A DNA stretch of 64,000 nt, from contig OZ076409.1 in assembly GCA_964187785.1 (NCBI GenBank), positions 79,362,001 through 79,426,000 of the forward strand, written 5' to 3'. The position numbers were made by a program, and so were the translations under genes. The notes below the pieces were generated by a model that was not told the DNA's origin, did not search any database, and worked only from the letters and a program-made list of their open reading frames with translations. This document shows positions 1-64,000 of the stretch, in pieces (position 1 is the stretch's first letter; each line of letters starts with the position of its first letter). Origin of the DNA: Amphiscolops sp. MND2022 (lineage: Eukaryota).

Positions 1-1814
1 AGAAGGGAGGAAAATATCCCGGTGCTTAGCGGGCGTCTTGTTTTATATTGGTTCATAGACAAAAAGGACAGGAACTTCTGTTTTCGCACCTTCTCCTAAG
101 TGAAACGCAATATAGTTCAGCTATAACGTTAAAAATTTGGTAATAGCGCTTTACTCCGGATATTATGTCAAAATTTCGGTTAGTACTGAAAAAATTAATT
201 TGTGTGTATATATTGAGAAAACTTAATTTCAGACGAAAAACTAGACGTCTGAAAAAGTCTCATAGTGCCGACAAACATAAAAGGCGAAACCCTTTGTGCT
301 TTTTCAAACTCCTGTTTGTTGAAAAATATCAAAACAATTTGAAGGGGGACCCTTCGGCGACACAATAAATTTTCAAAGAAAATCACAGAGTGCCGAAAAA
401 AAATGGCATGGTGACTCTTTAATCTCTTCCGGTTTTGCAAATGCACGAATAAAATTCTGGCTGAAAGAAGGACTCGAACCCGCTACCGCGGGTGCCCCTA
501 AACCGAATAAAGTTTGTACAAAAAAGTGGTACATGCAGGGTGAGCGCTGTGTTCTGACGAAAAACACTAGCAGCTGTAAAACTGTAATCTTTTTAAAGAA
601 AAGCGCCGACTAAAACAGTACAGTGACATTCAAAGAGACTTTGAAAAATCAAAATTTTTGTACGTTGCGTTCTTTGGTTCCACGTTTTGTTCCTTAAATT
701 TGACGACATTTGTCAACATTATGTAACAACAAGCTGCCGCCAACATGCCGTTGTGATCGTGGAGAACCCTTGTTGAACTTGCTTGAACTTTTTATATGTT
801 CTTTAAAGTTGCCAGCAACTTTTTCAATGATTTTCTTAGTCTCTTACGGAAACTTTAATGCGTTATTGTTTCCCTGTTGTCGTCAGCTTTTATCAAGCTG
901 CTTGAAAGAATCATCAAGGTTTTGGCGGCAATTTCAAGTCGTAAAGTTCTGCAAATTTTATAATGCCTCAGTTCTAATTTTAAATGCAGCTGAGACAATA
1001 ATAATTTTGCCATTTCAATGGAAATTAACCTCAATCACAATGTAAACAACAAAATAGCGTCAACTTCAGCGTCCTGTTTGAGAAGCGGTGATTAAATCGG
1101 ATGAGTATTTGGGAAATTAATGAGTGAATACAACGTGATCGTGTCCGTAAAGAGGAGGAAAATATTTTCAAATTTAATTGCAGTAGTGGAGATTGCAGTG
1201 TAATTCTACAAGATTTACAAACGGATGCATACTAAATTTTCTAGGTTTTATAAATAAAAATGCCTTGCATGCAGGCCTGCAGCATGTAGAAAGTTCAAGC
1301 AGTCTCAACTATGGAAGTCTAAAGCGATGGTGTTTTAATACACGGGACGGGCTCCTGTCTGCCAGTAGGTCCGTTTTGCTTCCCAATAGGTACTGTCCCG
1401 TGGAAACGGGGGTCCCGTTTCTTTGGATATCCTGCGGCCTGTCCTGTTACTGTTAAAGTCTGTTATTGGTTAAGACGACGGGCATTTTGCCTCTCCAGAA
1501 ATACAGTTCCGATAGCTTCTAAAAATACCAAGTGTGATAATCCTCACCTAGGCTCTCTGCATCAGACTCTTCGTCTGAATGTATAGTTACGTCTACATCT
1601 GATTCAGCTCGAAACAAAGGCTTTGCAGGATGTCTAAGATCTTTCATTTTAGAAGCCCTAAGAGGATAATCGTCATTTTCAGAATCAGAATTTCCAATGT
1701 TTGATGCGTGAACTCCATTAGACCTATCTATTTTGGATCCCGACGGTTGCTGATCTCTGTTTTCGTTAATTTCTGACCTTGGATTTGTTGCCGTAGAAGC
1801 GCTTTTGTTAGACT
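1..1814. repeat. Copy 1 of a near-identical local duplication (copy 2 at 2830-4643, offset 2829)
   Basis: Direct match with few SNPs; ORF track repeats at +2829 (165/2994, 710/3539, 1193/4022). Similarity ends after ...gttagact at 1814/4643. May extend left of the window. Confidence 0.95.
1533..1814 (-). mobile_element. 282-bp fragment of the LTR end of the large gypsy element, copied with its flank
   Basis: Matches 4362-4643 and is preceded by the same CCAAG target-site sequence (1528-1532). Confidence 0.9.
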
Positions 1815-2595
1815 GCTGATCAAAAAGTTTTTAAAACTTGGAATAATCTTGCAAGACTGTCGAGGTTTACAATGAAAACTCCACACAATGACCTAAACTG
1901 TAGATTTTATTAGGATGAATAAAAAGTGTCGTAAATCGATATTTTCGAGAAAAGCAAACTTGCCAATTGCGCTGTTTGTTTTCTGAAAATTTGCCATGTT
2001 CCAAAGTTATACCTTAATAATAGAAATTCTTCCGCCGAAGTTAACTAATAAAAACTTGGTTTAGTGGAATATTCATTAGTGGAGTGTTTCCGAAATTTTT
2101 TGAAAATGACTAAAATAACCCAAAAAGTCAAAAGCTCAAACCTCTTTCAAATTTTGACCTTTTCTGTGTAATTTTGTCCAGTTTTCGATTTCTTTCGTGG
2201 ATTACAAAATACACAGAGTTAAACGGCGAAAACAACTGACAATCAAGTATAACTCTTTGAAAAGAAATCTAGTTTTGTGTGAAACAAGATATCAAACTGA
2301 CCGCAAAAAAATAATCGAAAACTCCTAAAATTTGACAATTTTCTCGCAAGTTTTGTACAGTTTTTGAACGCTTCCGTCATGAAGTATTCAAACAATTCAC
2401 CAAAGAATTAGTTTTTCTGGAAATTACATCGGGACACCTTTGAGTGTCTGCGCTGTCGTCCGTTGAAGCTGTTGTTATTTTCCAACCCACATTTTCAATG
2501 GGGGAGGAAAATCATCATCTGTGTTGCGTTTTTTTCCAAATTCTGCCAGAACTCCACTTTGTACTACATACTCCACTTACTCAGTTCCTTCAAGG

Positions 2596-2638
2596 CTGAG
2601 TAGGGAGGCTGAGTAAGTTACTCAGCCTCCCTACTCAG
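2596..2638. repeat. Perfect 21-bp inverted repeat with 1-nt spacer
   Basis: CTGAGTAGGGAGGCTGAGTAA-G-TTACTCAGCCTCCCTACTCAG. Confidence 0.95.
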
Positions 2639-2685
2639 TCTCCCTACTGAGAGGAGGGAATAATATCTCAAGTAAAAAAAGGAAA

Positions 2686-2795
2686 AAGATCTAAGGGGAA
2701 GAAGATCTAAAATTTCAGGACGGGAATAAGATCTAAAGGGAATAAAATCTAAAATCACTATCTTTTAGATCTTATTCTCTAGATTCTATTCCCCC
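2686..2795. repeat. Short array of (GAATA)AGATCTAA direct repeats followed by inverted copies
   Basis: Four direct units, then ttttagatcttattc and tagattctattcccc; the same motif appears twice near 51695-51725. Confidence 0.75.
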
Positions 2796-2829
2796 TCCCA
2801 AAATAGCAATGGCTCAGTTGGTGAAGGCG

Positions 2830-4643
2830 AGAAGGGAGGAAAATATCCCGGTGCTTAGCGGGCGTCTTGTTTTATATTGGTTCATAGACAAAAAGGACAG
2901 GAACTTCTGTTTTCGCACCTTCTCCTAAGTGAAACGCAATATAGTTCAGCTATAACGTTAAAAATTTGGTAATAGCGCTTTACTCCGGATATTATGTCAA
3001 AATTTCGGTTAGTACTGAAAAAATTAATTTGTGTGTATATATTGAGAAAACTTAATTTCAGACGAAAAACTAGACGTCTGAAAAAGTCTCATAGTGCCGA
3101 CAAACATAAAAGGCGAAACCCTTTGTGCTTTTTCAAACTCCTGTTTGTTGAAAAATATCAAAACAATTTGAAGGGGGACCCTTCGGCGACACAATAAATT
3201 TTCAAAGAAAATCACAGAGTGCCGAAAAAAATTGGCATGGTGACTCTTTAATCTCTTCCGGTTTTGCAAATGCACGAATAAAATTCTGGCTGAAACAAGG
3301 ACTCGAACCCGCTACCGCGGGTGCCCCTAAACCGAATAAAGTTTGTACAAAAAAGTGGTACATGCAGGGTGAGCGCTGTGTTCTGACGAAAAACACTAGC
3401 AGCTGTAAAACTGTAATCTTTTTAAAGAAAAGCGCCGACTAAAACAGTACAGTGACATTCAAAGAGACTTTGAAAAATCAAAATTTTTGTACGTTGCGTT
3501 CTTTGGTTCCACGTTTTGTTCCTTAAATTTGACGACATTTGTCAACATTATGTAACAACAAGCTGCCGCCAACATGCCGTTGTGATCGTGGAGAACCCTT
3601 GTTGAACTTGCTTGAACTTTTTATATGTTCTTTAAAGTTGCCAGCAACTTTTTCAATGATTTTCTTAGTCTCTTACGGAAACTTTAATGCGTTATTGTTT
3701 CCCTGTTGTCGTCAGCTTTTATCAAGCTGCTTGAAAGAATCATCAAGGTTTTGGCGGCAATTTCAAGTCGTAAAGTTCTGCAAATTTTATAATGCCTCAG
3801 TTCCAATTTTAAATGCAGCTGAGACAATAATAATTTTGCCATTTCAATGGAAATTAACCTCAATCACAATGTAAACAACAAACTAGCGTCAACTTCAGCG
3901 TCCTGTTTGAGAAGCGGTGATTAAATCGGATGAGTATTTGGGAAATTAATGAGTGAATACAACGTGATCGTGTCCGTAAAGAGGAGGAAAATATTTTCAA
4001 ATTTAATTGCAGTAGTGGAGAATGCAGTGTAATTCTACAAGATTTACCAACGGATGCATACTGAATTTTCTAGGTTTTATAAATAAAAATGCCTTGCATG
4101 CAGGCCTGCAGCATGTAGAAAGTTCAAGCAGTCTCAACTATGGAAGTCTAAAGCGATGGTGTTTTAATACACGGGACGGGCTCCTGTCTGCCAGTAGGTC
4201 CGTTTTGCTTCCCAATAGGTACTGTCCCGTGGAAACGGGGGTCCCGTTTCTTTGGATATCCTGCGGCCTGTCCTGTTACTGTTAAAGTCTGTTATTGGTT
4301 AAGACGACGGGCATTTTGCCTCTCCAGAAATACAGTTCCGATAGCTTCTAAAAATACCAAGTGTGATAATCCTCACCTAGGCTCTCTGCATCAGACTCTT
4401 CGTCTGAATGTATAGTTACGTCTACATCTGATTCAGCTCGAAACAAAGGCTTTGCAGGATGTCTAAGATCTTTCATTTTAGAAGCCCTAAGAGGATAATC
4501 GTCATTTTCAGAATCAGAATTTCCAATGTTTGATGCGTGAACTCCATTAGACCTATCTATTTTGGATCCCGACGGTTGCTGATCTCTGTTTTCGTTAATT
4601 TCTGACCTTGGATTTGTTGCCGTAGAAGCGCTTTTGTTAGACT
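2830..4643. repeat. Copy 2 of local duplication (runs into the real 3' LTR)
   Basis: Near-identical to 1-1814. Confidence 0.95.
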
Positions 4644-5888
4644 TTATCTCTTTTAAGATTGTTTCCAGTTTGTTTTCCATCTCTTCTCTCATTTTTCAAT
4701 TCGATCATTATTCTTTTGTTCCATAATTTGGGTCCAGGCTTGAATTTCATTACTAACTACACTGGGTTCGATCAACTGGCCCTCTGAATTGTTTTCACCT
4801 AAATTTTCTTGAACAACCGTATTAGAATTAGTTAAAGTCTCATTACCTGTAATGGGTATTCCTACTTGAGTTACTTCCACTTCTCTTTCTGGGGAAGGAG
4901 TCTCTAATCTCCTAGATCGTCTATTGCGTTTGTTTCCCATATTGCTTTGGGTGAAAATGGTTTTTGGCTTTTGGGGAAGAATTTGAATTATCTTGTCTAT
5001 TTGAAATAACAAGACACTAGAGTATCAGCAAATTACCAAAAGGTTTACAGATGTTTGAAGAAGCAACTGCACTTGTTGACAGTTCAGGATTGAATGAATT
5101 CTCCTTCAGTTTTTAGAATGAAATAGCTCCAAAAATACCATGACACTCATTTTTACTGCAATCATTATTTGGAAAAGACAAAAATAGGATTACGTCAGGG
5201 TAACGTCATTCTATTTATAGCATCAGCTGAATTGCATCACGTTCTAAGTATATTTAAGGAAAGGACAAGGGAAAACCCTGGAAATTACCTAGAATGCGAT
5301 ATAAAATACATTAAAGATGGTTTCCAAATAGCATTACTTCAGCTTCCAAAGCTATATAGAAGGTCCTGCTAAAACCGCATAATGACGAGTATACGTCACT
5401 ACACAATCCGCAGAATACCGCATAGTGTTTCTGCAAAAAAAAAACGTATAGTGACGAGTATGCGTCACTCCTCGAACTGTAGGGTGCCGCATAGTGAATC
5501 TTGACAAAAACGCATAATGACGAGTATGCGGTACTGCTCGAACCGCAGACTGACGCATAGTCGTCAGCACAAAATGGTATTTAAACTAAATTGGGCTAAA
5601 TAAGAATCAATGTTACGTAACATATTGCTCATCAACACGTGTTTCCTTTACTCTAACTCGGGTTTTATGCAATTGTTTGCTCTCAATGACATGTAAAACT
5701 AGGCCCTTTTCACATTAAATTGTACAAGTTATTTACATGACTTTCGAAAAAGAGAAAAGGCAAAATGAAAACAAATAAAACAAAATGTTTATTGTGAAAG
5801 TTTCACAGTTTTCAGACGATGGTCAGACACACTGTTCGCTTCAACTACTGTTGCTCTCCGGATCCCACGCAAGTTCTGGGTTGCGACA
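4362..5888 (-). repeat. 3' LTR (1527 bp)
   Basis: Near-identical to 27782-29308; TG/CA termini; TSD adjacent. No convincing polypurine tract immediately upstream. Confidence 0.93.
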
Positions 5889-6882
5889 GTCCTGCATTTT
5901 TGAACGTGAACAGGGCTGCCTCAAATCCATCGATGAAAGCTCGTGACCTTACATTGCGATCTCTCACAGTTTCCGCTTCATACGCTGTTGCGAGGAGGTA
6001 CTCCCCGAGAATCTCCAACCCGATTTGATCATACGTCCTGCCACACCAGTCGCAAAAACCAGCGATGTTGGGCATCACAGTGGGGGACAGGCGATATGCG
6101 TCTCTCTCTCTGGGGGGCAACAACAGGAAACTTGTACTGTGGCTAGTTTGTACTGTAAATCCATAGCGTGCTTGTTGTTGGGCATGCAAACCTCCTGGGC
6201 TGGCTATGAAATTGGGTGCGTTCTGTGGAATTTGGATCATCATTGGGACGACGTTCTGCTGTAGTGGCATACTAATAAAAGGAAAATTTGGGTTGGCAAT
6301 AATTGGTCTGTTTTGATAGACACTGTTCCCAGAACCAGGATTCACTGGTTGTACTTCCTGTATGTCATTTCTTGTTAGGTCAAAGTTGCTCGTTTGAGGC
6401 AAGTAACCAGGTGGGTATGTCGGCACAGGACAGGTAACCGTTCCTCTGCCCCTACCAAGACCCCTTGGAGTCGGTAAAATTGAGGCGGTCGGACGGCCAT
6501 AGCTATTCGCAGGCATGCTTCCACTCATTTCCAGTTCATCTGGGGACTCTGGGGATTCTTCGAATTCTGTATCTATAAACGATGGTGGCGAGACTGAACC
6601 ATTGCTCGAGTGTTCCTCCACCAGTTCCATCAGTTGTCTTTCGATCTGTGATCCATCAGTATCAATGACCTCCTCAGTTTGGTAGGGAATCGAAAAGGAG
6701 GGAAACAGTGTTGCGGCGGCTGCGCCCACAAAGGCTGACATGGCATCTGAGGAAGGGCCTCCCACTCGGAATCTCTCGTCCAGAGCTTGAACATTTCCTG
6801 GATCCACCATAAACTCTTCCCCGGACTCACTGGAAACGTCGATAACTGAGGGCGAAGAGATCTCGTCTATGTTGGTTTGCAT
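5845..6882 (-). CDS. Accessory ORF-A, 345 aa, unknown function, at the env position but not env-like
   Basis: Uninterrupted ATG ORF ending 44 nt inside the 3' LTR; acidic, Ser/Pro-rich N-terminus; C-terminal CDWC motif and helical-looking segment; no evident signal peptide or TM helix. Confidence 0.7.
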   Translation of the reverse strand: MQTNIDEISSPSVIDVSSESGEEFMVDPGNVQALDERFRVGGPSSDAMSAFVGAAAATLFPSFSIPYQTEEVIDTDGSQIERQLMELVEEHSSNGSVSPPSFIDTEFEESPESPDELEMSGSMPANSYGRPTASILPTPRGLGRGRGTVTCPVPTYPPGYLPQTSNFDLTRNDIQEVQPVNPGSGNSVYQNRPIIANPNFPFISMPLQQNVVPMMIQIPQNAPNFIASPGGLHAQQQARYGFTVQTSHSTSFLLLPPRERDAYRLSPTVMPNIAGFCDWCGRTYDQIGLEILGEYLLATAYEAETVRDRNVRSRAFIDGFEAALFTFKNAGLSQPRTCVGSGEQQ

Positions 6883-7724
6883 TCTTTTGTTTTATTGTTG
6901 GGTTCTACTGTAGTGTATTTTTTAGAGAAAGTTCTCACAAACTTATTTGGAGTGAAAGAGCTGCTGAATGTGAATTGAATTGAAAACCATATGGTGATCT
7001 CTCTTCTCTTTCCTTCTGACTTTGGAGGAAAACCCGCGGAAAAATTGCCTGTCATGTTCTGATCCTTTAACTTCCCTTATAAGGGTTTTATAGAGGATAG
7101 GTTTTCGGGTTTCATCCATAATAAGTTGTAAACAATTTCCATAAAAGGTGTTTCAGTTAACGCTCCAACGGATCATCAGTCATCATCAAAGCTTACAGTT
7201 TTCCTCTGATATTCAAATGATATATAAACAAATTCATCCTAACTTCAAAGTAACTAGCTAAGAAATATTTTCATGGAAGTATTCATTTAAACAGTTCAGA
7301 ATTAAATATATTTAATCCTTCATGACTAGGTAAACATGAAAATAGAAAATATTAACGTGAATGTTTCATTTCAAGTTCAGATTATTACAGGATCAAAGTT
7401 TATTTTTAAGGAAAAACATAGTTTAATCTCGGTCCTGCATTTTGAAAAATGCAACAGGGTTAGCAATAGTGCAAATAAGTTTACATGTTTATTGGTAAAT
7501 CCATTTAGGAAAACTTGCAAAGGGTACCAGCAGTCTAGACTTTTGAAAACATATTAAAATCAAAAGAGCATCAGTGTCGTATTCACACGTTAATAGTATC
7601 ACATGTGTTTTGTCATTAAGAATATGTAGTTTCTTCGTCATATTGCATAATACCATTCATTCATACGCTTCTAATCATTGACAATATTAATCCACTCCTT
7701 TGGAATGCATACAGCGAAAACTGC

Positions 7725-7870
7725 AGGATGCCGAGTATGCGTCATTACTCGATCCGCATACTGCCGCATAGTCCTTGCCTGCAATTCCGCATACTGCCGC
7801 ATACTCGTCACTGCAATTCCGCATACTGCCGTATACTCGCTGTTAGTCGATCCGCATACTGCCGTATGCT
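7725..7870. repeat. 32-33-bp tandem array (CCGCATACTGCCG core) between divergent accessory genes
   Basis: Core starts at 7754, 7787, 7819, 7852; second copy at +8926. Confidence 0.9.
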
Positions 7871-8236
7871 CTAGCATATAAACCATTCCAATTTGGTTCG
7901 TATTAGCGTATTTGCATGTATTCTCTCATCCAGAATCCACAATGAGTCAATCAATCACGCTGGCGGACGAAATTGACATTTAATTAACCAATCAGATTAT
8001 AGTATTCTCTTGCACATTTGCGCAAACTTGCATCATTTGCTCTTTGCCTTCTTTTACGCCACGCCTTCTTACGTATATTGCATTTTCAGTCAACTTATTG
8101 TTAATTTCCTTGTTTAGTCTTTAGTCGTAGTTCACACATACAGAAGCAGTTCATCCATATCTTCCCCGACTTCCTTACATAACATTTCCAGCAGGAAAAT
8201 TTCAAATTCGCATAATTTCATTACTCTTTTGGGATA

Positions 8237-11200
8237 ATGGATTCTACACCTGGCGGGTCAGGTTCTTCAGGCAAACGAAGATCCAGAAAAGATCAATCGC
8301 CACATCACCGCGACGACTTTTGGAGTGATTTACCTCTCAATCCGATGTCCGGTAAGCTCAACTCATTTGTTTTGATTTGGTTCATTTTGATTCAGATTTG
8401 AGACTTTTTGGTTTTTTGCAAAGCTGGCCAGGCTTGCAACTTGAAAATGGCTAGCGAAAATGTCTAGTCCAAATTCGGGTTTTTTGAAACGTTTCCGCTT
8501 CGAACTTCTAAGCTACTTCCGTTCTACTTTCATTTCCTGTCCCCGCGTCCGGTTTCAGGCATTTTCAAACGTGTTTCGCTTGCTAGATCAGATCCACTTC
8601 CTTCTTTCATTAGGTAATAGATCATTGTTTTAGTTGAACTCTGGACTTCTCGGACTTCACCAGAAAAATCGCCTCACAAAACTGCCGCCACTTCAGAAAA
8701 ATCTCCTTCTGTAAAGACGCCTGACAAAGTGTTTACCCCACTAGGAGTAGCTTCGCCTAGAACAGCCAGTCTCCAAGTTCCCTTTGTGTCTCCTAGTGCT
8801 CAACCTCTCAGCATTGACGAGGGTATAGAATTAGTAACTACCCCTGCATCTGTGAATCGTGAAGAGAACTGCTCAGCACAGGAACCCAAACAGAGAGCTG
8901 AATTACACTCCCCAGATAGACGCTTCAATCTTGGTGAAACAGCTGCAACTACCCCCACCACTAACATGGGCGATTTTAATCCAGTATTACAGCATGACTT
9001 TACCGGGACTTATCCTGCCCCCTAAATTGCCCAGGCTTCTCCTTTCCAACTCGGGCAGTATTTGACTCCAACTTTACTTGATGACGCTACGGGGGAAAAT
9101 CCCACTCTACTCGATGACCCCGCCAATCATGAGATTGGAAATCTTGGACTTCAAGAAACCACCCGCACTGCTCCTACTGAAGGGGACTTTACTGGCGTTG
9201 CCTATCCCAGCCTTAACGTCACTCGGCAGGAGATTCTGACACTAAGTAGTGTCTTAGAACGAATCCCACAGAACTTCATGTCCGGCGAAGGGGTAGATGC
9301 TAATCAGCCCTTATCGCTAACTGTCGTGGATCACACTCTGGATCCTACACTCCTAGCTACATCAAGTCAGGAAGACCTTCCCGGACCCTCATCGTCCAGA
9401 CCTCTGTCATCTGAAGGGCATGAAAGGCAACAGACAACACATGGCAAGAGGAGGAGACCTAGGTACTCACTGACAGTCAGTATGCTCAGGAAACATCCAG
9501 TACTTAAATTTTCCGCAACCGGTCCTCTGGATGCTGAGAAAACACCTTACAAGTGGTGGTGTAGAGTATGTAGGACGGAACTATCGCTGATGAGCCGGGG
9601 ACCGTTGGAATTAATTTCGCATTACCGTTCAGACACTCATTTGACGAAAGAACACCGAATTCGCATGGAAATTCCTGGCACCCCACTGTTTGACAAGGAT
9701 GGGAAGGAAATTCTAGGGATTGCCCTTCAGGAAGCAAAGAAGGTGGCTAGAGACTCCCACCCAATTGCTCCCCAATTGGACTCACGTCATCCTTTGGTCG
9801 GCCAATCTGCTGTACCTGCACTAGGAGTCGTATCTAGTCCGACCGACAAAGTCCTCTTTCAAATCGCCGTCTTGGAACATGGACTCAGACATGGGGGTCA
9901 CATTAAGAGCCTCACAGGGATCTACGAGGAATTGTCTCGACTGATGTCCAATGACCAATCGACCACCCAAAATTGGAGTGAGGAACGAGTGTTTGTAAGT
10001 ACTTTTCTCTACCTTGCTGATCTTAGTTAGCATTCCCTTACTAGGTTGTTATTCATGCTATGTTTTTTCAACAGGGAATTCTCGTGTACATGTTCAGAGA
10101 ATTGATGAACTACTGCGTTACCATGACCACTTCTTCTGGGGCATATTCACTAGCAGTACAGCATTCACCAACCCATTCCTTTGTGATTTTATCATTCTGG
10201 TCGGGGAATGTCTTTCACCGTGTCTGCTTAGGCAGTTCTCCTCGAGGACTATTACTCCCCCGGAGGATTCTTAATTTGATTGCCTCTTTCCTCAGCCTTT
10301 TTGACGTTCCCCCTTCGTGTATTGCACTTATTGGGGTTGGAGACAAGTTAGATGATTGCTTGTCAAACACTTTATCAGGCTCAAAAAGACCATGTATTGT
10401 CAATACTTATGGGACTACCGACCTCGAAGTTAGTTTAACACTGCCGACAGTCCAAATAATTGAACGTCACGATTTTCGCACAATTTTGGACTTACTCCTC
10501 ATGAAATTGAGGACTGCACTTGACCGTGACTGGTTGCAGAGCTTGCCTACCCTTCATAAGGTATTTCTCACTCTTGGCTGTTTTCAATTTTGTTTCACAC
10601 AATCTTAAAGTCTCTCGTTTCAGTGTGTAATTCGCCTCGAGTACTCATTAGATGAAGCATCAGTTATCATTGAAGAATTGTCAAACCATTGGGATCGTGT
10701 TCGGGAGCATTTGAACCAGGTAGCAAGACTCCCAGTATACCGATTCCACATGAGAGAGGTTATTACACTTCCCAATAATCCCATTTCTTTGGAATTACTT
10801 TGTTACTCAATATATTTTCTCTTATTTCAGTCGAACACTCTCGACGAATGTTTCCGCTTGGATACAGCCTATTTAGCCAGACTCTTCATCATCAGATGCG
10901 TGTTAGACCACTGTTAGTTGCTCCACATCTTCTGATAAAGTATTGTAGTATCATTTGTTACCGGTTTTTAAATTTTCTGTTCAATCATTTTGTAATTCGT
11001 GCCTTCCCGTTTCGAAATAGGAGCCGTGAGGTCGTAATTTATCCATTCTTCCAGTCGTTTACTGTAGCACATGCATTTGCTTTCAATTTTGTAACAATGA
11101 TGAATAGTCATCGTATCTCCATTCGCATATTTGCGTATAATCATTTGTATATGCCAAAGGTAGTAGCATATAATCGTCACTGCTATTTCCGCATAGTGAC

Positions 11201-12644
11201 GCATAGTCGTCACACCTCGATCCGCATGGTGACGTATAGTCGTCATACCTTGATCCGCATGGTGACGTATAGTCGTCATACCTTGATCCGCATAATGCCG
11301 CATAGTTAATTCCTTTCAATCCGTATAATGGCGAGTATTCATTGCGCTTCAATCCGCATAATGCCGTATAGTTCCCGTATGATATTCCGTATAGTGTAGA
11401 TATTTACTATACGTTTGCTCTCGTTTCATAGTACTATGCAGCATATGAAATTGATTCAGACATAGCTGATCAATTAGTGCTGTTTTTGTGTTGTTTGTCC
11501 AAACGTGTTGGTGCAATAATATATTCCGAACAAATGTGTTCCATTACGTAGATTTTGGTATGTTTTAGATAATTCGGCCTTTTCGGAAGTACAGAAGCGC
11601 ATTGAAGGCGGATTTCGTTTGTACAATCAATTTGCCGTCTTCATATACAGTCAATTACAAAGTATACTACCCGATAGTGTGCTAGGGAGTATTTCCGATT
11701 GGGACAGATATCTCACTATTGATCTCGACCAAACTGAGCTTCCTTACAAGACGTCTAGTGAATTTATTTTGAATGAAGACTTCCACAAGTTGGTTTTGGC
11801 AAGTAGGTTACCCCGTCCGGGGAAATTTGTGGACCAATCGATCGCCTTTTGTAAGGCTTTTTGCAAGTTACTGCTGTGCCACGATGTCATAAAGTCGGAC
11901 TTAATCAGGGGGTTGTCAGCTTTTGACTCCAGTGTTATGATCGAGGGTCCCGAGGAACACTATTCCAGTGCAATTGAGAAGCTGTCGTCTTACTTTTCTA
12001 GTGCCGGGTGGATTTCAAGCAGCGATAAAGTAAAGATCATTAGTCAGTATCGTTCCTTTGTTACTAAACTCCGTGCTGGATCAATACCAGAATACGAAGA
12101 TTGGGTACATTTTTTGTCGTCTCATTATGAGATCCGGTGTCGTCCAGAGTTGCTTCAGCTTTATAAGTACTCTTGCTTATGCTTGCCTCCTCTTATCGAA
12201 ATGTCTCCAGAATTCACTGTTCCAGTTCTACGTTTAGAAGGTAATACTGAGTCCTTTCAGTCATGCTTGCGGAGTTTACAGGCTTCCAATTTAACTGTCC
12301 CACACGTATCAAGTCTGTATCGTGATCCAAAATCTATCCCTCGAGTCTTCCGGCTTCTGGGACGTGGTGAGGATCTACTTACCGACAAGAAATTTTCCGT
12401 ATGGAATTTCCTTAAAGGAAGTAGCCCGCGTCGAGCAGCGTTACTGGGAAAATTCGAGACTGGCTACAGGAAAGCCGGTTTACGAACCGAGAAGCCACCT
12501 ATAACTTCAAGCAGTACAACACCTAGTGTTAGTCGGCACAGCAGTGTAAATAGTTCGCCGTCCCCTGACCCTTCACTAAGCAGAGTTAGCCTGGAAGTTC
12601 CTCGCTGTGGAGACCTGGAAGCTGGAGGAGCATCAAAAAAATGA
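8237..12644 (+). pseudogene. Six-exon antisense gene, copy 1 (~1084 aa; C2H2/BED-like zinc finger; possibly hAT-transposase-derived); one premature stop
   Basis: Exons 8237-8351, 8634-9994, 10075-10560, 10624-10758, 10831-10912, 11569-12644. All introns are GT..AG with compatible phases (1,0,0,0,1), 3255 nt in total. Motif WWCRVC-x15-HYRSDTH. TAA at 9023-9025 is CAA in copy 2. Confidence 0.8.
11189..11390. repeat. 33-bp tandem array within intron 5 of the antisense gene
   Basis: CCGCAT/CCGTAT units start at 11189, 11222, 11255, 11288, 11321, 11354; second copy at +8926. Confidence 0.9.
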
Positions 12645-12862
12645 AGAGTAAGTCTGGAAAAGACAAGAAGACGAATTGAGAGTGTTCTCGCTTGACTTTG
12701 GATCTGTGTATTACTAGTTTGTTTTGTTTGTTTCGGAAGCCTTATTCTATCCGACTATTTACTCATTTAGTTGTATCTTCTTTGAATGAACTGATAATTC
12801 GTCTAGTTACGAACTGAAAAGACAGGAAAGAGATAAGAGAACGATTCTTCTGTGTGTGTTTT

Positions 12863-13722
12863 TTAGTATCTGTAAGAGTCAGAGTAGTTTGGGTTGGGAT
12901 TGGGGCGTAAGTTGTATTTTTCACCACGAGTATTTATGGGTTCTTCTTGCAATGGGGTATTTTGTGAATTTTCTAGGGTTTTTTGGGTATCATCAACTGA
13001 TGAATTATTTGGTTCTCTTTGAGTTTTTTGGGTATTTTGATCATCTTCACTGATGTGTTGTGGAATTTCATTTTCATGATTGTCGCAATTTTGATCTGGT
13101 TCAGTGGTCTGTTCCACTGGGCTCCCCCACTATTTTTTGAAGATCCTGGGGAGGGAGGGTGGTTATCATTAGGTATTTGGATTGGAGTATATTCGGTTTC
13201 CTCAGTGTCTTCTGAGTATTCTGAAGGACCATCTTCAAACGGATTAGATCCAAAATTTGTATTCCATGATTGGGCATATAGATCATCATTTGCTATAGGC
13301 ATCTGGTCATCTTTTTGCCAATCAGTTTCGCGGACAAAAATATCTGCTAATGGAGCTTGCGGAGTGAATTTTCGCAGGCGTATCCTGTGTAGCAGTTGCG
13401 TTTTGTTAGTACCAAGTCTCCTGACAATATAATTATTGTTAGGGAGCACTTTTTCCACTTTATATGGACCACACCATCTGAATTCTCGAAATGGTATTTT
13501 CGTCGCTTGCGTGTCGGCTTTTGGGTTGAGAATGTAGCAATAGTCCGTCGTTTCGAGCGGTGCTGCTTTGGCTTTCCTATCATAGTAGGCTTTGTACTTG
13601 AGATAGGATTGCATGATATTTTTCTTTGTTTGATCTAAAAGGATTTTCATGCGTTTTTGTATTTCTTCTGCCACATCTGCCTGTGGTTGATATCGTGGGT
13701 TAGGGTTATATCCGAGTTTATA
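12863..13722 (-). pseudogene. Duplicated pol 3' end (post-core integrase GPY/F region and acidic tail)
   Basis: Matches 21788-22649; contains RWCGPYKV; truncated at a junction with LTR sequence at 13722/13723; 1-nt frameshift near 13125. Confidence 0.9.
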
Positions 13723-14814
13723 TTTCACCTAAATTTTCTTGCCAACCGTATTAGAATTAGTTAAAGTCTCATTACCTGTAATGGGTATTCCTACTTGAGT
13801 TACTTCCACTTCTCTTTCTGGGGAAGGAGTCTCTAATCTCCTAGATCGTCTATTGCGTTTGTTTCCCATATTGCTTTGGGTGAAAATGGTTTTTGGCTTT
13901 TGGGGAAGAATTTGAATTATCTTGTCTATTTGAAATAACAAGACACTAGAGTATCAGCAAATTACCAAAAGGTTTACAGATGTTTGAAGAAGCAACTGCA
14001 CTTGTTGACAGTTCAGGATTGAATGAATTCTCCTTCAGTTTTCAGAATGAAATAGCTCCAAAAATACCATGACACTCATTTTTACTGCAATCATTTTTTG
14101 GAAAAGACAAAAATAGGATTACGTCAGGGTAACGTCATTCTATTTATAGCATCAGCTGAATTGCATCACGTTCTAAGTATATTTAAGGAAAGGACTAGGG
14201 AAAACCCTGGAAATTACCTAGAATGCGATATAAAATACAATTAAGATGGTTTCCAAATAGCATTACTTCAGCTTCCAAAGCTATATAAAAGGTCCTGCTA
14301 AAACCGCATAATGACGAGTATACGTCACTACACAATCCGCAGAATACCGCATAGTGTTTCTGCAAAAAAACGTATAGTGACGAGTATGCGTCACTCCTCG
14401 AACTGTAGGGTGCCGCATAGTGAATCTTGACAAAAACGCATAATGACGAGTATGCGGTACTGCTCGAACCGCAGACTACCGCATAGTCGTCAGCACAAAG
14501 TGGTATTTAAACTAAATTGGGCTAAATAAGAATCAATGTTACGTAACATATTGCTCATCAACACGTGTTTCCTTTACTCTAACTCGGGTTTTATGCAATT
14601 GTTTGCTCTCAATGACATGTAAAACTAGGCCCTTTTCACATTAAATTGTACAAGTTATTTACATGACTTTCGAAAAAGAGAAAAGGCAAAATGAAAACAA
14701 ATAAAACAAAATGTTTATTGTGAAAGTTTCACAGTTTTCAGACGATGGTCAGACACACTGTTCGCTTCAACTACTGTTGCTCTCCGGATCCCACGCAAGT
14801 TCTGGGTTGCGACA
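13723..14814 (-). repeat. Internal partial LTR (lacks ~430 bp of the LTR 3' end)
   Basis: Matches 4793-5888. Confidence 0.9.
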
Positions 14815-15808
14815 GTCCTGCATTTTTGAAAGTGAACAGGGCTGCCTAAAATCCATCGATGAAAGCTCGTGACCTTACATTGCGATCTCTCACAGTTTCC
14901 GCTTCATACGCTGTTGCGAGGAGGTACTCCCCGAGAATCTCCAACCCGATTTGATCATACGTCCTGCCACACCAGTCGCAAAAACCAGCGATGTTGGGCA
15001 TCACAGTGGGGGACAGGCGATATGCGTCTCTCTCTCTGGGGGGCAACAACAGGAAACTTGTACTGTGGCTAGTTTGTACTGTAAATCCATAGCGTGCTTG
15101 TTGTTGGGCATGCAAACCTCCTGGGCTGGCTATGAAATTGGGTGCGTTCTGTGGAATTTGGATCATCATTGGGACGACGTTCTGCTGTAGTGGCATACTA
15201 ATAAAAGGAAAGTTTGGGTTGGCAATAATTGGTCTGTTTTGATAGACACTGTTCCCAGAACCAGGATTCACTGGTTGTACTTCCTGTATGTCATTTCTTG
15301 TTAGGTCAAAGTTGCTCGTTTGAGGCAAGTAACCAGGTGGGTATGTCGGCACAGGACAGGTAACCGTTCCTCTGCCCCTACCAAGACCCCTTGGAGTCGG
15401 TAAAATTGAGGCGGTCGGACGGCCATAGCTATTCGCAGGCATGCTTCCACTCATTTCCAGTTCATCTGGGGACTCTGGGGATTCTTCGAATTCTGTATCT
15501 ATAAACGATGGTGGCGAGACTGAACCATTGCTCGAGTGTTCCTCCACCAGTTCCATCAGTTGTCTTTCGATCTGTGATCCATCAGTATCAATGACCTCCT
15601 CAGTTTGGTAGGGAATCGAAAAGGAGGGAAACAGAGTTGCGGCGGCTGCGCCCACAAAGGCTGACATGGCATCTGAGGAAGGGCCTCCCACTCGGAATCT
15701 CTCTTCCAGAGCTTGAACATTTCCTGGTTCCACCATAAACTCTTCCCCGGACTCACTGGAAACGTCGATAACTGAGGGCGAAGAGATCTCGTCTATGTTG
15801 GTTTGCAT
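14771..15808 (-). pseudogene. Accessory ORF-A copy 2 with premature stop
   Basis: Near-identical to 5845-6882; GAG>TAG at 14846-14848 truncates it to 320 aa. Confidence 0.75.
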
Positions 15809-17162
15809 TCTTTTGTTTTATTGTTGGGTTCTACTGTAGTGTATTTTTTAGAGAAAGTTCTCACAAACTTATTTGGAGTGAAAGAGCTGCTGAATGTGAA
15901 TTGAATTGAAAACCATATGGTGATCTCTCTTCTCTTTCCTTCTGACTTTGGAGGAAAACCCGCGGAAAAATTGCCTGTCATGTTCTGATCCTTTAACTTC
16001 CCTTATAAGGGTTTTATAGAGGATAGGTTTTCGGGTTTCATCCATAATAAGTTGTAAACAATTTCCATAAAAGGTGTTTCAGTTTACGCTCCAACGGATC
16101 ATCAGTCATCATCAAAGCTTACAGTTTTCCTCTGATATTCAAATGATATATAAACAAATTCATCCTAACTTCAAAGTAACTAGCTAAGAAATATTTTCAT
16201 GGAAGTATTCATTTAAACAGTTCAGAATTAAATATATTTAATCCTTCATGACTAGGTAAACATGAAAATAGAAAATATTAACGTGAATGTTTCATTTCAA
16301 ATTCAGAATATTACAGGATCAAAGTTTATTTTTAAGGAAAAACATAGTTTAATCTCGGTCCTGCACTTTGAAAAATGCAACAGGGTTAGCAATAGTGCAA
16401 ATAAGTTTACATGTTTATTGGTAAATCCATTTAGGAAAACTTGCAAAGGGTACCAGCAGTCTAGACTTTTGAAAACATATTAAAATCAAAAGAGCATCAG
16501 TGTCGTATTCACACCTTAATAGTATCACATGTGTTTTGTCATTAAGAATATGTAGTTTCTTCGTCATATTGCATAATACCATTCATTCATACGCTTCTAA
16601 TCATTGACAATATTAATCCACTCCTTTGGAATGCATACAGCGAAAACTGCAGGATGCCGAGTATGCGTCATTACTCGATCCGCATACTGCCGCATAGTCC
16701 TTGCCTGCAATTCCGCATACTGCCGCATACTCGTCACTGCAATTCCGCATACTGCCGTATACTCGCTGTTAGTCGATCCGCATACTGCCGTATGCTCTAG
16801 CATATAAACCATTCCAATTTGGTTCGTATTAGCGTATTTGCATGTATTCTCTCATCCAGAATCCACAATGAGTCAATCAATCACGCTGGCGGACGAAATT
16901 GACATTTAATTAACCAATCAGATTATAGTATTCTCTTGCACATTTGCGCAAACTTGCATCATTTGCTCTTTGCCTTCTTTTACGCCACGCCTTCTTACGT
17001 ATATTGCATTTTCAGTCAACTTATTGTTAATTTCCTTGTTCAGTCTTTAGTCGTAGTTCACACATACAGAAGCAGTTCATCCATATCTTCCCCGACTTCC
17101 TTACATAACGTTTCCAGCAGGAAAATTTCAAATTCGCATAATTTCATTACTCTTTTGGGATA

Positions 17163-20100
17163 ATGGATTCTACACCTGGCGGGTCAGGTTCTTCAGGCAA
17201 ACGAAGATCCAGAAAAGATCAATCGCCACATCACCGCGACGACTTTTGGAGTGATTTACCTCTCAATCCGATGTCCGGTAAGCTCAACTCATTTGTTTTG
17301 ATTTGGTTCATTTTGATTCAGATTTGAGACTTTTTGGTTTTTTGCAAAGCTGGCCAGGCTTGCAACTTGAAAATGGCTAGCGAAAATGTCTAGTCCAAAT
17401 TCGGGTTTTTTGAAACGTTTCCGCTTCGAACTTCTAAGCTACTTCCGTTCTACTTTCATTTCCTGTCCCCGCGTCCGGTTTCAGGCATTTTCAAACGTGT
17501 TTCGCTTGCTAGATCAGATCCACTTCCTTCTTTCATTAGGTAATAGATCATTGTTTTAGTTGAACTCTGGACTTCTCGGACTTCACCAGAAAAATCGCCT
17601 CACAAAACTGCCGCCACTTCAGAAAAATCTCCTTCTGTAAAGACGCCTGACAAAGTGTTTACCCCACTAGGAGTAGCTTCGCCTAGAACAGCCAGTCTCC
17701 AAGTTCCCTTTGTGTCTCCTAGTGCTCAACCTCTCAGCATTGACGAGGGTATAGAATTAGTAACTACCCCTGCATCTGTGAATCGTGAAGAGAACTGCTC
17801 AGCACAGGAACCCAAACAGAGAGCTGAATTACACTCCCCAGATAGACGCTTCAATCTTGGTGAAACAGCTGCAACTACCCCCACCACTAACATGGGCGAT
17901 TTTAATCCAGTATTTCAGCATGACTTTACCGGGACTTATCCTGCCCCCCAAATTGCCCAGGCTTCTCCTTTCCAACTCGGGCAGTATTTGACTCCAACTT
18001 TACTTGATGACGCTACGGGGGAAAATCCCACTCTACTCGATGACCCCGCCAATTATGAGATTGGAAATCTTGGACTTCAAGAAACCACCCGCACTGCTCC
18101 TACTGAAGGGGACTTTACTGGCGTTGCCTATCCCAGCCTTAACGTCACTCGGCAGGAGATTCTGACACTAAGTAGTGTCTTAGAACGAATCCCACAGAAC
18201 TTCATGTCCGGCGAAGGGGTAGATGCTAATCAGCCCTTATCGCTAACTGTCGTGGATCACACTCTGGATCCTACACTCCTAGCTACATCAAGTCAGGAAG
18301 ACCTTCCCGGACCCTCATCGTCCAGACCTCTGTCATCTGAAGGGCATGAAAGGCTACAGACAACACATGGCAAGAGGAGGAGACCTAGGTACTCACTGAC
18401 AGTCAGTATGCTCAGGAAACATCCAGTACTTAAATTTTCCGCAACCGGTCCTCTGGATGCTGAGAAAACACCTTAAAAGTGGTGGTGTAGAGTATGTAGG
18501 ACGGAACTATCGCTGATGAGCCGGGGACCGTTGGAATTAATTTCGCATTACCGTTCAGACACTCATTTGACGAAAGAACACCGAATTCGCATGGAAATTC
18601 CTGGCACCCCACTGTTTGACAAGGATGGGAAAGAAATTCTAGGGATTGCCCTTCAGGAAGCAAAGAAGGTGGCTAGAGACTCCCACCCAATTGCTCCCCA
18701 ATTGGACTCACGTCATCCTTTGGTCGGCCAATCTGCTGTACCTGCACTAGGAGTCGTATCTAGTCCGACCGACAAAGTCCTCTTTCAAATCGCCGTCTTG
18801 GAACATGGACTCAGACATGGGGGTCACATTAAGAGCCTCACAGGGATCTACGAGGAATTGTCTCGACTGATGTCCAATGACCAATCGACCACCCAAAATT
18901 GGAGTGAGCAACGAGTGTTTGTAAGTACTTTTCTCTACCTTGCTGATCTTAGTTAGCATTCCCTTACTAGGTTGTTATTCATGCTATGTTTTTTCAACAG
19001 GGAATTCTCGTGTACATGTTCAGAGAATTGATGAACTACTGCGTTACCATGACCACTTCTTCTGGGGCATATTCACTAGCAGTACCGCATTCACCAACCC
19101 ATTCCTTTGTGATTTTATCATTCTGGTCGGGGAATGTCTTTCACCGTGTCTGCTTAGGCAGTTCTCCTCGAGGACTATTACTCCCCCGGAGGATTCTTAA
19201 TTTGGTTGCCTCTTTCCTCAGCCTTTTTGACGTTCCCCCTTCGTGTATTGCACTTATTGGGGTTGGAGACAAGTTAGATGATTGCTTGTCAAACACTTTA
19301 TCAGGCTCAAAAAGACCATGTATTGTCAATACTTATGGGACTACCGACCTCGAAGTTAGTTTAACACTGCCGACAGTCCAAATAATTGAACGTCACGATT
19401 TTCGCACAATTTTGGACTTTCTCCTCATGAAATTGAGGACTGCACTTGACCGTGACTGGTTGCAGAGCTTGCCTACCCTTCATAAGGTATTTCTCACTCC
19501 TGGCTGTTTTCAATTTTGTTTCACACAATCTTAAAGTCTCTCGTTTCAGTGTGTAATTCGCCTCGAGTACTCATTAGATGAAGCATCAGTTATCATTGAA
19601 GAATTGTCAAACCATTGGGATCGTGTTCGGGAGCATTTGAACCAGGTAGCAAGACTCCCAGTATACCGATTCCGCATGAGAGAGGTTATTACACTTCCCA
19701 ATAATCCCATTTCTTTGGAATTACTTTGTTACTCAATATATTTTCTCTTATTTCAGCCGAACACTCTCGACGAATGTTTCCGCTTGGATACAGCCTATTT
19801 AGCCTGACTCTTCATCATCAGATGCGTGTTAGACCACTGTTAGTTGCTCCACATCTTCTGATAAAGTATTGTAGTATCATTTGTTACCGGTTTTTAAATT
19901 TTCTGTTCAATCATTTTGTAATTCGTGCCTTCCCGTTTCGAAATAGGAGCCGTGAGGTCGTCATTTATCCATTCTTCCAGTCGTTTACTGTAGCACATGC
20001 ATGTGCTTTCAATTTTGTAACAATGATGAATAGTCATCGTATCTCCATTCGCATATTTGCGTATAATCATTTGTATATGCCTAAGGTAGTAGCATATAAT

Positions 20101-21576
20101 CGTCACTGCTATTTCCGCATAGTGACGCATAGTCGTCGCACCTCGATCCGCATGGTGACGTATAGTCGTCATACCTTGATCTGCATGGTGACGTATAGTC
20201 GTCATACCTTGATCCGCATAATGCCGCATAGTTAATTCCTTTCAATCCGTATAATGGCGAGTATTCATTGCGCTTCAATCCGCATAATGCCGTATAGTTC
20301 CCGTATGATATTCCGTATAGTGTAGATATTTACTATACGTTTGCTCTCGTTTCATAGTACTATGCAGCATATGAAATTGATTCAGACATAGCTGATCAAT
20401 TAGTGCTGTTTTTGTGTTGTTTGTCCAAACGTGTTGGTGCAATAATATATTCCGAACAAATGTGTTCCATTACGTAGATTTTGGTATGTTTCAGATAATT
20501 CGGCCTTTTCGGAAGTACAGAAGCGCATTGAAGGCGGATTTCGTTTGTACAATCAATTTGCCGTCTTCATATACAGTCAATTACAAAGTATACTACCCGA
20601 TAGTGTGCTAGGGAGTATTTCCGATTGGGACAGATATCTCACTATTGATCTCGACCAAACTGAGCTTCCTTACAAGACGTCTAGTGAATTTATTTTGAAT
20701 GAAGACTTCCACAAGTTGGTTTTGGCAAGTAGGTTACCCCGTCCGGGGAAATTTGTGGACCAATCGATCGCCTTTTGTAAGGCTTTTTGCAAGTTACTGC
20801 TGTGCCACGATGTCATAAAGTCGGACTTAATCAGGGGGTTGTCAGCTTTTGACTCCAGTGTTATGATCGAGGGTCCCGAGGAACACTATTCCAGTGCAAT
20901 TGAGAAGCTGTCGTCTTACTTTTCTAGTGCCGGGTGGATTTCAAGCAGCGATAAAGTAAAGATCATTAGTCAGTATCGTTCCTTTGTTACTAAACTCCGT
21001 GCTGGACCAATACCAGAATACGAAGATTGGGTACATTTTTTGTCGTCTCATTATGAGATCCGGTGTCGTCCAGAGTTGCTTCAGCTTTATTAGTACTCTT
21101 GCTTATGCTTGCCTCCTCTTATCGAAATGTCTCCAGAATTCACTGTTCCAGTTCTACGTTTAGAAGGTAATACTGAGTCCTTTCAGTCATGCTTGCGGAG
21201 TTTACAGGCTTCCTATTTAACTGTCCCACACGTATCAAGTCTGTATCGTGATCCAAAATCTATCCCTCGAGTCTTCCGGCTTCTGGGACGTGGTGAGGAT
21301 CTACTTACCGACAAGAAATTTTCCGTATGGAATTTCCTTAAAGGAAGTAGCCCGCGTCGAGCAGCGTTACTGGGAAAATTCGAGACTGGCTACAGGAAAG
21401 CCGTTTTACGAACCGAGAAGCCACCCATAACTTCAAGCAGTACAACACCTAGTGTTAGTCGGCACAGCAGTGTAAATAGTTCGCCGTCCCCTGACCCTTC
21501 ACTAAGCAGAGTTAGCCTGGAAGTTCCTCGCTGTGGAGACCTGGAAGCTGGAGGAGCATCAAAAAATGAAGAGTAA
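17163..21576 (+). pseudogene. Six-exon antisense gene, copy 2
   Basis: Offset +8926: exons 17163-17277, 17560-18920, 19001-19486, 19550-19684, 19757-19838, 20495-21576. Stops at 18474, 19805 and 21091 are sense codons in copy 1. Confidence 0.8.
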
Positions 21577-21787
21577 GTCTGGAAAAGACAAGAAGACGAA
21601 TTGAGAGTGTTCTCGCTTGACTTTGGATCTGTGTATTACTAGTTTGTTTTGTTTGTTTCGGAAGCCTTATTCTATCCGACTATTTACTCATTTAGTTGTA
21701 TCTTCTTTGAATGAACTGATAATTCGTCTAGTTACGAACTGAAAAGACAGGAAAGAGATAAGAGAACGATTCTTCTGTGTGTGTTTT

Positions 21788-24700
21788 TTAGTATCTGTAA
21801 GAGTCAGAGTAGTTTGGGTTGGGATTGGGGCGTAAGTTGTATTTTTCACCACGAGTATTTATGGGTTCTTCTTGCAATGGGGTATTTTGTGAATTTTCTA
21901 GGGTTTTTTGGGTATCATCAACCGATGAATTATTTGGTTCTTTTTGAGTTTTTTGGGTATTTTGATCATCTTCACTGATGTGTTGTGGAATTTCATTTTC
22001 ATGATTGTCGCAATTTTGATCTGGTTCAGTGGTCTGTTCCACTGGGCTCCCCCCACTATTTTTTGAAGATCCTGGGGAGGGAGGGTGGTTATCATTAGGT
22101 ATTTGGATTGGAGTATATTCGGTTTCCTCAGTGTCTTCTGAGTATTCTGAAGGACCATCTTCAAACGGATTAGATCCAAAATTTGTATTCCATGATTGGG
22201 CATATAGATCATCATTTGCTATAGGCATCTGGTCATCTTTTTGCCAATCAGTTTCGCGGACAAAAATATTTGCTAATGGAGCTTGCGGAGTGAATTTTCG
22301 CAGGCGTATCCTGTGTAGCAGTTGCGTTTTGTTAGTACCAAGTCTCCTGACAATATAATTATTGTTAGGGAGCACTTTTTCCACTTTATATGGACCACAC
22401 CATCTGAATTCTCGAAATGGTATTTTCGTCGCTTGCGTGTCGGCTTTTGGGTTGAGAATGTAGCAATAGTCCGTCGTTTCGAGCGGTGCTGCTTTGGCTT
22501 TCCTATCATAGTAGGCTTTGTACTTGAGATAGGATTGCATGATATTTTTCTTTGTTTGATCTAAAAGGATTTTCATGCGTTTTTGTTATTTCTTCTGCCA
22601 CATCTGCCTGTGGTTGATATTGTGGGTTAGGGTTATATCCGAGTTTATAGTCTAGGATATTATGTGGTATTCTGCCATGGAAGACTCGTGAAGGTTCACA
22701 ACCGAGTGATGCATGGTATGATGTGTTAACGGTTAAGGACTGCTAACGGGAGATATTTATGCCAGTTATTCCTGAATTCGCCTGTTGCAGCTTTTAGGTG
22801 TGTTTTCACTGAGGCATGGGTTCTCTCGAGGAGTCCTATTGTTTGGGCATGTTTCATTGTTGCGTGTTTAAGTTCAATTCCCAGCACTGCAGCAACTTCG
22901 TGAGTTACTTGAGCGTTGAATTGAGTGCCTAAATCTGTGATTATCGTTGTTGGAAGGTAGGTGTGCTTGCATAGTATATCCATGATGACTCTTGATACTG
23001 CTGTGGCGGTAATACGAGTCACGGGATAAGCAAACAAGTATCTCGAGAAGACATCTATTGCTGTGATGATGTGATCATAACCTCCGCTAGAGGGGAGGTT
23101 TGGTAGAATATCCATCTGTAGAATGTCTTCCGGGCCAAGATCCCATTCTGGGCAATTAAGAAGTTCGGTTCTGAGGAGATCGTTGTTGATACGTTTCGTT
23201 TGAATGCAGACTTGGCAGTTACTGACCCATTTTTTAATGTATTTAGCCATACATGGGTAGTAATATTTTTGTCTTGCTTCCTGAATCATTTTCGTGATTC
23301 CTGGGTGGTTTGAATTATGGCCATGAAGGGCTTGTAAGAGTTCATCTAAAAGTTGAACCGGTAGGAGAATCTGGTAGTGAGATGTGGTTCCTGTGTCCGT
23401 ATAGTATTTTCGGGTGAAAACTTCTTGTTTAATTTCTATTCTTGTTATGTTTTGTAGGTAGTGTTGGTATCTGTAGTCTGATGCCAACTCATTCTCGTCG
23501 AAGGGGTTGCCTTCGATTTTTGCTCTCAGGTTTCTGAGGACTACGTCATTATTCTGCTCGAGGCGGATTTTGGCATTGTCCTTGAAGTATCCTGATGAAA
23601 TAGAGATTAATCCTGAGGTGGGTTTGTGAAATTATTGTAGTTCAGCGACCTCATTTTCGTGGTCGTTGTGTGTTTCAGTTTGAGCTTGATTTCGGATATT
23701 TTGTTTTTCTTCCCAAAGTTGGGTTTCGTCGATTTCATCATCTGGGAGAACATAGATTTGTTCTTCTTCAGCGATGCCTGTTGATTGGATATTCACTTCA
23801 ATTGCTTTTGTGTGAATATCATTACGAATATTCATTTCAAGTTTTTCTGCTGGGTCGACTTCTGTTCTAGATAAGAAGTCTGCTGCGGTATTCATCGAGC
23901 CAGCAACATGGGCGATTACAAAATTGTATTGCAGGACATAATCGCATGCATTCCATAGTGCTGGAGGAATCATTTTTGTTTGGAAAAATCTAGTTAATGA
24001 TCGATTGTCTGTGAAGACTATGACTGGGAAGGTGGTTCCCCACAAGAGGTGGCCAAATTCCACGAATGCAAAATATATGGAAAGAAATTCTTTCGCATAT
24101 ATTGACATTTTCGTTTGAGTTGGATTAAAAGTTTTTGAACCGAATGCGATGGGTGCATAGGTTTTACGTTTGGATTGCAGTTTTTGGTTTGGGTCGTCTT
24201 CTATCATTATTGCGTATCCTGTTGCCATAAAACTGGCATCGGACATGACTATCAATTGTTTGTCTTTCAGGGGTTGCTTTAGTGCCAATTGACAAGAGTT
24301 TTCGAGTAGTTTGTTGAGGTTTGTGAAATCTTCTACCAAGTTTGTTGGTACGTAAAATTTGGATGTTTCTTTAAGTAGTTTAAAGAAAGGAGAAAGTCGT
24401 TCTGAAAGGCTTGGAATATAGTTGCGATAGTAGTTTAAAAATCCGATATATCTCTGCAACGCCTTCTTTGATTTTGGAAAGCGAAGTTTTGAGAGGAAGT
24501 CTTTCACTTTGTCGGCTTGTGGGGCGACTCCATGGGGAGTTATTGTGCGACCCAAGAAATCAACTTGTTTGACTCCGAAATGACATTTCGACATGGAAAG
24601 TTTCAATCCCGCATTGCGGATGCATTCGAAGACTGTTCTGATGTTTGTGCACAATTGTTTTGTGTCATTCGCTGCTATGCCAATGTCGTCTACATATTGG

Positions 24701-26679
24701 GCACATTGGTCTGCTTTTATTGCCTTGTCCAGGTATTCTCTCATGAAGCTTGAGAATGCAGAGAGTGATCTGCTGAGGCCCTGGGCGAGACGACGGTATG
24801 CAAATGTTCTGCTTGCAAAATTAAAAGCTAGCATCTGAATTGATTGGTAGTCTGCCATTTGTAGGCAGTGGTAAGCCTGGGAGCAATCTAGTTTGCAGAA
24901 AAGCTTTTTTCCTGCCATGTGTTGAGCTGCATCCGACAAAGTGCTTACCGGGTGATTATTATTGGTATAATCTTCAGTTATTAAGTTATTGATTTTCCTT
25001 AGGTCAACAAGGAGCCTAAGGCGCCCATTGGGTTTGCGTTGTGCAAATATGGGAGTCGCGTATTTAGAGAAGGGTAGAGTTGTGATAATCCCATATTTGT
25101 GGAGAAGTGCAAGTTCTACCGTGATGTCATCCTTTAAGTTATTCGGCGTTGGTAGGCTTTGGCTATAAGCAGGTCTGTCATCATTTGGTGTAAGTTTTAT
25201 TTTGAATTCACGATTTATGCCAATATCGAAACGATGTCTGGCAAAAATGTCATGGAATTCAATGAGGATTTCTTCAATTTCCTGTTGTTCTTCATGGTTG
25301 AGTGTCGTATCAGACCAGTCGAAGTTCGACAGGAAAGCTTTTCGAGAAGATTCGTTGTCATGTGGATTCAATTTCTCGAGTTCTTTTAGTTCGAGAAGTT
25401 CATTGTAAATTCTTTGCTGAATTGGGGTGTAGGTAGCTGGGTCACCTGGTTCTTCAGGTGTTGGGAACCAGTATGTTTCGTGGTCAGTATTTGGTTGGGG
25501 GACCTTTAGCAATTCATTTATGTAGACCTCTGTTGTCTCTTCATATTGTATCATGAAAGATAGCAACGCTGGGTCTACCGGTTGGATGTGTTTAATTTGT
25601 TCTGGAGTTAGTATCTTGAAATCCGCTAAATGGGTATCAAGGGTTATTGTATATGGGAGTTCGGAGAAATTGATGATTTGATATCCGATAGCATTGTTAG
25701 TGACAGTGCTGAGTGATGATGTGATAAATATGCTATCGTGGTTTTCAAATTGTTGTGATGGTGTGACAATTCCTGTCGCATCATGATCCATCAGATGAGG
25801 CATTTTGCTTGCTATGGCAAGTGTTTCCCCTGGTTGTAGGGTATAGGTATTTTCGGCAAACAATGGTGTTGCTTGGCGTATTGCTGTTTGTGTATCAGGC
25901 TTGAGCTGCATCGAGAGGTAGGGAAAAGTTAAGATGCCTTGATTGACATCAAAAATTGCATTGTTCCTTCTGAGGAAACACAATCCGATGAGTGGGTTTG
26001 GTAGGTTTTTCATGACGATGAAATTTTCCCTCAACATGAAGTCAGCCACTTCAAATTCAAGTAATACAGTACCAATTGGAACTTCCAGTTGTCCATTAGC
26101 CACCATAATTTGGAAGTTTGGTGGGGGACCAGTTTCTTTTATAGCTTCACTTGCTAGGAGTTTGATTTTGTTGAGGTCTTGTTCAGAGATTGCGCTTGTA
26201 AGCGCTCCTGTATCGATAAGACCATCAAGCGTAAGTTTTTCGAAATCCATTGGTATGTAGTACATATGGCGTTTTCTCTTCAATGTCAAGGAGGTTGAGA
26301 TTGGAAGGTATGACAAGTTCCGTTCCTTGTCGAATTGTATATGTTCAGAGAGATCTTCATCTAAAAGTGGTTGTTTTTCTTCATTGCAAGAAGGTTTTAT
26401 TATAACATGATTTTTTGGAGTGTGGTGAATTTCTGGAGTTGGGTCACTTTTGGGATGGGTTGGTTGTTGTGGAAAGTAGTTCTCTGGTGCATCGTGCAAA
26501 AGTTCGTATAAGTCTTCAGTTTGAGTTTCTAGAGTCGATTGCTGCGAATTTTGTGTCGTTAGTTCAGTTTCGCAAACTGCTGTTTTTGTGGGTTTTGGGC
26601 TCAGCGGATGCTGCCAGTCATCTGCTAAGTTTTGTTTTTGTGGTGATTTTGTGTAGAGGCGTGGCGTTTCTAGTTTAAA
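21788..26679 (-). pseudogene. pol: Pol polyprotein (protease, RT, RNase H, integrase) with one nonsense codon and two frameshifts
   Basis: LIDTGA protease; LDCSQAYH and QYVDD RT; MSDAS..KEF..TDN RNase H; H-H-C-C and QMD..TDLG..LERTH integrase; GPY. In-frame TAA at 23632; frameshifts near 22730 and 22587. Confidence 0.93.
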
Positions 26680-28361
26680 TCCTTCGACGAGGATTGTTGT
26701 TGTCGTTCCATTCTTGGTTTGATTGGTTTTTTAGCTTGTTTATAGTTTTCGATCACCTTTTTCTGGGCTTCTGTGAGAGTCCATTTAGGTGGTCTATTTT
26801 CCATGTTTGCGCCAAAGTAGCAATTTTCTTCATCATGTCCCGGTGTATTGCAATTTTGGCATTTTTCAGCATCTGGGTCTTCCTCAAGTTTACGTCGTTT
26901 GGCTAATTTGGGGCATTCAGCCATCATGTGGCCTGTATCTTTGCAGTAACGGCATTGATCATTTTTGAGGGTTTTATTCGGTACTGTTTTTGGTGTTTGT
27001 GTTTTGGCTTTTTCATTTTGTTTTTTGTTGGTTTTTTCAGCGTTTTGTTCTTTTTTCGTGGCCGTCATCTGGGTTTTCACCAGGGGTTCATCAGCTTCCA
27101 AACCATTTAGCTCCATCTCTCTTTCGAGATGTTTGACGATTTGATCGTATGTTCCATTTTCAAGGTATGCTTGATTAATGGACTTTTTAAGGTGGGGAGG
27201 CATTTTAGCGTAGAGTAGGTTTTCTATCATCTGATATGCATTCTCGCCGAACGCTTTTTCAGCACTCTCTTGGAGTTCCTCTAAAAAATCTGGAAGTTTC
27301 TGGTGTTCTGGGTCAAATGCAAGTCTATTGAATCTGTGCTTAGCTGAGGCACTAGATTCCGGCTTGACATACTTTCTGCGAAAGACTTTTAGGATGTCTT
27401 CCAAAGTCGTTGTTGGGGTTCGTTGGATATTTTTAAACGTTTTGATTGCCAAACCTCTGAGATGTGCATGGAAATGGTTGATTTTCATTTCCTCAGTTAG
27501 GTTTGGTTGCATTTTTAGGGTTGTATGGAACAAGTCTTCAAAGTATTCAAATTTCTCATTTTTCTCATTTTTTCCATTGAAAGTCAATGTGTTTTTCGGA
27601 TGAAACAGTGATGGTTCTGTGTTTTTGTTAGCTAATCGTTCAATTGCAAGTGCAATTTGATTGACTGGGTCAAGTGGTTTTGTTGTTAAATTTGGCAGAT
27701 TTTGGTCTGCGTGGAATCCTGCCGTGTCATTTAGTTTTTGTGAACTTTGTCTATGGAGTTGTCGGTTGGCTCCTGTCACCATGTGATAATCCTCACCTAG
27801 GCTCTCTGCATCAGACTCTTCGTCTGAATGTATAGTTACGTCTACATCTGATTCAGCTCGAAACAAAGGCTTTGCAGGATGTCTAAGATCTTTCGTTTTA
27901 GAAGCCCTAAGAGGATAATCGTCATTTTCAGAATCAGAATTTCCAATGTTTGATGCGTGAACTCCATTAGACCTATCTATTTTGGATCCCGACGGTTGCT
28001 GATCTCTGTTTTCGTTAATTTCTGACCTTGGATTTGTTGCCGTAGAAGCGCTTTTGTTAGACTTTATCTCTTTTAAGATTGTTTCCAGTTTGTTTTCCAT
28101 CTCTTCTCTCATTTTTTCAATTCGATCATTATTCTTTTGTTCCATAATTTGGGTCCAGGCTTGAATTTCATTACTAACTACACTGGGTTCGATCAACTGG
28201 CCCTCTGAATTTTTTTCACCTAAATTTTCTTGAACAACCGTATTAGAATTAGTTAAAGTCTCATTACCTGTAATGGGTATTCCTACTTGAGTTACTTCCA
28301 CTTCTCTTTCTGGGGAAGGAGTTTCTAATCTCCTAGATCGTCTATTGCGTTTGTTTCCCAT
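26670..28361 (-). CDS. gag: Gag with two CCHC zinc knuckles and an N-terminal extension encoded in the 5' LTR
   Basis: Open from ATG 28361 (MGNKRNRRSRR); capsid-like region; CRYCKDTGHMMAEC and CQNCNTPGHDEENC. An alternative ATG overlaps the LTR/PBS junction. Confidence 0.88.
   Translation of the reverse strand: MGNKRNRRSRRLETPSPEREVEVTQVGIPITGNETLTNSNTVVQENLGEKNSEGQLIEPSVVSNEIQAWTQIMEQKNNDRIEKMREEMENKLETILKEIKSNKSASTATNPRSEINENRDQQPSGSKIDRSNGVHASNIGNSDSENDDYPLRASKTKDLRHPAKPLFRAESDVDVTIHSDEESDAESLGEDYHMVTGANRQLHRQSSQKLNDTAGFHADQNLPNLTTKPLDPVNQIALAIERLANKNTEPSLFHPKNTLTFNGKNEKNEKFEYFEDLFHTTLKMQPNLTEEMKINHFHAHLRGLAIKTFKNIQRTPTTTLEDILKVFRRKYVKPESSASAKHRFNRLAFDPEHQKLPDFLEELQESAEKAFGENAYQMIENLLYAKMPPHLKKSINQAYLENGTYDQIVKHLEREMELNGLEADEPLVKTQMTATKKEQNAEKTNKKQNEKAKTQTPKTVPNKTLKNDQCRYCKDTGHMMAECPKLAKRRKLEEDPDAEKCQNCNTPGHDEENCYFGANMENRPPKWTLTEAQKKVIENYKQAKKPIKPRMERQQQSSSKDLN
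26673..26679 (-). other. -1 ribosomal frameshift slippery heptamer T TTA AAC
   Basis: Gag ends GAT TTA AAC TAG; the -1 frame is open from there (LETPRLY...) into the pol ORF at 26499. Confidence 0.85.
27770..27781 (-). promoter_or_regulatory. Primer-binding site TGGTGACAGGAG (tRNA-Leu-like, tentative)
   Basis: TGG start immediately after the LTR-terminal CA; resembles TGGTGTCAGGAG Leu-type PBS with one mismatch. Confidence 0.75.
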
Positions 28362-29308
28362 ATTGCTTTGGGTGGAAATGGCTTTTGGCTTTTGGGGAAG
28401 AATTTGAATTATCTTGTCTATTTGAAATAACAAGACACTAGAGTATCAGCAAATTACCAAAAGGTTTACAGATGTTTGAAGAAGCAACTGCACTTGTTGA
28501 CAGTTCAGGATTGAATGAATTCTCCTTCAGTTTTTAGAATGAAATAGCTCCAAAAATACCATGACACTCATTTTTACTGCAATCATTATTTGGAAAAGAC
28601 AAAAATAGGATTACGTCAGGGTAACGTCATTCTATTTATAGCATCAGCTGAATTGCATCACGTTCTAAGTATATTTAAGGAAAGGACTAGGGAAAACCCT
28701 GGAAATTACCTAGAATGCGATATAAAATACAATTAAGATGGTTTCCAAATAGCATTACTTCAGCTTCCAAAGCTATATAGAAGGTCCTGCTAAAACCGCA
28801 TAATGACGAGTATACGTCACTACACAATCCGCAGAATACCGCATAGTGTTTCTGCAAAAAAAAACGTATAGTGACGAGTATGCGTCACTCCTCGAACTGT
28901 AGGGTGCCGCATAGTGAATCTTGACAAAAACGCATAATGACGAGTATGCGGTACTGCTCGAACCGCAGACTACCGCATAGTCGTCAGCACAAAATGGTAT
29001 TTAAACTAAATTGGGCTAAATAAGAATCAATGTTACGTAACATATTGCTCATCAACACGTGTTTCCTTTACTCTAACTCGGGTTTTATGCAATTGTTTGC
29101 TCTCAATGACATGTAAAACTAGGCCCTTTTCACATTAAATTGTACAAGTTATTTACATGACTTTCGAAAAAGAGAAAAGGCAAAATGAAAACAAATAAAA
29201 CAAAATGTTTATTGTGAAAGTTTCACAGTTTTCAGACGATGGTCAGACACACTGTTCGCTTCAACTACTGTTGCTCTCCGGATCCCACGCAAGTTCTGGG
29301 TTGCGACA
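27782..29308 (-). repeat. 5' LTR (1527 bp), with candidate TATA box TATAAATA at 28633-28640 and motif array ~28795-28990
   Basis: Matches the 3' LTR; followed by the PBS; TSD adjacent. Confidence 0.93.
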
Positions 29309-30971
29309 CCAAGGTAATAATTCAATTCACAAGCTTAAAGTGCGCCCAGTATTTAACGAGCTCAAATACACAGGCATGCAAGTGGATAATCAAAACTGCA
29401 AAACACCAACATGGCGCGCCACACAGCTAATAAGCACCAAACAAAGATGAAAAGACTCACTCGTTTTTGCAATTCTCGCTACTTACGGTGACTTTTTGCT
29501 AAAATCCACAATAATATATCAAACTAGAACGAACATGTGCTTATCTCCTAATTTAGCGACTTTTAAAACGTTTTTATGCTACACAGGCTCTACTGCCCGC
29601 CTTCTGTTCTTGACTTATTTTCTATTCAAAATGGCTGAAACAGCGAAAAGAGCAATAACGTGCTTAATGCCATGTCAAAATTTGGATCAAAATTTTACGG
29701 CAACTTTCTCTATCACCATCATGCTTGTTTGTATGTTTAGAGGGTGAAATTACAAAAAAAAGCAAAATATATTTGCAAGATACCAGTGAGAAGGACCCCT
29801 GTGGTACCTCTTGGTCTGTGTCTCATTTCAGAAAGTTTCATTACATTTATTCGACTTCGCAATTTTCACGCTTGTGTGCTTAAACACTTCAAGTTATAAA
29901 AGTTAATGATGACGTTTCACGAAATCATTCCATCTTTCGTCCAATTGAAGCGCTTATAGTAGTTGCCTTCAATCTTCGCACTTTTGTAGTAATTAACAGT
30001 GGAGATTTGCTTGGTTTTGCTCCAATGCACGTAATTTATCTGATGCAGTTTTGACGAATAGTCAAGATTTGTCAACTTTACTCACAACATTTCGCTGCGA
30101 TCGCAAGCAAATATCCAAGATGAAATCGAGCGGCAAGTTCCCATTTCGCTAATAAATGTCCGTTGGCGCTAGTTGACGGGTGGGTGAATTCGCCATTGAT
30201 TACATGGAAAACAATTAATTCATCCTCTAAAATATTGAGCCAGCTTGATGAAGAAAAGTGATCATTTTTCATCAATGTAGTGACGTTTCATGGAATTTAC
30301 AATGTAATTTCAATTACAGTCAACATAGACCCACCATTAGAATCTTTTTGATAATTAGTATGCTTCAAGAATTTATTAAGAAACCGAATCAATCGAAATC
30401 ATCGTTTCGTCAAGAAATATATGTAGATGAAAACAGGGAAAACATTTTTCATGAGATTATGAAGTGAAAAGTTGATTATTTTCTAGTAATACGAACATGG
30501 CGCGAAAAGTTTCGAAATCAATTTAGCGACTTTTTGCTATAGTAAAAAAATGTTGATAATGCTGATTACGCTCGCGAAAAACGTGTTTCCAGCGTGTTTT
30601 CATTGGGGACATGTATTCGTTTAAATGCTTTAGGTGAAAGTCTTTCGAATTTTGACAACATTAGAAACCGTCTCCTTTTGGAAAACACATTGTGGAATGC
30701 CAAGGGCAAACTGCCACATTTCGTAACCTTTACTCTAGACAGAGAGTTGTTTAGATATTATTTACAAACAAATTCTAATTGATTTGTGTCGTATTTATGT
30801 TTAGAATACTATAACATACCATTCGTTTGTTGAAGTATACTATAGATCAGTTGAAAGATACTTACTCCCCTAACATCGTTTTAAATAGCTTTGTGAGATC
30901 TTAACATGGCGCAGTAGCAAGATTTTATCCTTTTACACCACAACACACTCTTTTTAAACCACACCAACAAA

Positions 30972-33891
30972 ATGACCACTACAACAAAGATACAATTACC
31001 GTATCTAGAGGATACCAGACTAGACGGGAAGAAAATGTACACACCCAGAGAAAGGACCGAACGATTCCGGCATTACATAAAGAGAATTCACAATATCGAC
31101 ATCAAACAAATACTGACGGACGATACGGTGCCCACCGACGAGAATTGGAATACAAAAGAACCAGAAATCAGACAAGATTTCATTTGGGGCGCCAGACCGT
31201 CAGCTATTGAAATCATCACAAAAGGAGAGTTCAACACGGACCCCGACACGATCAAAGTTGAAAAATTAATACAACTCTTCTGGGAATATTACATGCCAAA
31301 CAGAAACACCTACCACAGCTGTGGAGATTTCTTTTGGACAAAACAAGAAGTCAATGAGACACCCGAGGAACACTGGAAAAAACTAGTAACACTGAAACAG
31401 AACTGCGATTTCAAGAACATAAAACATGAAGATATCCTCACATCAAAATTCATCACGTGTATAACCGACAAAAAATTCGGGAGAAGCTTATCCGTGAAAA
31501 GACCGTAGACTTGAAAACAACCATAAAACTCTTTACCCAAAACAGCTACGACCGTCGAAATAAATAATCCCCGATACCACCTTCTTTGGCAAAAGACAAA
31601 AAAAACAAGAACCCATACAAAAAAATCAAACAAAACAGTACCGAAACCAAACGAAGAAAAATAATTGCGGATTCTGCGGAAAACAGAACTGGACCCCAAC
31701 ACAACTGCCCGGCAAAAACGGAAAAATGCAACAACTGCCAGAAATAAGGGCATTTTGCACGGGTATGCCGCGGAAAACCAAACAACAAAAAAGAAAAATC
31801 AATTACCTAGGGGTTATAACATCAGAAGACAATGAAGAAACTGATCCCGAAGAAATACACCAAATGACGCAAATAAACAAAATAATACCGGACAATAATG
31901 ATCATTACGGCGTAAACGGAGAAAAACAAAGATTCATTATCGACACCGGCTCTCCGGTTACTATCATGCGAAACAACACAACCCTATACAAACCAGAATA
32001 TATCGAACCGCTGAGAGAAAATAATCAAGATGTGAATAAAAGCGAAATCAAATTATTGGCAAAAGTACGGGTAAACATCAAATACAACAACACATAAATC
32101 AAACTACCACTCCTAATTACAAAGAAACCGTTATACCACCCTTATTAGGAGTAAATTGGCTGAAACAATTACCAATCACAATCAACGGAGTCGCATTGAA
32201 CAAAGATACTAACCAATCACAAACAGCGATACACACAAAATTCAAGAAGTTATTCGAAACAAACCATACAATCAAGAATACCGAAGTGAAGATACATATC
32301 AAACCGGGATGTTGCCCAATACAACGGAAAGCACGACCAATACCATATCACCTGCAAGACGACGTAAAAACGAACTAGACCGATTAATAAAATCCGGACA
32401 CCTGGAAAGATTGGAAACAATCGAAGAAGACTGTTTCGTATCCCCCGTAGTAATTACGGTAAAAAAGGACAAAACGAACAAAATTGCACTCGAGGTCGCA
32501 AATTAAACGAAAACTGTATCCAAAAAAGACCATACATGCCAAATATGGACGAACTGCTTAACCAAATCTCTTCCGAACTGTCAAAAAACGACTTAGATCC
32601 AATTTGGACATTAGTGATAGATCTAGACTACGCCTACGGACAAATGAAATTGGAACCGGAACCAAGCAAACACTGTAATTTTGCAATTACGGGAGAGAAA
32701 ATAAATGGATATTACCGATTCCTGAAGGGATTTTACGGACCAGCTGATATACCCACAGTCTTTCAAGAAACGATAGACCGAACACTTCGCCACCAAATAC
32801 CAGTATGGCTGGACGATATATTATCGAAAAACGCGGTTCAAAAGAACAGCATACACAAAAAATAGAAACAGTCCCAGCGAAACTAGAAATTGAAGGATAC
32901 AAAGCCACAAAAGAAATCAAAATATTACCAAATAGAAACAGTGTGATTGGGACACACCATATCACAAGATGGTATCAGACCAAACAAAGAAAAAACACGC
33001 AATCAACGAATTGAGCACACCGACAAATACCAAAACACTTAAATTATTCCTCGGAGCAATACAATACTTCGCAAAATTTATACCAAACCTATCCGAAAAA
33101 ACCGACAATATGAGGCGACTACAGAAAAAAAGAACAAAATGGGGATGGACGGAAGAACAAAACACCGATTTGAATAACCTAGTAAAAAGAACTAACGACA
33201 CTACCTTGTCTACCACACTACAACGGAAACAAAGACAACGTCGTCAAAACCGACGCTTGAAATACCGGTCTGGGAATAGCTTTATGGTAACGACAAAACA
33301 ACGACGAATTAAAACCAATCGCTTTCGCCAGCAGATACTTGAATGATGCAAAAAAAAATCTGTCGGCGAACTGGAATAACTAGCCGTAGTCTGGGGCTAC
33401 GGTTCGGATTTTTCTCAGACCATCAAGCTCTGGAACCCTTATTAAAGAAAAACAAGATAAACAAACAGTACACTGCCCGACTAACACGGTGGTTAGACAG
33501 ATTAAACCATTTTGACATAACATTAAAGTACACCGCCGGCAAAAGAATCAAATTCATCAAATTTCTTTAGCCGAAATCCAACAGAAAATGCTGAACCGGC
33601 AGAAAATAACGAGGAAGAAATCGTCATCAACGCCATCGCGCAATTGGCAACGGTAAATGGCCGTATTGGACGGATTTTCAACCAATCAGAAGACAGAAAC
33701 ACTGATAGACGGACAGCATGCATAATACGCGCAAGCGGACTGGTACGCATCACTGCAGAACAAACAACAGCCATTCCAATTTAACACTGACCGCTAATCA
33801 GACCAACTCCGACAACAGCAAACGAAGCGCCCAATTAAAGCAAGAAATGATGGCTGATAACAAAATTAACTGTTGAAAGTCGGATGAATAC
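30972..33891 (+). pseudogene. Outer element gag-PR-RT-RH, heavily frameshifted
   Basis: IIDTGSP, IDLDYAYGQ, PVWLDD, FLGAIQY and DHQAL fragments spread across several frames. Confidence 0.88.
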
Positions 33892-36800
33892 TGTTATATT
33901 CGGATCATCCCGGCTTGACCTCTACCGTAAATTCGGATACCAGCAGTCTAGAAGCTAGGAGTTGTTTACCAACAAACTCTAAATAGACTCTCATACCATA
34001 CAAACATTTAAACTTTTGTTTTGGTTACAATACAGTGATACAAACATAGATCTACCTCTTTTAACAATTTTCTTTTCTCCTAACCTATATCCCTAGAAGA
34101 GAACATGGCGCAGTCAGCCGATTTTTAAACTGTGTAAACCCTTCATAACGGAAAACAATGGCTGAAAGAAACACCGTCCCAAACCTAAAAACAAAAGCCA
34201 CAGACGGAAACCCAGTATTTACACCGAGACAATGGCTTGAAAGGTTCCGGCAGTTTTGTAAACGGGAACACGAAATCGACATTACCCATTACTGAAAGGA
34301 GAAAACATTACGGACGCAAATTGCAACGGAAAAGAACAAGCTGTACAAGAAGATTTCATATGGGGAGTGGGACCGGAAGCACTATACCAAATAACCAGGG
34401 CCGAATATAAAACGGAACCCGACAGTATAAAAGTGAAGGACCAAATCCGGTTATTCACTGAATTCTACATGCCGAAAAGAAATACTTACCACAACCGAGG
34501 CGACTTCTTTTGGGCAAAGCAAACTGAAGATGAGACACCGGAGGAATTCTGGAGACGACTAATTGAAATCGAAAAAGAGTGTAACTTTAATGCAATATCA
34601 GCCGAAGAATTGTTGATATCAAAATACATGACCGCAATCACCGATAAAAAACTACGGGACAAAATAATGAAAGAAAAAACGCTGGAACTGAAGAAAATAA
34701 TCGAACTGATAAAACAAAATACATACGAGAAAAAGAATAAAAAGAACACAATACCGGAAGTTTTGATATCAACAAAAGAAAAACACATGATAAAGGAAGA
34801 ACCAATACAAAGAATGGAACGATTCGGTAACAGACCGAAAAATAAAAACTACGGAAACCGTACATGCAGATTTTGCAATGCTCCAAACTGGACACCGATG
34901 CACAAATGTCCCGCACTAGAAGCGAACTGCAACAAATGCGGAAAGAAGGGACATTACGCAAAAGCATGCAGACAGAATTTCAATAACAACCGAACAGTGA
35001 AAAGACTAACCGAAGAAGAAATGAACGAACCGGACGAATCAACAAGCGAATCAGATGAGAGCATACACCACATAAAAGAAATCAAGAAGATAAACGAAAT
35101 GAACAAACACTTCACAGCGGTAGTACGAGTTAATGGGGTAAAGAAAGAATTCATAATTGACACCGGATCACCCATTTCAATTATGCCACCCGACGAAAGA
35201 ATTATAAAATCAACCGAAATTCAGAAAATAACTAACCGATACCAAGATGTGAACAAAAACGAGGTAAAATTCCGGGGGAAAACACCGGTAAACATCGAAC
35301 ATGAAAATAACAATCAAAAAATGGAAATCCTAATAACCGAGAGAACAGATATAACACCATTACTCGGTATGGACTGGATGAAGAAATTCAAACTGACAAT
35401 GAGAAGAATACAATTAGCCGAGAACAACCAATCAGAACGCGAGAAAATATTTAGCAAATTTCCGGATCTATTTGAGAACAACGACACAATCAAAGATACC
35501 GAAACAAATATCCAATTAAAACCTGGACACTACCCGGTAAAACAAAAAGCTAGACCGATACCACTACATCTAAAGGAAGATGTAGGACGGGAATTAGAAA
35601 AACTAATAAAATCCGGACATTTGGAAAAAGTAAAAGACGTAGACGAAGATTGCTTCGTATCACCGGTGGTAATTACCGTGAAGAACGATAAATTGGTGAA
35701 AATAGCTCTGGACTCACGCAAATTAAATGACAGCTGTATCAAAATGAGACCGCACATGCCGAATATGGAAGAACTGTTAAACCAAATTTCGGTAGAAATA
35801 ACACGTGACCGAACACTACAACTATTCATGTCAAAGATCGACTTGGATTATGCGTACGGCCAAACGAAATTATCCGAAGAAACAAGCAGACAATGCGTAT
35901 TCGCATTAACCGGAGGAAAATTTAGTGAAAACTACCGGTTCAAAAAAGGTTTTTACGGCTTGGCAGATATACCCACAATATTCCAAGAGAAAATCGACCG
36001 TACACTCGGATACTGTACACCGGCTTGGCTAGACGATATTATCGTGGTAACCCGAGGAAATAAACAAGACCACGAGAAAAAGTTATTCGAAATACTGAAG
36101 AAACTAGAAAAAGCCGGCTACCGAGCAAGTAAAATGAAACCCGAATTCTTCATGAACCGCACAAAATGGCTGGGACACGAAATTGATGAAAACGGAATTA
36201 AACCGAACGAAGAAAAAGTGGAGGCAATATTGAAATTAAAACCACCGGAAAATACAAACGAACTAAAATCACTTCTCGGAACAATACAATACATGGCAAA
36301 ATGTCTACCAAAACTGTCGGAGCGGACCGATAGATTGAGAAAATTACTCAAAAAGAATGAACAATGGAAATGGGGACCGGAACAAGAAACGGATTTTAAG
36401 CGAATAAAACAAATGCTTACCGAAGGCCCATGCTTGGCACACTACGCAAAAGAAAAAGACAATATAGTGACAACCGACGCCAGCACAACCGGGCTGGAAA
36501 TAACACTCTGGCAAAAACAAGTTGACGGAAATACAAAACCGATAGCGTACGGAAGCAGATATTTGAATGAAACCGAAAAGAAATACTCAATCGGCGAATT
36601 GGAATTATTGGCGGTAGTGTGGGGATTAGAGAAATTCCGATTTTATCTATACGGGAAGAAAGTTCACCTATACACCGACCACCAAGCATTGGAACCACTC
36701 ATAAAAAGAAACCGAAGTAATAAACAATACAACGCGAGATTGACAAGGTGGTTAGACCGCCTAACGCACTTTGATATATCAATACAACATATCGCAGGCA

Positions 36801-39746
36801 GTAATTTGAAATTTACCGATTATCTCAGCAGAAATCCGGTAGGGGGAGCTATACCGGAAGACAATTACGATGAGGAATACGTAATTAACATATTGACCGA
36901 ACAAGCCGAATTGAATTTGAAATACGGACAATTATTCGCCAACCAATCAGAAAGGAGTAAAACCAAAGTTGAAATTAAAAATGGTACATCCGAAGAACAA
37001 AATGAGATAATCAACAACCAATCACATTCGAATAGAACATTCGAGAAGGATTACGGCGTGAACAAAATTCAACAAAGCGAGAATAATACATCCGGGCAGT
37101 CCGATATTAGCACGCAAAGCTCAAGTTGCCTACCGAAAGAAAATTTAAAATTTGTTCAAAACAAAATTAAACCAAACTTACATACGGAATTTACCGAAAT
37201 GGACCGAGACAATTTCCATCACTGGGGCGCTACACGTGAGATTATGGAGATAATACGGAAAACAGCCCCGAGACAAGTAGACTAGTGGAGCAAAGAAGCA
37301 CACTATCAAGACCCGGAAACCTACGACGCAGATATGACCACCAAACCCCATCGGACAATATTTGTCCCAACCCGCCCGAACAAGAGAAGCAGAGAAGAAA
37401 TAGCCGAAATCAATGCAGAGCTATTACGGCGAGCCAATCGACTGGGAGGTGGATATCATCCGATAAATTTCGAAGAAGAAGAAACCGAAGAAATGCGGGA
37501 AGAAGGAGAAGTAGAGACTGCCGAAACCGAAGAGGACAGTGTAATAATGCGAGGCGACAACCTACCGATCGTAGACCTCAGCAAGTATAACACAGACGGG
37601 AAAGAAGCAAAACATATTCAAATCAACCATATTGTCGGCAAACTCACCGCAAACAAAAAAGTAACTGAAGACCACATAAAGAAAGCCGAGTTCGACTTCA
37701 TGATGGACCTAAAAACGATGATAACGAAGACCGCCATAGATCCGGAACTGACCCGAGTCAGAACCAGCATGCGGAGAGAAGACCGCGAAACAATTCCGGA
37801 CGGATATCGGACAGTTTTTGACAAGCTGTCAATTAGATGGGGTCTGGTCTTTGTCGACGACCAAATAGTAATCCCAATCGACCTCAGACGCCGCCTATTG
37901 GATATACTACATTTCGGCCACTCCGGAATAATGAAGATGATGTCCGAAGCAAAAATATTCTGGTGGCCGGACATGAAGAAGGACATCGAAAATAAAGTAC
38001 AAGACTGTACAGCATGCCTCACATCAGGTAAAAAACTTAAATATCAATTACCGAAAAAACATTACGGAAAACTAGAAAAACTATCCGAACCGGGACAAGA
38101 AATTCAAATTGATTTTATCGGGAAATTACATAATAAACATTTACACGGCGAAACACAGGTACTGATTGCGGTTGATAGATTTAGCAAATGGCCGGCCGTA
38201 AAAATTTGTATATCAGCGGAAACAAAAGAAGTGATAAACTTCTTAACAAGTAACTTTAATCTATCCGGAATACCGGAGAAAATAAAATCAGACAAAGGCG
38301 GAGCATTTATATCGAAAGAATACCTAGAATTTCGCAAAAATCGAAACATGGAAATTGAATACTGTACACTCCGAATGCATACGGGAAACGAAGCAGTGGA
38401 AAGAGCAATACAAACGCTCAAAAATCTAATAATAGCAAACCTGGAAGACGGAATAGGCATAACTGAAAGCGTAAATAGAGCGTTACGGGTAATGCGATTT
38501 ACAATACATACCGGTCTGAAAATAACACCGTTTGAACTACATCACGGTAAAAAACCGAGAACCGAATTAACAAACATTGTTAAAGACGGAAAAACATACC
38601 TATCTAATTGGTCAGAAATGCCTATTTCAGCACCAACCAGACCCAAAATACCAATCTATGTGGGCCGCGATGCGGATGGAGAGATTACCAATCATATGGT
38701 AATGGCGAAGACAAAAACGGAGGAAAAACAATCTACCGAAAACCAAAAAACTCCAAAGAAGAAAAGTTCGGTTAGATATCCATTCAAATTTGTTGAAAAA
38801 AATTACAACAAAAAATCATTGGAAAGGAGATTCCAAAATAAAATACAAACCGCAGATAGCGGAACCGAAAGTACCATAAAAACAGATACCGGAAAAATAA
38901 TAAACCGGAAATTTATTTCGGGACCATTGTTTCAGACCGAAAGAAAAGCCAGAAAAGAACCGGCAATCAACACAAGCGGAGAGAGAAACCCCAAAAACAG
39001 ACACTGCTTGAGGGGTTTGAACGGGAAATATGGCCGATGGGACGAGATCCTACGGGACATCCTGAACGGCAAATTAAAAATCGTCCAAAATCCGAAACAA
39101 CCGGAAAGTGAGACCGAAGACGAAGATGACGACGACGAGTAGATGCCGGAAGAAACCGGAACGCCAATAAAGGTATGACACTTCTGAACGCAACGGAAGC
39201 TACGTACCGATCCGAACTAGGCCGGAAGAAGATGCTCTACAAATCTACACCGATGGAGAAACGACGGATGAGAACTTAGAAAACCAAAACCAAATAAGAC
39301 GATCAATTCGAAATAGTAAAAAACCGAATAGATACGGTAGCATACCTTATAACGGAAATTTTTGGGGTTAGAACAACCGGGTGTAATAAATCATATGTAA
39401 ATTACAGGAAACTTGTGGAACAGGCACAAAGGAACACCTCTACCCGAGAAGGTCCAGAAGCCATCCGATTTCTTTCCCGAAGAGAATACACCAGGACCAT
39501 CAAGCCAGAACTGAGAAGAGAGAGAGGGGAAATGTTATATTCGGTTCATACCGGCTTGACCTCTACCGTAAATTCGGATACCAGCAGTCTAGAAGCTAGG
39601 AGTTGTTTACCAACAAACTCTAAATAGACTCCCATACCATACATACATTTATTATTTTGTTTTGGTTACAATACAGTGATACAAACATAGATCTATCTCT
39701 TTTAACGATTTCCTTTTCTCTTAACCTATATCCTTAGAATAGAACA
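33892..39746 (+). mobile_element. Nested Mag-like Ty3/gypsy element (inner)
   Basis: 214-bp TG..CA LTRs 33892-34105 and 39533-39746 (~13 differences by eye); PBS TGGCGCAGTCAGC at 34106; PPT at 39513-39532. Confidence 0.93.
34158..39142 (+). pseudogene. Single-frame gag-pol of the inner element with a few frameshifts
   Basis: CNKCGKKGHYAKAC knuckle, IIDTGSP, PAWLDD, TTDAS RNase H, HFGH..CTAC, QID..SDKG..VER integrase; frameshifts near 34290 and 37260-37345. Confidence 0.9.
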
Positions 39747-39916
39747 ATAATACGCGCAAGCGGACTGGTACGCATCACTGCAAAACAAACAACAGCCATT
39801 CCAATTTAACACTGACCGCTAATCAGACCAACTCCGACAACAGCAAACGAAGCGCCCAATTAAAGCAAGAAATGATGGCTGATAACAACATTAACCGTCG
39901 AAATTCGGATGAATAC

Positions 39917-41950
39917 AACCGCGACAACCAATTGAAATACAACTGGGGCGCAGACGATGAGATCATGAGGATCGTAAAGAGAAGGGACAACTCCCCGGAA
40001 ATCAGAGAAATCGCTGAAAGGAGAATCGAGCTAACAAAACCCGGCCACATGCGCTCCAAATGGCACAGGAAACCAGACAGAGAAATTCTTCTCCCAAGAA
40101 GACCAAATGAGGGCGCCTGAAAAGAAACAAAAAGAATCGATATCCGCCTACGAAGGAAAGAAGAACACTCGGGGGCGGATATTTCAAAGATTTCGGCGAC
40201 GAAATCCCATCGGCACTGGGAACATCAACTGAAACTAATACGGACACAATCAACATACAGAAAACAACGCATGACACCGAATCGACGGTTTCTTCAACAC
40301 CTGAAGAACCAACCACAACCCAGCAACCGGATCATACCCAGCAATCCCCAAAAAAGAATACCGCGACAGACCAATAGAGGAAATAGCCGTCCGGTATGTA
40401 CGGATAAATCGAGTCATCGAAGAAAGAGCACCAAGAAATCGACAGGAAGAAGACAACATCCGGTCAACCGAATAAGATTTCATGCTCAACCTGGAAACCC
40501 TAATCAAGGAAACAACAGCAGACCCGGACTTGATAGAGGTACAGTGATGTCTAGAAGACAAAAACATGCTGGCAATCCCCGAAGACTACAAGCACGTAGA
40601 AGAAAGACTTACACACCGCTGGGGATAACCAAGATCGACGACCGCATCATCGTCCCAAAAAGTCTACGCTACGCAGCACTAAATGCACTACACTTCGGCT
40701 ATCCGAGAGTCAATAAAATGCGCAACGACGCAACAATCTTTTGGTGGCCAAACATGCGAGCCGATTTTGAGAAGAAAGCCAAAACATACTCCGCTCGCCT
40801 AAACGCCGGTAAGAAATTAAAAACTCAACTACCCATTACCGAAAAATCAAAAATCGATCCGCCAAAAAACCCAGGGCAGGAAATTCAAATTGCTTTTCCG
40901 GGATATCTGAATACCAAACACCTAAACTCTGCCTTTTTTTCTAGTTGCCGTCGACAAGAATAGCCGCTGGCCGGTAGCTAAAATTTGTAAAAACACCAAT
41001 CACGATACGGTTATAACATTCCTACGGGAATATATAAACGTAAACGGCGTACCAGAAAGATCGAATCAGATAAAGGCAGTGCCTTTGTCTCAAAGGAATA
41101 TAAAAATTTCTACAATGAATACAATATAATCCGTAATTACGGTACTCCGAACTTACATACTGGAACAGAATAGGTTGAAAGAACCATCCAATCACTGAAG
41201 CACCTGATAAAAGCAAATCTAGAAGATACAAAGAACCTACGCGAAAGCTTATACAAAGCACTACACGTACCCCGTTTTACCACACACACCGAAATGAAGA
41301 AAACCCCTTCGAACAACACTTCGGACGAAAACAAGGAACCAAATTACTAACCTAAAAAATGCTAATTCAGTTGACTCCAAAGTCTTGTCAGTAAACATCC
41401 CTCGAAACTCCGCAGGAGAAATCACGGACCACCTGGTGATATCCAAAAAGAAGAACAATGACCCGAAGTATCGAAGGGAATGACATTCACACAAAACAAG
41501 AAACCGTCAAAAACAATAAGTAAAACGGAAACTTTAATTAACCATTTACCTTCTACGAAAAAGCCCACACGAAAAGCTCACTTGGGAGCAAATTCGATAA
41601 GAAACCACAGACCGCAATTTCTAGCATGAAACACACTATCGCCACCGACAAAAACAAAATCATACATAGAAATCTAATTTCTAACACGATACTGTTTCAG
41701 AACACGGCGACGCCAACGAAGAGACTAAACACAAGACTCTCTATCGCTGCCGACCAACCCTCCTGCTCGAAGATGACCGAAACGGGAACCACGACCAGCG
41801 GATACCGCAGGAAAGAACCACCAGGGCCAGAAAACACTAAAAACAGCTCTGACTGGCTCAAAAGAACGACTGGCCTCAAACGGGAAAGGGCAAATCACTA
41901 GCCCTGAAAAATCAGCCGGCAAACCGATGTACTCAGACTTGAGCATAGTG
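39917..41950 (+). pseudogene. Outer element pol remainder (integrase), degenerate; 3' limit approximate
   Basis: ALNALHFG..IFWWPNM..GQEIQI fragments homologous to the inner integrase. Confidence 0.8.
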
Positions 41951-44900
41951 TCAGACGACGACTTTCAATGATACAATACAAGTGAAGGAAAGCCAGTACA
42001 CACCAACCCGGAAGACGAGCTACAACTTCTACCAAAAGAAACAAACACAAACCCAGAAACAGGTATAAAACTAAAAGAACTCGCTAACGATCAACTTCCA
42101 TCCGTGAGAAAAGCGAAAAGAATACCTAATGCTAAACAACCCAAAAAATTAGGCGGTATCCATATTACACAATCAACAATAAAAAGAAAACAAGTAATAA
42201 TTGTGTTTTACAGGAAAACCCGACCATTTCTCCGGACGAACCACAGATAAACAGTAGCGAAGACGCGGACAACCGTAAAAAAACGGACAATTGCAGAGAA
42301 GTTATAGAGTGACCTTATTATACGGTCCTATAGACTCAAACAGCCATACACAGCCGATTTCACCCGGAGGGGAAGGAATGTGGAATGCCAAGGTCAAACT
42401 GCCACATTTCGTAACCTTTACTCTGGACAGAGAGTTGTTTAGATAATATTTATAAACAAAGTTTAATTGATTTCTGTCTTATTTATGTTTGGAATACTAT
42501 AACATACCATTCGTTTGTTGAAGTATACTTTAGATCAGTTGAAAGATATATACTCCGCTAACATCGTTTTAAATAGCTTCGTGAGATCTTAATACTCATA
42601 AACTCACAGGCGCTATTTACGTCTCTATATTCGATATTTGTTTTAACTTTCTCATAAAAATTAGAAATATAAAGAACTGGTGGCAATGGGAACAAAATCG
42701 GAAGAAGAAGTATGTTGAACTATGTATAGTGATTTCAGATCCAATGTAATTTTAAGTAACATTGAGTTATCGTGAAAAGCAAAATATCCCCAAGAAATGA
42801 AATTTGAAGCAAGATGAAACAAACACTTTTTATGACTTTTTTGCTTTGAACTCCTATATCTCAGAATTGCAGACTCATACGATGCCCATATTCGCGTATG
42901 CACACAACGAGAACCCAAGCTAAGGGTGTTTCCCGACAAATATTGTATTCATAGTTTTGGCGGAATATACATGACAAATTCTAACATTTTTTTTAAAATA
43001 TTTATTTCAAGTATCTTTATCTGAGACCGGATCTAATCCGAATGTTTTCCTTATTTCTGCGATAGCAGGAATATTTTTGAAATCTGAATTATTGAACTTT
43101 TTTCAGTTCAATTTTTGTCGTGATTTTGAGTACCTACTGAAAAATCAAATATTTTGTTCGGCAGTGAATCTAAACGTGAGATTTAAAATTCGTTTCTCGA
43201 GCGAGTGGGAATTATGCATTCGTACGCCGAGTTATTGAAATGAAGCGAACGAATGTTAATTATTCGTTTGCCGAGAGCTTCGCCTGTATTCAAATGCAAT
43301 TACGAAACTTGGTCTATGCTTAGTAGTTTTATTTACTTTAGCCCGAGAAATACTAAAGGCGGTGTAAGCTGGTAGAGTGATTAATCGTGCGCTATTTAAA
43401 AATCAATTAGATATGCTTCTATTATTGGACATGACAGCTTAAAAGTAGAAATAATACTGTGCCCCGCAGGGGCCTATTTTCTAATCTGAGATGCTGGGGT
43501 TTTCAAGCGCAACATTAACAAAACTCAACGTATGTGCTTGAAGCTCATGATTTCAAGTTGAACTTTACGGGATCCGTTTAATAACGTTTATCCCAATTTA
43601 AAATAATTTTGGCGTTATTTCCTAATTAAATTGAGCTTTACTGGGCTCAAAGTGTGATTCTGAATGAATGTTTTTAAACCTTTTGTTTTTGGAAACTGAA
43701 CTACAATATAACAGTGTTCTAATACGTATGGTTTTCTTACGTACAAAGCACAATACAGTGCTATATGTCCGGACTATTGATTTAAAAAAATTTAATCTTG
43801 CCAAAAAATAGATAGTTTTGCACACTATATGCATACATGCATGAACTAGTTTTCATGTCTGGAAGAGGTTTTTTGTTGCGACTTTTCGCTTGCTTTTTCC
43901 TTTGAGCCTTGAAAGTGTCCATTTTTTCGGAAGGCGCCTTGTTACATACAGTCTACGAAAAATATTACAGTGCTGCGCCGCCTCTTGTCAATGGATTCCA
44001 CTCACAACGATGTTGATTTTAACAAACTGATAGACTCAATTATCACAAAAAAAACAGACGCGGCACTCCAGAAACAAAATTCACGCGATTATGAAAAGTG
44101 GCGTCACTTCTGATGCTTTGAACGTTGAAAATTAAAACCAAAAAATAAAAAAAAAGAGAAAATATTCAAAGAACGTTTTCGGAAAGATATATCAATTTCA
44201 CTGATTCTCCTCCTTTTTGTTTTTGCATGATACTCAAATAATTGTTTAATCCCACCTCCATGCTACTTCAAATTCTAAAGACGGGCGCCAGCGTACCCGA
44301 TTCGGCTTATTTACGCTTGTGGCACCGTCCGCTCACTATTAGTAACCATTTTTTTGTATGCCTTTCAACTTTGAGTCGATATTTTTTGACAAAAGATATC
44401 TCTAACAATTGTACTTCACATGTGCCTTCACGTGTTAACTGCCTAATCTTTGAGCTGGAGTGAAAAATATTTAAAAAGAATCCTACCCAATGGCAAATAC
44501 TCTCGAATATAATTTATATATTTTTTTGCAAAGCATCATTGAGACATTTTTGTTAGCATTTGATGAGATTTCATTCGTATCCATATGATTATCCATTTAG
44601 CTTTTTTCTGAAATGAATACAATTTGGTCTAAATTTTCAGAGGAACCTTTATAACTTTGCTCAGTTCAGAAGCTGATTTTAGAAATGTGAAACTTAGTAT
44701 TCAAAATCAACGGTCATATCATTGCAAAAAAAATAAACCCTTTAGAAGTTAAAGATATTGTGATCTGAGAAAAAAAACATAACAAAACATAATTTCATAT
44801 TGACATTAATTCACTGCAGACTACCCTCGAGCACAAATTATTATCACAAAGAGCGTATCATTTTTAAATCACGTGTCTTCAAACCTTTTTAAAGGCTTCA

Positions 44901-45671
44901 TTAAATGCACAATCTAATGAAGAACCCAAAAAAGCGGACATTCAGGCGCAGCTGAAAAAGCGATAAAATTGGAAGCTCTCAAATATTTTATAAACCATTA
45001 AATCATGAACAATTGTTCAAACCAAAAAAAAATTAAAAACTTTACAACTGTTTCTGTACAATTGTGCACAATAAAATTGTGTATAAAATCGAGAAAAGGT
45101 ATGCAACTTCTCAAAAATATCAATTCCATCGGTTTTTAAGCAGTTTGGAAAATATTTGAAATGATTTTTCTCCATCTCATTTAGAGGCTTTTAATAATAC
45201 CAATAATAAAATTAAAAGCAACTTTTTGATACTTTTGTACAACTTTCAGTTACAAAAGTCTGTAAATCTGGTCGATTAATTTTTCGTATTATTTTGATAC
45301 TGGAAATGAAAGAATACATTCGAAAGAGACTAATGTTGCATATTAACAAGACACCGGAGAAATCCCGGCGTATTTTGCTCACCCATTTGGTAAAAGTTCA
45401 ATAAGTTTTGATCAACTCGGGATCTAATCTCGTCAATTGGCCTGAAAATGAAACTTTGGTCTACAAAGGTAGCTCTTTTTTTTAGAAAAACACTTTCCAT
45501 TCTGTTATATAGCCCAAGTAAACCTATCAAGTGCGTAATACATTTACTAAATGACTACCTTTCCAAATATCGAAGCATGCTAACTAACGCCATAACTTTG
45601 GTTTCTCAATTGGCAGTACCCAGTGCAAGACAAGAAAAAATTGACAGTCTGGCATTTCAATAATGACTAAT

Positions 45672-46610
45672 TATTTTCCGCCCATATTTCATATGGGAAA
45701 GGAAAATATTTAAATCAAACGGGTTTTTTTTTTATTTTCCGCCCATATTTCATATGGGAAAGGAAAATATTTAAATCAAACGGGTTTTTTTTTTTTTTAC
45801 AAAATTTGCCAAGATTTTATTTATATTTAAATTTAAGGGTGTTACCCATAGAATTCAACCCACATAAATTTAGCTTCGTGCGATATGTATTTGTAGAGAT
45901 TTTTGAAGTTTTTTTTAAAAAATGACGAAAATGACCCCTTAATGACAAAATGACCCCTTAATGACAAAAATTCCCAAATTTCTCATTTTTAAACGTTTTT
46001 ATGCAATTTTTGCCATTTTTTTGAGAGACACCGCGAATTAGAAAAATGGACAAGATGAATCGAAGCTTTCTTTTCTTCGAACTTCTCAGCGTTTTTATAG
46101 TGCATTAGTTATTCTTGAGCCTCATTTATGTAGTTGTAGAACAGTTCGGGGCGGAAAATATCCCGCTCCTCAGCGGGCGTCTTGTTTTTTTTTTACAAAA
46201 TTTGCCAAGATTTTATTTATATTTAAATTTAAGGGTGTTACCCATAGAATTCAACCCACATAAATTTAGCTTCGTGCGATATGTATTTGTAGAGATTTTT
46301 GAAGTTTTTTTAAAAAATGACGAAAATGACGAAAATGACCCCTTAATGACAAAATGACCCCTTAATGACAAAATGACCCCGAAAATGACAAAAATTCCCA
46401 AATTTCTCATTTTTAAACATTTTTATGCAATTTTTGCCATTTTTTGAGACACCGCGAATTAGAAAAATGGACAAGATGAATCGAAGCTTTCTTTTCTTCG
46501 AACTTCTCAGCGTTTTTATAGTGCATTAGTTATTCTTGAGCCTCAAATTTATGTAGTTGTAGAACAGTTCGGGGCGGAAAATATCCCGCTCCTCAGCGGG
46601 CGTCTTGTTT
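45672..46610 (+). mobile_element. Helentron/HINE-like element with duplicated 5' end (61 bp) and tandemly duplicated body (~396-bp period)
   Basis: 12-bp subTIR TATTTTCCGCCC (45672, 45733) and GGGCGGAAAATA (46149, 46572); 3' hairpin CCCGCT-cctc-AGCGGG; T-run boundaries; internal AAAATGACCCCTTAATGAC microrepeats. Confidence 0.65.
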
Positions 46611-46678
46611 TATGACAAAACCGAACATTTATAACAAAACTTCCAAATGGCAACTTTCAAAATTTGTTTGTGTTTCAG

Positions 46679-47279
46679 CCAAGTTAACGGCGAAGTTCAC
46701 CCCCAAAATGGTGTCTCAGTCCAACTGTTGAGTCCAAACAATCAGCCACAGGCGCCAGTGAGTGGAGTTAGTCCTCAAACTAGGAGAAAATCTTCGGAGC
46801 CGAAACACCATCGAAGACAATCAAGAGCGAATGCAGAAGCTAGAAGGCAGAACCGGAGAAAGACGTTTCAGAACCAGAAACACAGAATAACTGTTTCGTT
46901 GTTTCTCGTGTGTCTCTGCTTCATCATTATCATCATCCCCCAAACCGCCATCCAACTCATCAACTACTTCACTGAAAATTTGTCAATGACTCTCGTTCTC
47001 AACATCTACAGCATAACTGAGTTGATCTACCTGCTCAACTTCGTCATAAATCCAGTCATATTTGCATACAACAACAGCTACTTGACCGAGCAGATCAAAA
47101 AACGCGTCCCCAAACGGTTCAAGAAGAATGAAAAGAATGGATTAGAGGGCAAAAAGGCACAGAATGGAGCGTCCGCGATACCTATGAACTCCACTGCGTT
47201 GAAGAAGACTACAATACCTACCATGCCGACGTCATTGGTCACTATTGGTAACAATGCTCCTTTGACTTCGGAACTGTGA
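46679..47279 (+). CDS. Terminal exon of a class A (rhodopsin-like) GPCR: ICL3, TM6, TM7, C-tail
   Basis: tgtttcag acceptor ending at 46678; basic ICL3; TM6 ITVSLFLVCLCFIIIIIP; TM7 LLNFVINPVIFAY (NPxxY-like). Upstream exons not identified. Confidence 0.8.
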
Positions 47280-50200
47280 GCTGTGATTATTTGACCCAAA
47301 AGGTCACCCAGGTTTTTTAACTGCAAAGTACTATGAAAACTATGAATTTTTCATAGTTAAGTAAAGTACCATTGATTGTCCCGTTTGGGACAATATAATC
47401 AGAATTGGAACCGAGTTATGATTTTCTACCCGAAGCCCGGCCCGAGCCCGTTTCAGAAATCCTAACACGACCCGATATTTTTGAACATTTCTAACACCCG
47501 ACGAAACTGACTGAAAACCAATTTGATACCCGAGAGTAACTTGTAAATGATAATCAGGTATAAGCATCATGAGAATTCAAAAATCCCATTTTTACAACAT
47601 AGTTCAAAAATTCAACATCAGACAGTTTTTTGTCAGACATCTGGGCTCTACGAGCTGTACAAATATGACCCGCTTGACTAAAATCTCGCCCAGTTTAATG
47701 TATAAATTTTCGATTTGTTTTCCGAATTGTTAATATTTAAAAAAATTAAGCTCGAAAAAGCCCTGCTATAAGTCCGCTCGGCCCGGCCCAGCCCGGCAAC
47801 ATTTAATCACGTGCTTGGTTCCAGCTCTGAAGATAATAGGAGAATCCTATAAATCTAATGCAAATGGAAGAACTTGAGGGGGACTCGGTCAATGACCTTA
47901 CTGGTCCTGCATGATCTATAATGGCGCTTTACAGTGTTTTATCAAAACTTGATCCAAATAGGAAGTATTCAACAGGGTGAAAATTTTATATTTGATATAT
48001 TTCAACTGCAATTCGACACAAAATAAGCAAACCGCTTCGATGTCAAACCACTGTCAAATATTCATTGTGCAATTCTATCATATCTTATTGGTTCTGCGTA
48101 TTGTATTCTAATGTCTCGGTGGTTAGTGTTTCGGTATGTTTTTCAATATAAAATTAATTTACTAGTCATTTATTTTCGTAGCGTAATTATTTTCTAACAT
48201 GCTGATGTTTACATTTTGAATACCTAAACTTAACACGGATTTGATCTTGAGGATTAAAAAAAAAAGAGAGAAGCGTGCTCTTAACCACATTCTGGTGGAG
48301 TTTGTGTGGTAATTTTCAAGTCCCGATTCTTTATTTTTTTTGAAAAAAAAATCGAACTGGGGTCCTTTTTTAATGTTATTCCACTCTTTTCCGAAACTAA
48401 ATTGTAAAACAGGATTACATTTTAAAGAATCCTCATAAATACTAAAACATATTTACCTCCTTTATATCAGCGATCTTTTATTCAAAATACTTTTTGAAGT
48501 TCATAAGCTCATTTTTCAGTATTTTTTGGAACAAAAAAAAACGGAATATTTGCTGTTTGCTCAAATTTATATCTCGTTTTGTAATTTTATTACTCATTCA
48601 AAGACCAAGAAGACCTCATCACTTCAACTGCGGGTAAAGTAGAGTACGTACTCTTTTACTTGGACAGTGACAAATTTTTTTATTTAAAAATTTTCGGATG
48701 GCAATTTGATCTCAGATTGCTCTTGTTTTGCATTTCATTATTCGCGTATTACCGTAAACATTTAGTTTCAAATATTTGTAAAGCATGATTAAATAAATGT
48801 TTAGATTTTATTCTTTTTAATTGAATCTTTGGTGGTTGAGAAATAATGTTCCGCAAGGATTGTTCAGGACAATCCGGGAATGGCATAAGTTACCACCCTG
48901 CTCAAGGCCGAAAACTCGCGAAGTACTTCAAATCATTAAGGAACTGTTCAAATCGAGAAAAAGTTCAAATCTCGCAATGTCAAATAAAATTGAAAAGACT
49001 CTTCGGGCATATAAAAGCTTGTTTCCAAATCTCAAACATTCAGCCAGCTTCAAAAATATGTTATGTGAATTTCGTTAATGTTCGGTGCAATAGCACCTCC
49101 AGGAAAGATTCCGCTCTGAATGGATTTAGCAACACAAATGGAAATGCGGAATCAATTAAAATTTATGCTGATGTATTTCCCAAGAAATTATTCTAAACTT
49201 GTTCTAAGAAGTTCAAAATTAAAATCAATTTCGATTGTTCGTTTTCCTGAGAAGCAAAATTTTTAGTTTCAACACGGCATTTTGTTTTGTACTTTTTAAA
49301 TCCAATCTGTGCCATACACTACAAGAAGCGCTGCAAAAGCTGGGAAATATTTTGCAGTTAATCTAGTGGTTTACGCGGATTAAAGTCCTGGTGAGAGTGT
49401 CTGGAAGCATGAGTAGTTGGGTTTGAGTCCCACTATGGACCGAAACTTTTTTGAGTTTGTAAATAAAGAGAGAAGACAGGAGTTTTGACGGCATTGTGCA
49501 TTTTTTAAATGTTTGAACCAAGGAGTCCTCTGGTTTTAAATAAAAAAAACGTTTTGCAAGCATAGAGTCGCCAATAGAGGAAGTTGTTTGGCGCTTTGCG
49601 ATCCACCGAAACATTTTTCTATCGGAAAACCTTTTTTTCTTTTTCACTATTCACTGCTTCGGCTTTTCACGTTTTAAGCAACAGAAATGTTTGTCAATCC
49701 TTAGAGATCACGCCTCTAAGTATTTTTGGCGGGAGGTCTTGTAAAGGGATTTCAAAAAAGCGGAAGAATTCTGATTTTTATATTTCCCTTCAGAGTCCTA
49801 TATACGAATTTGCGTGAGCTGGTTTCCAGATCATTAGGGGCAATTCAGTTCAGATATTCCGTCGCTTTTTTGTCTTCAAACAACTGAATTACTATTTTCT
49901 AAGTGTCGTTTTTGCCAGGATTCCTAGAACAGTATACGAGATTTAGCGCAATGCTACTGCTCCGCCTTGAGTAATTTTTCCGGGCATCTTCTTGACAATG
50001 TTTAAGTACATCAATTATAACCTTATTATTGTTTTCAAATAGAGAAACAAGTTTAATTGCGGCAGTGTTCAATGCTTGACATTATGCTGGATGTAATCAA
50101 AAGAACTTTTTGCAAAGTCAAATTTTAATGTGTCACTGAGGATAAATGTATGATAGGAATTTTATTTTCATGGTTATCAAATCAAGCGAAATATCATGAA

Positions 50201-51459
50201 AATGCTTCAAAGGTTTGGAATTTTGGTTTTGTTTCCGAATCAGCGCCGATAAAGCAAATGTTCTGCAGCTAACTAAAAAACTCCAACAATTAGCGTCAAA
50301 ATTTAGGTTTTGTAACTCTGAAGCATTTGATGTTGTTGTCGTATGACAGTGATCGTTGGAAAATGCTCGATAATATCTGCGAAAATTTGCGTAAATCTTG
50401 AAAAAATTGGACGCAAAACGCGTGATGTAGAAGCGTGAAATTCACTAGTCTTCCAGCTCAAAGGTCTTCAGCGTGAACTTTTTCGAAGCCTTTTATGATC
50501 TTAGTACGACATCAACTTGATCATAGAAAGAAATGTCACTATTGTGGCTAAGATTTTGGTGTGGCCGCAAACACTATCGTGCCACATGCCGGCGCGACAC
50601 CGTTCTAAACCAATCTAGAGTTCATCAGCTAAATGAGGGCAAGAATTTAAACGATTTTTCACGTTGTTATCATTGACGTAAATCAAATTCATGATGAAGC
50701 CGGCCATGTGAATAAAAAACCTAATCGATTTTCTGTCTCTTTTTTTCCAACAACTTCCCATCTGGATTCCAGATTAGTCCACGAATGTGAAATTGAGCCT
50801 TCTAAAGAAATACCTGAATTTACATAATTGTATTAATTTTAAGCGCTAGACAGAAATGTTCGTCGGTGTTTCTGAACCTTTCGGCGAATGTTATGAAATG
50901 AATTTGTTCAGGGACACCATAGAAATTATTCAAATCACAATGTTGCCATTATATATTCATTATCACGCGCTAATACTAGAATATTTAATTTTTGAAACTA
51001 AATTAAAAGAGGTTGTCCAATCGAACTTTTGAATTTGAAATAAATATTTTGGCGGGCTTAACAGCATGTATGGGATACTAACTTCGATGACTTGGATTTC
51101 AAAAACATCGAAAGTATGTTGGACTCTTTTCAGCCGATCATGCTGAATCTTCAGTTCTTGCTTTCAGGACCAGTTTATGCGTGAAGAAGCAGCGCTAGTT
51201 CTTTTTGTACATACATTCTGGACAGGGACCGTAGTTTTGCGCGCAAACTATTGCATAAGTATAGGCTCATTCTTGTGCTCAACTATGACAGATAAAAGAA
51301 AAATTATGCAGTTTTAGAGGCTCTTGTTCACTATCTGGAAAGTATGCTCGTCCGCAAGAAAGTATTCTGGTCATTTCTAACAAAAGAGACTGGCATCTAC
51401 ATGTAACGGCAAGCAGTTATCGGTCGCTTAACGCGTTGACAGAGGTGGAGGAACCTGCA

Positions 51460-52120
51460 GGAATGGGTGAATCGCTCGGGACAGGCGCCCATCGCCACAG
51501 ATCCATTTTGCCTCCAGGGGTGAAATACGTCCCGGGGCCGCGGGTGCTTCGACGAATACTGTCCAACCGGTCCTAGTCTTTGATTGCTAATAGTAACGGG
51601 CATCTTTCTGACTCTCTAAAGACCACCGCTTAACTAGCATATAAAAACAATGCCAAAAATAGGGTAAATTTCCAGTTCCAGGGTGACATGTGAACAAGAT
51701 CTAAAATTGGGGAATAAGATCTAAACTAGCGCTAACGCTACTGAATACAGCCAAAATCACTGAAAATACATGAAAACAGGCACGAATATGGCAAACCACA
51801 CAGCTAAAAAGCTGGGGCGCAGGGGCTCCAAGCACCAAACAAGGATCTTTAGGCGAAAAGACTCATTTTTACGGTTTCCACTACATAGGGTAGTATAATG
51901 CTGAAAATCGATAAAACCGGTGTTAGCACCTCAAAAAGAGTCTATTTTCGGTCGTTCTTGCCGTCTCTGGCTTCTGTCATGGCGGCGCGCCCGTATTTTT
52001 GCTCGTTCTTGCTCTTTGTTGTCGAAGTACCTGCCAATTTCGTGGAAACAGCGAAAAGAGCAATCACATGCTCAGTGCCACGTCACACATCGGATTAGAA
52101 TTTTTGACAAAATTTCTGAA
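51460..52120. repeat. Dispersed repeat related to the sequence flanking the large gypsy insertion (~4160-4361 plus 29314-29700)
   Basis: Shared blocks acgggcat, ccacacagctaa, aagcaccaaacaa, gaaaagactca and gaaacagcgaaaagagcaat in the same order; boundaries approximate. Confidence 0.6.
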
Positions 52121-53283
52121 CATGTCAAAGTTGCAAAATCGGTTGATATTGCTGTACCAGAGCTTGCCGTTACATCACTCCCCGGGCTTTATGCATGACG
52201 TCCCTGTCATGCGGAGAGGCTGGCATTGAATACATCGCCACATCACGAGTGCAATCCACGGGGGTCTCAAGCTGGTGATGTTGCAACGGTCCAGTGGCAC
52301 TGTCATCTTTTGCTGATTGGGCAACTGCTTGGGTCTTGCCATCCAGAGAGCCTGCATCGTCCACAAACTGTTGAAACAGAGCTAGCTCGAGAGCTAGAAA
52401 ACCAGTACTCAAAAATACACCTTGAAATTGATCAAATCCAAGATTCCATACATCAATCAAAAAAGCACCACTTTTTTAGCACGAGTTTTCTGCAAAAATC
52501 TGAATAGGATCCTGCTAGCACTTTGGTTTTTGGACGTCTAAAATTTCTTTTACGGAGCGCTCACGCTCCAAGGCACACGTGGTTTTCAGCAAAAACATCT
52601 TTTCCACGGCAATAAAACTTCAGTTTGCAGCACAGTTAAAAGTTCTTTTCGCTAAAACTTCTTTTCAGCAGTAAAACCACTGTTTAAAAGGAAGACAAGC
52701 TGTTTCTTTGATACTTTTTTTTTACAGTTCGGCTTGGTTTGGGCAACACGCACTGATGTGCAGCTCCATACCTGGATAGAGTTCAGTAGCATCTGTCAAG
52801 GAGCGCATCAGAAGCAAACTACGAACTGCTCCTAAGAGTAAGCACTGGAGTAAAGCAGACAAAGGTAGATCAAATCTTGCCATTTGCAGATCAGGAGCGC
52901 GCGCGCTCCTTATTTTTCCGGATATCACGTTGGAATCTGGAGGAAACTTCTGGAAATCTTGGAAAAGAAAAACAAAAACAGCACCTTTCGGGCGTAGCAA
53001 TACATGTAGAGTTTTTGGGTTATTTATTGCACTGGGGCTCCCCGGGCTTTAATCGTTGAGCACCTTCATTAAGATAAAGATAGCAATGACTAACAAAAAA
53101 TGCGAAGAAAAGGCAAGAGGATGGATTGGGCGTTGAAGACACCCCTTCCCCCCTTGAAAAGAAGTGGAGTGTGGTTCTGGCAATTGATTTCAACGCATGC
53201 TACCAGAAGGTAACAAGCAACGCGTATTAAGCATGAGAAACCAAGATAGCAGATAGAAATTTAACAAAAAAATTACGTTGAAG

Positions 53284-55737
53284 CTAAGTGATGCCAGGAA
53301 ATTGTTCAATACTGGCAATGGAGACATAGACGCGATCATGCAGAAATACAGTAATATCAGTTCCTGCAAAAACGTCCATGACACTATGATAAAAATTGTC
53401 CAAACTGCGAAGTGGGCGTTCAGGGTCCACTATGGGGAAATGAATATCAGGGGTTTCGTTGGACAATAATGAAGCTTTCAAGTGCTCCAAGCATAAGACA
53501 AAGTCATCGGTGATTTGTGGTGAACGCTGGGAGGGGCGTGTTATCATTAGGTGAATAACTTGATTATCCATAAAAGACAATGAGGATGGGATAGTTAGGA
53601 CTTCACCAACTGTTGGGCGAAGTTGGAATACTTTGTCGCTGCCACACTCACGAAGAATGTAGCGCAAGGCAGCAGAATTGGTATTAAGGTCTACAGGGCA
53701 GCAAATTGCTACGTGGCCCTGCACCTGCAAGAAATCAGTTTGGTCGTAAACAATGTAGTCGACCAAATTTGGTCGTAGGGCACCAGGAAACACAATCTGA
53801 CGTCCGGGACCTTTTTCATCAGCTGGGTCTATATGGTTCTGTCCACGAATAGCAGATAGATCCTGCCATACGGACCTCGACAGAGACTGATTATCCACAT
53901 TTGCTGTTGACCATGAATCCAGGGTACCAAGTGCAGTGTGGATCGTTACAGGCTCGGTAAAGGAACGGGTCCAATCATCCAAAAGGCGGATGCGAGGGAA
54001 GCTGGCGAACAAAGTGATAATCAGCTCTAGCCACCATCGGAACCGTAGTTTTCCACGATAAAGATCAACGATGTGGAAGCACAAAATGAGTTCCTCAGTG
54101 ACAACAGTCCGCAAACTCTCTAGACAGCTCCGCAAGCTGTCAGGCTGGACCAAAGAGTGTGCATGTGGGGCAGTTACAAGCAACCACTAATATTGGGCTG
54201 GGCGATACACTTCACCAGGCTGACCGGTGATGCCGTATTTGTCAGATAGGAGGTCAGCGGTGATACAGCGGACCATTTGGATGGGTTCCCTCTCATAATT
54301 GAAAGGTCCAAATACAATGTTAGGAGTGACAGGAAGCACTGTGACGGCAAGTGTGAATTCCAATCCACGGAGATCGCTTGTCCACTCCTTGAAGCAAGCA
54401 CAAGGTTCCTCAGCAATCTTGGATTTAGACAATTCTTCCAGCACGACGTCTACAGGGAAGATACGTTCTCTTTCTAGTCCGGTGTATGTATTCTCTGCGC
54501 GGATGACAACGCGACTGACAAGAAGCTTACCACTGTGGATAAAAGGTTGAGGCTTTGGATCCACCGGAACTTTCACAGGTCCAAGTGGGATAGTGGGCGA
54601 TTTGTTCAGAGCCATAACACAAGTGCAATCGCGGAACCCACAGGTTCCACATCGATATCGAGGTACTCGATTCCGGCGTAAGCCATAGTGTGGGTTAACC
54701 TGCGTTGCGCCTTGGTCAACATCGGATGTAAGCTGAGCGGTGGGCGCATCAGAGTCAGAATCGGATGTAACTGATGGCTGTGTGTCATTTTCACGAGCTG
54801 TTTGCCGTGAAGAAATAGTGTGTCCTCGTGGCCTCCGAGGAGGTCGTCCTCGAGGACGTCCTCTGCGACTGGGAGTCCTTTGAGCGCGCACGCTCACGTT
54901 CTGCGACCGGGAATTTGTTGCTCGTGTCGAACAACGAGATAGAGCAGCTCGCGATCTGCCTTTGCCGCGCGTGCTAGGGACATTGTTCCGAGCAGTTGGC
55001 TCGTTGGTGTTGGATAACTCGGTGTCACGGGTTTCAGTGTTTTGGAGGTTGGAGGTACCATTCGGCAATTGGGGAATACTAATAGGCACATCCGTCAATG
55101 TAGGATTTGTCAACAGAGGAGCAGATGTACCCGCTAGTGATACTTCGGCTTCTCCAGTTGCAACGGGAATATCTTGCGATCGAGGTACTTCCGGAATAAC
55201 TTCAGATTCGGATAAAAACGGAAGCTCGTAGTCATTGGCAGGTTCAAATGACCGAGGTTGATCATCGGGAGGCATTGAAGCTTCGAATAGCGCCGGAGGT
55301 TCTTCCTGGGGATGATCTCGGGCATCTGACAGCAAGTCGTCAGAGCGCGAACGCTCTGAGTCGGAACTGGAATAGTCAAATTGCTGATAGTGGAGACGAC
55401 TGCCTCCAGCTCGCATTCTAGTACGCAACCTGGTGTCCATCCAGTGGCGTCTCCTTGATGGTAGCGATACATCTGATGCTTCAGAGAGCGGTTCTTCCTC
55501 GCGATATGAGGGTTGTGAGCAGTCATCTCGGATCTCCTCAGCAGAGTGCTCAGGCTCAGGATCCATGACAACGACCACTTCGCCACTCCCCGAGGGAAGC
55601 GCAACAAACTCCGTAGGGCCACCATGATGAGGTTTCAGCCGCTCAAAGTGCACTTTTTGTCCTGAGTCCAGGATATACACGCGGCCATCTTGTAGTACAT
55701 GGACAACCTTGTGCGGACCACGCCAAGCTCTCATCAA
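53284..55737 (-). pseudogene. Pol C-terminal extension: GPH motif, disordered linker with AT-hook-like motifs, Cys cluster, two TARG1/OARD1-like macrodomains
   Basis: ORFs 55737-54187 and 54183-53284 are in the same frame, separated by one TAG. RRGRPRGRP; CGTCGFRDCTC; macro-like patterns VAICCPVDL..VGEV..HLMIT..CLEHLK..DVFAGTDITVFL and MVRCITADL..PGEV..LLVT..SCLESLR. Confidence 0.65.
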
Positions 55738-55769
55738 CTTCGGTGATCCTTTTTGAGGTCAGAATACAT

Positions 55770-58700
55770 ACGGATACATAGCGGCAGAATACCCAAACGG
55801 GGTCTCCCACATTGTATGCGTTTGCACGAATAGCTCGATCATATTTTAGCTTTTGACGTTGTTGCGCCTGATGCGTGTTTCTACGCACCAAGTCATGAAT
55901 CTCTTGCTGGCGAGCAAGAATATGCTCCACAAAAGCTCCATGCGATTCAAATGATCTGGCTCCGAACTCCGGATACAGATAGGTGAGAGGAATAGCCTTT
56001 TCGGTCCCTCGGGTCAGCATGTAGGGTGAAAATCCAGTCGTGGCGTGGCGCGTTGAGTTATACGCTCCCATGACTTCATCCAAATGCTGGTCCCAATCTC
56101 TCATGCGACGCGAGCAAAATACCCGCAACAAAGTCAGCAAAGTCCGATTTTGTCGTTCAACCAGGCCTTGGGTGCGCGGATGACCCGCCGTAGAGGTAAC
56201 GTTTGTGACCTGAGATGCCCTCATGAACTGATTGGATACCTCTGCGGTCAAGTTGGGGGCATTGTCTGATTGCATCCGCGTAGGCGTGCCGTGTCTGGCA
56301 AACCATTCCTGCAAAAGCAACCTAGACGTGGTCACGGCATCGTAGTCTTCATGGCTGCAAGGTACAGCCTCCGCAAACTTGGAGAAATGGTCAATTATCA
56401 CCAATATGCCGGTGTTATTGTTATCGGAGGGGCATATTTTCAGATGGTCATATTGGACCAACTCATTGAAATACCCACTTTGGATATTTTTCAAGTGAAA
56501 CCGAACGTCACCCGGCCTGTCACGTACTTGCTGGCACGTGAGGCACTGACTCACGTACTGACCAACGCTGCGGCGAATACCTGGCCAGGTGTGGCGTTCT
56601 TGGATTCGCGAAACCACCTTTGCAATGCCTTGGTGGCCCATGGCATCATGAGCACGAAACAAAATTTCATGCTGGTACAATTGTGGCATTACAATCATGC
56701 ACGGACGTTCGTGCAGTGGACGTTGCTGAGGTGGATACTCAACACAAAGAATTCCATTTTGGTTCACAAACAGGAGATCTTTTTTCTGCTTGTAATAGTT
56801 ACGTGCGAACGCACGCACGTCGTCAGGAAAAATGTCATGATCAATAGACTCTTGTGCTACCAACTTCTTTATGGCTAGCACATGCACATCACGATTCTGC
56901 GCCAAAAGCAGATCCTTGATGCCATGCACCGTGTTGGCATGTTCATGAAGTTCCGTGTCTATGTCTTTGATGGCTAGGGCAGCTTGCCTAACCACCGTTG
57001 GAGCGGAAGCCATGGCTTGCTCCACTGTTTCGTCAAGGGCATATGTCATGCGTGAGGGGATATTTGCCACATGTGTAGGCAGAAAGTAATCTTGCCTAGC
57101 CTCTTCAGTGACGTCAATCCAGTCCTCAGGATAATCTGTATAGAAGTCTTCGTGAGCTTGCAATGTAGGCACTGGTGCCTCAAGTAGAGGAGCGCGTAGC
57201 GCCCTCTCCCTTTTCTCAGCGGCCTGACGGCGCTTACGCCGTCGTGCAACACGACAAACTGCATTTGTGGGGTCTGGTTTAGTGTTCCGCAAGTGAGCGG
57301 GCAATTGGGGGTGATTGGGTATCACCCGACCATGCAAATCGAACCAAGGTGCAATGGGCAGCTGGTCAAACTCCTCCTGTGAGAGGAAATTCCATTTGTC
57401 TGTCACAGCTGGCAGCTTCTCGAGCTGCTTCTCTCGCCACCGATAATCATTGGCTCGTTTACTGAGGCCATCGGCATTCCTATGCTGTGTCCTGGGACGA
57501 TGCTCCACTTTGAAATGGTACTTCTCGAGTGCCATAATCCATAGTCCAATCAAGGCCTGATCAGTGGAATACGTTTTGAGCCAAGAGAGAGCTTGATTGT
57601 CAACCCGAAGGATGAACTTTCTGGAGCAGAGATAACTGTGATTCTTCAAGATGAAATAATAAGCTGCGTACATTTCAAGCTTGGGAGCGCCATACTTCGC
57701 TTGAGTGGCATTCAACTTCTTGCTACCATACACAATTGGTCTCAGGCGCTTTTCGCCCGGAGGACCCTGCCACTGATGCAAAATGCCGGAAATTGCAACA
57801 GCACTGGCATCAGTGTCCAGCACAAATTCGCCCTCCGAGTCCGGTTGCGCCAAGGCAGTTGCCTCAATCAAAGCCAATTTGACGGCGTTGAAAGCCTGTT
57901 GCTGCTCATCCCCCCAGACGAAAGTTGCGCCCAGGCCGGTAATAGCATGCAAGGGGGCCACAAGCTTGGCATGCCAGGGAATGAACTCTCGATAATAGTT
58001 GGCGAAGCCCAAAAAGCTCTGCATCTCCGTTTTGTTCCTCGGTACTTCCCAATCGCGTAGTTTTGCCACTGCTTTAGGATCAGGTTTGATACCTTCGGCA
58101 GAGACCACACGTCCCAGGTACTTGATTTCCGACTTCATAAAGTCGCACTTAGCGACTCTCATTTTGAAGCCAGCTTCGCGCAGACATTCAAATACCTCGC
58201 GTAAGCGTACCATGTGGTCCTCGACTGTCTCGGTAGCAATGACGATGTCGTCAATGTACGCCATCACCATGCTTCCTTCCCGGTTCACAATTTTCCGTAG
58301 CGCTCGCGCTATGGCTCGCTGGAAAGTAGCTGAAGCGTTACACATCCCAAAGGGCATACGTCTCCACTCAAACAAACCCAGCTCGCAAGCAAAGGCCGTT
58401 TTCTGCCTATCTGCTTTGCGCACTGGTATCTGCCAGAAAGCCCTGGCCAAGTCAATACTGGTGTAAATCTTGGCCTTACCCAAGCGTGAAAGGCTTTCAT
58501 CGTTGCGTGGGAGGGGATACGCGTCCTTTATTGTGACAGCGTTGAGGGGGCGAAAGTCGCAGCAGAACCGCAACTCCCCATTTTTCTTTTTTACCATCAA
58601 AATTCCACTCGCCCAAGGTGATAGCGAAGGTTGGATCATGCCCAAAGCCAGGAGATTGCGTACTTCTTGATTAGCGCGCTCCGCCTTGCCAGGCGACATT

Positions 58701-60556
58701 CTTCTCGCGCCTTCACGGTGCGGTGTAGCCCCAGGCTCCAACTCAACAGGATGCTTGGCTATTGTGCAGCGACCAATGTCTGCTTTGTGCTTCATGAATA
58801 GGTCATCAAATTCCGTAAGGATGTTGTTCAGCGAGTCGCGGGCAGTCTTCCCCCACAACTTTTGTACCTCCTCTAACTGAGATTCGGGTCCAGGAATAGG
58901 GGCCAAGAGATCAGGGTCAGTGCGCTTTCTGATCTCGCGCTCTGACAACCCCTCCTCCGATGGGTCTGTAGAGTAGAGAAACTCGAACTCCGACGACGAC
59001 GAACATTTTGAATGCGAGTTCAGGTCCATTTCAGAATAGACCTTGTTGACGAACTCGTTTGGGGAGTCCGACTTTTCGTCACTCTCGCCTTTGTGCGCTA
59101 GCGCACATTGGGGGACTGCTTGGTAGACTAGGCGTACTGGCGCAGCAGTACCAAGCATGGTGCCGCACTTCACTTTCTGGTCATTGCTTGTCAGATTGCC
59201 AACAGAGACATAGAACGAACCTGTCTCTTCAACAGTGGCTATAGTGTCTTCCACGAATATAGTGTTCTTCAGCAATCGGTTCGGTGTTGCAAAGTTAATC
59301 ACAACATTACTGAAAGCAAAAGCTTCCAAGTTCGAAGTGACCACCTTGGCACGTAGAACAGCACGCTCGAATGGCTGTAGCACTACGTCTTGATCCAAAA
59401 CTACTGTACTGGATAAAGTTTCATCGCTCGTCTGGGCGTGTGCGTGATGCCACACGGGCTTAGCCGGGGCTCGCACCACTATTTTCGTGGCGGTCAGATC
59501 TACGAGCACGTTGTATGCTCGCAGAAAACTCCTACCCAGCAAGAAATCTTCCAAGCCATGTGCGTCATCAACGACCACGAAATTTGTTTCGAGTTCATAT
59601 CCACCAAGTTGGAAGCCCACATGCTCCGCTATTCCGAACGTTTTCATCGTCTTCCCATTAGCAGCATACAAGTCGATTCGATAAGGTTGTAGCGCTACAC
59701 CTGTCCGCAAGGCTACACGGTTGAAGGCTGAGAAACTCATGATTGATACGCCTGAACCCGTGTCGACCATTCCTCTCAGTGGAATAGGGTTGGCATCTGG
59801 CACTGCAAAAGATACTACGAGCGACGCACGCTCATCTATGCGGGCCTCACCTGTGGGCTCCTGCTTGCTGATGCTATAGCAGCGTAATTCATGTGGCCCT
59901 AGACACACTCCTTGAGGGAACACATCTACTACCACGCTAGCATCAAATTTCATGTCCACGCCATCTATGTTGGCATGCACAGGAACTGTGGTGTATGCCG
60001 TGCACGTACTAGCTTCGCCTTCAGTATACCATTCTTTTGGCAGTGGTAAGGAGATCTTTTTGACAGTCGAATTGCTAGCTAACTCCAGCTTCAATTTTTC
60101 CAAGGTCAAATCTGGGCGTATTTGTTGCTCCGAGGCCAGCACTAGGTGTACAGACAATAAAGTCCGGCCACTAGGGTCAAACGTTGTGGACTCCAAACCT
60201 GTCTGCACCTGCTTTGTGCCACAGGTGACAGTCAATGGAGCATTTACGGTGGCTTGGTCAGCTGGGCGTAGCATTAATACCCTGCCAGAGGCAGTAGACA
60301 GGGTTTGCGTTGCATCCGTTTTCTTTTCTTCAGCCCTAGGGCTGGAAGTTTCTGACTGGATTGATAATGTTGGGCAACCTGCAGACACCTCAGTTGTGCA
60401 CGATTTCACTGGGACAGCAGGCGCTGGAACCGCTGCTGCAGCACATTGCTGGGACTCACTATGTGGGTCAAGAATATGCTCCGGGCGATGCACCACCAGC
60501 TTGCGTCTCGCGCAAGCACTCTGCAAGCAGCGCGCGGATTGCTCTAAGGTTGCGGT
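55770..60556 (-). pseudogene. pol: Pol (protease, RT, RNase H, integrase)
   Basis: MVDTGSG, IDLARAFWQ, AYIDD, LDTDAS, AHDAMGH..CLTC, QYD..SDNA..VERQN; frameshift near 55770. Confidence 0.92.
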
Positions 60557-61609
60557 CTATCTGTATTCAGGGGTTGTGTGTACTGACGCAGCCGGCATCG
60601 GCAATCGCGTCGACCGGCGTGCAAGGGGTGGCAGCGATTCATACTGCGGAGCCACTGGTGACCCCGGCACTTGGTCGCTCTGTAGGTACTGATAAGGTAC
60701 AGTCTCGGTGCACCCTGGGTCACGAGGCTGTTGTTGGTGACGACTCCTTTGGAGTTCCTGTACAGTGAACCGAAGTGATTCCACGGTAGGTGGGTCGGCT
60801 AGATACGCCTCAGTCGCAAACACTACCGTCAGTTCTCGTTGCAACACGGGATCGCTGACCCCATCCATGAACCGATGCAAGATTTCATAGCGTCGGGTTG
60901 TGATAGGCTCATCGGGAAAACCCTGACTCCTCAGACCCTCTAATGCATCTAGATACTGCATCAGGCCCTCTTTCTCAAGCTGATTCCGCAACCTGAAAGC
61001 CTGCCTCACTGGCCAGCGGTTACTCCCAGTCCCAAATCTGCTGGAGAGCAAGGTAGTCACCTTCTCGTGAGAATCCCGTTCGGACTCCGGTTTGTTGATT
61101 ATAAAACTCCGAGCTTCACCACCTAAGTGATCGATTATCGCCCAGGCCTTGTCGACAGGTGAAGCATTGGAATAAACTCGCTCCAAATACCGTTTCATCA
61201 CGAGCAACCACTCTTCAACAGTCCCGTCTTTCGAACCTCTGTATAAGGTTGGTCGAACAGCGGTTTGATCACGATTGGCAATCAAGGGAGCCAACGCTTT
61301 AGTTATAGTTTTGGATATCGCCTCCGTGAATTTCAACTGTTCGGGAGATATCAATTCATCTTTTGGGTCATCAGTACCATGATTGCTCTCGAGCAACCCA
61401 CCTCGATCCCTAGGCGACGTGTGAGCCATGCCCATGGTTGCGTTGTTCAAAGATATCGAGGCCGGTTCATCGATTGGTTGTGCTGCGCTGGTCCCCTCTC
61501 CCCCCTTCAAAAGGAAGCAGAGGCGTTGGAATTGTTCCGAAGGTTTCATTCCAGCGTTAGATGTAGCAGAATGTGGCTCAAAGGAGTCTTTCAGCAAACT
61601 CGGTAGCAA
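60557..61609 (-). CDS. gag: Gag-like ORF, in frame with pol and separated by one TAG; start uncertain
   Basis: YRGSKDGTVEEWL..IIDHLGGEA..LSSRFG..FRLRNQLEKE retrotransposon capsid-like pattern. Confidence 0.8.
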   Translation of the reverse strand: MLPSLLKDSFEPHSATSNAGMKPSEQFQRLCFLLKGGEGTSAAQPIDEPASISLNNATMGMAHTSPRDRGGLLESNHGTDDPKDELISPEQLKFTEAISKTITKALAPLIANRDQTAVRPTLYRGSKDGTVEEWLLVMKRYLERVYSNASPVDKAWAIIDHLGGEARSFIINKPESERDSHEKVTTLLSSRFGTGSNRWPVRQAFRLRNQLEKEGLMQYLDALEGLRSQGFPDEPITTRRYEILHRFMDGVSDPVLQRELTVVFATEAYLADPPTVESLRFTVQELQRSRHQQQPRDPGCTETVPYQYLQSDQVPGSPVAPQYESLPPLARRSTRLPMPAASVHTTPEYR

Positions 61610-62845
61610 CTTCGCCTCTCAACCTCGAGAGATTTGGGTATTTTGCAATTGCCCAAAAGAGTTCTCTGCAAATTTGGCGTAATATTCGGCGTTGGTGCTA
61701 CTCGATACAGCGAAATAACACAAAAATGAGGCACCAGAGTGTTCAAAAAGGTGTCACACTCGGGCAATCCGCTCAAATTTGTCGTCACTAGGAAGTTGCT
61801 CCTCCCAAAATCTTGTGATTTTGGCTAAGTCGGAACACTCAGGGTCTCTTTTGGATATCGAAAACCCTGCTCCAGGTAACTCCTAGAAATTTTCGTTTGG
61901 AAAATGTAGTCCAGAGTGCGTCGCAGGCACTTTAAAACTGCTGCCTTGAACTGTTCAGGATCAAATTTCAAAGTTCCAGAGGAGTCCAAAATTTATGACC
62001 CCTGCCGGCAATTTTTTTGAACCGTGGGAATTGCCTCGTTTGCACCCAGGAAGGTCTACTGGGTCCGTTCCGTTGGAAAATGAAGGCTTTTTGGGTCTGC
62101 CTCCTGTACAGCGGAAGTATTGAGGATTTACACTGATAGTTTTTCTGGCGTTTTCGGGATTTTCGTTCAAAACGTGTGTCTGAACAAAGTCAAATTCAGT
62201 TTTACCAATCGTATTGGGTACAAAATAACACAGCACGTTTCGTCAGCCACACAAGTCAGAAAAATAACCTTCCGTAGCTGATAATTGCCTCCAGCTTCAA
62301 GCTAGAGCCTTTTTCAACGATTTTTGGATTTTTCAATTTTTTTCGAAAATCACTCAGATGGCTTTTACAAGTGCTGAAAACGTGGTATCGGGCTCAAAAT
62401 TGGTCACGCGATCGCACGTACAGCCAGCTACACTACAAAAACAATCAATGAGAATTCAGACCACTGGGCAAGATTTAGATCTGATACTGAAGTTCCGTAT
62501 CACCGTGTCTCGATTGACACGATTTTTCACATGTAATCAAAGACTCTCGTCCACAGTGCTGAGCTCTCGAGCTCACTTTTTCAGCAACCGTGCACCAAAT
62601 GACACTAATAAGAATAGTCCAGGGCAATGTTATCCCAACTTTCCAATAAGGTGCGCCGACAGTTCCAAAAAATGATCCAATTCGTTACAATACACAGGAT
62701 ATCACAACTTCAAGTAACAAAATGCTATGATCCAGCAAGGCAGCCCACTCGATACTGATCAAATATCACACGCATAGCAATGAACGAACTACTGGGAGTT
62801 CAAACTAGGGGTTTTGACAGGTTTCCAACACGTAGAAAGGACTTT

Positions 62846-63045
62846 NNNNNNNNNNNNNNNNNNNNNNNNNNNNNNNNNNNNNNNNNNNNNNNNNNNNNNN
62901 NNNNNNNNNNNNNNNNNNNNNNNNNNNNNNNNNNNNNNNNNNNNNNNNNNNNNNNNNNNNNNNNNNNNNNNNNNNNNNNNNNNNNNNNNNNNNNNNNNNN
63001 NNNNNNNNNNNNNNNNNNNNNNNNNNNNNNNNNNNNNNNNNNNNN
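62846..63045. other. Assembly gap (200 N)
   Basis: Run of N. Confidence 1.
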
Positions 63046-63399
63046 TTTTGTATCTTACGATAAAAATGGAGTAACTGAAAGGGGGACCCTGTGCACTATC
63101 CTAAATGCGCTCCCCGTTTGCCGGTCCAGTAGTTTAGTACTGTAATTAGTAGTTGAACGTTAATTTTAACGTTCGTCGCTTTGAGTCTGTCTTTTAAAAA
63201 AAGAAAAAAAACGAGTGACTGTAATAGTCGGGCTCTTTTATTAATAAAAGCGCCGGCTAAAAATACAGATGATATCATCGATGGGGAAAAAGAACGAAAC
63301 GTTTGCATTCAGCGTTAAGAAGATGGATGTAAATGGATGAGGAGGAAAAACGTTGAATCAGTTGAGAATAACTGGTTGAACAAGTTGATGCTCGTTTGC

Positions 63400-63850
63400 T
63401 TCCGGGACAAGCTTTTATTATGGAAACAAAAGACCAAAAGTCACTCCTTTGATTCGTTCTCGAGAATAGGAAACATCTATTTGGCGAATGAGAAAGGGTA
63501 CAAAATAAACCCAGAAATATGGATTCAAAAGCATCAAGGAAAATATTGAAAACTTGAATGTGTTGAAAACAAACATTTTAAATAATTCTTGGATCCCCGA
63601 ATAGAAAAGTTTTTTGAAAAACTGGCTGATGAAATCGAATAGAAAAAAACTAGTTTCAAACAAAGTTTTGAAAGAAAACAACTGTTACAGCATGATAACT
63701 TCTCAAAGAAAAGGATGAATGTAGACAAAATGCAACTGAACTTTAGCTAGACCTAATGGTTAAGGATTCCATTTCAACTGGCGTTAAGCCTAATGTTTTG
63801 AGGGCGATTTACAAGAAACTAATACAACAACAATTGCCAAGAATTATTCA
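63400..63850 (+). pseudogene. Possible highly decayed non-LTR (LINE) reverse transcriptase fragment
   Basis: Scattered fragments in the expected order: KVTPL, QKYGF, FLD..EKFFEK, GVKPNVLRAIYK; many stops and indels. Confidence 0.3.
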
Positions 63851-64000
63851 AATAATGGAAATTGTTGATTAAAATTCATCTTTTTTTCAAAAGTCCTCTT
63901 TTAACATGTTGTCAAAATCCAAGGTCAAGATATCATGACCTTGTGCTCGTAGTGATCAAGCCTGTGACGATCAACCACCACGACGAATGCTTTCAGAGGG

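Follow-up and report, generated by a model that had tools for sequence, protein, structure and literature searches.

The retrotransposon at this locus carries, in addition to gag and pol, a spliced gene in antisense orientation and a further sense gene, ORF-A. This arrangement raises the question of whether the two extra genes form one accessory module driven by a single internal bidirectional promoter, as the first-pass annotation of this DNA had proposed, or are two genes under separate control, and of what their products might do. Our preferred reading, to which we assign a probability of about 0.5, combines an anatomy of two genes with two promoters and a regulatory role exerted through DNA binding. 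All positions refer to the window, the whole stretch of 64,000 nucleotides that was analyzed.

Element layout, LTRs, gag and pol

The element lies on the minus strand and, with a tandem duplication (last section) collapsed, measures about 16.0 kb, unduplicated sister copies being about 16,030 bp long. Its main parts are:

27782-29308, minus strand: 5′ LTR, 1527 bp, containing a motif array, the LTR promoter region and the first 193 gag codons
27764-27781, minus strand: primer-binding site, starting TGG, within the gag frame and conserved among copies
26670-28361, minus strand: gag, 563 aa, with a Ty3 capsid-like domain and a CCHC knuckle
21788-26730, minus strand: pol (protease, RT, RNase H, integrase), three pieces, broken in this copy
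8237-12644, plus strand: antisense accessory gene, six predicted exons, about 1085-1090 aa, by copy comparison
5845-6882, minus strand: ORF-A, 345 aa, its final 44 nt inside the 3′ LTR
14774-15808, minus strand: second copy of ORF-A, carrying a stop
4362-5888, minus strand: 3′ LTR, 99.2% identical to the 5′ LTR

The two LTRs have TG...CA ends and are bounded by a 5-bp target duplication, CCAAG (4357-4361 and 29309-29313), and gag is followed by protease, RT, RNase H and integrase in that order, all of which identifies a Ty3/gypsy LTR retrotransposon. In a phmmer search with the RT, 7ksf/7kse (E 1e-33) ranked above Ty3 RT (E 2e-27). The start codon of gag is found 580 nt into the 5′ LTR, and the gag frame reads through the primer-binding site, while the open pol frames of sister copies span about 1646 aa. 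A tRNA-like 3′ end matching nine primer-site bases occurred 879 times, against 0 in the control, and ARAGORN made 0 tRNA calls at 3/3 loci. The stretch preceding the 3′ LTR is conserved and purine-rich, yet not pure purine.

The proposed order, namely LTR-gag-pol, an antisense spliced gene, about 1.35 kb of intergenic DNA and sense ORF-A running into the 3′ LTR, proved real and is the same in sister copies. The gap at the converging pol and antisense ends, put earlier at about 200 bp, measured about 220 bp from stop to stop. The head-to-head start codons (6882 for ORF-A and 8237 for the antisense gene, 1354 bp apart) do enclose a motif array (7736-7858) and a CCAAT at 7988.

Occurrence of the accessory genes across the family

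A search of the genome for elements with the same layout recovered them. Among 20 copies chosen by RT alone, from 150 RT hits, the antisense gene was present in 20/20, placing every one in the aORF-3R type (gypsy elements with an antisense additional ORF), and ORF-A was present in 19/20. When copies were chosen by the antisense gene instead, ORF-A stood head-to-head with it in 10/10, all divergent, and in 19/20 of another set; the same held for 8/8 copies of a distant clade whose last antisense exon is only about 43-44% identical to the one here. Across elements the RT remained 92-100% identical while the last antisense exon dropped to 43%. These results support the view that the cassette is a constant component of the family, maintained by selection.

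The last antisense exon had 6896 candidate places in 1.07 Gb (candidates, not copy numbers), which makes the family a major constituent of this genome; 122 of these places were scored, at 64-100% identity, and most were open. ORF-A had 4365 candidates, with 117 scored at 48-100% identity. A metagenome scan returned one locus only, a chance match in bacterial-looking DNA.

Structure of the antisense gene and selection on it

That the antisense gene is spliced, as had been claimed, was upheld, its exons being predicted by comparison of copies:

8237-8351, 8634-9994, 10075-10560, 10624-10758, 10831-10912 and 11569-12644, plus strand: the six exons

A five-exon model was rejected, since a 72-nt in-frame intron lay hidden inside its "exon 4". 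The start codon and all ten GT/AG splice sites were kept in 15/15 aligned copies, and exons 4 and 5 measured 135 and 82 nt in every one of them, with an intron between that varied from 69 to 109 nt. In the distant clade, four of the eight splice sites tested aligned in 6/6 copies, and exons 4 and 5 were found in 8/8. The gene in this copy is interrupted by in-frame stops in both units of the duplication (one stop in the first unit, at 9023-9025; the second copy starts at 17163). Three of the 15 copies were stop-free in all antisense exons, the remainder showing decay typical of old insertions. In the conserved parts of the gene, median pS was 0.73-0.86 (saturated) against a pN of 0.20-0.27, and on these substitution estimates the gene is evidently under purifying selection. 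Its introns would escape loss during retrotransposition, being carried on the strand opposite to the genomic (packaged) RNA.

Motif arrays and short non-autonomous relatives

Three tandem arrays of a CCGCATA motif occur in non-coding parts of the element:

7736-7858, plus strand: intergenic CG[CT]ATA array, 8 motifs, 32-33 bp period
11190-11413, plus strand: intron 5 array, 11 motifs, 33 bp period
5376-5559, also 14305-14485 and 28797-28979, plus strand: LTR array, 9 motifs, 66 bp period

Within the window, clusters of CG[CT]ATA were confined to this element, mostly in one orientation and with variable copy number, and the array units contain TGACG half-sites, which we take to be similar to bZIP sites. 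A two-motif pattern occurred 636 times in the genome against 0 in the control, and the first 30 array loci (13 places) all lay in this gypsy clade. The long intron that holds the array is number 3 in the distant clade and number 5 here, so that intronic arrays seem to have originated, or shifted position, on two occasions. Within the near clade we saw no co-diversification of motif and protein, the core motif barely changing as the protein diverges.

Seven further array places were fetched, of which five were short elements, about 3.9 kb long where both LTRs were complete; L146, an array locus among the seven, matched no protein of the element. The short elements had 1.3-kb LTRs up to 99.8% identical, a primer site and, in at least two cases, target duplications, and they bore expanded arrays of 13-17 motifs per LTR and no accessory gene. 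Since elements so rich in arrays lack the accessory gene, the arrays would act in cis and the accessory proteins, if needed, in trans.

In being dense, element-specific and of one orientation in non-coding parts, these arrays are VANC-like: the tandem motifs that VANC binds likewise share one orientation and lie in introns, in intergenic DNA and in terminal regions (PMC5735166). By analogy, the antisense protein, as a putative dead transposase, would bind the arrays near the LTR promoter, near its own promoter and in its own intron, and the bound protein would hold the element's promoters open, as VANC does for VANDAL (PMC5735166) and as has been proposed for dead transposases (bioRxiv 10.64898/2026.08.24.746577). 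We regard such binding, with activation or anti-silencing in trans, as plausible at a little under even odds. Its main rival is that a host factor binds the arrays, which would be enhancers, with the antisense protein acting elsewhere, for example in tethering or guiding the integration complex or in compacting element DNA. That the motif hardly changes from one subfamily to another is just as compatible with a host factor. The presumed bZIP resemblance of the TGACG half-sites also speaks for this rival, as does the recombined segment, which carries both the antisense gene and the integrase end of pol. Set against these points, dense arrays of one orientation and variable number, confined to the clade and re-made in a different intron, form the VANC pattern, and we consider the host-factor explanation possible, if doubtful.

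Promoter-like blocks and modular exchange

Alignment of 24 non-redundant intergenic regions (of 44) revealed two clusters of conserved blocks in the intergenic DNA, 910-1359 bp apart:

7941-8070, plus strand: antisense-gene promoter-like block, conserved, with an AP-1-like site at 7943, CCAAT at 7988, initiator-like TCATTT at about 8034 and a GC box at about 8058
6983-7142, minus strand: ORF-A promoter-like block, conserved, with CCATATGG, CCCGCGG with A/T flanks, a CArG- or TATA-like CC(A/T)6GG box at 7074-7083 and a forkhead-like site

The factor names given to sites in both blocks (AP-1-like, GC box, CArG- or TATA-like, forkhead-like) are labels that we assume. The ORF-A block lies 100-260 nt upstream of its ATG and the antisense block 170-300 nt upstream of the antisense gene, and spacing is fixed inside each. 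CC(A/T)6GG was present upstream of ORF-A in 43/44 regions, 167-254 nt from the ATG, where shuffles expect 1.0, and CCAAT upstream of the antisense gene in 43/44, where shuffles expect 7.0, although the copies are related and these controls overstate independence. The initiator-like site was found in 36/44. In distant copies, a CCAAT-GC box spacing of about 77 nt was kept in 6/6, and CC(A/T)6GG occurred in the intergenic DNA of 3/6. Since promoter-like DNA is conserved between the genes, their expression independently of the LTR is likely: the LTR would drive gag-pol, and two internal promoters would drive the accessory genes, one each.

The two blocks have also been parted by recombination. 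In one subfamily, identity to this copy is 96-100% between about 7950 and the integrase end, and 40-70% to the left of that stretch; its antisense gene is 97-100% identical, its ORF-A protein 41-42%. The breakpoint, at about 7900-7950, separates the two promoter-like blocks, and the swapped segment comprises the antisense gene and the integrase end of pol; the antisense gene thus travels with its CCAAT block and leaves ORF-A behind. In trees of 19 elements, the antisense gene and ORF-A conflicted in 3/7 supported splits, and in AU tests the data of either gene rejected the tree of the other (p 2e-5 and 2e-37). ORF-A and a gag marker showed no supported conflict, though the AU test still separated them; the gag marker was extracted with an off-frame query, and although its DNA is homologous, its tree is to be taken with care. 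All trees are within-genome, and 10/29 elements were dropped for want of one of four markers. Because of the breakpoint and the mutually rejecting trees, we conclude from the alignments that the antisense gene and ORF-A are two modules back to back, not one co-inherited unit.

Of the internal bidirectional promoter that the first-pass annotation had placed around the CCAAT at 7988, what survives is the conserved promoter-like DNA between the genes; the single bidirectional unit is not supported, since the CCAAT keeps a fixed distance from the antisense gene and a separate block belongs to ORF-A. Bidirectional promoters often contain CCAAT and GC boxes, the order is head-to-head in all intact copies examined, and the intergenic array could serve both genes. 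A single promoter around array and CCAAT box that drives both genes as one module is nonetheless improbable given two blocks about 1 kb apart, each fixed relative to its own gene, and the exchange and AU results above.

The antisense protein and its possible hAT ancestry

From its N-terminus, the antisense protein consists of a variable low-complexity region, a basic stretch (KRRRPR, at about 9447), a C2H2 finger, a conserved middle, a helical domain and a basic tail. Two of these parts were placed as follows:

9545-9660, plus strand: zinc finger C-x2-C-x16-H-x5-H, nearly invariant, the predicted DNA-binding part
11569-12300, plus strand: helical domain, best fold match Hermes hAT transposase residues 368-609

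The finger, which had no Pfam match, we take to be BED-like, and exon 3 presumably resembles the RNase H part, as judged by eye. A model of the last exon built from 115 sequences reached a pLDDT of 83, against 36 from a single sequence. Compared with 48,161 chains, this model gave Hermes (PDB 8edg) as its top match (Z 5.2, rmsd 6.4, 180 residues aligned), hAT ancestry having been proposed ahead of the fold comparison. The score is about twice that of most other rows and formally tied with rank 2 (Z 4.6); the match is modest, and a Z below 8 may reflect a common helical arrangement. The antisense protein shares with Hermes an N-terminal zinc finger, then a predicted alpha/beta part and then the helical domain over 180 residues; it differs in its 9% identity at this rmsd, in the absence of ER past the aligned LP and of terminal inverted repeats, and in an additional 110 aa at the C-terminus.

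Other comparisons gave no such signal. Hermes was not among the best 50 of 240 Foldseek candidates for the last-exon model, and profile tests of the antisense protein against 30 in-genome hAT loci performed no better than reversed controls. A DUF4371 search gave no signal anywhere, Pfam and PDB sequence searches with the antisense exons scanned gave no match, and atlas searches gave no usable match. TRP28 (PF04195), which marks the Retand lineage, was absent, with no Pfam match in any exon scanned. A search for longer homologues of the last exon, a weak test, found none.

In true hAT transposases of this genome the relevant segment is P-x-L...L..P...ER.[FW]S, whereas the antisense protein has RPELLQLYKYSCLCLPP there, without ER after it. 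The catalytic ER motif, the hATC domain and the terminal inverted repeats of an active hAT element were all lacking, the longest inverted match being 10 nt, and the catalytic motifs look lost. We think it probable that the antisense protein descends from a hAT transposase; a non-hAT origin is possible. That the gene is a passively carried nested hAT transposon, or not transposase-derived at all, is very improbable: the lack of signal in sequence tests and the modest fold Z speak for it, and passive carriage is incompatible with the saturated pS and low pN, the kept splice sites, presence in 20/20 RT-picked copies and the missing terminal inverted repeat.

ORF-A

The ORF-A protein has an acidic N-terminus (net charge -23 over the first 125 residues), a variable middle and a conserved C-terminal domain with a CxxC, the latter present in 51/53 full-length homologues. 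It contains VIDVSS, and [VI][VI]D[IVL][ST], which we take to resemble SUMO-interaction motifs, was found in 42/53. No Pfam match was obtained in 60 homologues, nor any family match, and among the matches listed (120 of 136) all homologues were ENA records. The maximum 19-residue hydropathy was 1.5, with one of the 53 homologues reaching 1.6. ORF-A was considered as an env and rejected, as it has no membrane segment of the kind expected of a complex retrovirus or errantivirus env. It was likewise rejected as a spliced LTR product, having its own ATG and no evident splice acceptor beside it; this ATG lay in an A-rich context in 43/46 elements listed (two lacked the anchor motif and one was out of frame). 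Tentatively, ORF-A might be a nuclear factor in its own right with an effect on SUMO-dependent silencing, or an acidic activator. We do not assume a tight complex with the antisense protein, because the two genes are freely shuffled.

Comparison with known systems

Plant gypsy elements have antisense ORFs with their own promoters and tandem arrays (PMC7264820; PMC11963269). Retand, Grande and RIRE2 share with the present element a long region between pol and the 3′ LTR and a conserved antisense ORF, predicted to encode a DNA-binding nuclear protein (PMC11963269; PMC7264820); gene23 of Grande has its own promoter, tandem arrays occur in about half of the plant elements, and occasional sense ORFs lack membrane segments. 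The element described here differs in its host, an animal as the rhodopsin-family fragment elsewhere in the window indicates, its six exons ("intron" has 0 occurrences in the available part of PMC11963269) and its protein of about 1085-1090 aa, which has a C2H2 finger and a Hermes-like fold and not TRP28, and also in its fixed head-to-head partner gene and its one motif arrayed at three sites. Tor3b/4b of Oikopleura are likewise animal LTR elements, with a third sense ORF transcribed from an internal promoter (PMC4402516); the promoter of ORF-A is predicted, the Tor ORF is a membrane Env in contrast to ORF-A, which has no hydrophobic segment, and the available description of Tor contains no antisense gene (PMC4402516). 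With antisense genes in Grande/Retand and internal promoters in Tor already known, the likeness to complex retroviruses drawn by the first-pass annotation stands as an analogy only.

Transposases that have lost catalysis serve as regulators that recognize specific sequences (bioRxiv 10.64898/2026.08.24.746577). VANC of VANDAL and the TnpA/dead-transposase regulators are, like our candidate, element-encoded accessory proteins (PMC5735166; bioRxiv 10.64898/2026.08.24.746577). VANC further shares dense same-orientation arrays in introns, intergenic and terminal DNA whose units are gained and lost (PMC5735166), and the dead transposases share the loss of catalytic residues as a path to a regulator (bioRxiv 10.64898/2026.08.24.746577). 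Those systems belong to plant DNA transposons ("retrotransposon" has 0 occurrences in the part of the bioRxiv text available), and binding and demethylation were shown there, array binding being proposed here; in contrast to VANC, the motif here shows no diversification among subfamilies. For an animal gypsy element whose antisense gene bears introns and derives from a transposase, no published account was found in a search that covered material other than Repbase reports, subscription journals and supplements.

The element appears to be a real, unusual gypsy variant, with what would be a bold regulatory mechanism. In its fullest form, which we offer as a speculation by analogy, a retrotransposon clade would have tamed a DNA-transposon enzyme into an intron-bearing, swappable and sequence-specific anti-silencing factor that reads LTR, intergenic and intron arrays, is paired with a SUMO-binding second factor and is parasitized by array-amplifying short elements; this would be the first VANC-like counter-defence in an animal retrotransposon. 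How animal transposons escape host silencing is largely open, element-encoded sequence-specific counter-defence being documented for plant DNA transposons. The clade makes the question testable in an animal, supplying a candidate protein and a candidate site along with mosaic subfamilies and array-rich non-autonomous elements as natural controls. If true, one class of mobile element would have domesticated the enzyme of another, and spliced genes would have a route to persist in retroelements.

A tandem duplication private to this copy

The copy in the window is lengthened by a duplication:

13723-22649, no strand assigned: second unit of an 8.9-kb tandem duplication, the first unit being 4793-13722

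It was absent from 10/10 close copies, nine of which span about 16 kb. The units differ by 0.58%. Because 50 of the 52 differences are private to one unit, and the units share 13 sites against four sister copies, the duplication presumably derives from this single insertion and dates to about the time when its LTRs began to diverge. It may also represent two haplotypes assembled in tandem. Elsewhere in the window, a rhodopsin-family fragment lies at 46635-47279.

Coding Frames Overlapping the LTR

In the minus-strand Ty3/gypsy element at window positions 4362–29308, the gag frame was found to begin within the LTR:

27782–28361, minus strand: gag start and 193 codons inside the LTR

The N-terminal gag frame is therefore present in every 3′ LTR, and, since the frame begins in the LTR, the primer-binding site (27764–27781) is itself coding. 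The end of ORF-A, the accessory gene next to the 3′ LTR, likewise falls within the LTR. Both overlaps were kept throughout the clade of related elements.

Related Elements and Sequences

Elsewhere in this genome we identified a 3.9-kb non-autonomous LTR family at five loci (L141–L145; e.g., L142, 2396–6306, and L145, 5745–9598), whose members retain the primer-binding site, a piece of gag, the 3′ end of pol and the end of ORF-A, and in which the CG[CT]ATA motif arrays are expanded. That these short elements keep the pol 3′ end suggests, tentatively, a cis-acting signal in that region. At a further locus, L146, an array of 10 motifs (3055–3241) had no match to the focal element's proteins within 9.5 kb, and represents either a solo LTR remnant or an unrelated site.

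The RT-RNase H region (window 23635–25401) scored higher against 7ksf/7kse, which we take to be of the foamy-virus type, than against Ty3 RT. A tRNA-like 3′ end complementary to the primer-binding site formed a long tandem array (period ~296 bp) from G000:C8:35,587,000 onward, and most of the 879 matches to this sequence appear to lie in that array.

Duplications and Other Features of the Window

1–1814 and 2830–4643: second local duplication, copies 99.6% identical
30691–42592: third gypsy element, whose LTR-like repeats are 214 bp long
46635–47279: rhodopsin-family GPCR fragment
53284–61618: different gypsy element

Because the 1–1814/2830–4643 duplication takes in flanking host DNA together with the terminal part of the focal 3′ LTR, it either postdates the insertion or is an assembly effect. 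In other copies of the focal element (L037/L038, L049 and L153/L154), too, a portion of the antisense accessory gene is tandemly duplicated internally.

In other copies of the element at 53284–61618 (6074 candidates), with open frames near 2770 aa, pol runs ~1100 aa beyond integrase, and this extension had no Pfam match. The third gypsy element contains decayed, nested pol pieces.

Follow-up and report, generated by a model that had tools for sequence, protein, structure and literature searches.

A decayed Ty3/Gypsy element with two domain repeats in its integrase tail

The DNA that we analyzed is a 64-kb stretch of contig OZ076409.1 of Amphiscolops sp. MND2022 (here called the window), and the element described below lies on its minus strand. 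A capsid-like Gag region (positions 60557 to 61618), recognized from its ORF, a PNMA match (E = 0.065), and tblastn alignment to long relatives, is followed by Pol (55775 to 60556), in which Pfam families for protease, reverse transcriptase (RT), RNase H, and the zinc finger and core of integrase occur in Ty3/Gypsy order. ORFs and Pfam matches together place the protease-RT-RNase H-integrase stretch at about 60556 to 55643, downstream of the Gag-like ORF. Comparison with relatives adds a C-terminal integrase module (55633 to 55758), which is without a Pfam match and which, from its motifs, we take to be GPY/F-SH3-like. The Gag-protease-RT-RNase H-integrase order and the Ty3-like RT place the element in Ty3/Gypsy, and the best match of an intact relative (P0338) in the Protein Data Bank (PDB) is Ty3-G Gag-Pol (E = 1e−100).

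Behind the integrase lies a long tail. It begins with a low-complexity, poorly conserved linker (54868 to 55632), putative AT-hook-like GRP motifs recognized by their pattern (54823 to 54867; one to three in those long relatives whose sequence extends this far), and a Cys4 motif, CxxCGxRxCxC (54619 to 54660), which is conserved in the alignment of relatives and possibly forms a zinc knuckle. Two repeats resembling the macrodomain hydrolase TARG1 follow. Repeat 1 (53974 to 54330), which was folded alone, searched by structure, and aligned, has a shortened TARG1-like fold from which loop 1 is deleted, and in the window copy it is interrupted by a TAG at 54189 to 54187. It is flanked by the two halves of an extra β-rich subdomain: the first (54337 to 54528), seen in the secondary structure of the model and outside the structure-aligned range, is 35 to 38% identical between distant subfamilies, and the second (53833 to 53973) is modeled as a strand and two helices. 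Repeat 2 (53329 to 53763) has a full TARG1-like fold according to the model of an intact relative (P0002), structure searches, and alignment. The boundaries of both repeats are structure-aligned ranges converted to window coordinates. Beyond repeat 2, a polypurine tract followed by TG (53142 to 53155) is the probable start of the 3′ LTR.

The motifs, coordinates, and TAG quoted in a first-pass annotation of this DNA are present in the sequence. That annotation also put the repeats at the end of a polyprotein, which holds for intact relatives but not for the window copy, where a frame break at 55775/55758 cuts the GPY/F module and the tail off Pol. In addition, Gag ends with an in-frame stop at 60559, at which intact relatives read through into Pol (tblastn of long relatives). 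Because of its two in-frame stops (60559 and the TAG at 54189) and one frame break relative to long relatives, the window copy is, by its sequence, a dead insertion.

Within the 64-kb window, blastn found no 5′ LTR matching the presumed 3′ LTR; the window has a 200-N gap at 62846 to 63045. On the minus strand at 62604 to 62580, short of that gap, TGTCA followed by TTTGGTG resembles an LTR end and a primer-binding site, and the sequence upstream of it is unlike the presumed 3′ LTR. No env ORF follows pol: on the minus strand between 53283 and 50000, the longest frame without a stop has 108 codons.

The rest of the window is crowded with mobile elements. Two further Gag-Pol elements (28445 to 21788 on the minus strand and 34262 to 39142 on the plus strand) have RTs that are ~25 to 28% identical to that of the macro-bearing family, and the second has decayed relatives at about 30900 to 33600 and 40100 to 41000. 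Positions 4793 to 13722 and 13723 to 22649 form an 8.9-kb head-to-tail duplication (99.3% identical) that contains unassigned ORFs on each strand as well as arrays of 33-base repeats, and that is either very recent or an assembly artifact. Positions 1 to 1814 recur at 2830 to 4643 (99.6% identical). The only host-like gene seen in the window is a plus-strand ORF at 46635 to 47279, which by eye resembles the final helices and the tail of a G protein-coupled receptor.

Intact relatives keep both repeats in frame with integrase

A search with the 300-amino-acid last ORF recovered 189 relatives among 959 candidates; the best 120 of the 189 are all ENA records, 40 to 97% identical to the query. A profile search yielded 384 representatives, and a search for longer forms yielded 19 proteins, 9 of which cover 91 to 92% of the module in frame with integrase. 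Relative P0338 is a single ORF of 2175 amino acids from a cluster of 1094 sequences. Among P0338 to P0415, 72 proteins have at least 1200 residues; 66 of them were aligned, and 56 of the 72 span both repeats in one frame with integrase, although ~50 of these 56 belong to one near-identical subfamily and the counts are of database clusters, not of independent events. The intact order is Gag, protease, RT, RNase H, integrase, and GPY/F, then the linker, the AT-hooks, CxxCGxRxCxC, the subdomain flanking repeat 1, and, last, repeat 2. The tail after integrase is open for 776 to 790 residues in dozens of polyproteins, and many database entries are truncated within it. Clusters of 1094 and 2541 sequences point to very high copy numbers for the clade. 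None of 226 pattern matches in JGI metagenome contigs and none of 64 in IMG/VR were confirmed as relatives.

These relatives exclude two simpler accounts of the locus. The repeats cannot be a host gene adjoining the element, being in frame with integrase in the relatives, and the TAG is not characteristic of the family: of 173 relatives that span the site, 170 have a residue there and 3 have a gap, so the family comparison that the first-pass annotation had proposed makes the stop private to the window copy.

Measured as protein-level identity between the most distant subfamilies, conservation is 83% in RT, 68% in integrase, 20 to 23% in the linker, 42 to 46% in repeat 1, and 41 to 43% in repeat 2. 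Given that the repeats retain about twice the identity of the linker, we conclude that they are constrained, though less so than the enzymes.

Both repeats are modeled as TARG1-type macrodomains

Pfam assigns no family to the window ORFs of the tail, and neither the window nor any of 65 relatives reaches the gathering threshold of the Macro family (PF01661). Scans of the 65 relatives against PHROGs and NCBIfam gave weak single-member matches only. In sequence searches of the PDB, all five matches in each search were TARG1, but none was significant (phmmer, E = 1.2; profile, E = 0.18). Because the likeness to TARG1 is non-significant by sequence alone, the structure searches decide.

For repeat 2, we used the AlphaFold model of the intact relative P0002, which is 95% identical to the window copy (alignment of 65 sequences, pLDDT 75.7). 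In Foldseek, TARG1 entries occupy ranks 1 to 8 (best E = 5.0e−10, target TM 0.75 to 0.84), and VIA likewise places TARG1 (Z = 17.1, rmsd 3.8, 142 residues aligned) above DarG (Z = 15.4). For repeat 1, the window's own region was folded alone with X at the stop (pLDDT 84.9, pTM 0.81). TARG1 again ranks first in Foldseek (E = 4.6e−5) and in VIA (Z = 10.1, rmsd 3.0, 116 residues aligned), with DarG and BT1257 tied within 1 Z. The match between the profiles of the two repeats is weak (hhalign, E = 7e−4, score 27), and none of 30 column shuffles reaches it (best score, 25.5). The first-pass proposal of tandem TARG1-like macrodomains behind the integrase is thereby confirmed for both repeats at the level of modeled folds. 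A chance resemblance to TARG1 is ruled out by the structure searches and by the intact sister domains described below.

Other libraries provided leads only. In the ESM Atlas, repeat 2 scored 0.90 to 0.91 with unnamed clusters and 0.89 with a Macro cluster, while all scores for the repeat 1 region were 0.77 or less. In a viral structure library, repeat 1 matched macro domains from phages and from RNA viruses of insects, and no match to the repeat 1 region covered the extra β-rich subdomain. This subdomain (54528 to 54337 and 53973 to 53833, minus strand) is well modeled, is split by repeat 1, and is absent from elements with a single macro domain.

The ADP-ribose pocket looks disabled

Residues are numbered after TARG1 from PDB alignments, in which Gly43, Ile44, Lys84, Gly123, and Asp125 agree with the positions used in the papers; each denominator below is the number of sequences aligned across that site, out of 355 supplied. 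In repeat 2, the catalytic Lys84 is replaced by Arg in 202 of 211 sequences (53538 to 53536 in the window), and the diphosphate loop GCGLD has become DPER (53427 to 53416), with Asp for Gly121 (178/186), Pro at position 122, Glu for Gly123 (167/183), and Arg at position 124 (174/183). The alignments agree here with the first-pass annotation, which had noted the Lys-to-Arg exchange and the absence of the GCGLD loop. The acidic partner Asp125 is lost as well, being Pro or Ser in 167 of 181 sequences, Gly43 has become Ala in 228 of 245, and Ile44 has become Ala, Met, or Thr. Asp20, which in TARG1 contacts the adenine, is retained (225/242; 53736 to 53734).

Repeat 1 has diverged further from TARG1. 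At its Lys84 site, 165 of 176 sequences have Ala or Ser, Asp20 is replaced, and ~24 residues that cover loop 1 (Gly43-Ile44) and its helices are missing. Its diphosphate loop reads DLYRGK and, like that of repeat 2, keeps the loop Asp (192/204 in repeat 1).

In TARG1 itself, according to the accessible text of the respective reports, the K84A mutant is inactive (PMC8501950), and G123E, G43E, and I44E each abolish ADP-ribose binding and catalysis (PMC5928194). Because Glu occupies the Gly123 site across the family, a standard binding-dead TARG1 substitution is fixed here. By analogy with these mutants, we consider it likely that the repeats neither bind nor hydrolyze ADP-ribose, and, as read from the alignment, the pocket looks disabled. 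Two points count against this reading: Asp20 persists in repeat 2, where a phosphate might still be bound by the Arg at position 84, and SCO6735 is described as an active hydrolase of the mechanistically diverse TARG1 class that is without both catalytic residues (PMC7050489, accessible text).

Sister lineages carry a single domain, some with an intact pocket

Sister elements were sought with an RT-to-integrase query, which gave 374 matches, and the best 120 were examined. The repeat 2 profile found one C-terminal domain in each of P0418, P0421, P0429, and P0430, and a wider profile added the single-domain P0488, P0491, and P0492. In P0429, P0430, and P0434, all Ty3/Gypsy polyproteins, a single TARG1-like domain makes up the C-terminal 150 residues before the tail. 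P0429 and P0430 retain the catalytic Lys together with a PRIGCGMD loop; P0434 retains the Lys with a TGYD loop. Two of these domains exceed the Pfam Macro cutoff of 22 (P0430, 23.4 bits; P0434, 22.2 bits), and P0429 falls below it; P0483, a member of the P0429 cluster with an intact domain, matches TARG1 at E = 2.5e−25. Judged from their residues, the P0429, P0430, and P0434 domains are probably active ADP-ribose erasers.

A second type of single domain, in P0418, P0491, and P0492, has Arg or Lys at the catalytic site and a DPNRG loop, which resembles both the DPER of repeat 2 and the DLYRG of repeat 1; P0491 and P0492 come from a cluster of 2541 sequences. The Cys4 motif is found in the tandem clade and not in the single-domain sisters. 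On another branch of the RT tree, P0488/P0489 have lost both the Lys and the glycine loop, apparently a second, independent degeneration of a macro domain.

In a tree of RT-RNase H (23 rows, LG+G4, leaving out two very long branches and the short-coverage P0355), the tandem clade is monophyletic (100/100) and sister to the DPNRG singles (99/99), with the intact-loop elements outside. In a tree of the domains, which has SH-aLRT support only and long branches that call for caution about long-branch effects, both repeats group with the DPNRG singles (SH-aLRT 99). The two trees concur on a series from intact single through DPNRG single to tandem. The simplest history compatible with these sequences is that an active domain was captured, lost its diphosphate loop, and was then duplicated.

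Among other RT relatives, the repeat 2 profile detected no macro domain in P0437, P0439, or P0449 to P0463; many entries are truncated. P0439, a gypsy polyprotein of 3697 amino acids, ends instead in a superfamily 1 helicase (residues 3108 to 3622; Pfam AAA_11/AAA_12), with two NCBI records of equal length. In P0428, a GDSL/SGNH-like domain (residues 1328 to 1469) follows a truncated integrase in frame; this is a single record and may be a rearranged copy.

Comparison with known systems

The best structural match of both repeats, human TARG1 (OARD1, C6orf130; PDB 4J5Q, 4J5R, and 2LGR), an ALC1-like hydrolase, shares their fold and the Asp20 kept in repeat 2. It differs in that Lys84, Asp125, Gly121, Gly123, Gly43, and Ile44 are replaced here, at an overall identity of 16 to 20%, and in that the domain here is in tandem, shortened in repeat 1, and fused behind a retrotransposon integrase. 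By these comparisons, the repeats descend from a TARG1-class hydrolase yet lack the residues that mark its active members, and they would work unlike TARG1. The next-best matches belong to the same macro subclass: DarG (PDB 5M31, 5M3I, and 7OMU), Poa1p (6LFQ), and BT1257 (2AFC) score Z = 12 to 15 with repeat 2, below TARG1, and Z = 9 to 10 with repeat 1. The catalytic Lys and basic patch of DarG have no counterpart in the repeats. TARG1-like annotations occur in insect and fish retroelement polyproteins.

Captured macro domains have also been described in another group of LTR retroelements, the epsilon-like endogenous retroviruses of ray-finned fish, which encode macro-domain ORFs (PMC4977317, citing Basta et al. 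2009). Those elements, however, belong to Retroviridae and not to Ty3/Gypsy, their macro domains are additional ORFs, and the accessible text of that report describes no tandem or disabled pocket. Closest to the tandem form are the single-macro Gypsy sisters (P0429/P0430, P0434, P0488, and P0418/P0491/P0492), which have a homologous domain in the same position and a related RT but only one copy, and which are without AT-hooks, Cys4 motif, or extra subdomain; P0429, P0430, and P0434 differ additionally in that they retain the catalytic Lys along with a glycine loop. The capture of macro domains by LTR retroelements is already known. In the literature searched, we found no report of a Gypsy integrase followed by a TARG1-like domain or of a tandem disabled form, although subscription papers, Repbase, and supplements may describe the intact form. 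The word "macro" is absent from the accessible text of PMC12440569 and PMC13524379 and has irrelevant mentions only in that of PMC12957317 and PMC7217437.

Chromoviruses such as MAGGY likewise have a Ty3/Gypsy integrase that ends in an accessory fold of the reader type, and chromodomains at this C terminus direct gypsy integration, as stated in the accessible part of bioRxiv 2021.11.30.470311. The chromodomain is, however, another fold, ~380 residues of linker intervene here, and a targeting role is drawn here by analogy only. The first-pass annotation had placed the macrodomains "in place of a chromodomain," and this stands as a description of position. We reject the replacement of an ancestral chromodomain: none was found in the window ORFs, in the 18 relatives scanned, or in the Pfam lists of the best 120 of the 374 RT-integrase relatives, and hence nothing shows that the lineage ever had one.

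A possible role in docking the integration complex

We propose that this Ty3/Gypsy clade goes back to an element whose integrase tail had acquired a terminal ADP-ribose hydrolase domain of the TARG1/OARD1 type. As the single-domain sisters show (alignment and two trees), the diphosphate-binding loop was first swapped for an Asp-Pro-x-Arg loop. The domain was then duplicated, with repeat 1 losing loop 1 and becoming embedded in the new β-rich subdomain, and AT-hooks and the Cys4 motif arose upstream; sequence and models show these events, whose order is conjectural. Both repeats would now be pseudo-macrodomains that, to judge from the TARG1 mutants, neither hydrolyze nor normally bind ADP-ribose. 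The module may have been kept for protein docking: its position suggests that, with the AT-hooks, it tethers the integration complex to host chromatin or a nuclear protein, much as a chromodomain would. We infer this docking, by analogy, more weakly than the loss of ADP-ribose binding, and give it an even chance. As a whole explanation, a non-catalytic tether made of pseudo-macrodomains on the integrase tail, together with AT-hooks and a Cys4 motif, has about one chance in two by our estimate. An integration-tether role is plausible, and one exerted through ADP-ribose is improbable.

A more specific version of the tether, which we regard as rather speculative, is that an active TARG1 eraser, captured at first for stripping ADP-ribose marks set by the host, became in steps a tandem pseudo-macrodomain whose acid-lined former pocket reads a new ligand of cationic nature, such as a nuclear protein or a histone tail rich in Lys/Arg, and, with the AT-hooks and the zinc motif, steers integration.

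The module might instead be a counter-defense decoy, a disarmed TARG1 mimic that blocks a host silencing or PARP-pathway protein via a surface other than the pocket and has no role in choosing integration sites. The domains were kept after catalysis was lost and evolve faster than the enzymes (41 to 46% identity versus 83% for RT and 68% for integrase), the clade has reached very high copy number, and the intact ancestor is most simply taken for an eraser of host ADP-ribose marks. Yet the key motifs of the surface show almost no variation and are far from hypervariable, and the upstream AT-hooks point to chromatin. Sequence by itself fits a decoy and a tether alike, and we rate the decoy as unlikely.

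Somewhat less probable still is that repeat 2 reads ADP-ribose without catalysis, through a pocket rebuilt around Arg84, Arg124, and Asp20, and in this way directs integration to ADP-ribosylated chromatin or protects modified proteins of the element. The three residues are indeed highly conserved, the whole fold is retained (TM of about 0.8), and the TARG1 class is, as noted above, mechanistically diverse. However, Glu at Gly123 and Asp at Gly121 occupy the diphosphate site, where G123E eliminates binding by TARG1, Gly43 has become Ala, repeat 2 is net acidic, and repeat 1 has neither loop 1 nor Asp20. The reader role suggested in the first-pass annotation is accordingly disfavored.

Charge also bears on whether the module binds RNA or cDNA of the element in the particle via a non-pocket surface. 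TARG1 binds RNA independently of its pocket, and its G123E mutant still does so (PMC5928194, accessible text); in repeat 2, several Arg are nearly invariant. The three Lys-keeping sister domains with a glycine loop have net charges of +5 to +10, but this basic excess is gone from the tandem form, in which repeat 2 has a net charge of −9 in the window copy and of −4 to −8 in all but one of four relatives, and repeat 1 of the window copy has −1, and we consider such a nucleic acid-binding module doubtful. That the repeats are a neutral relic carried at the end of the polyprotein is very improbable. The pocket is indeed lost, the window copy is broken, and a large number of entries stop short within the tail; but identity across deep subfamilies is twice as high in the repeats as in the linker next to them, dozens of polyproteins have the open 776- to 790-residue tail, the models are well folded, and there are new invariant motifs.

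Implications for the biology of the clade

Accessory domains on integrase tails determine the landing sites of LTR elements and the way these escape silencing. In the present clade, natural forms range from an ADP-ribose eraser that is intact to a pseudoenzyme present in duplicate, and all occupy one position, so that four small domains can be compared; the series suggests that a captured enzyme was turned into a docking module. The disarmed pair escapes Pfam, which shows how repeat annotation misses such domains. The intact sisters make a role of ADP-ribosylation against retrotransposons directly testable. If the acid-lined pocket reading is true, the clade would hold a macrodomain-based integration tether whose intermediates survive in sister lineages, while the sisters with an intact domain would be a sign that invertebrates use ADP-ribosylation to defend themselves against retrotransposons.
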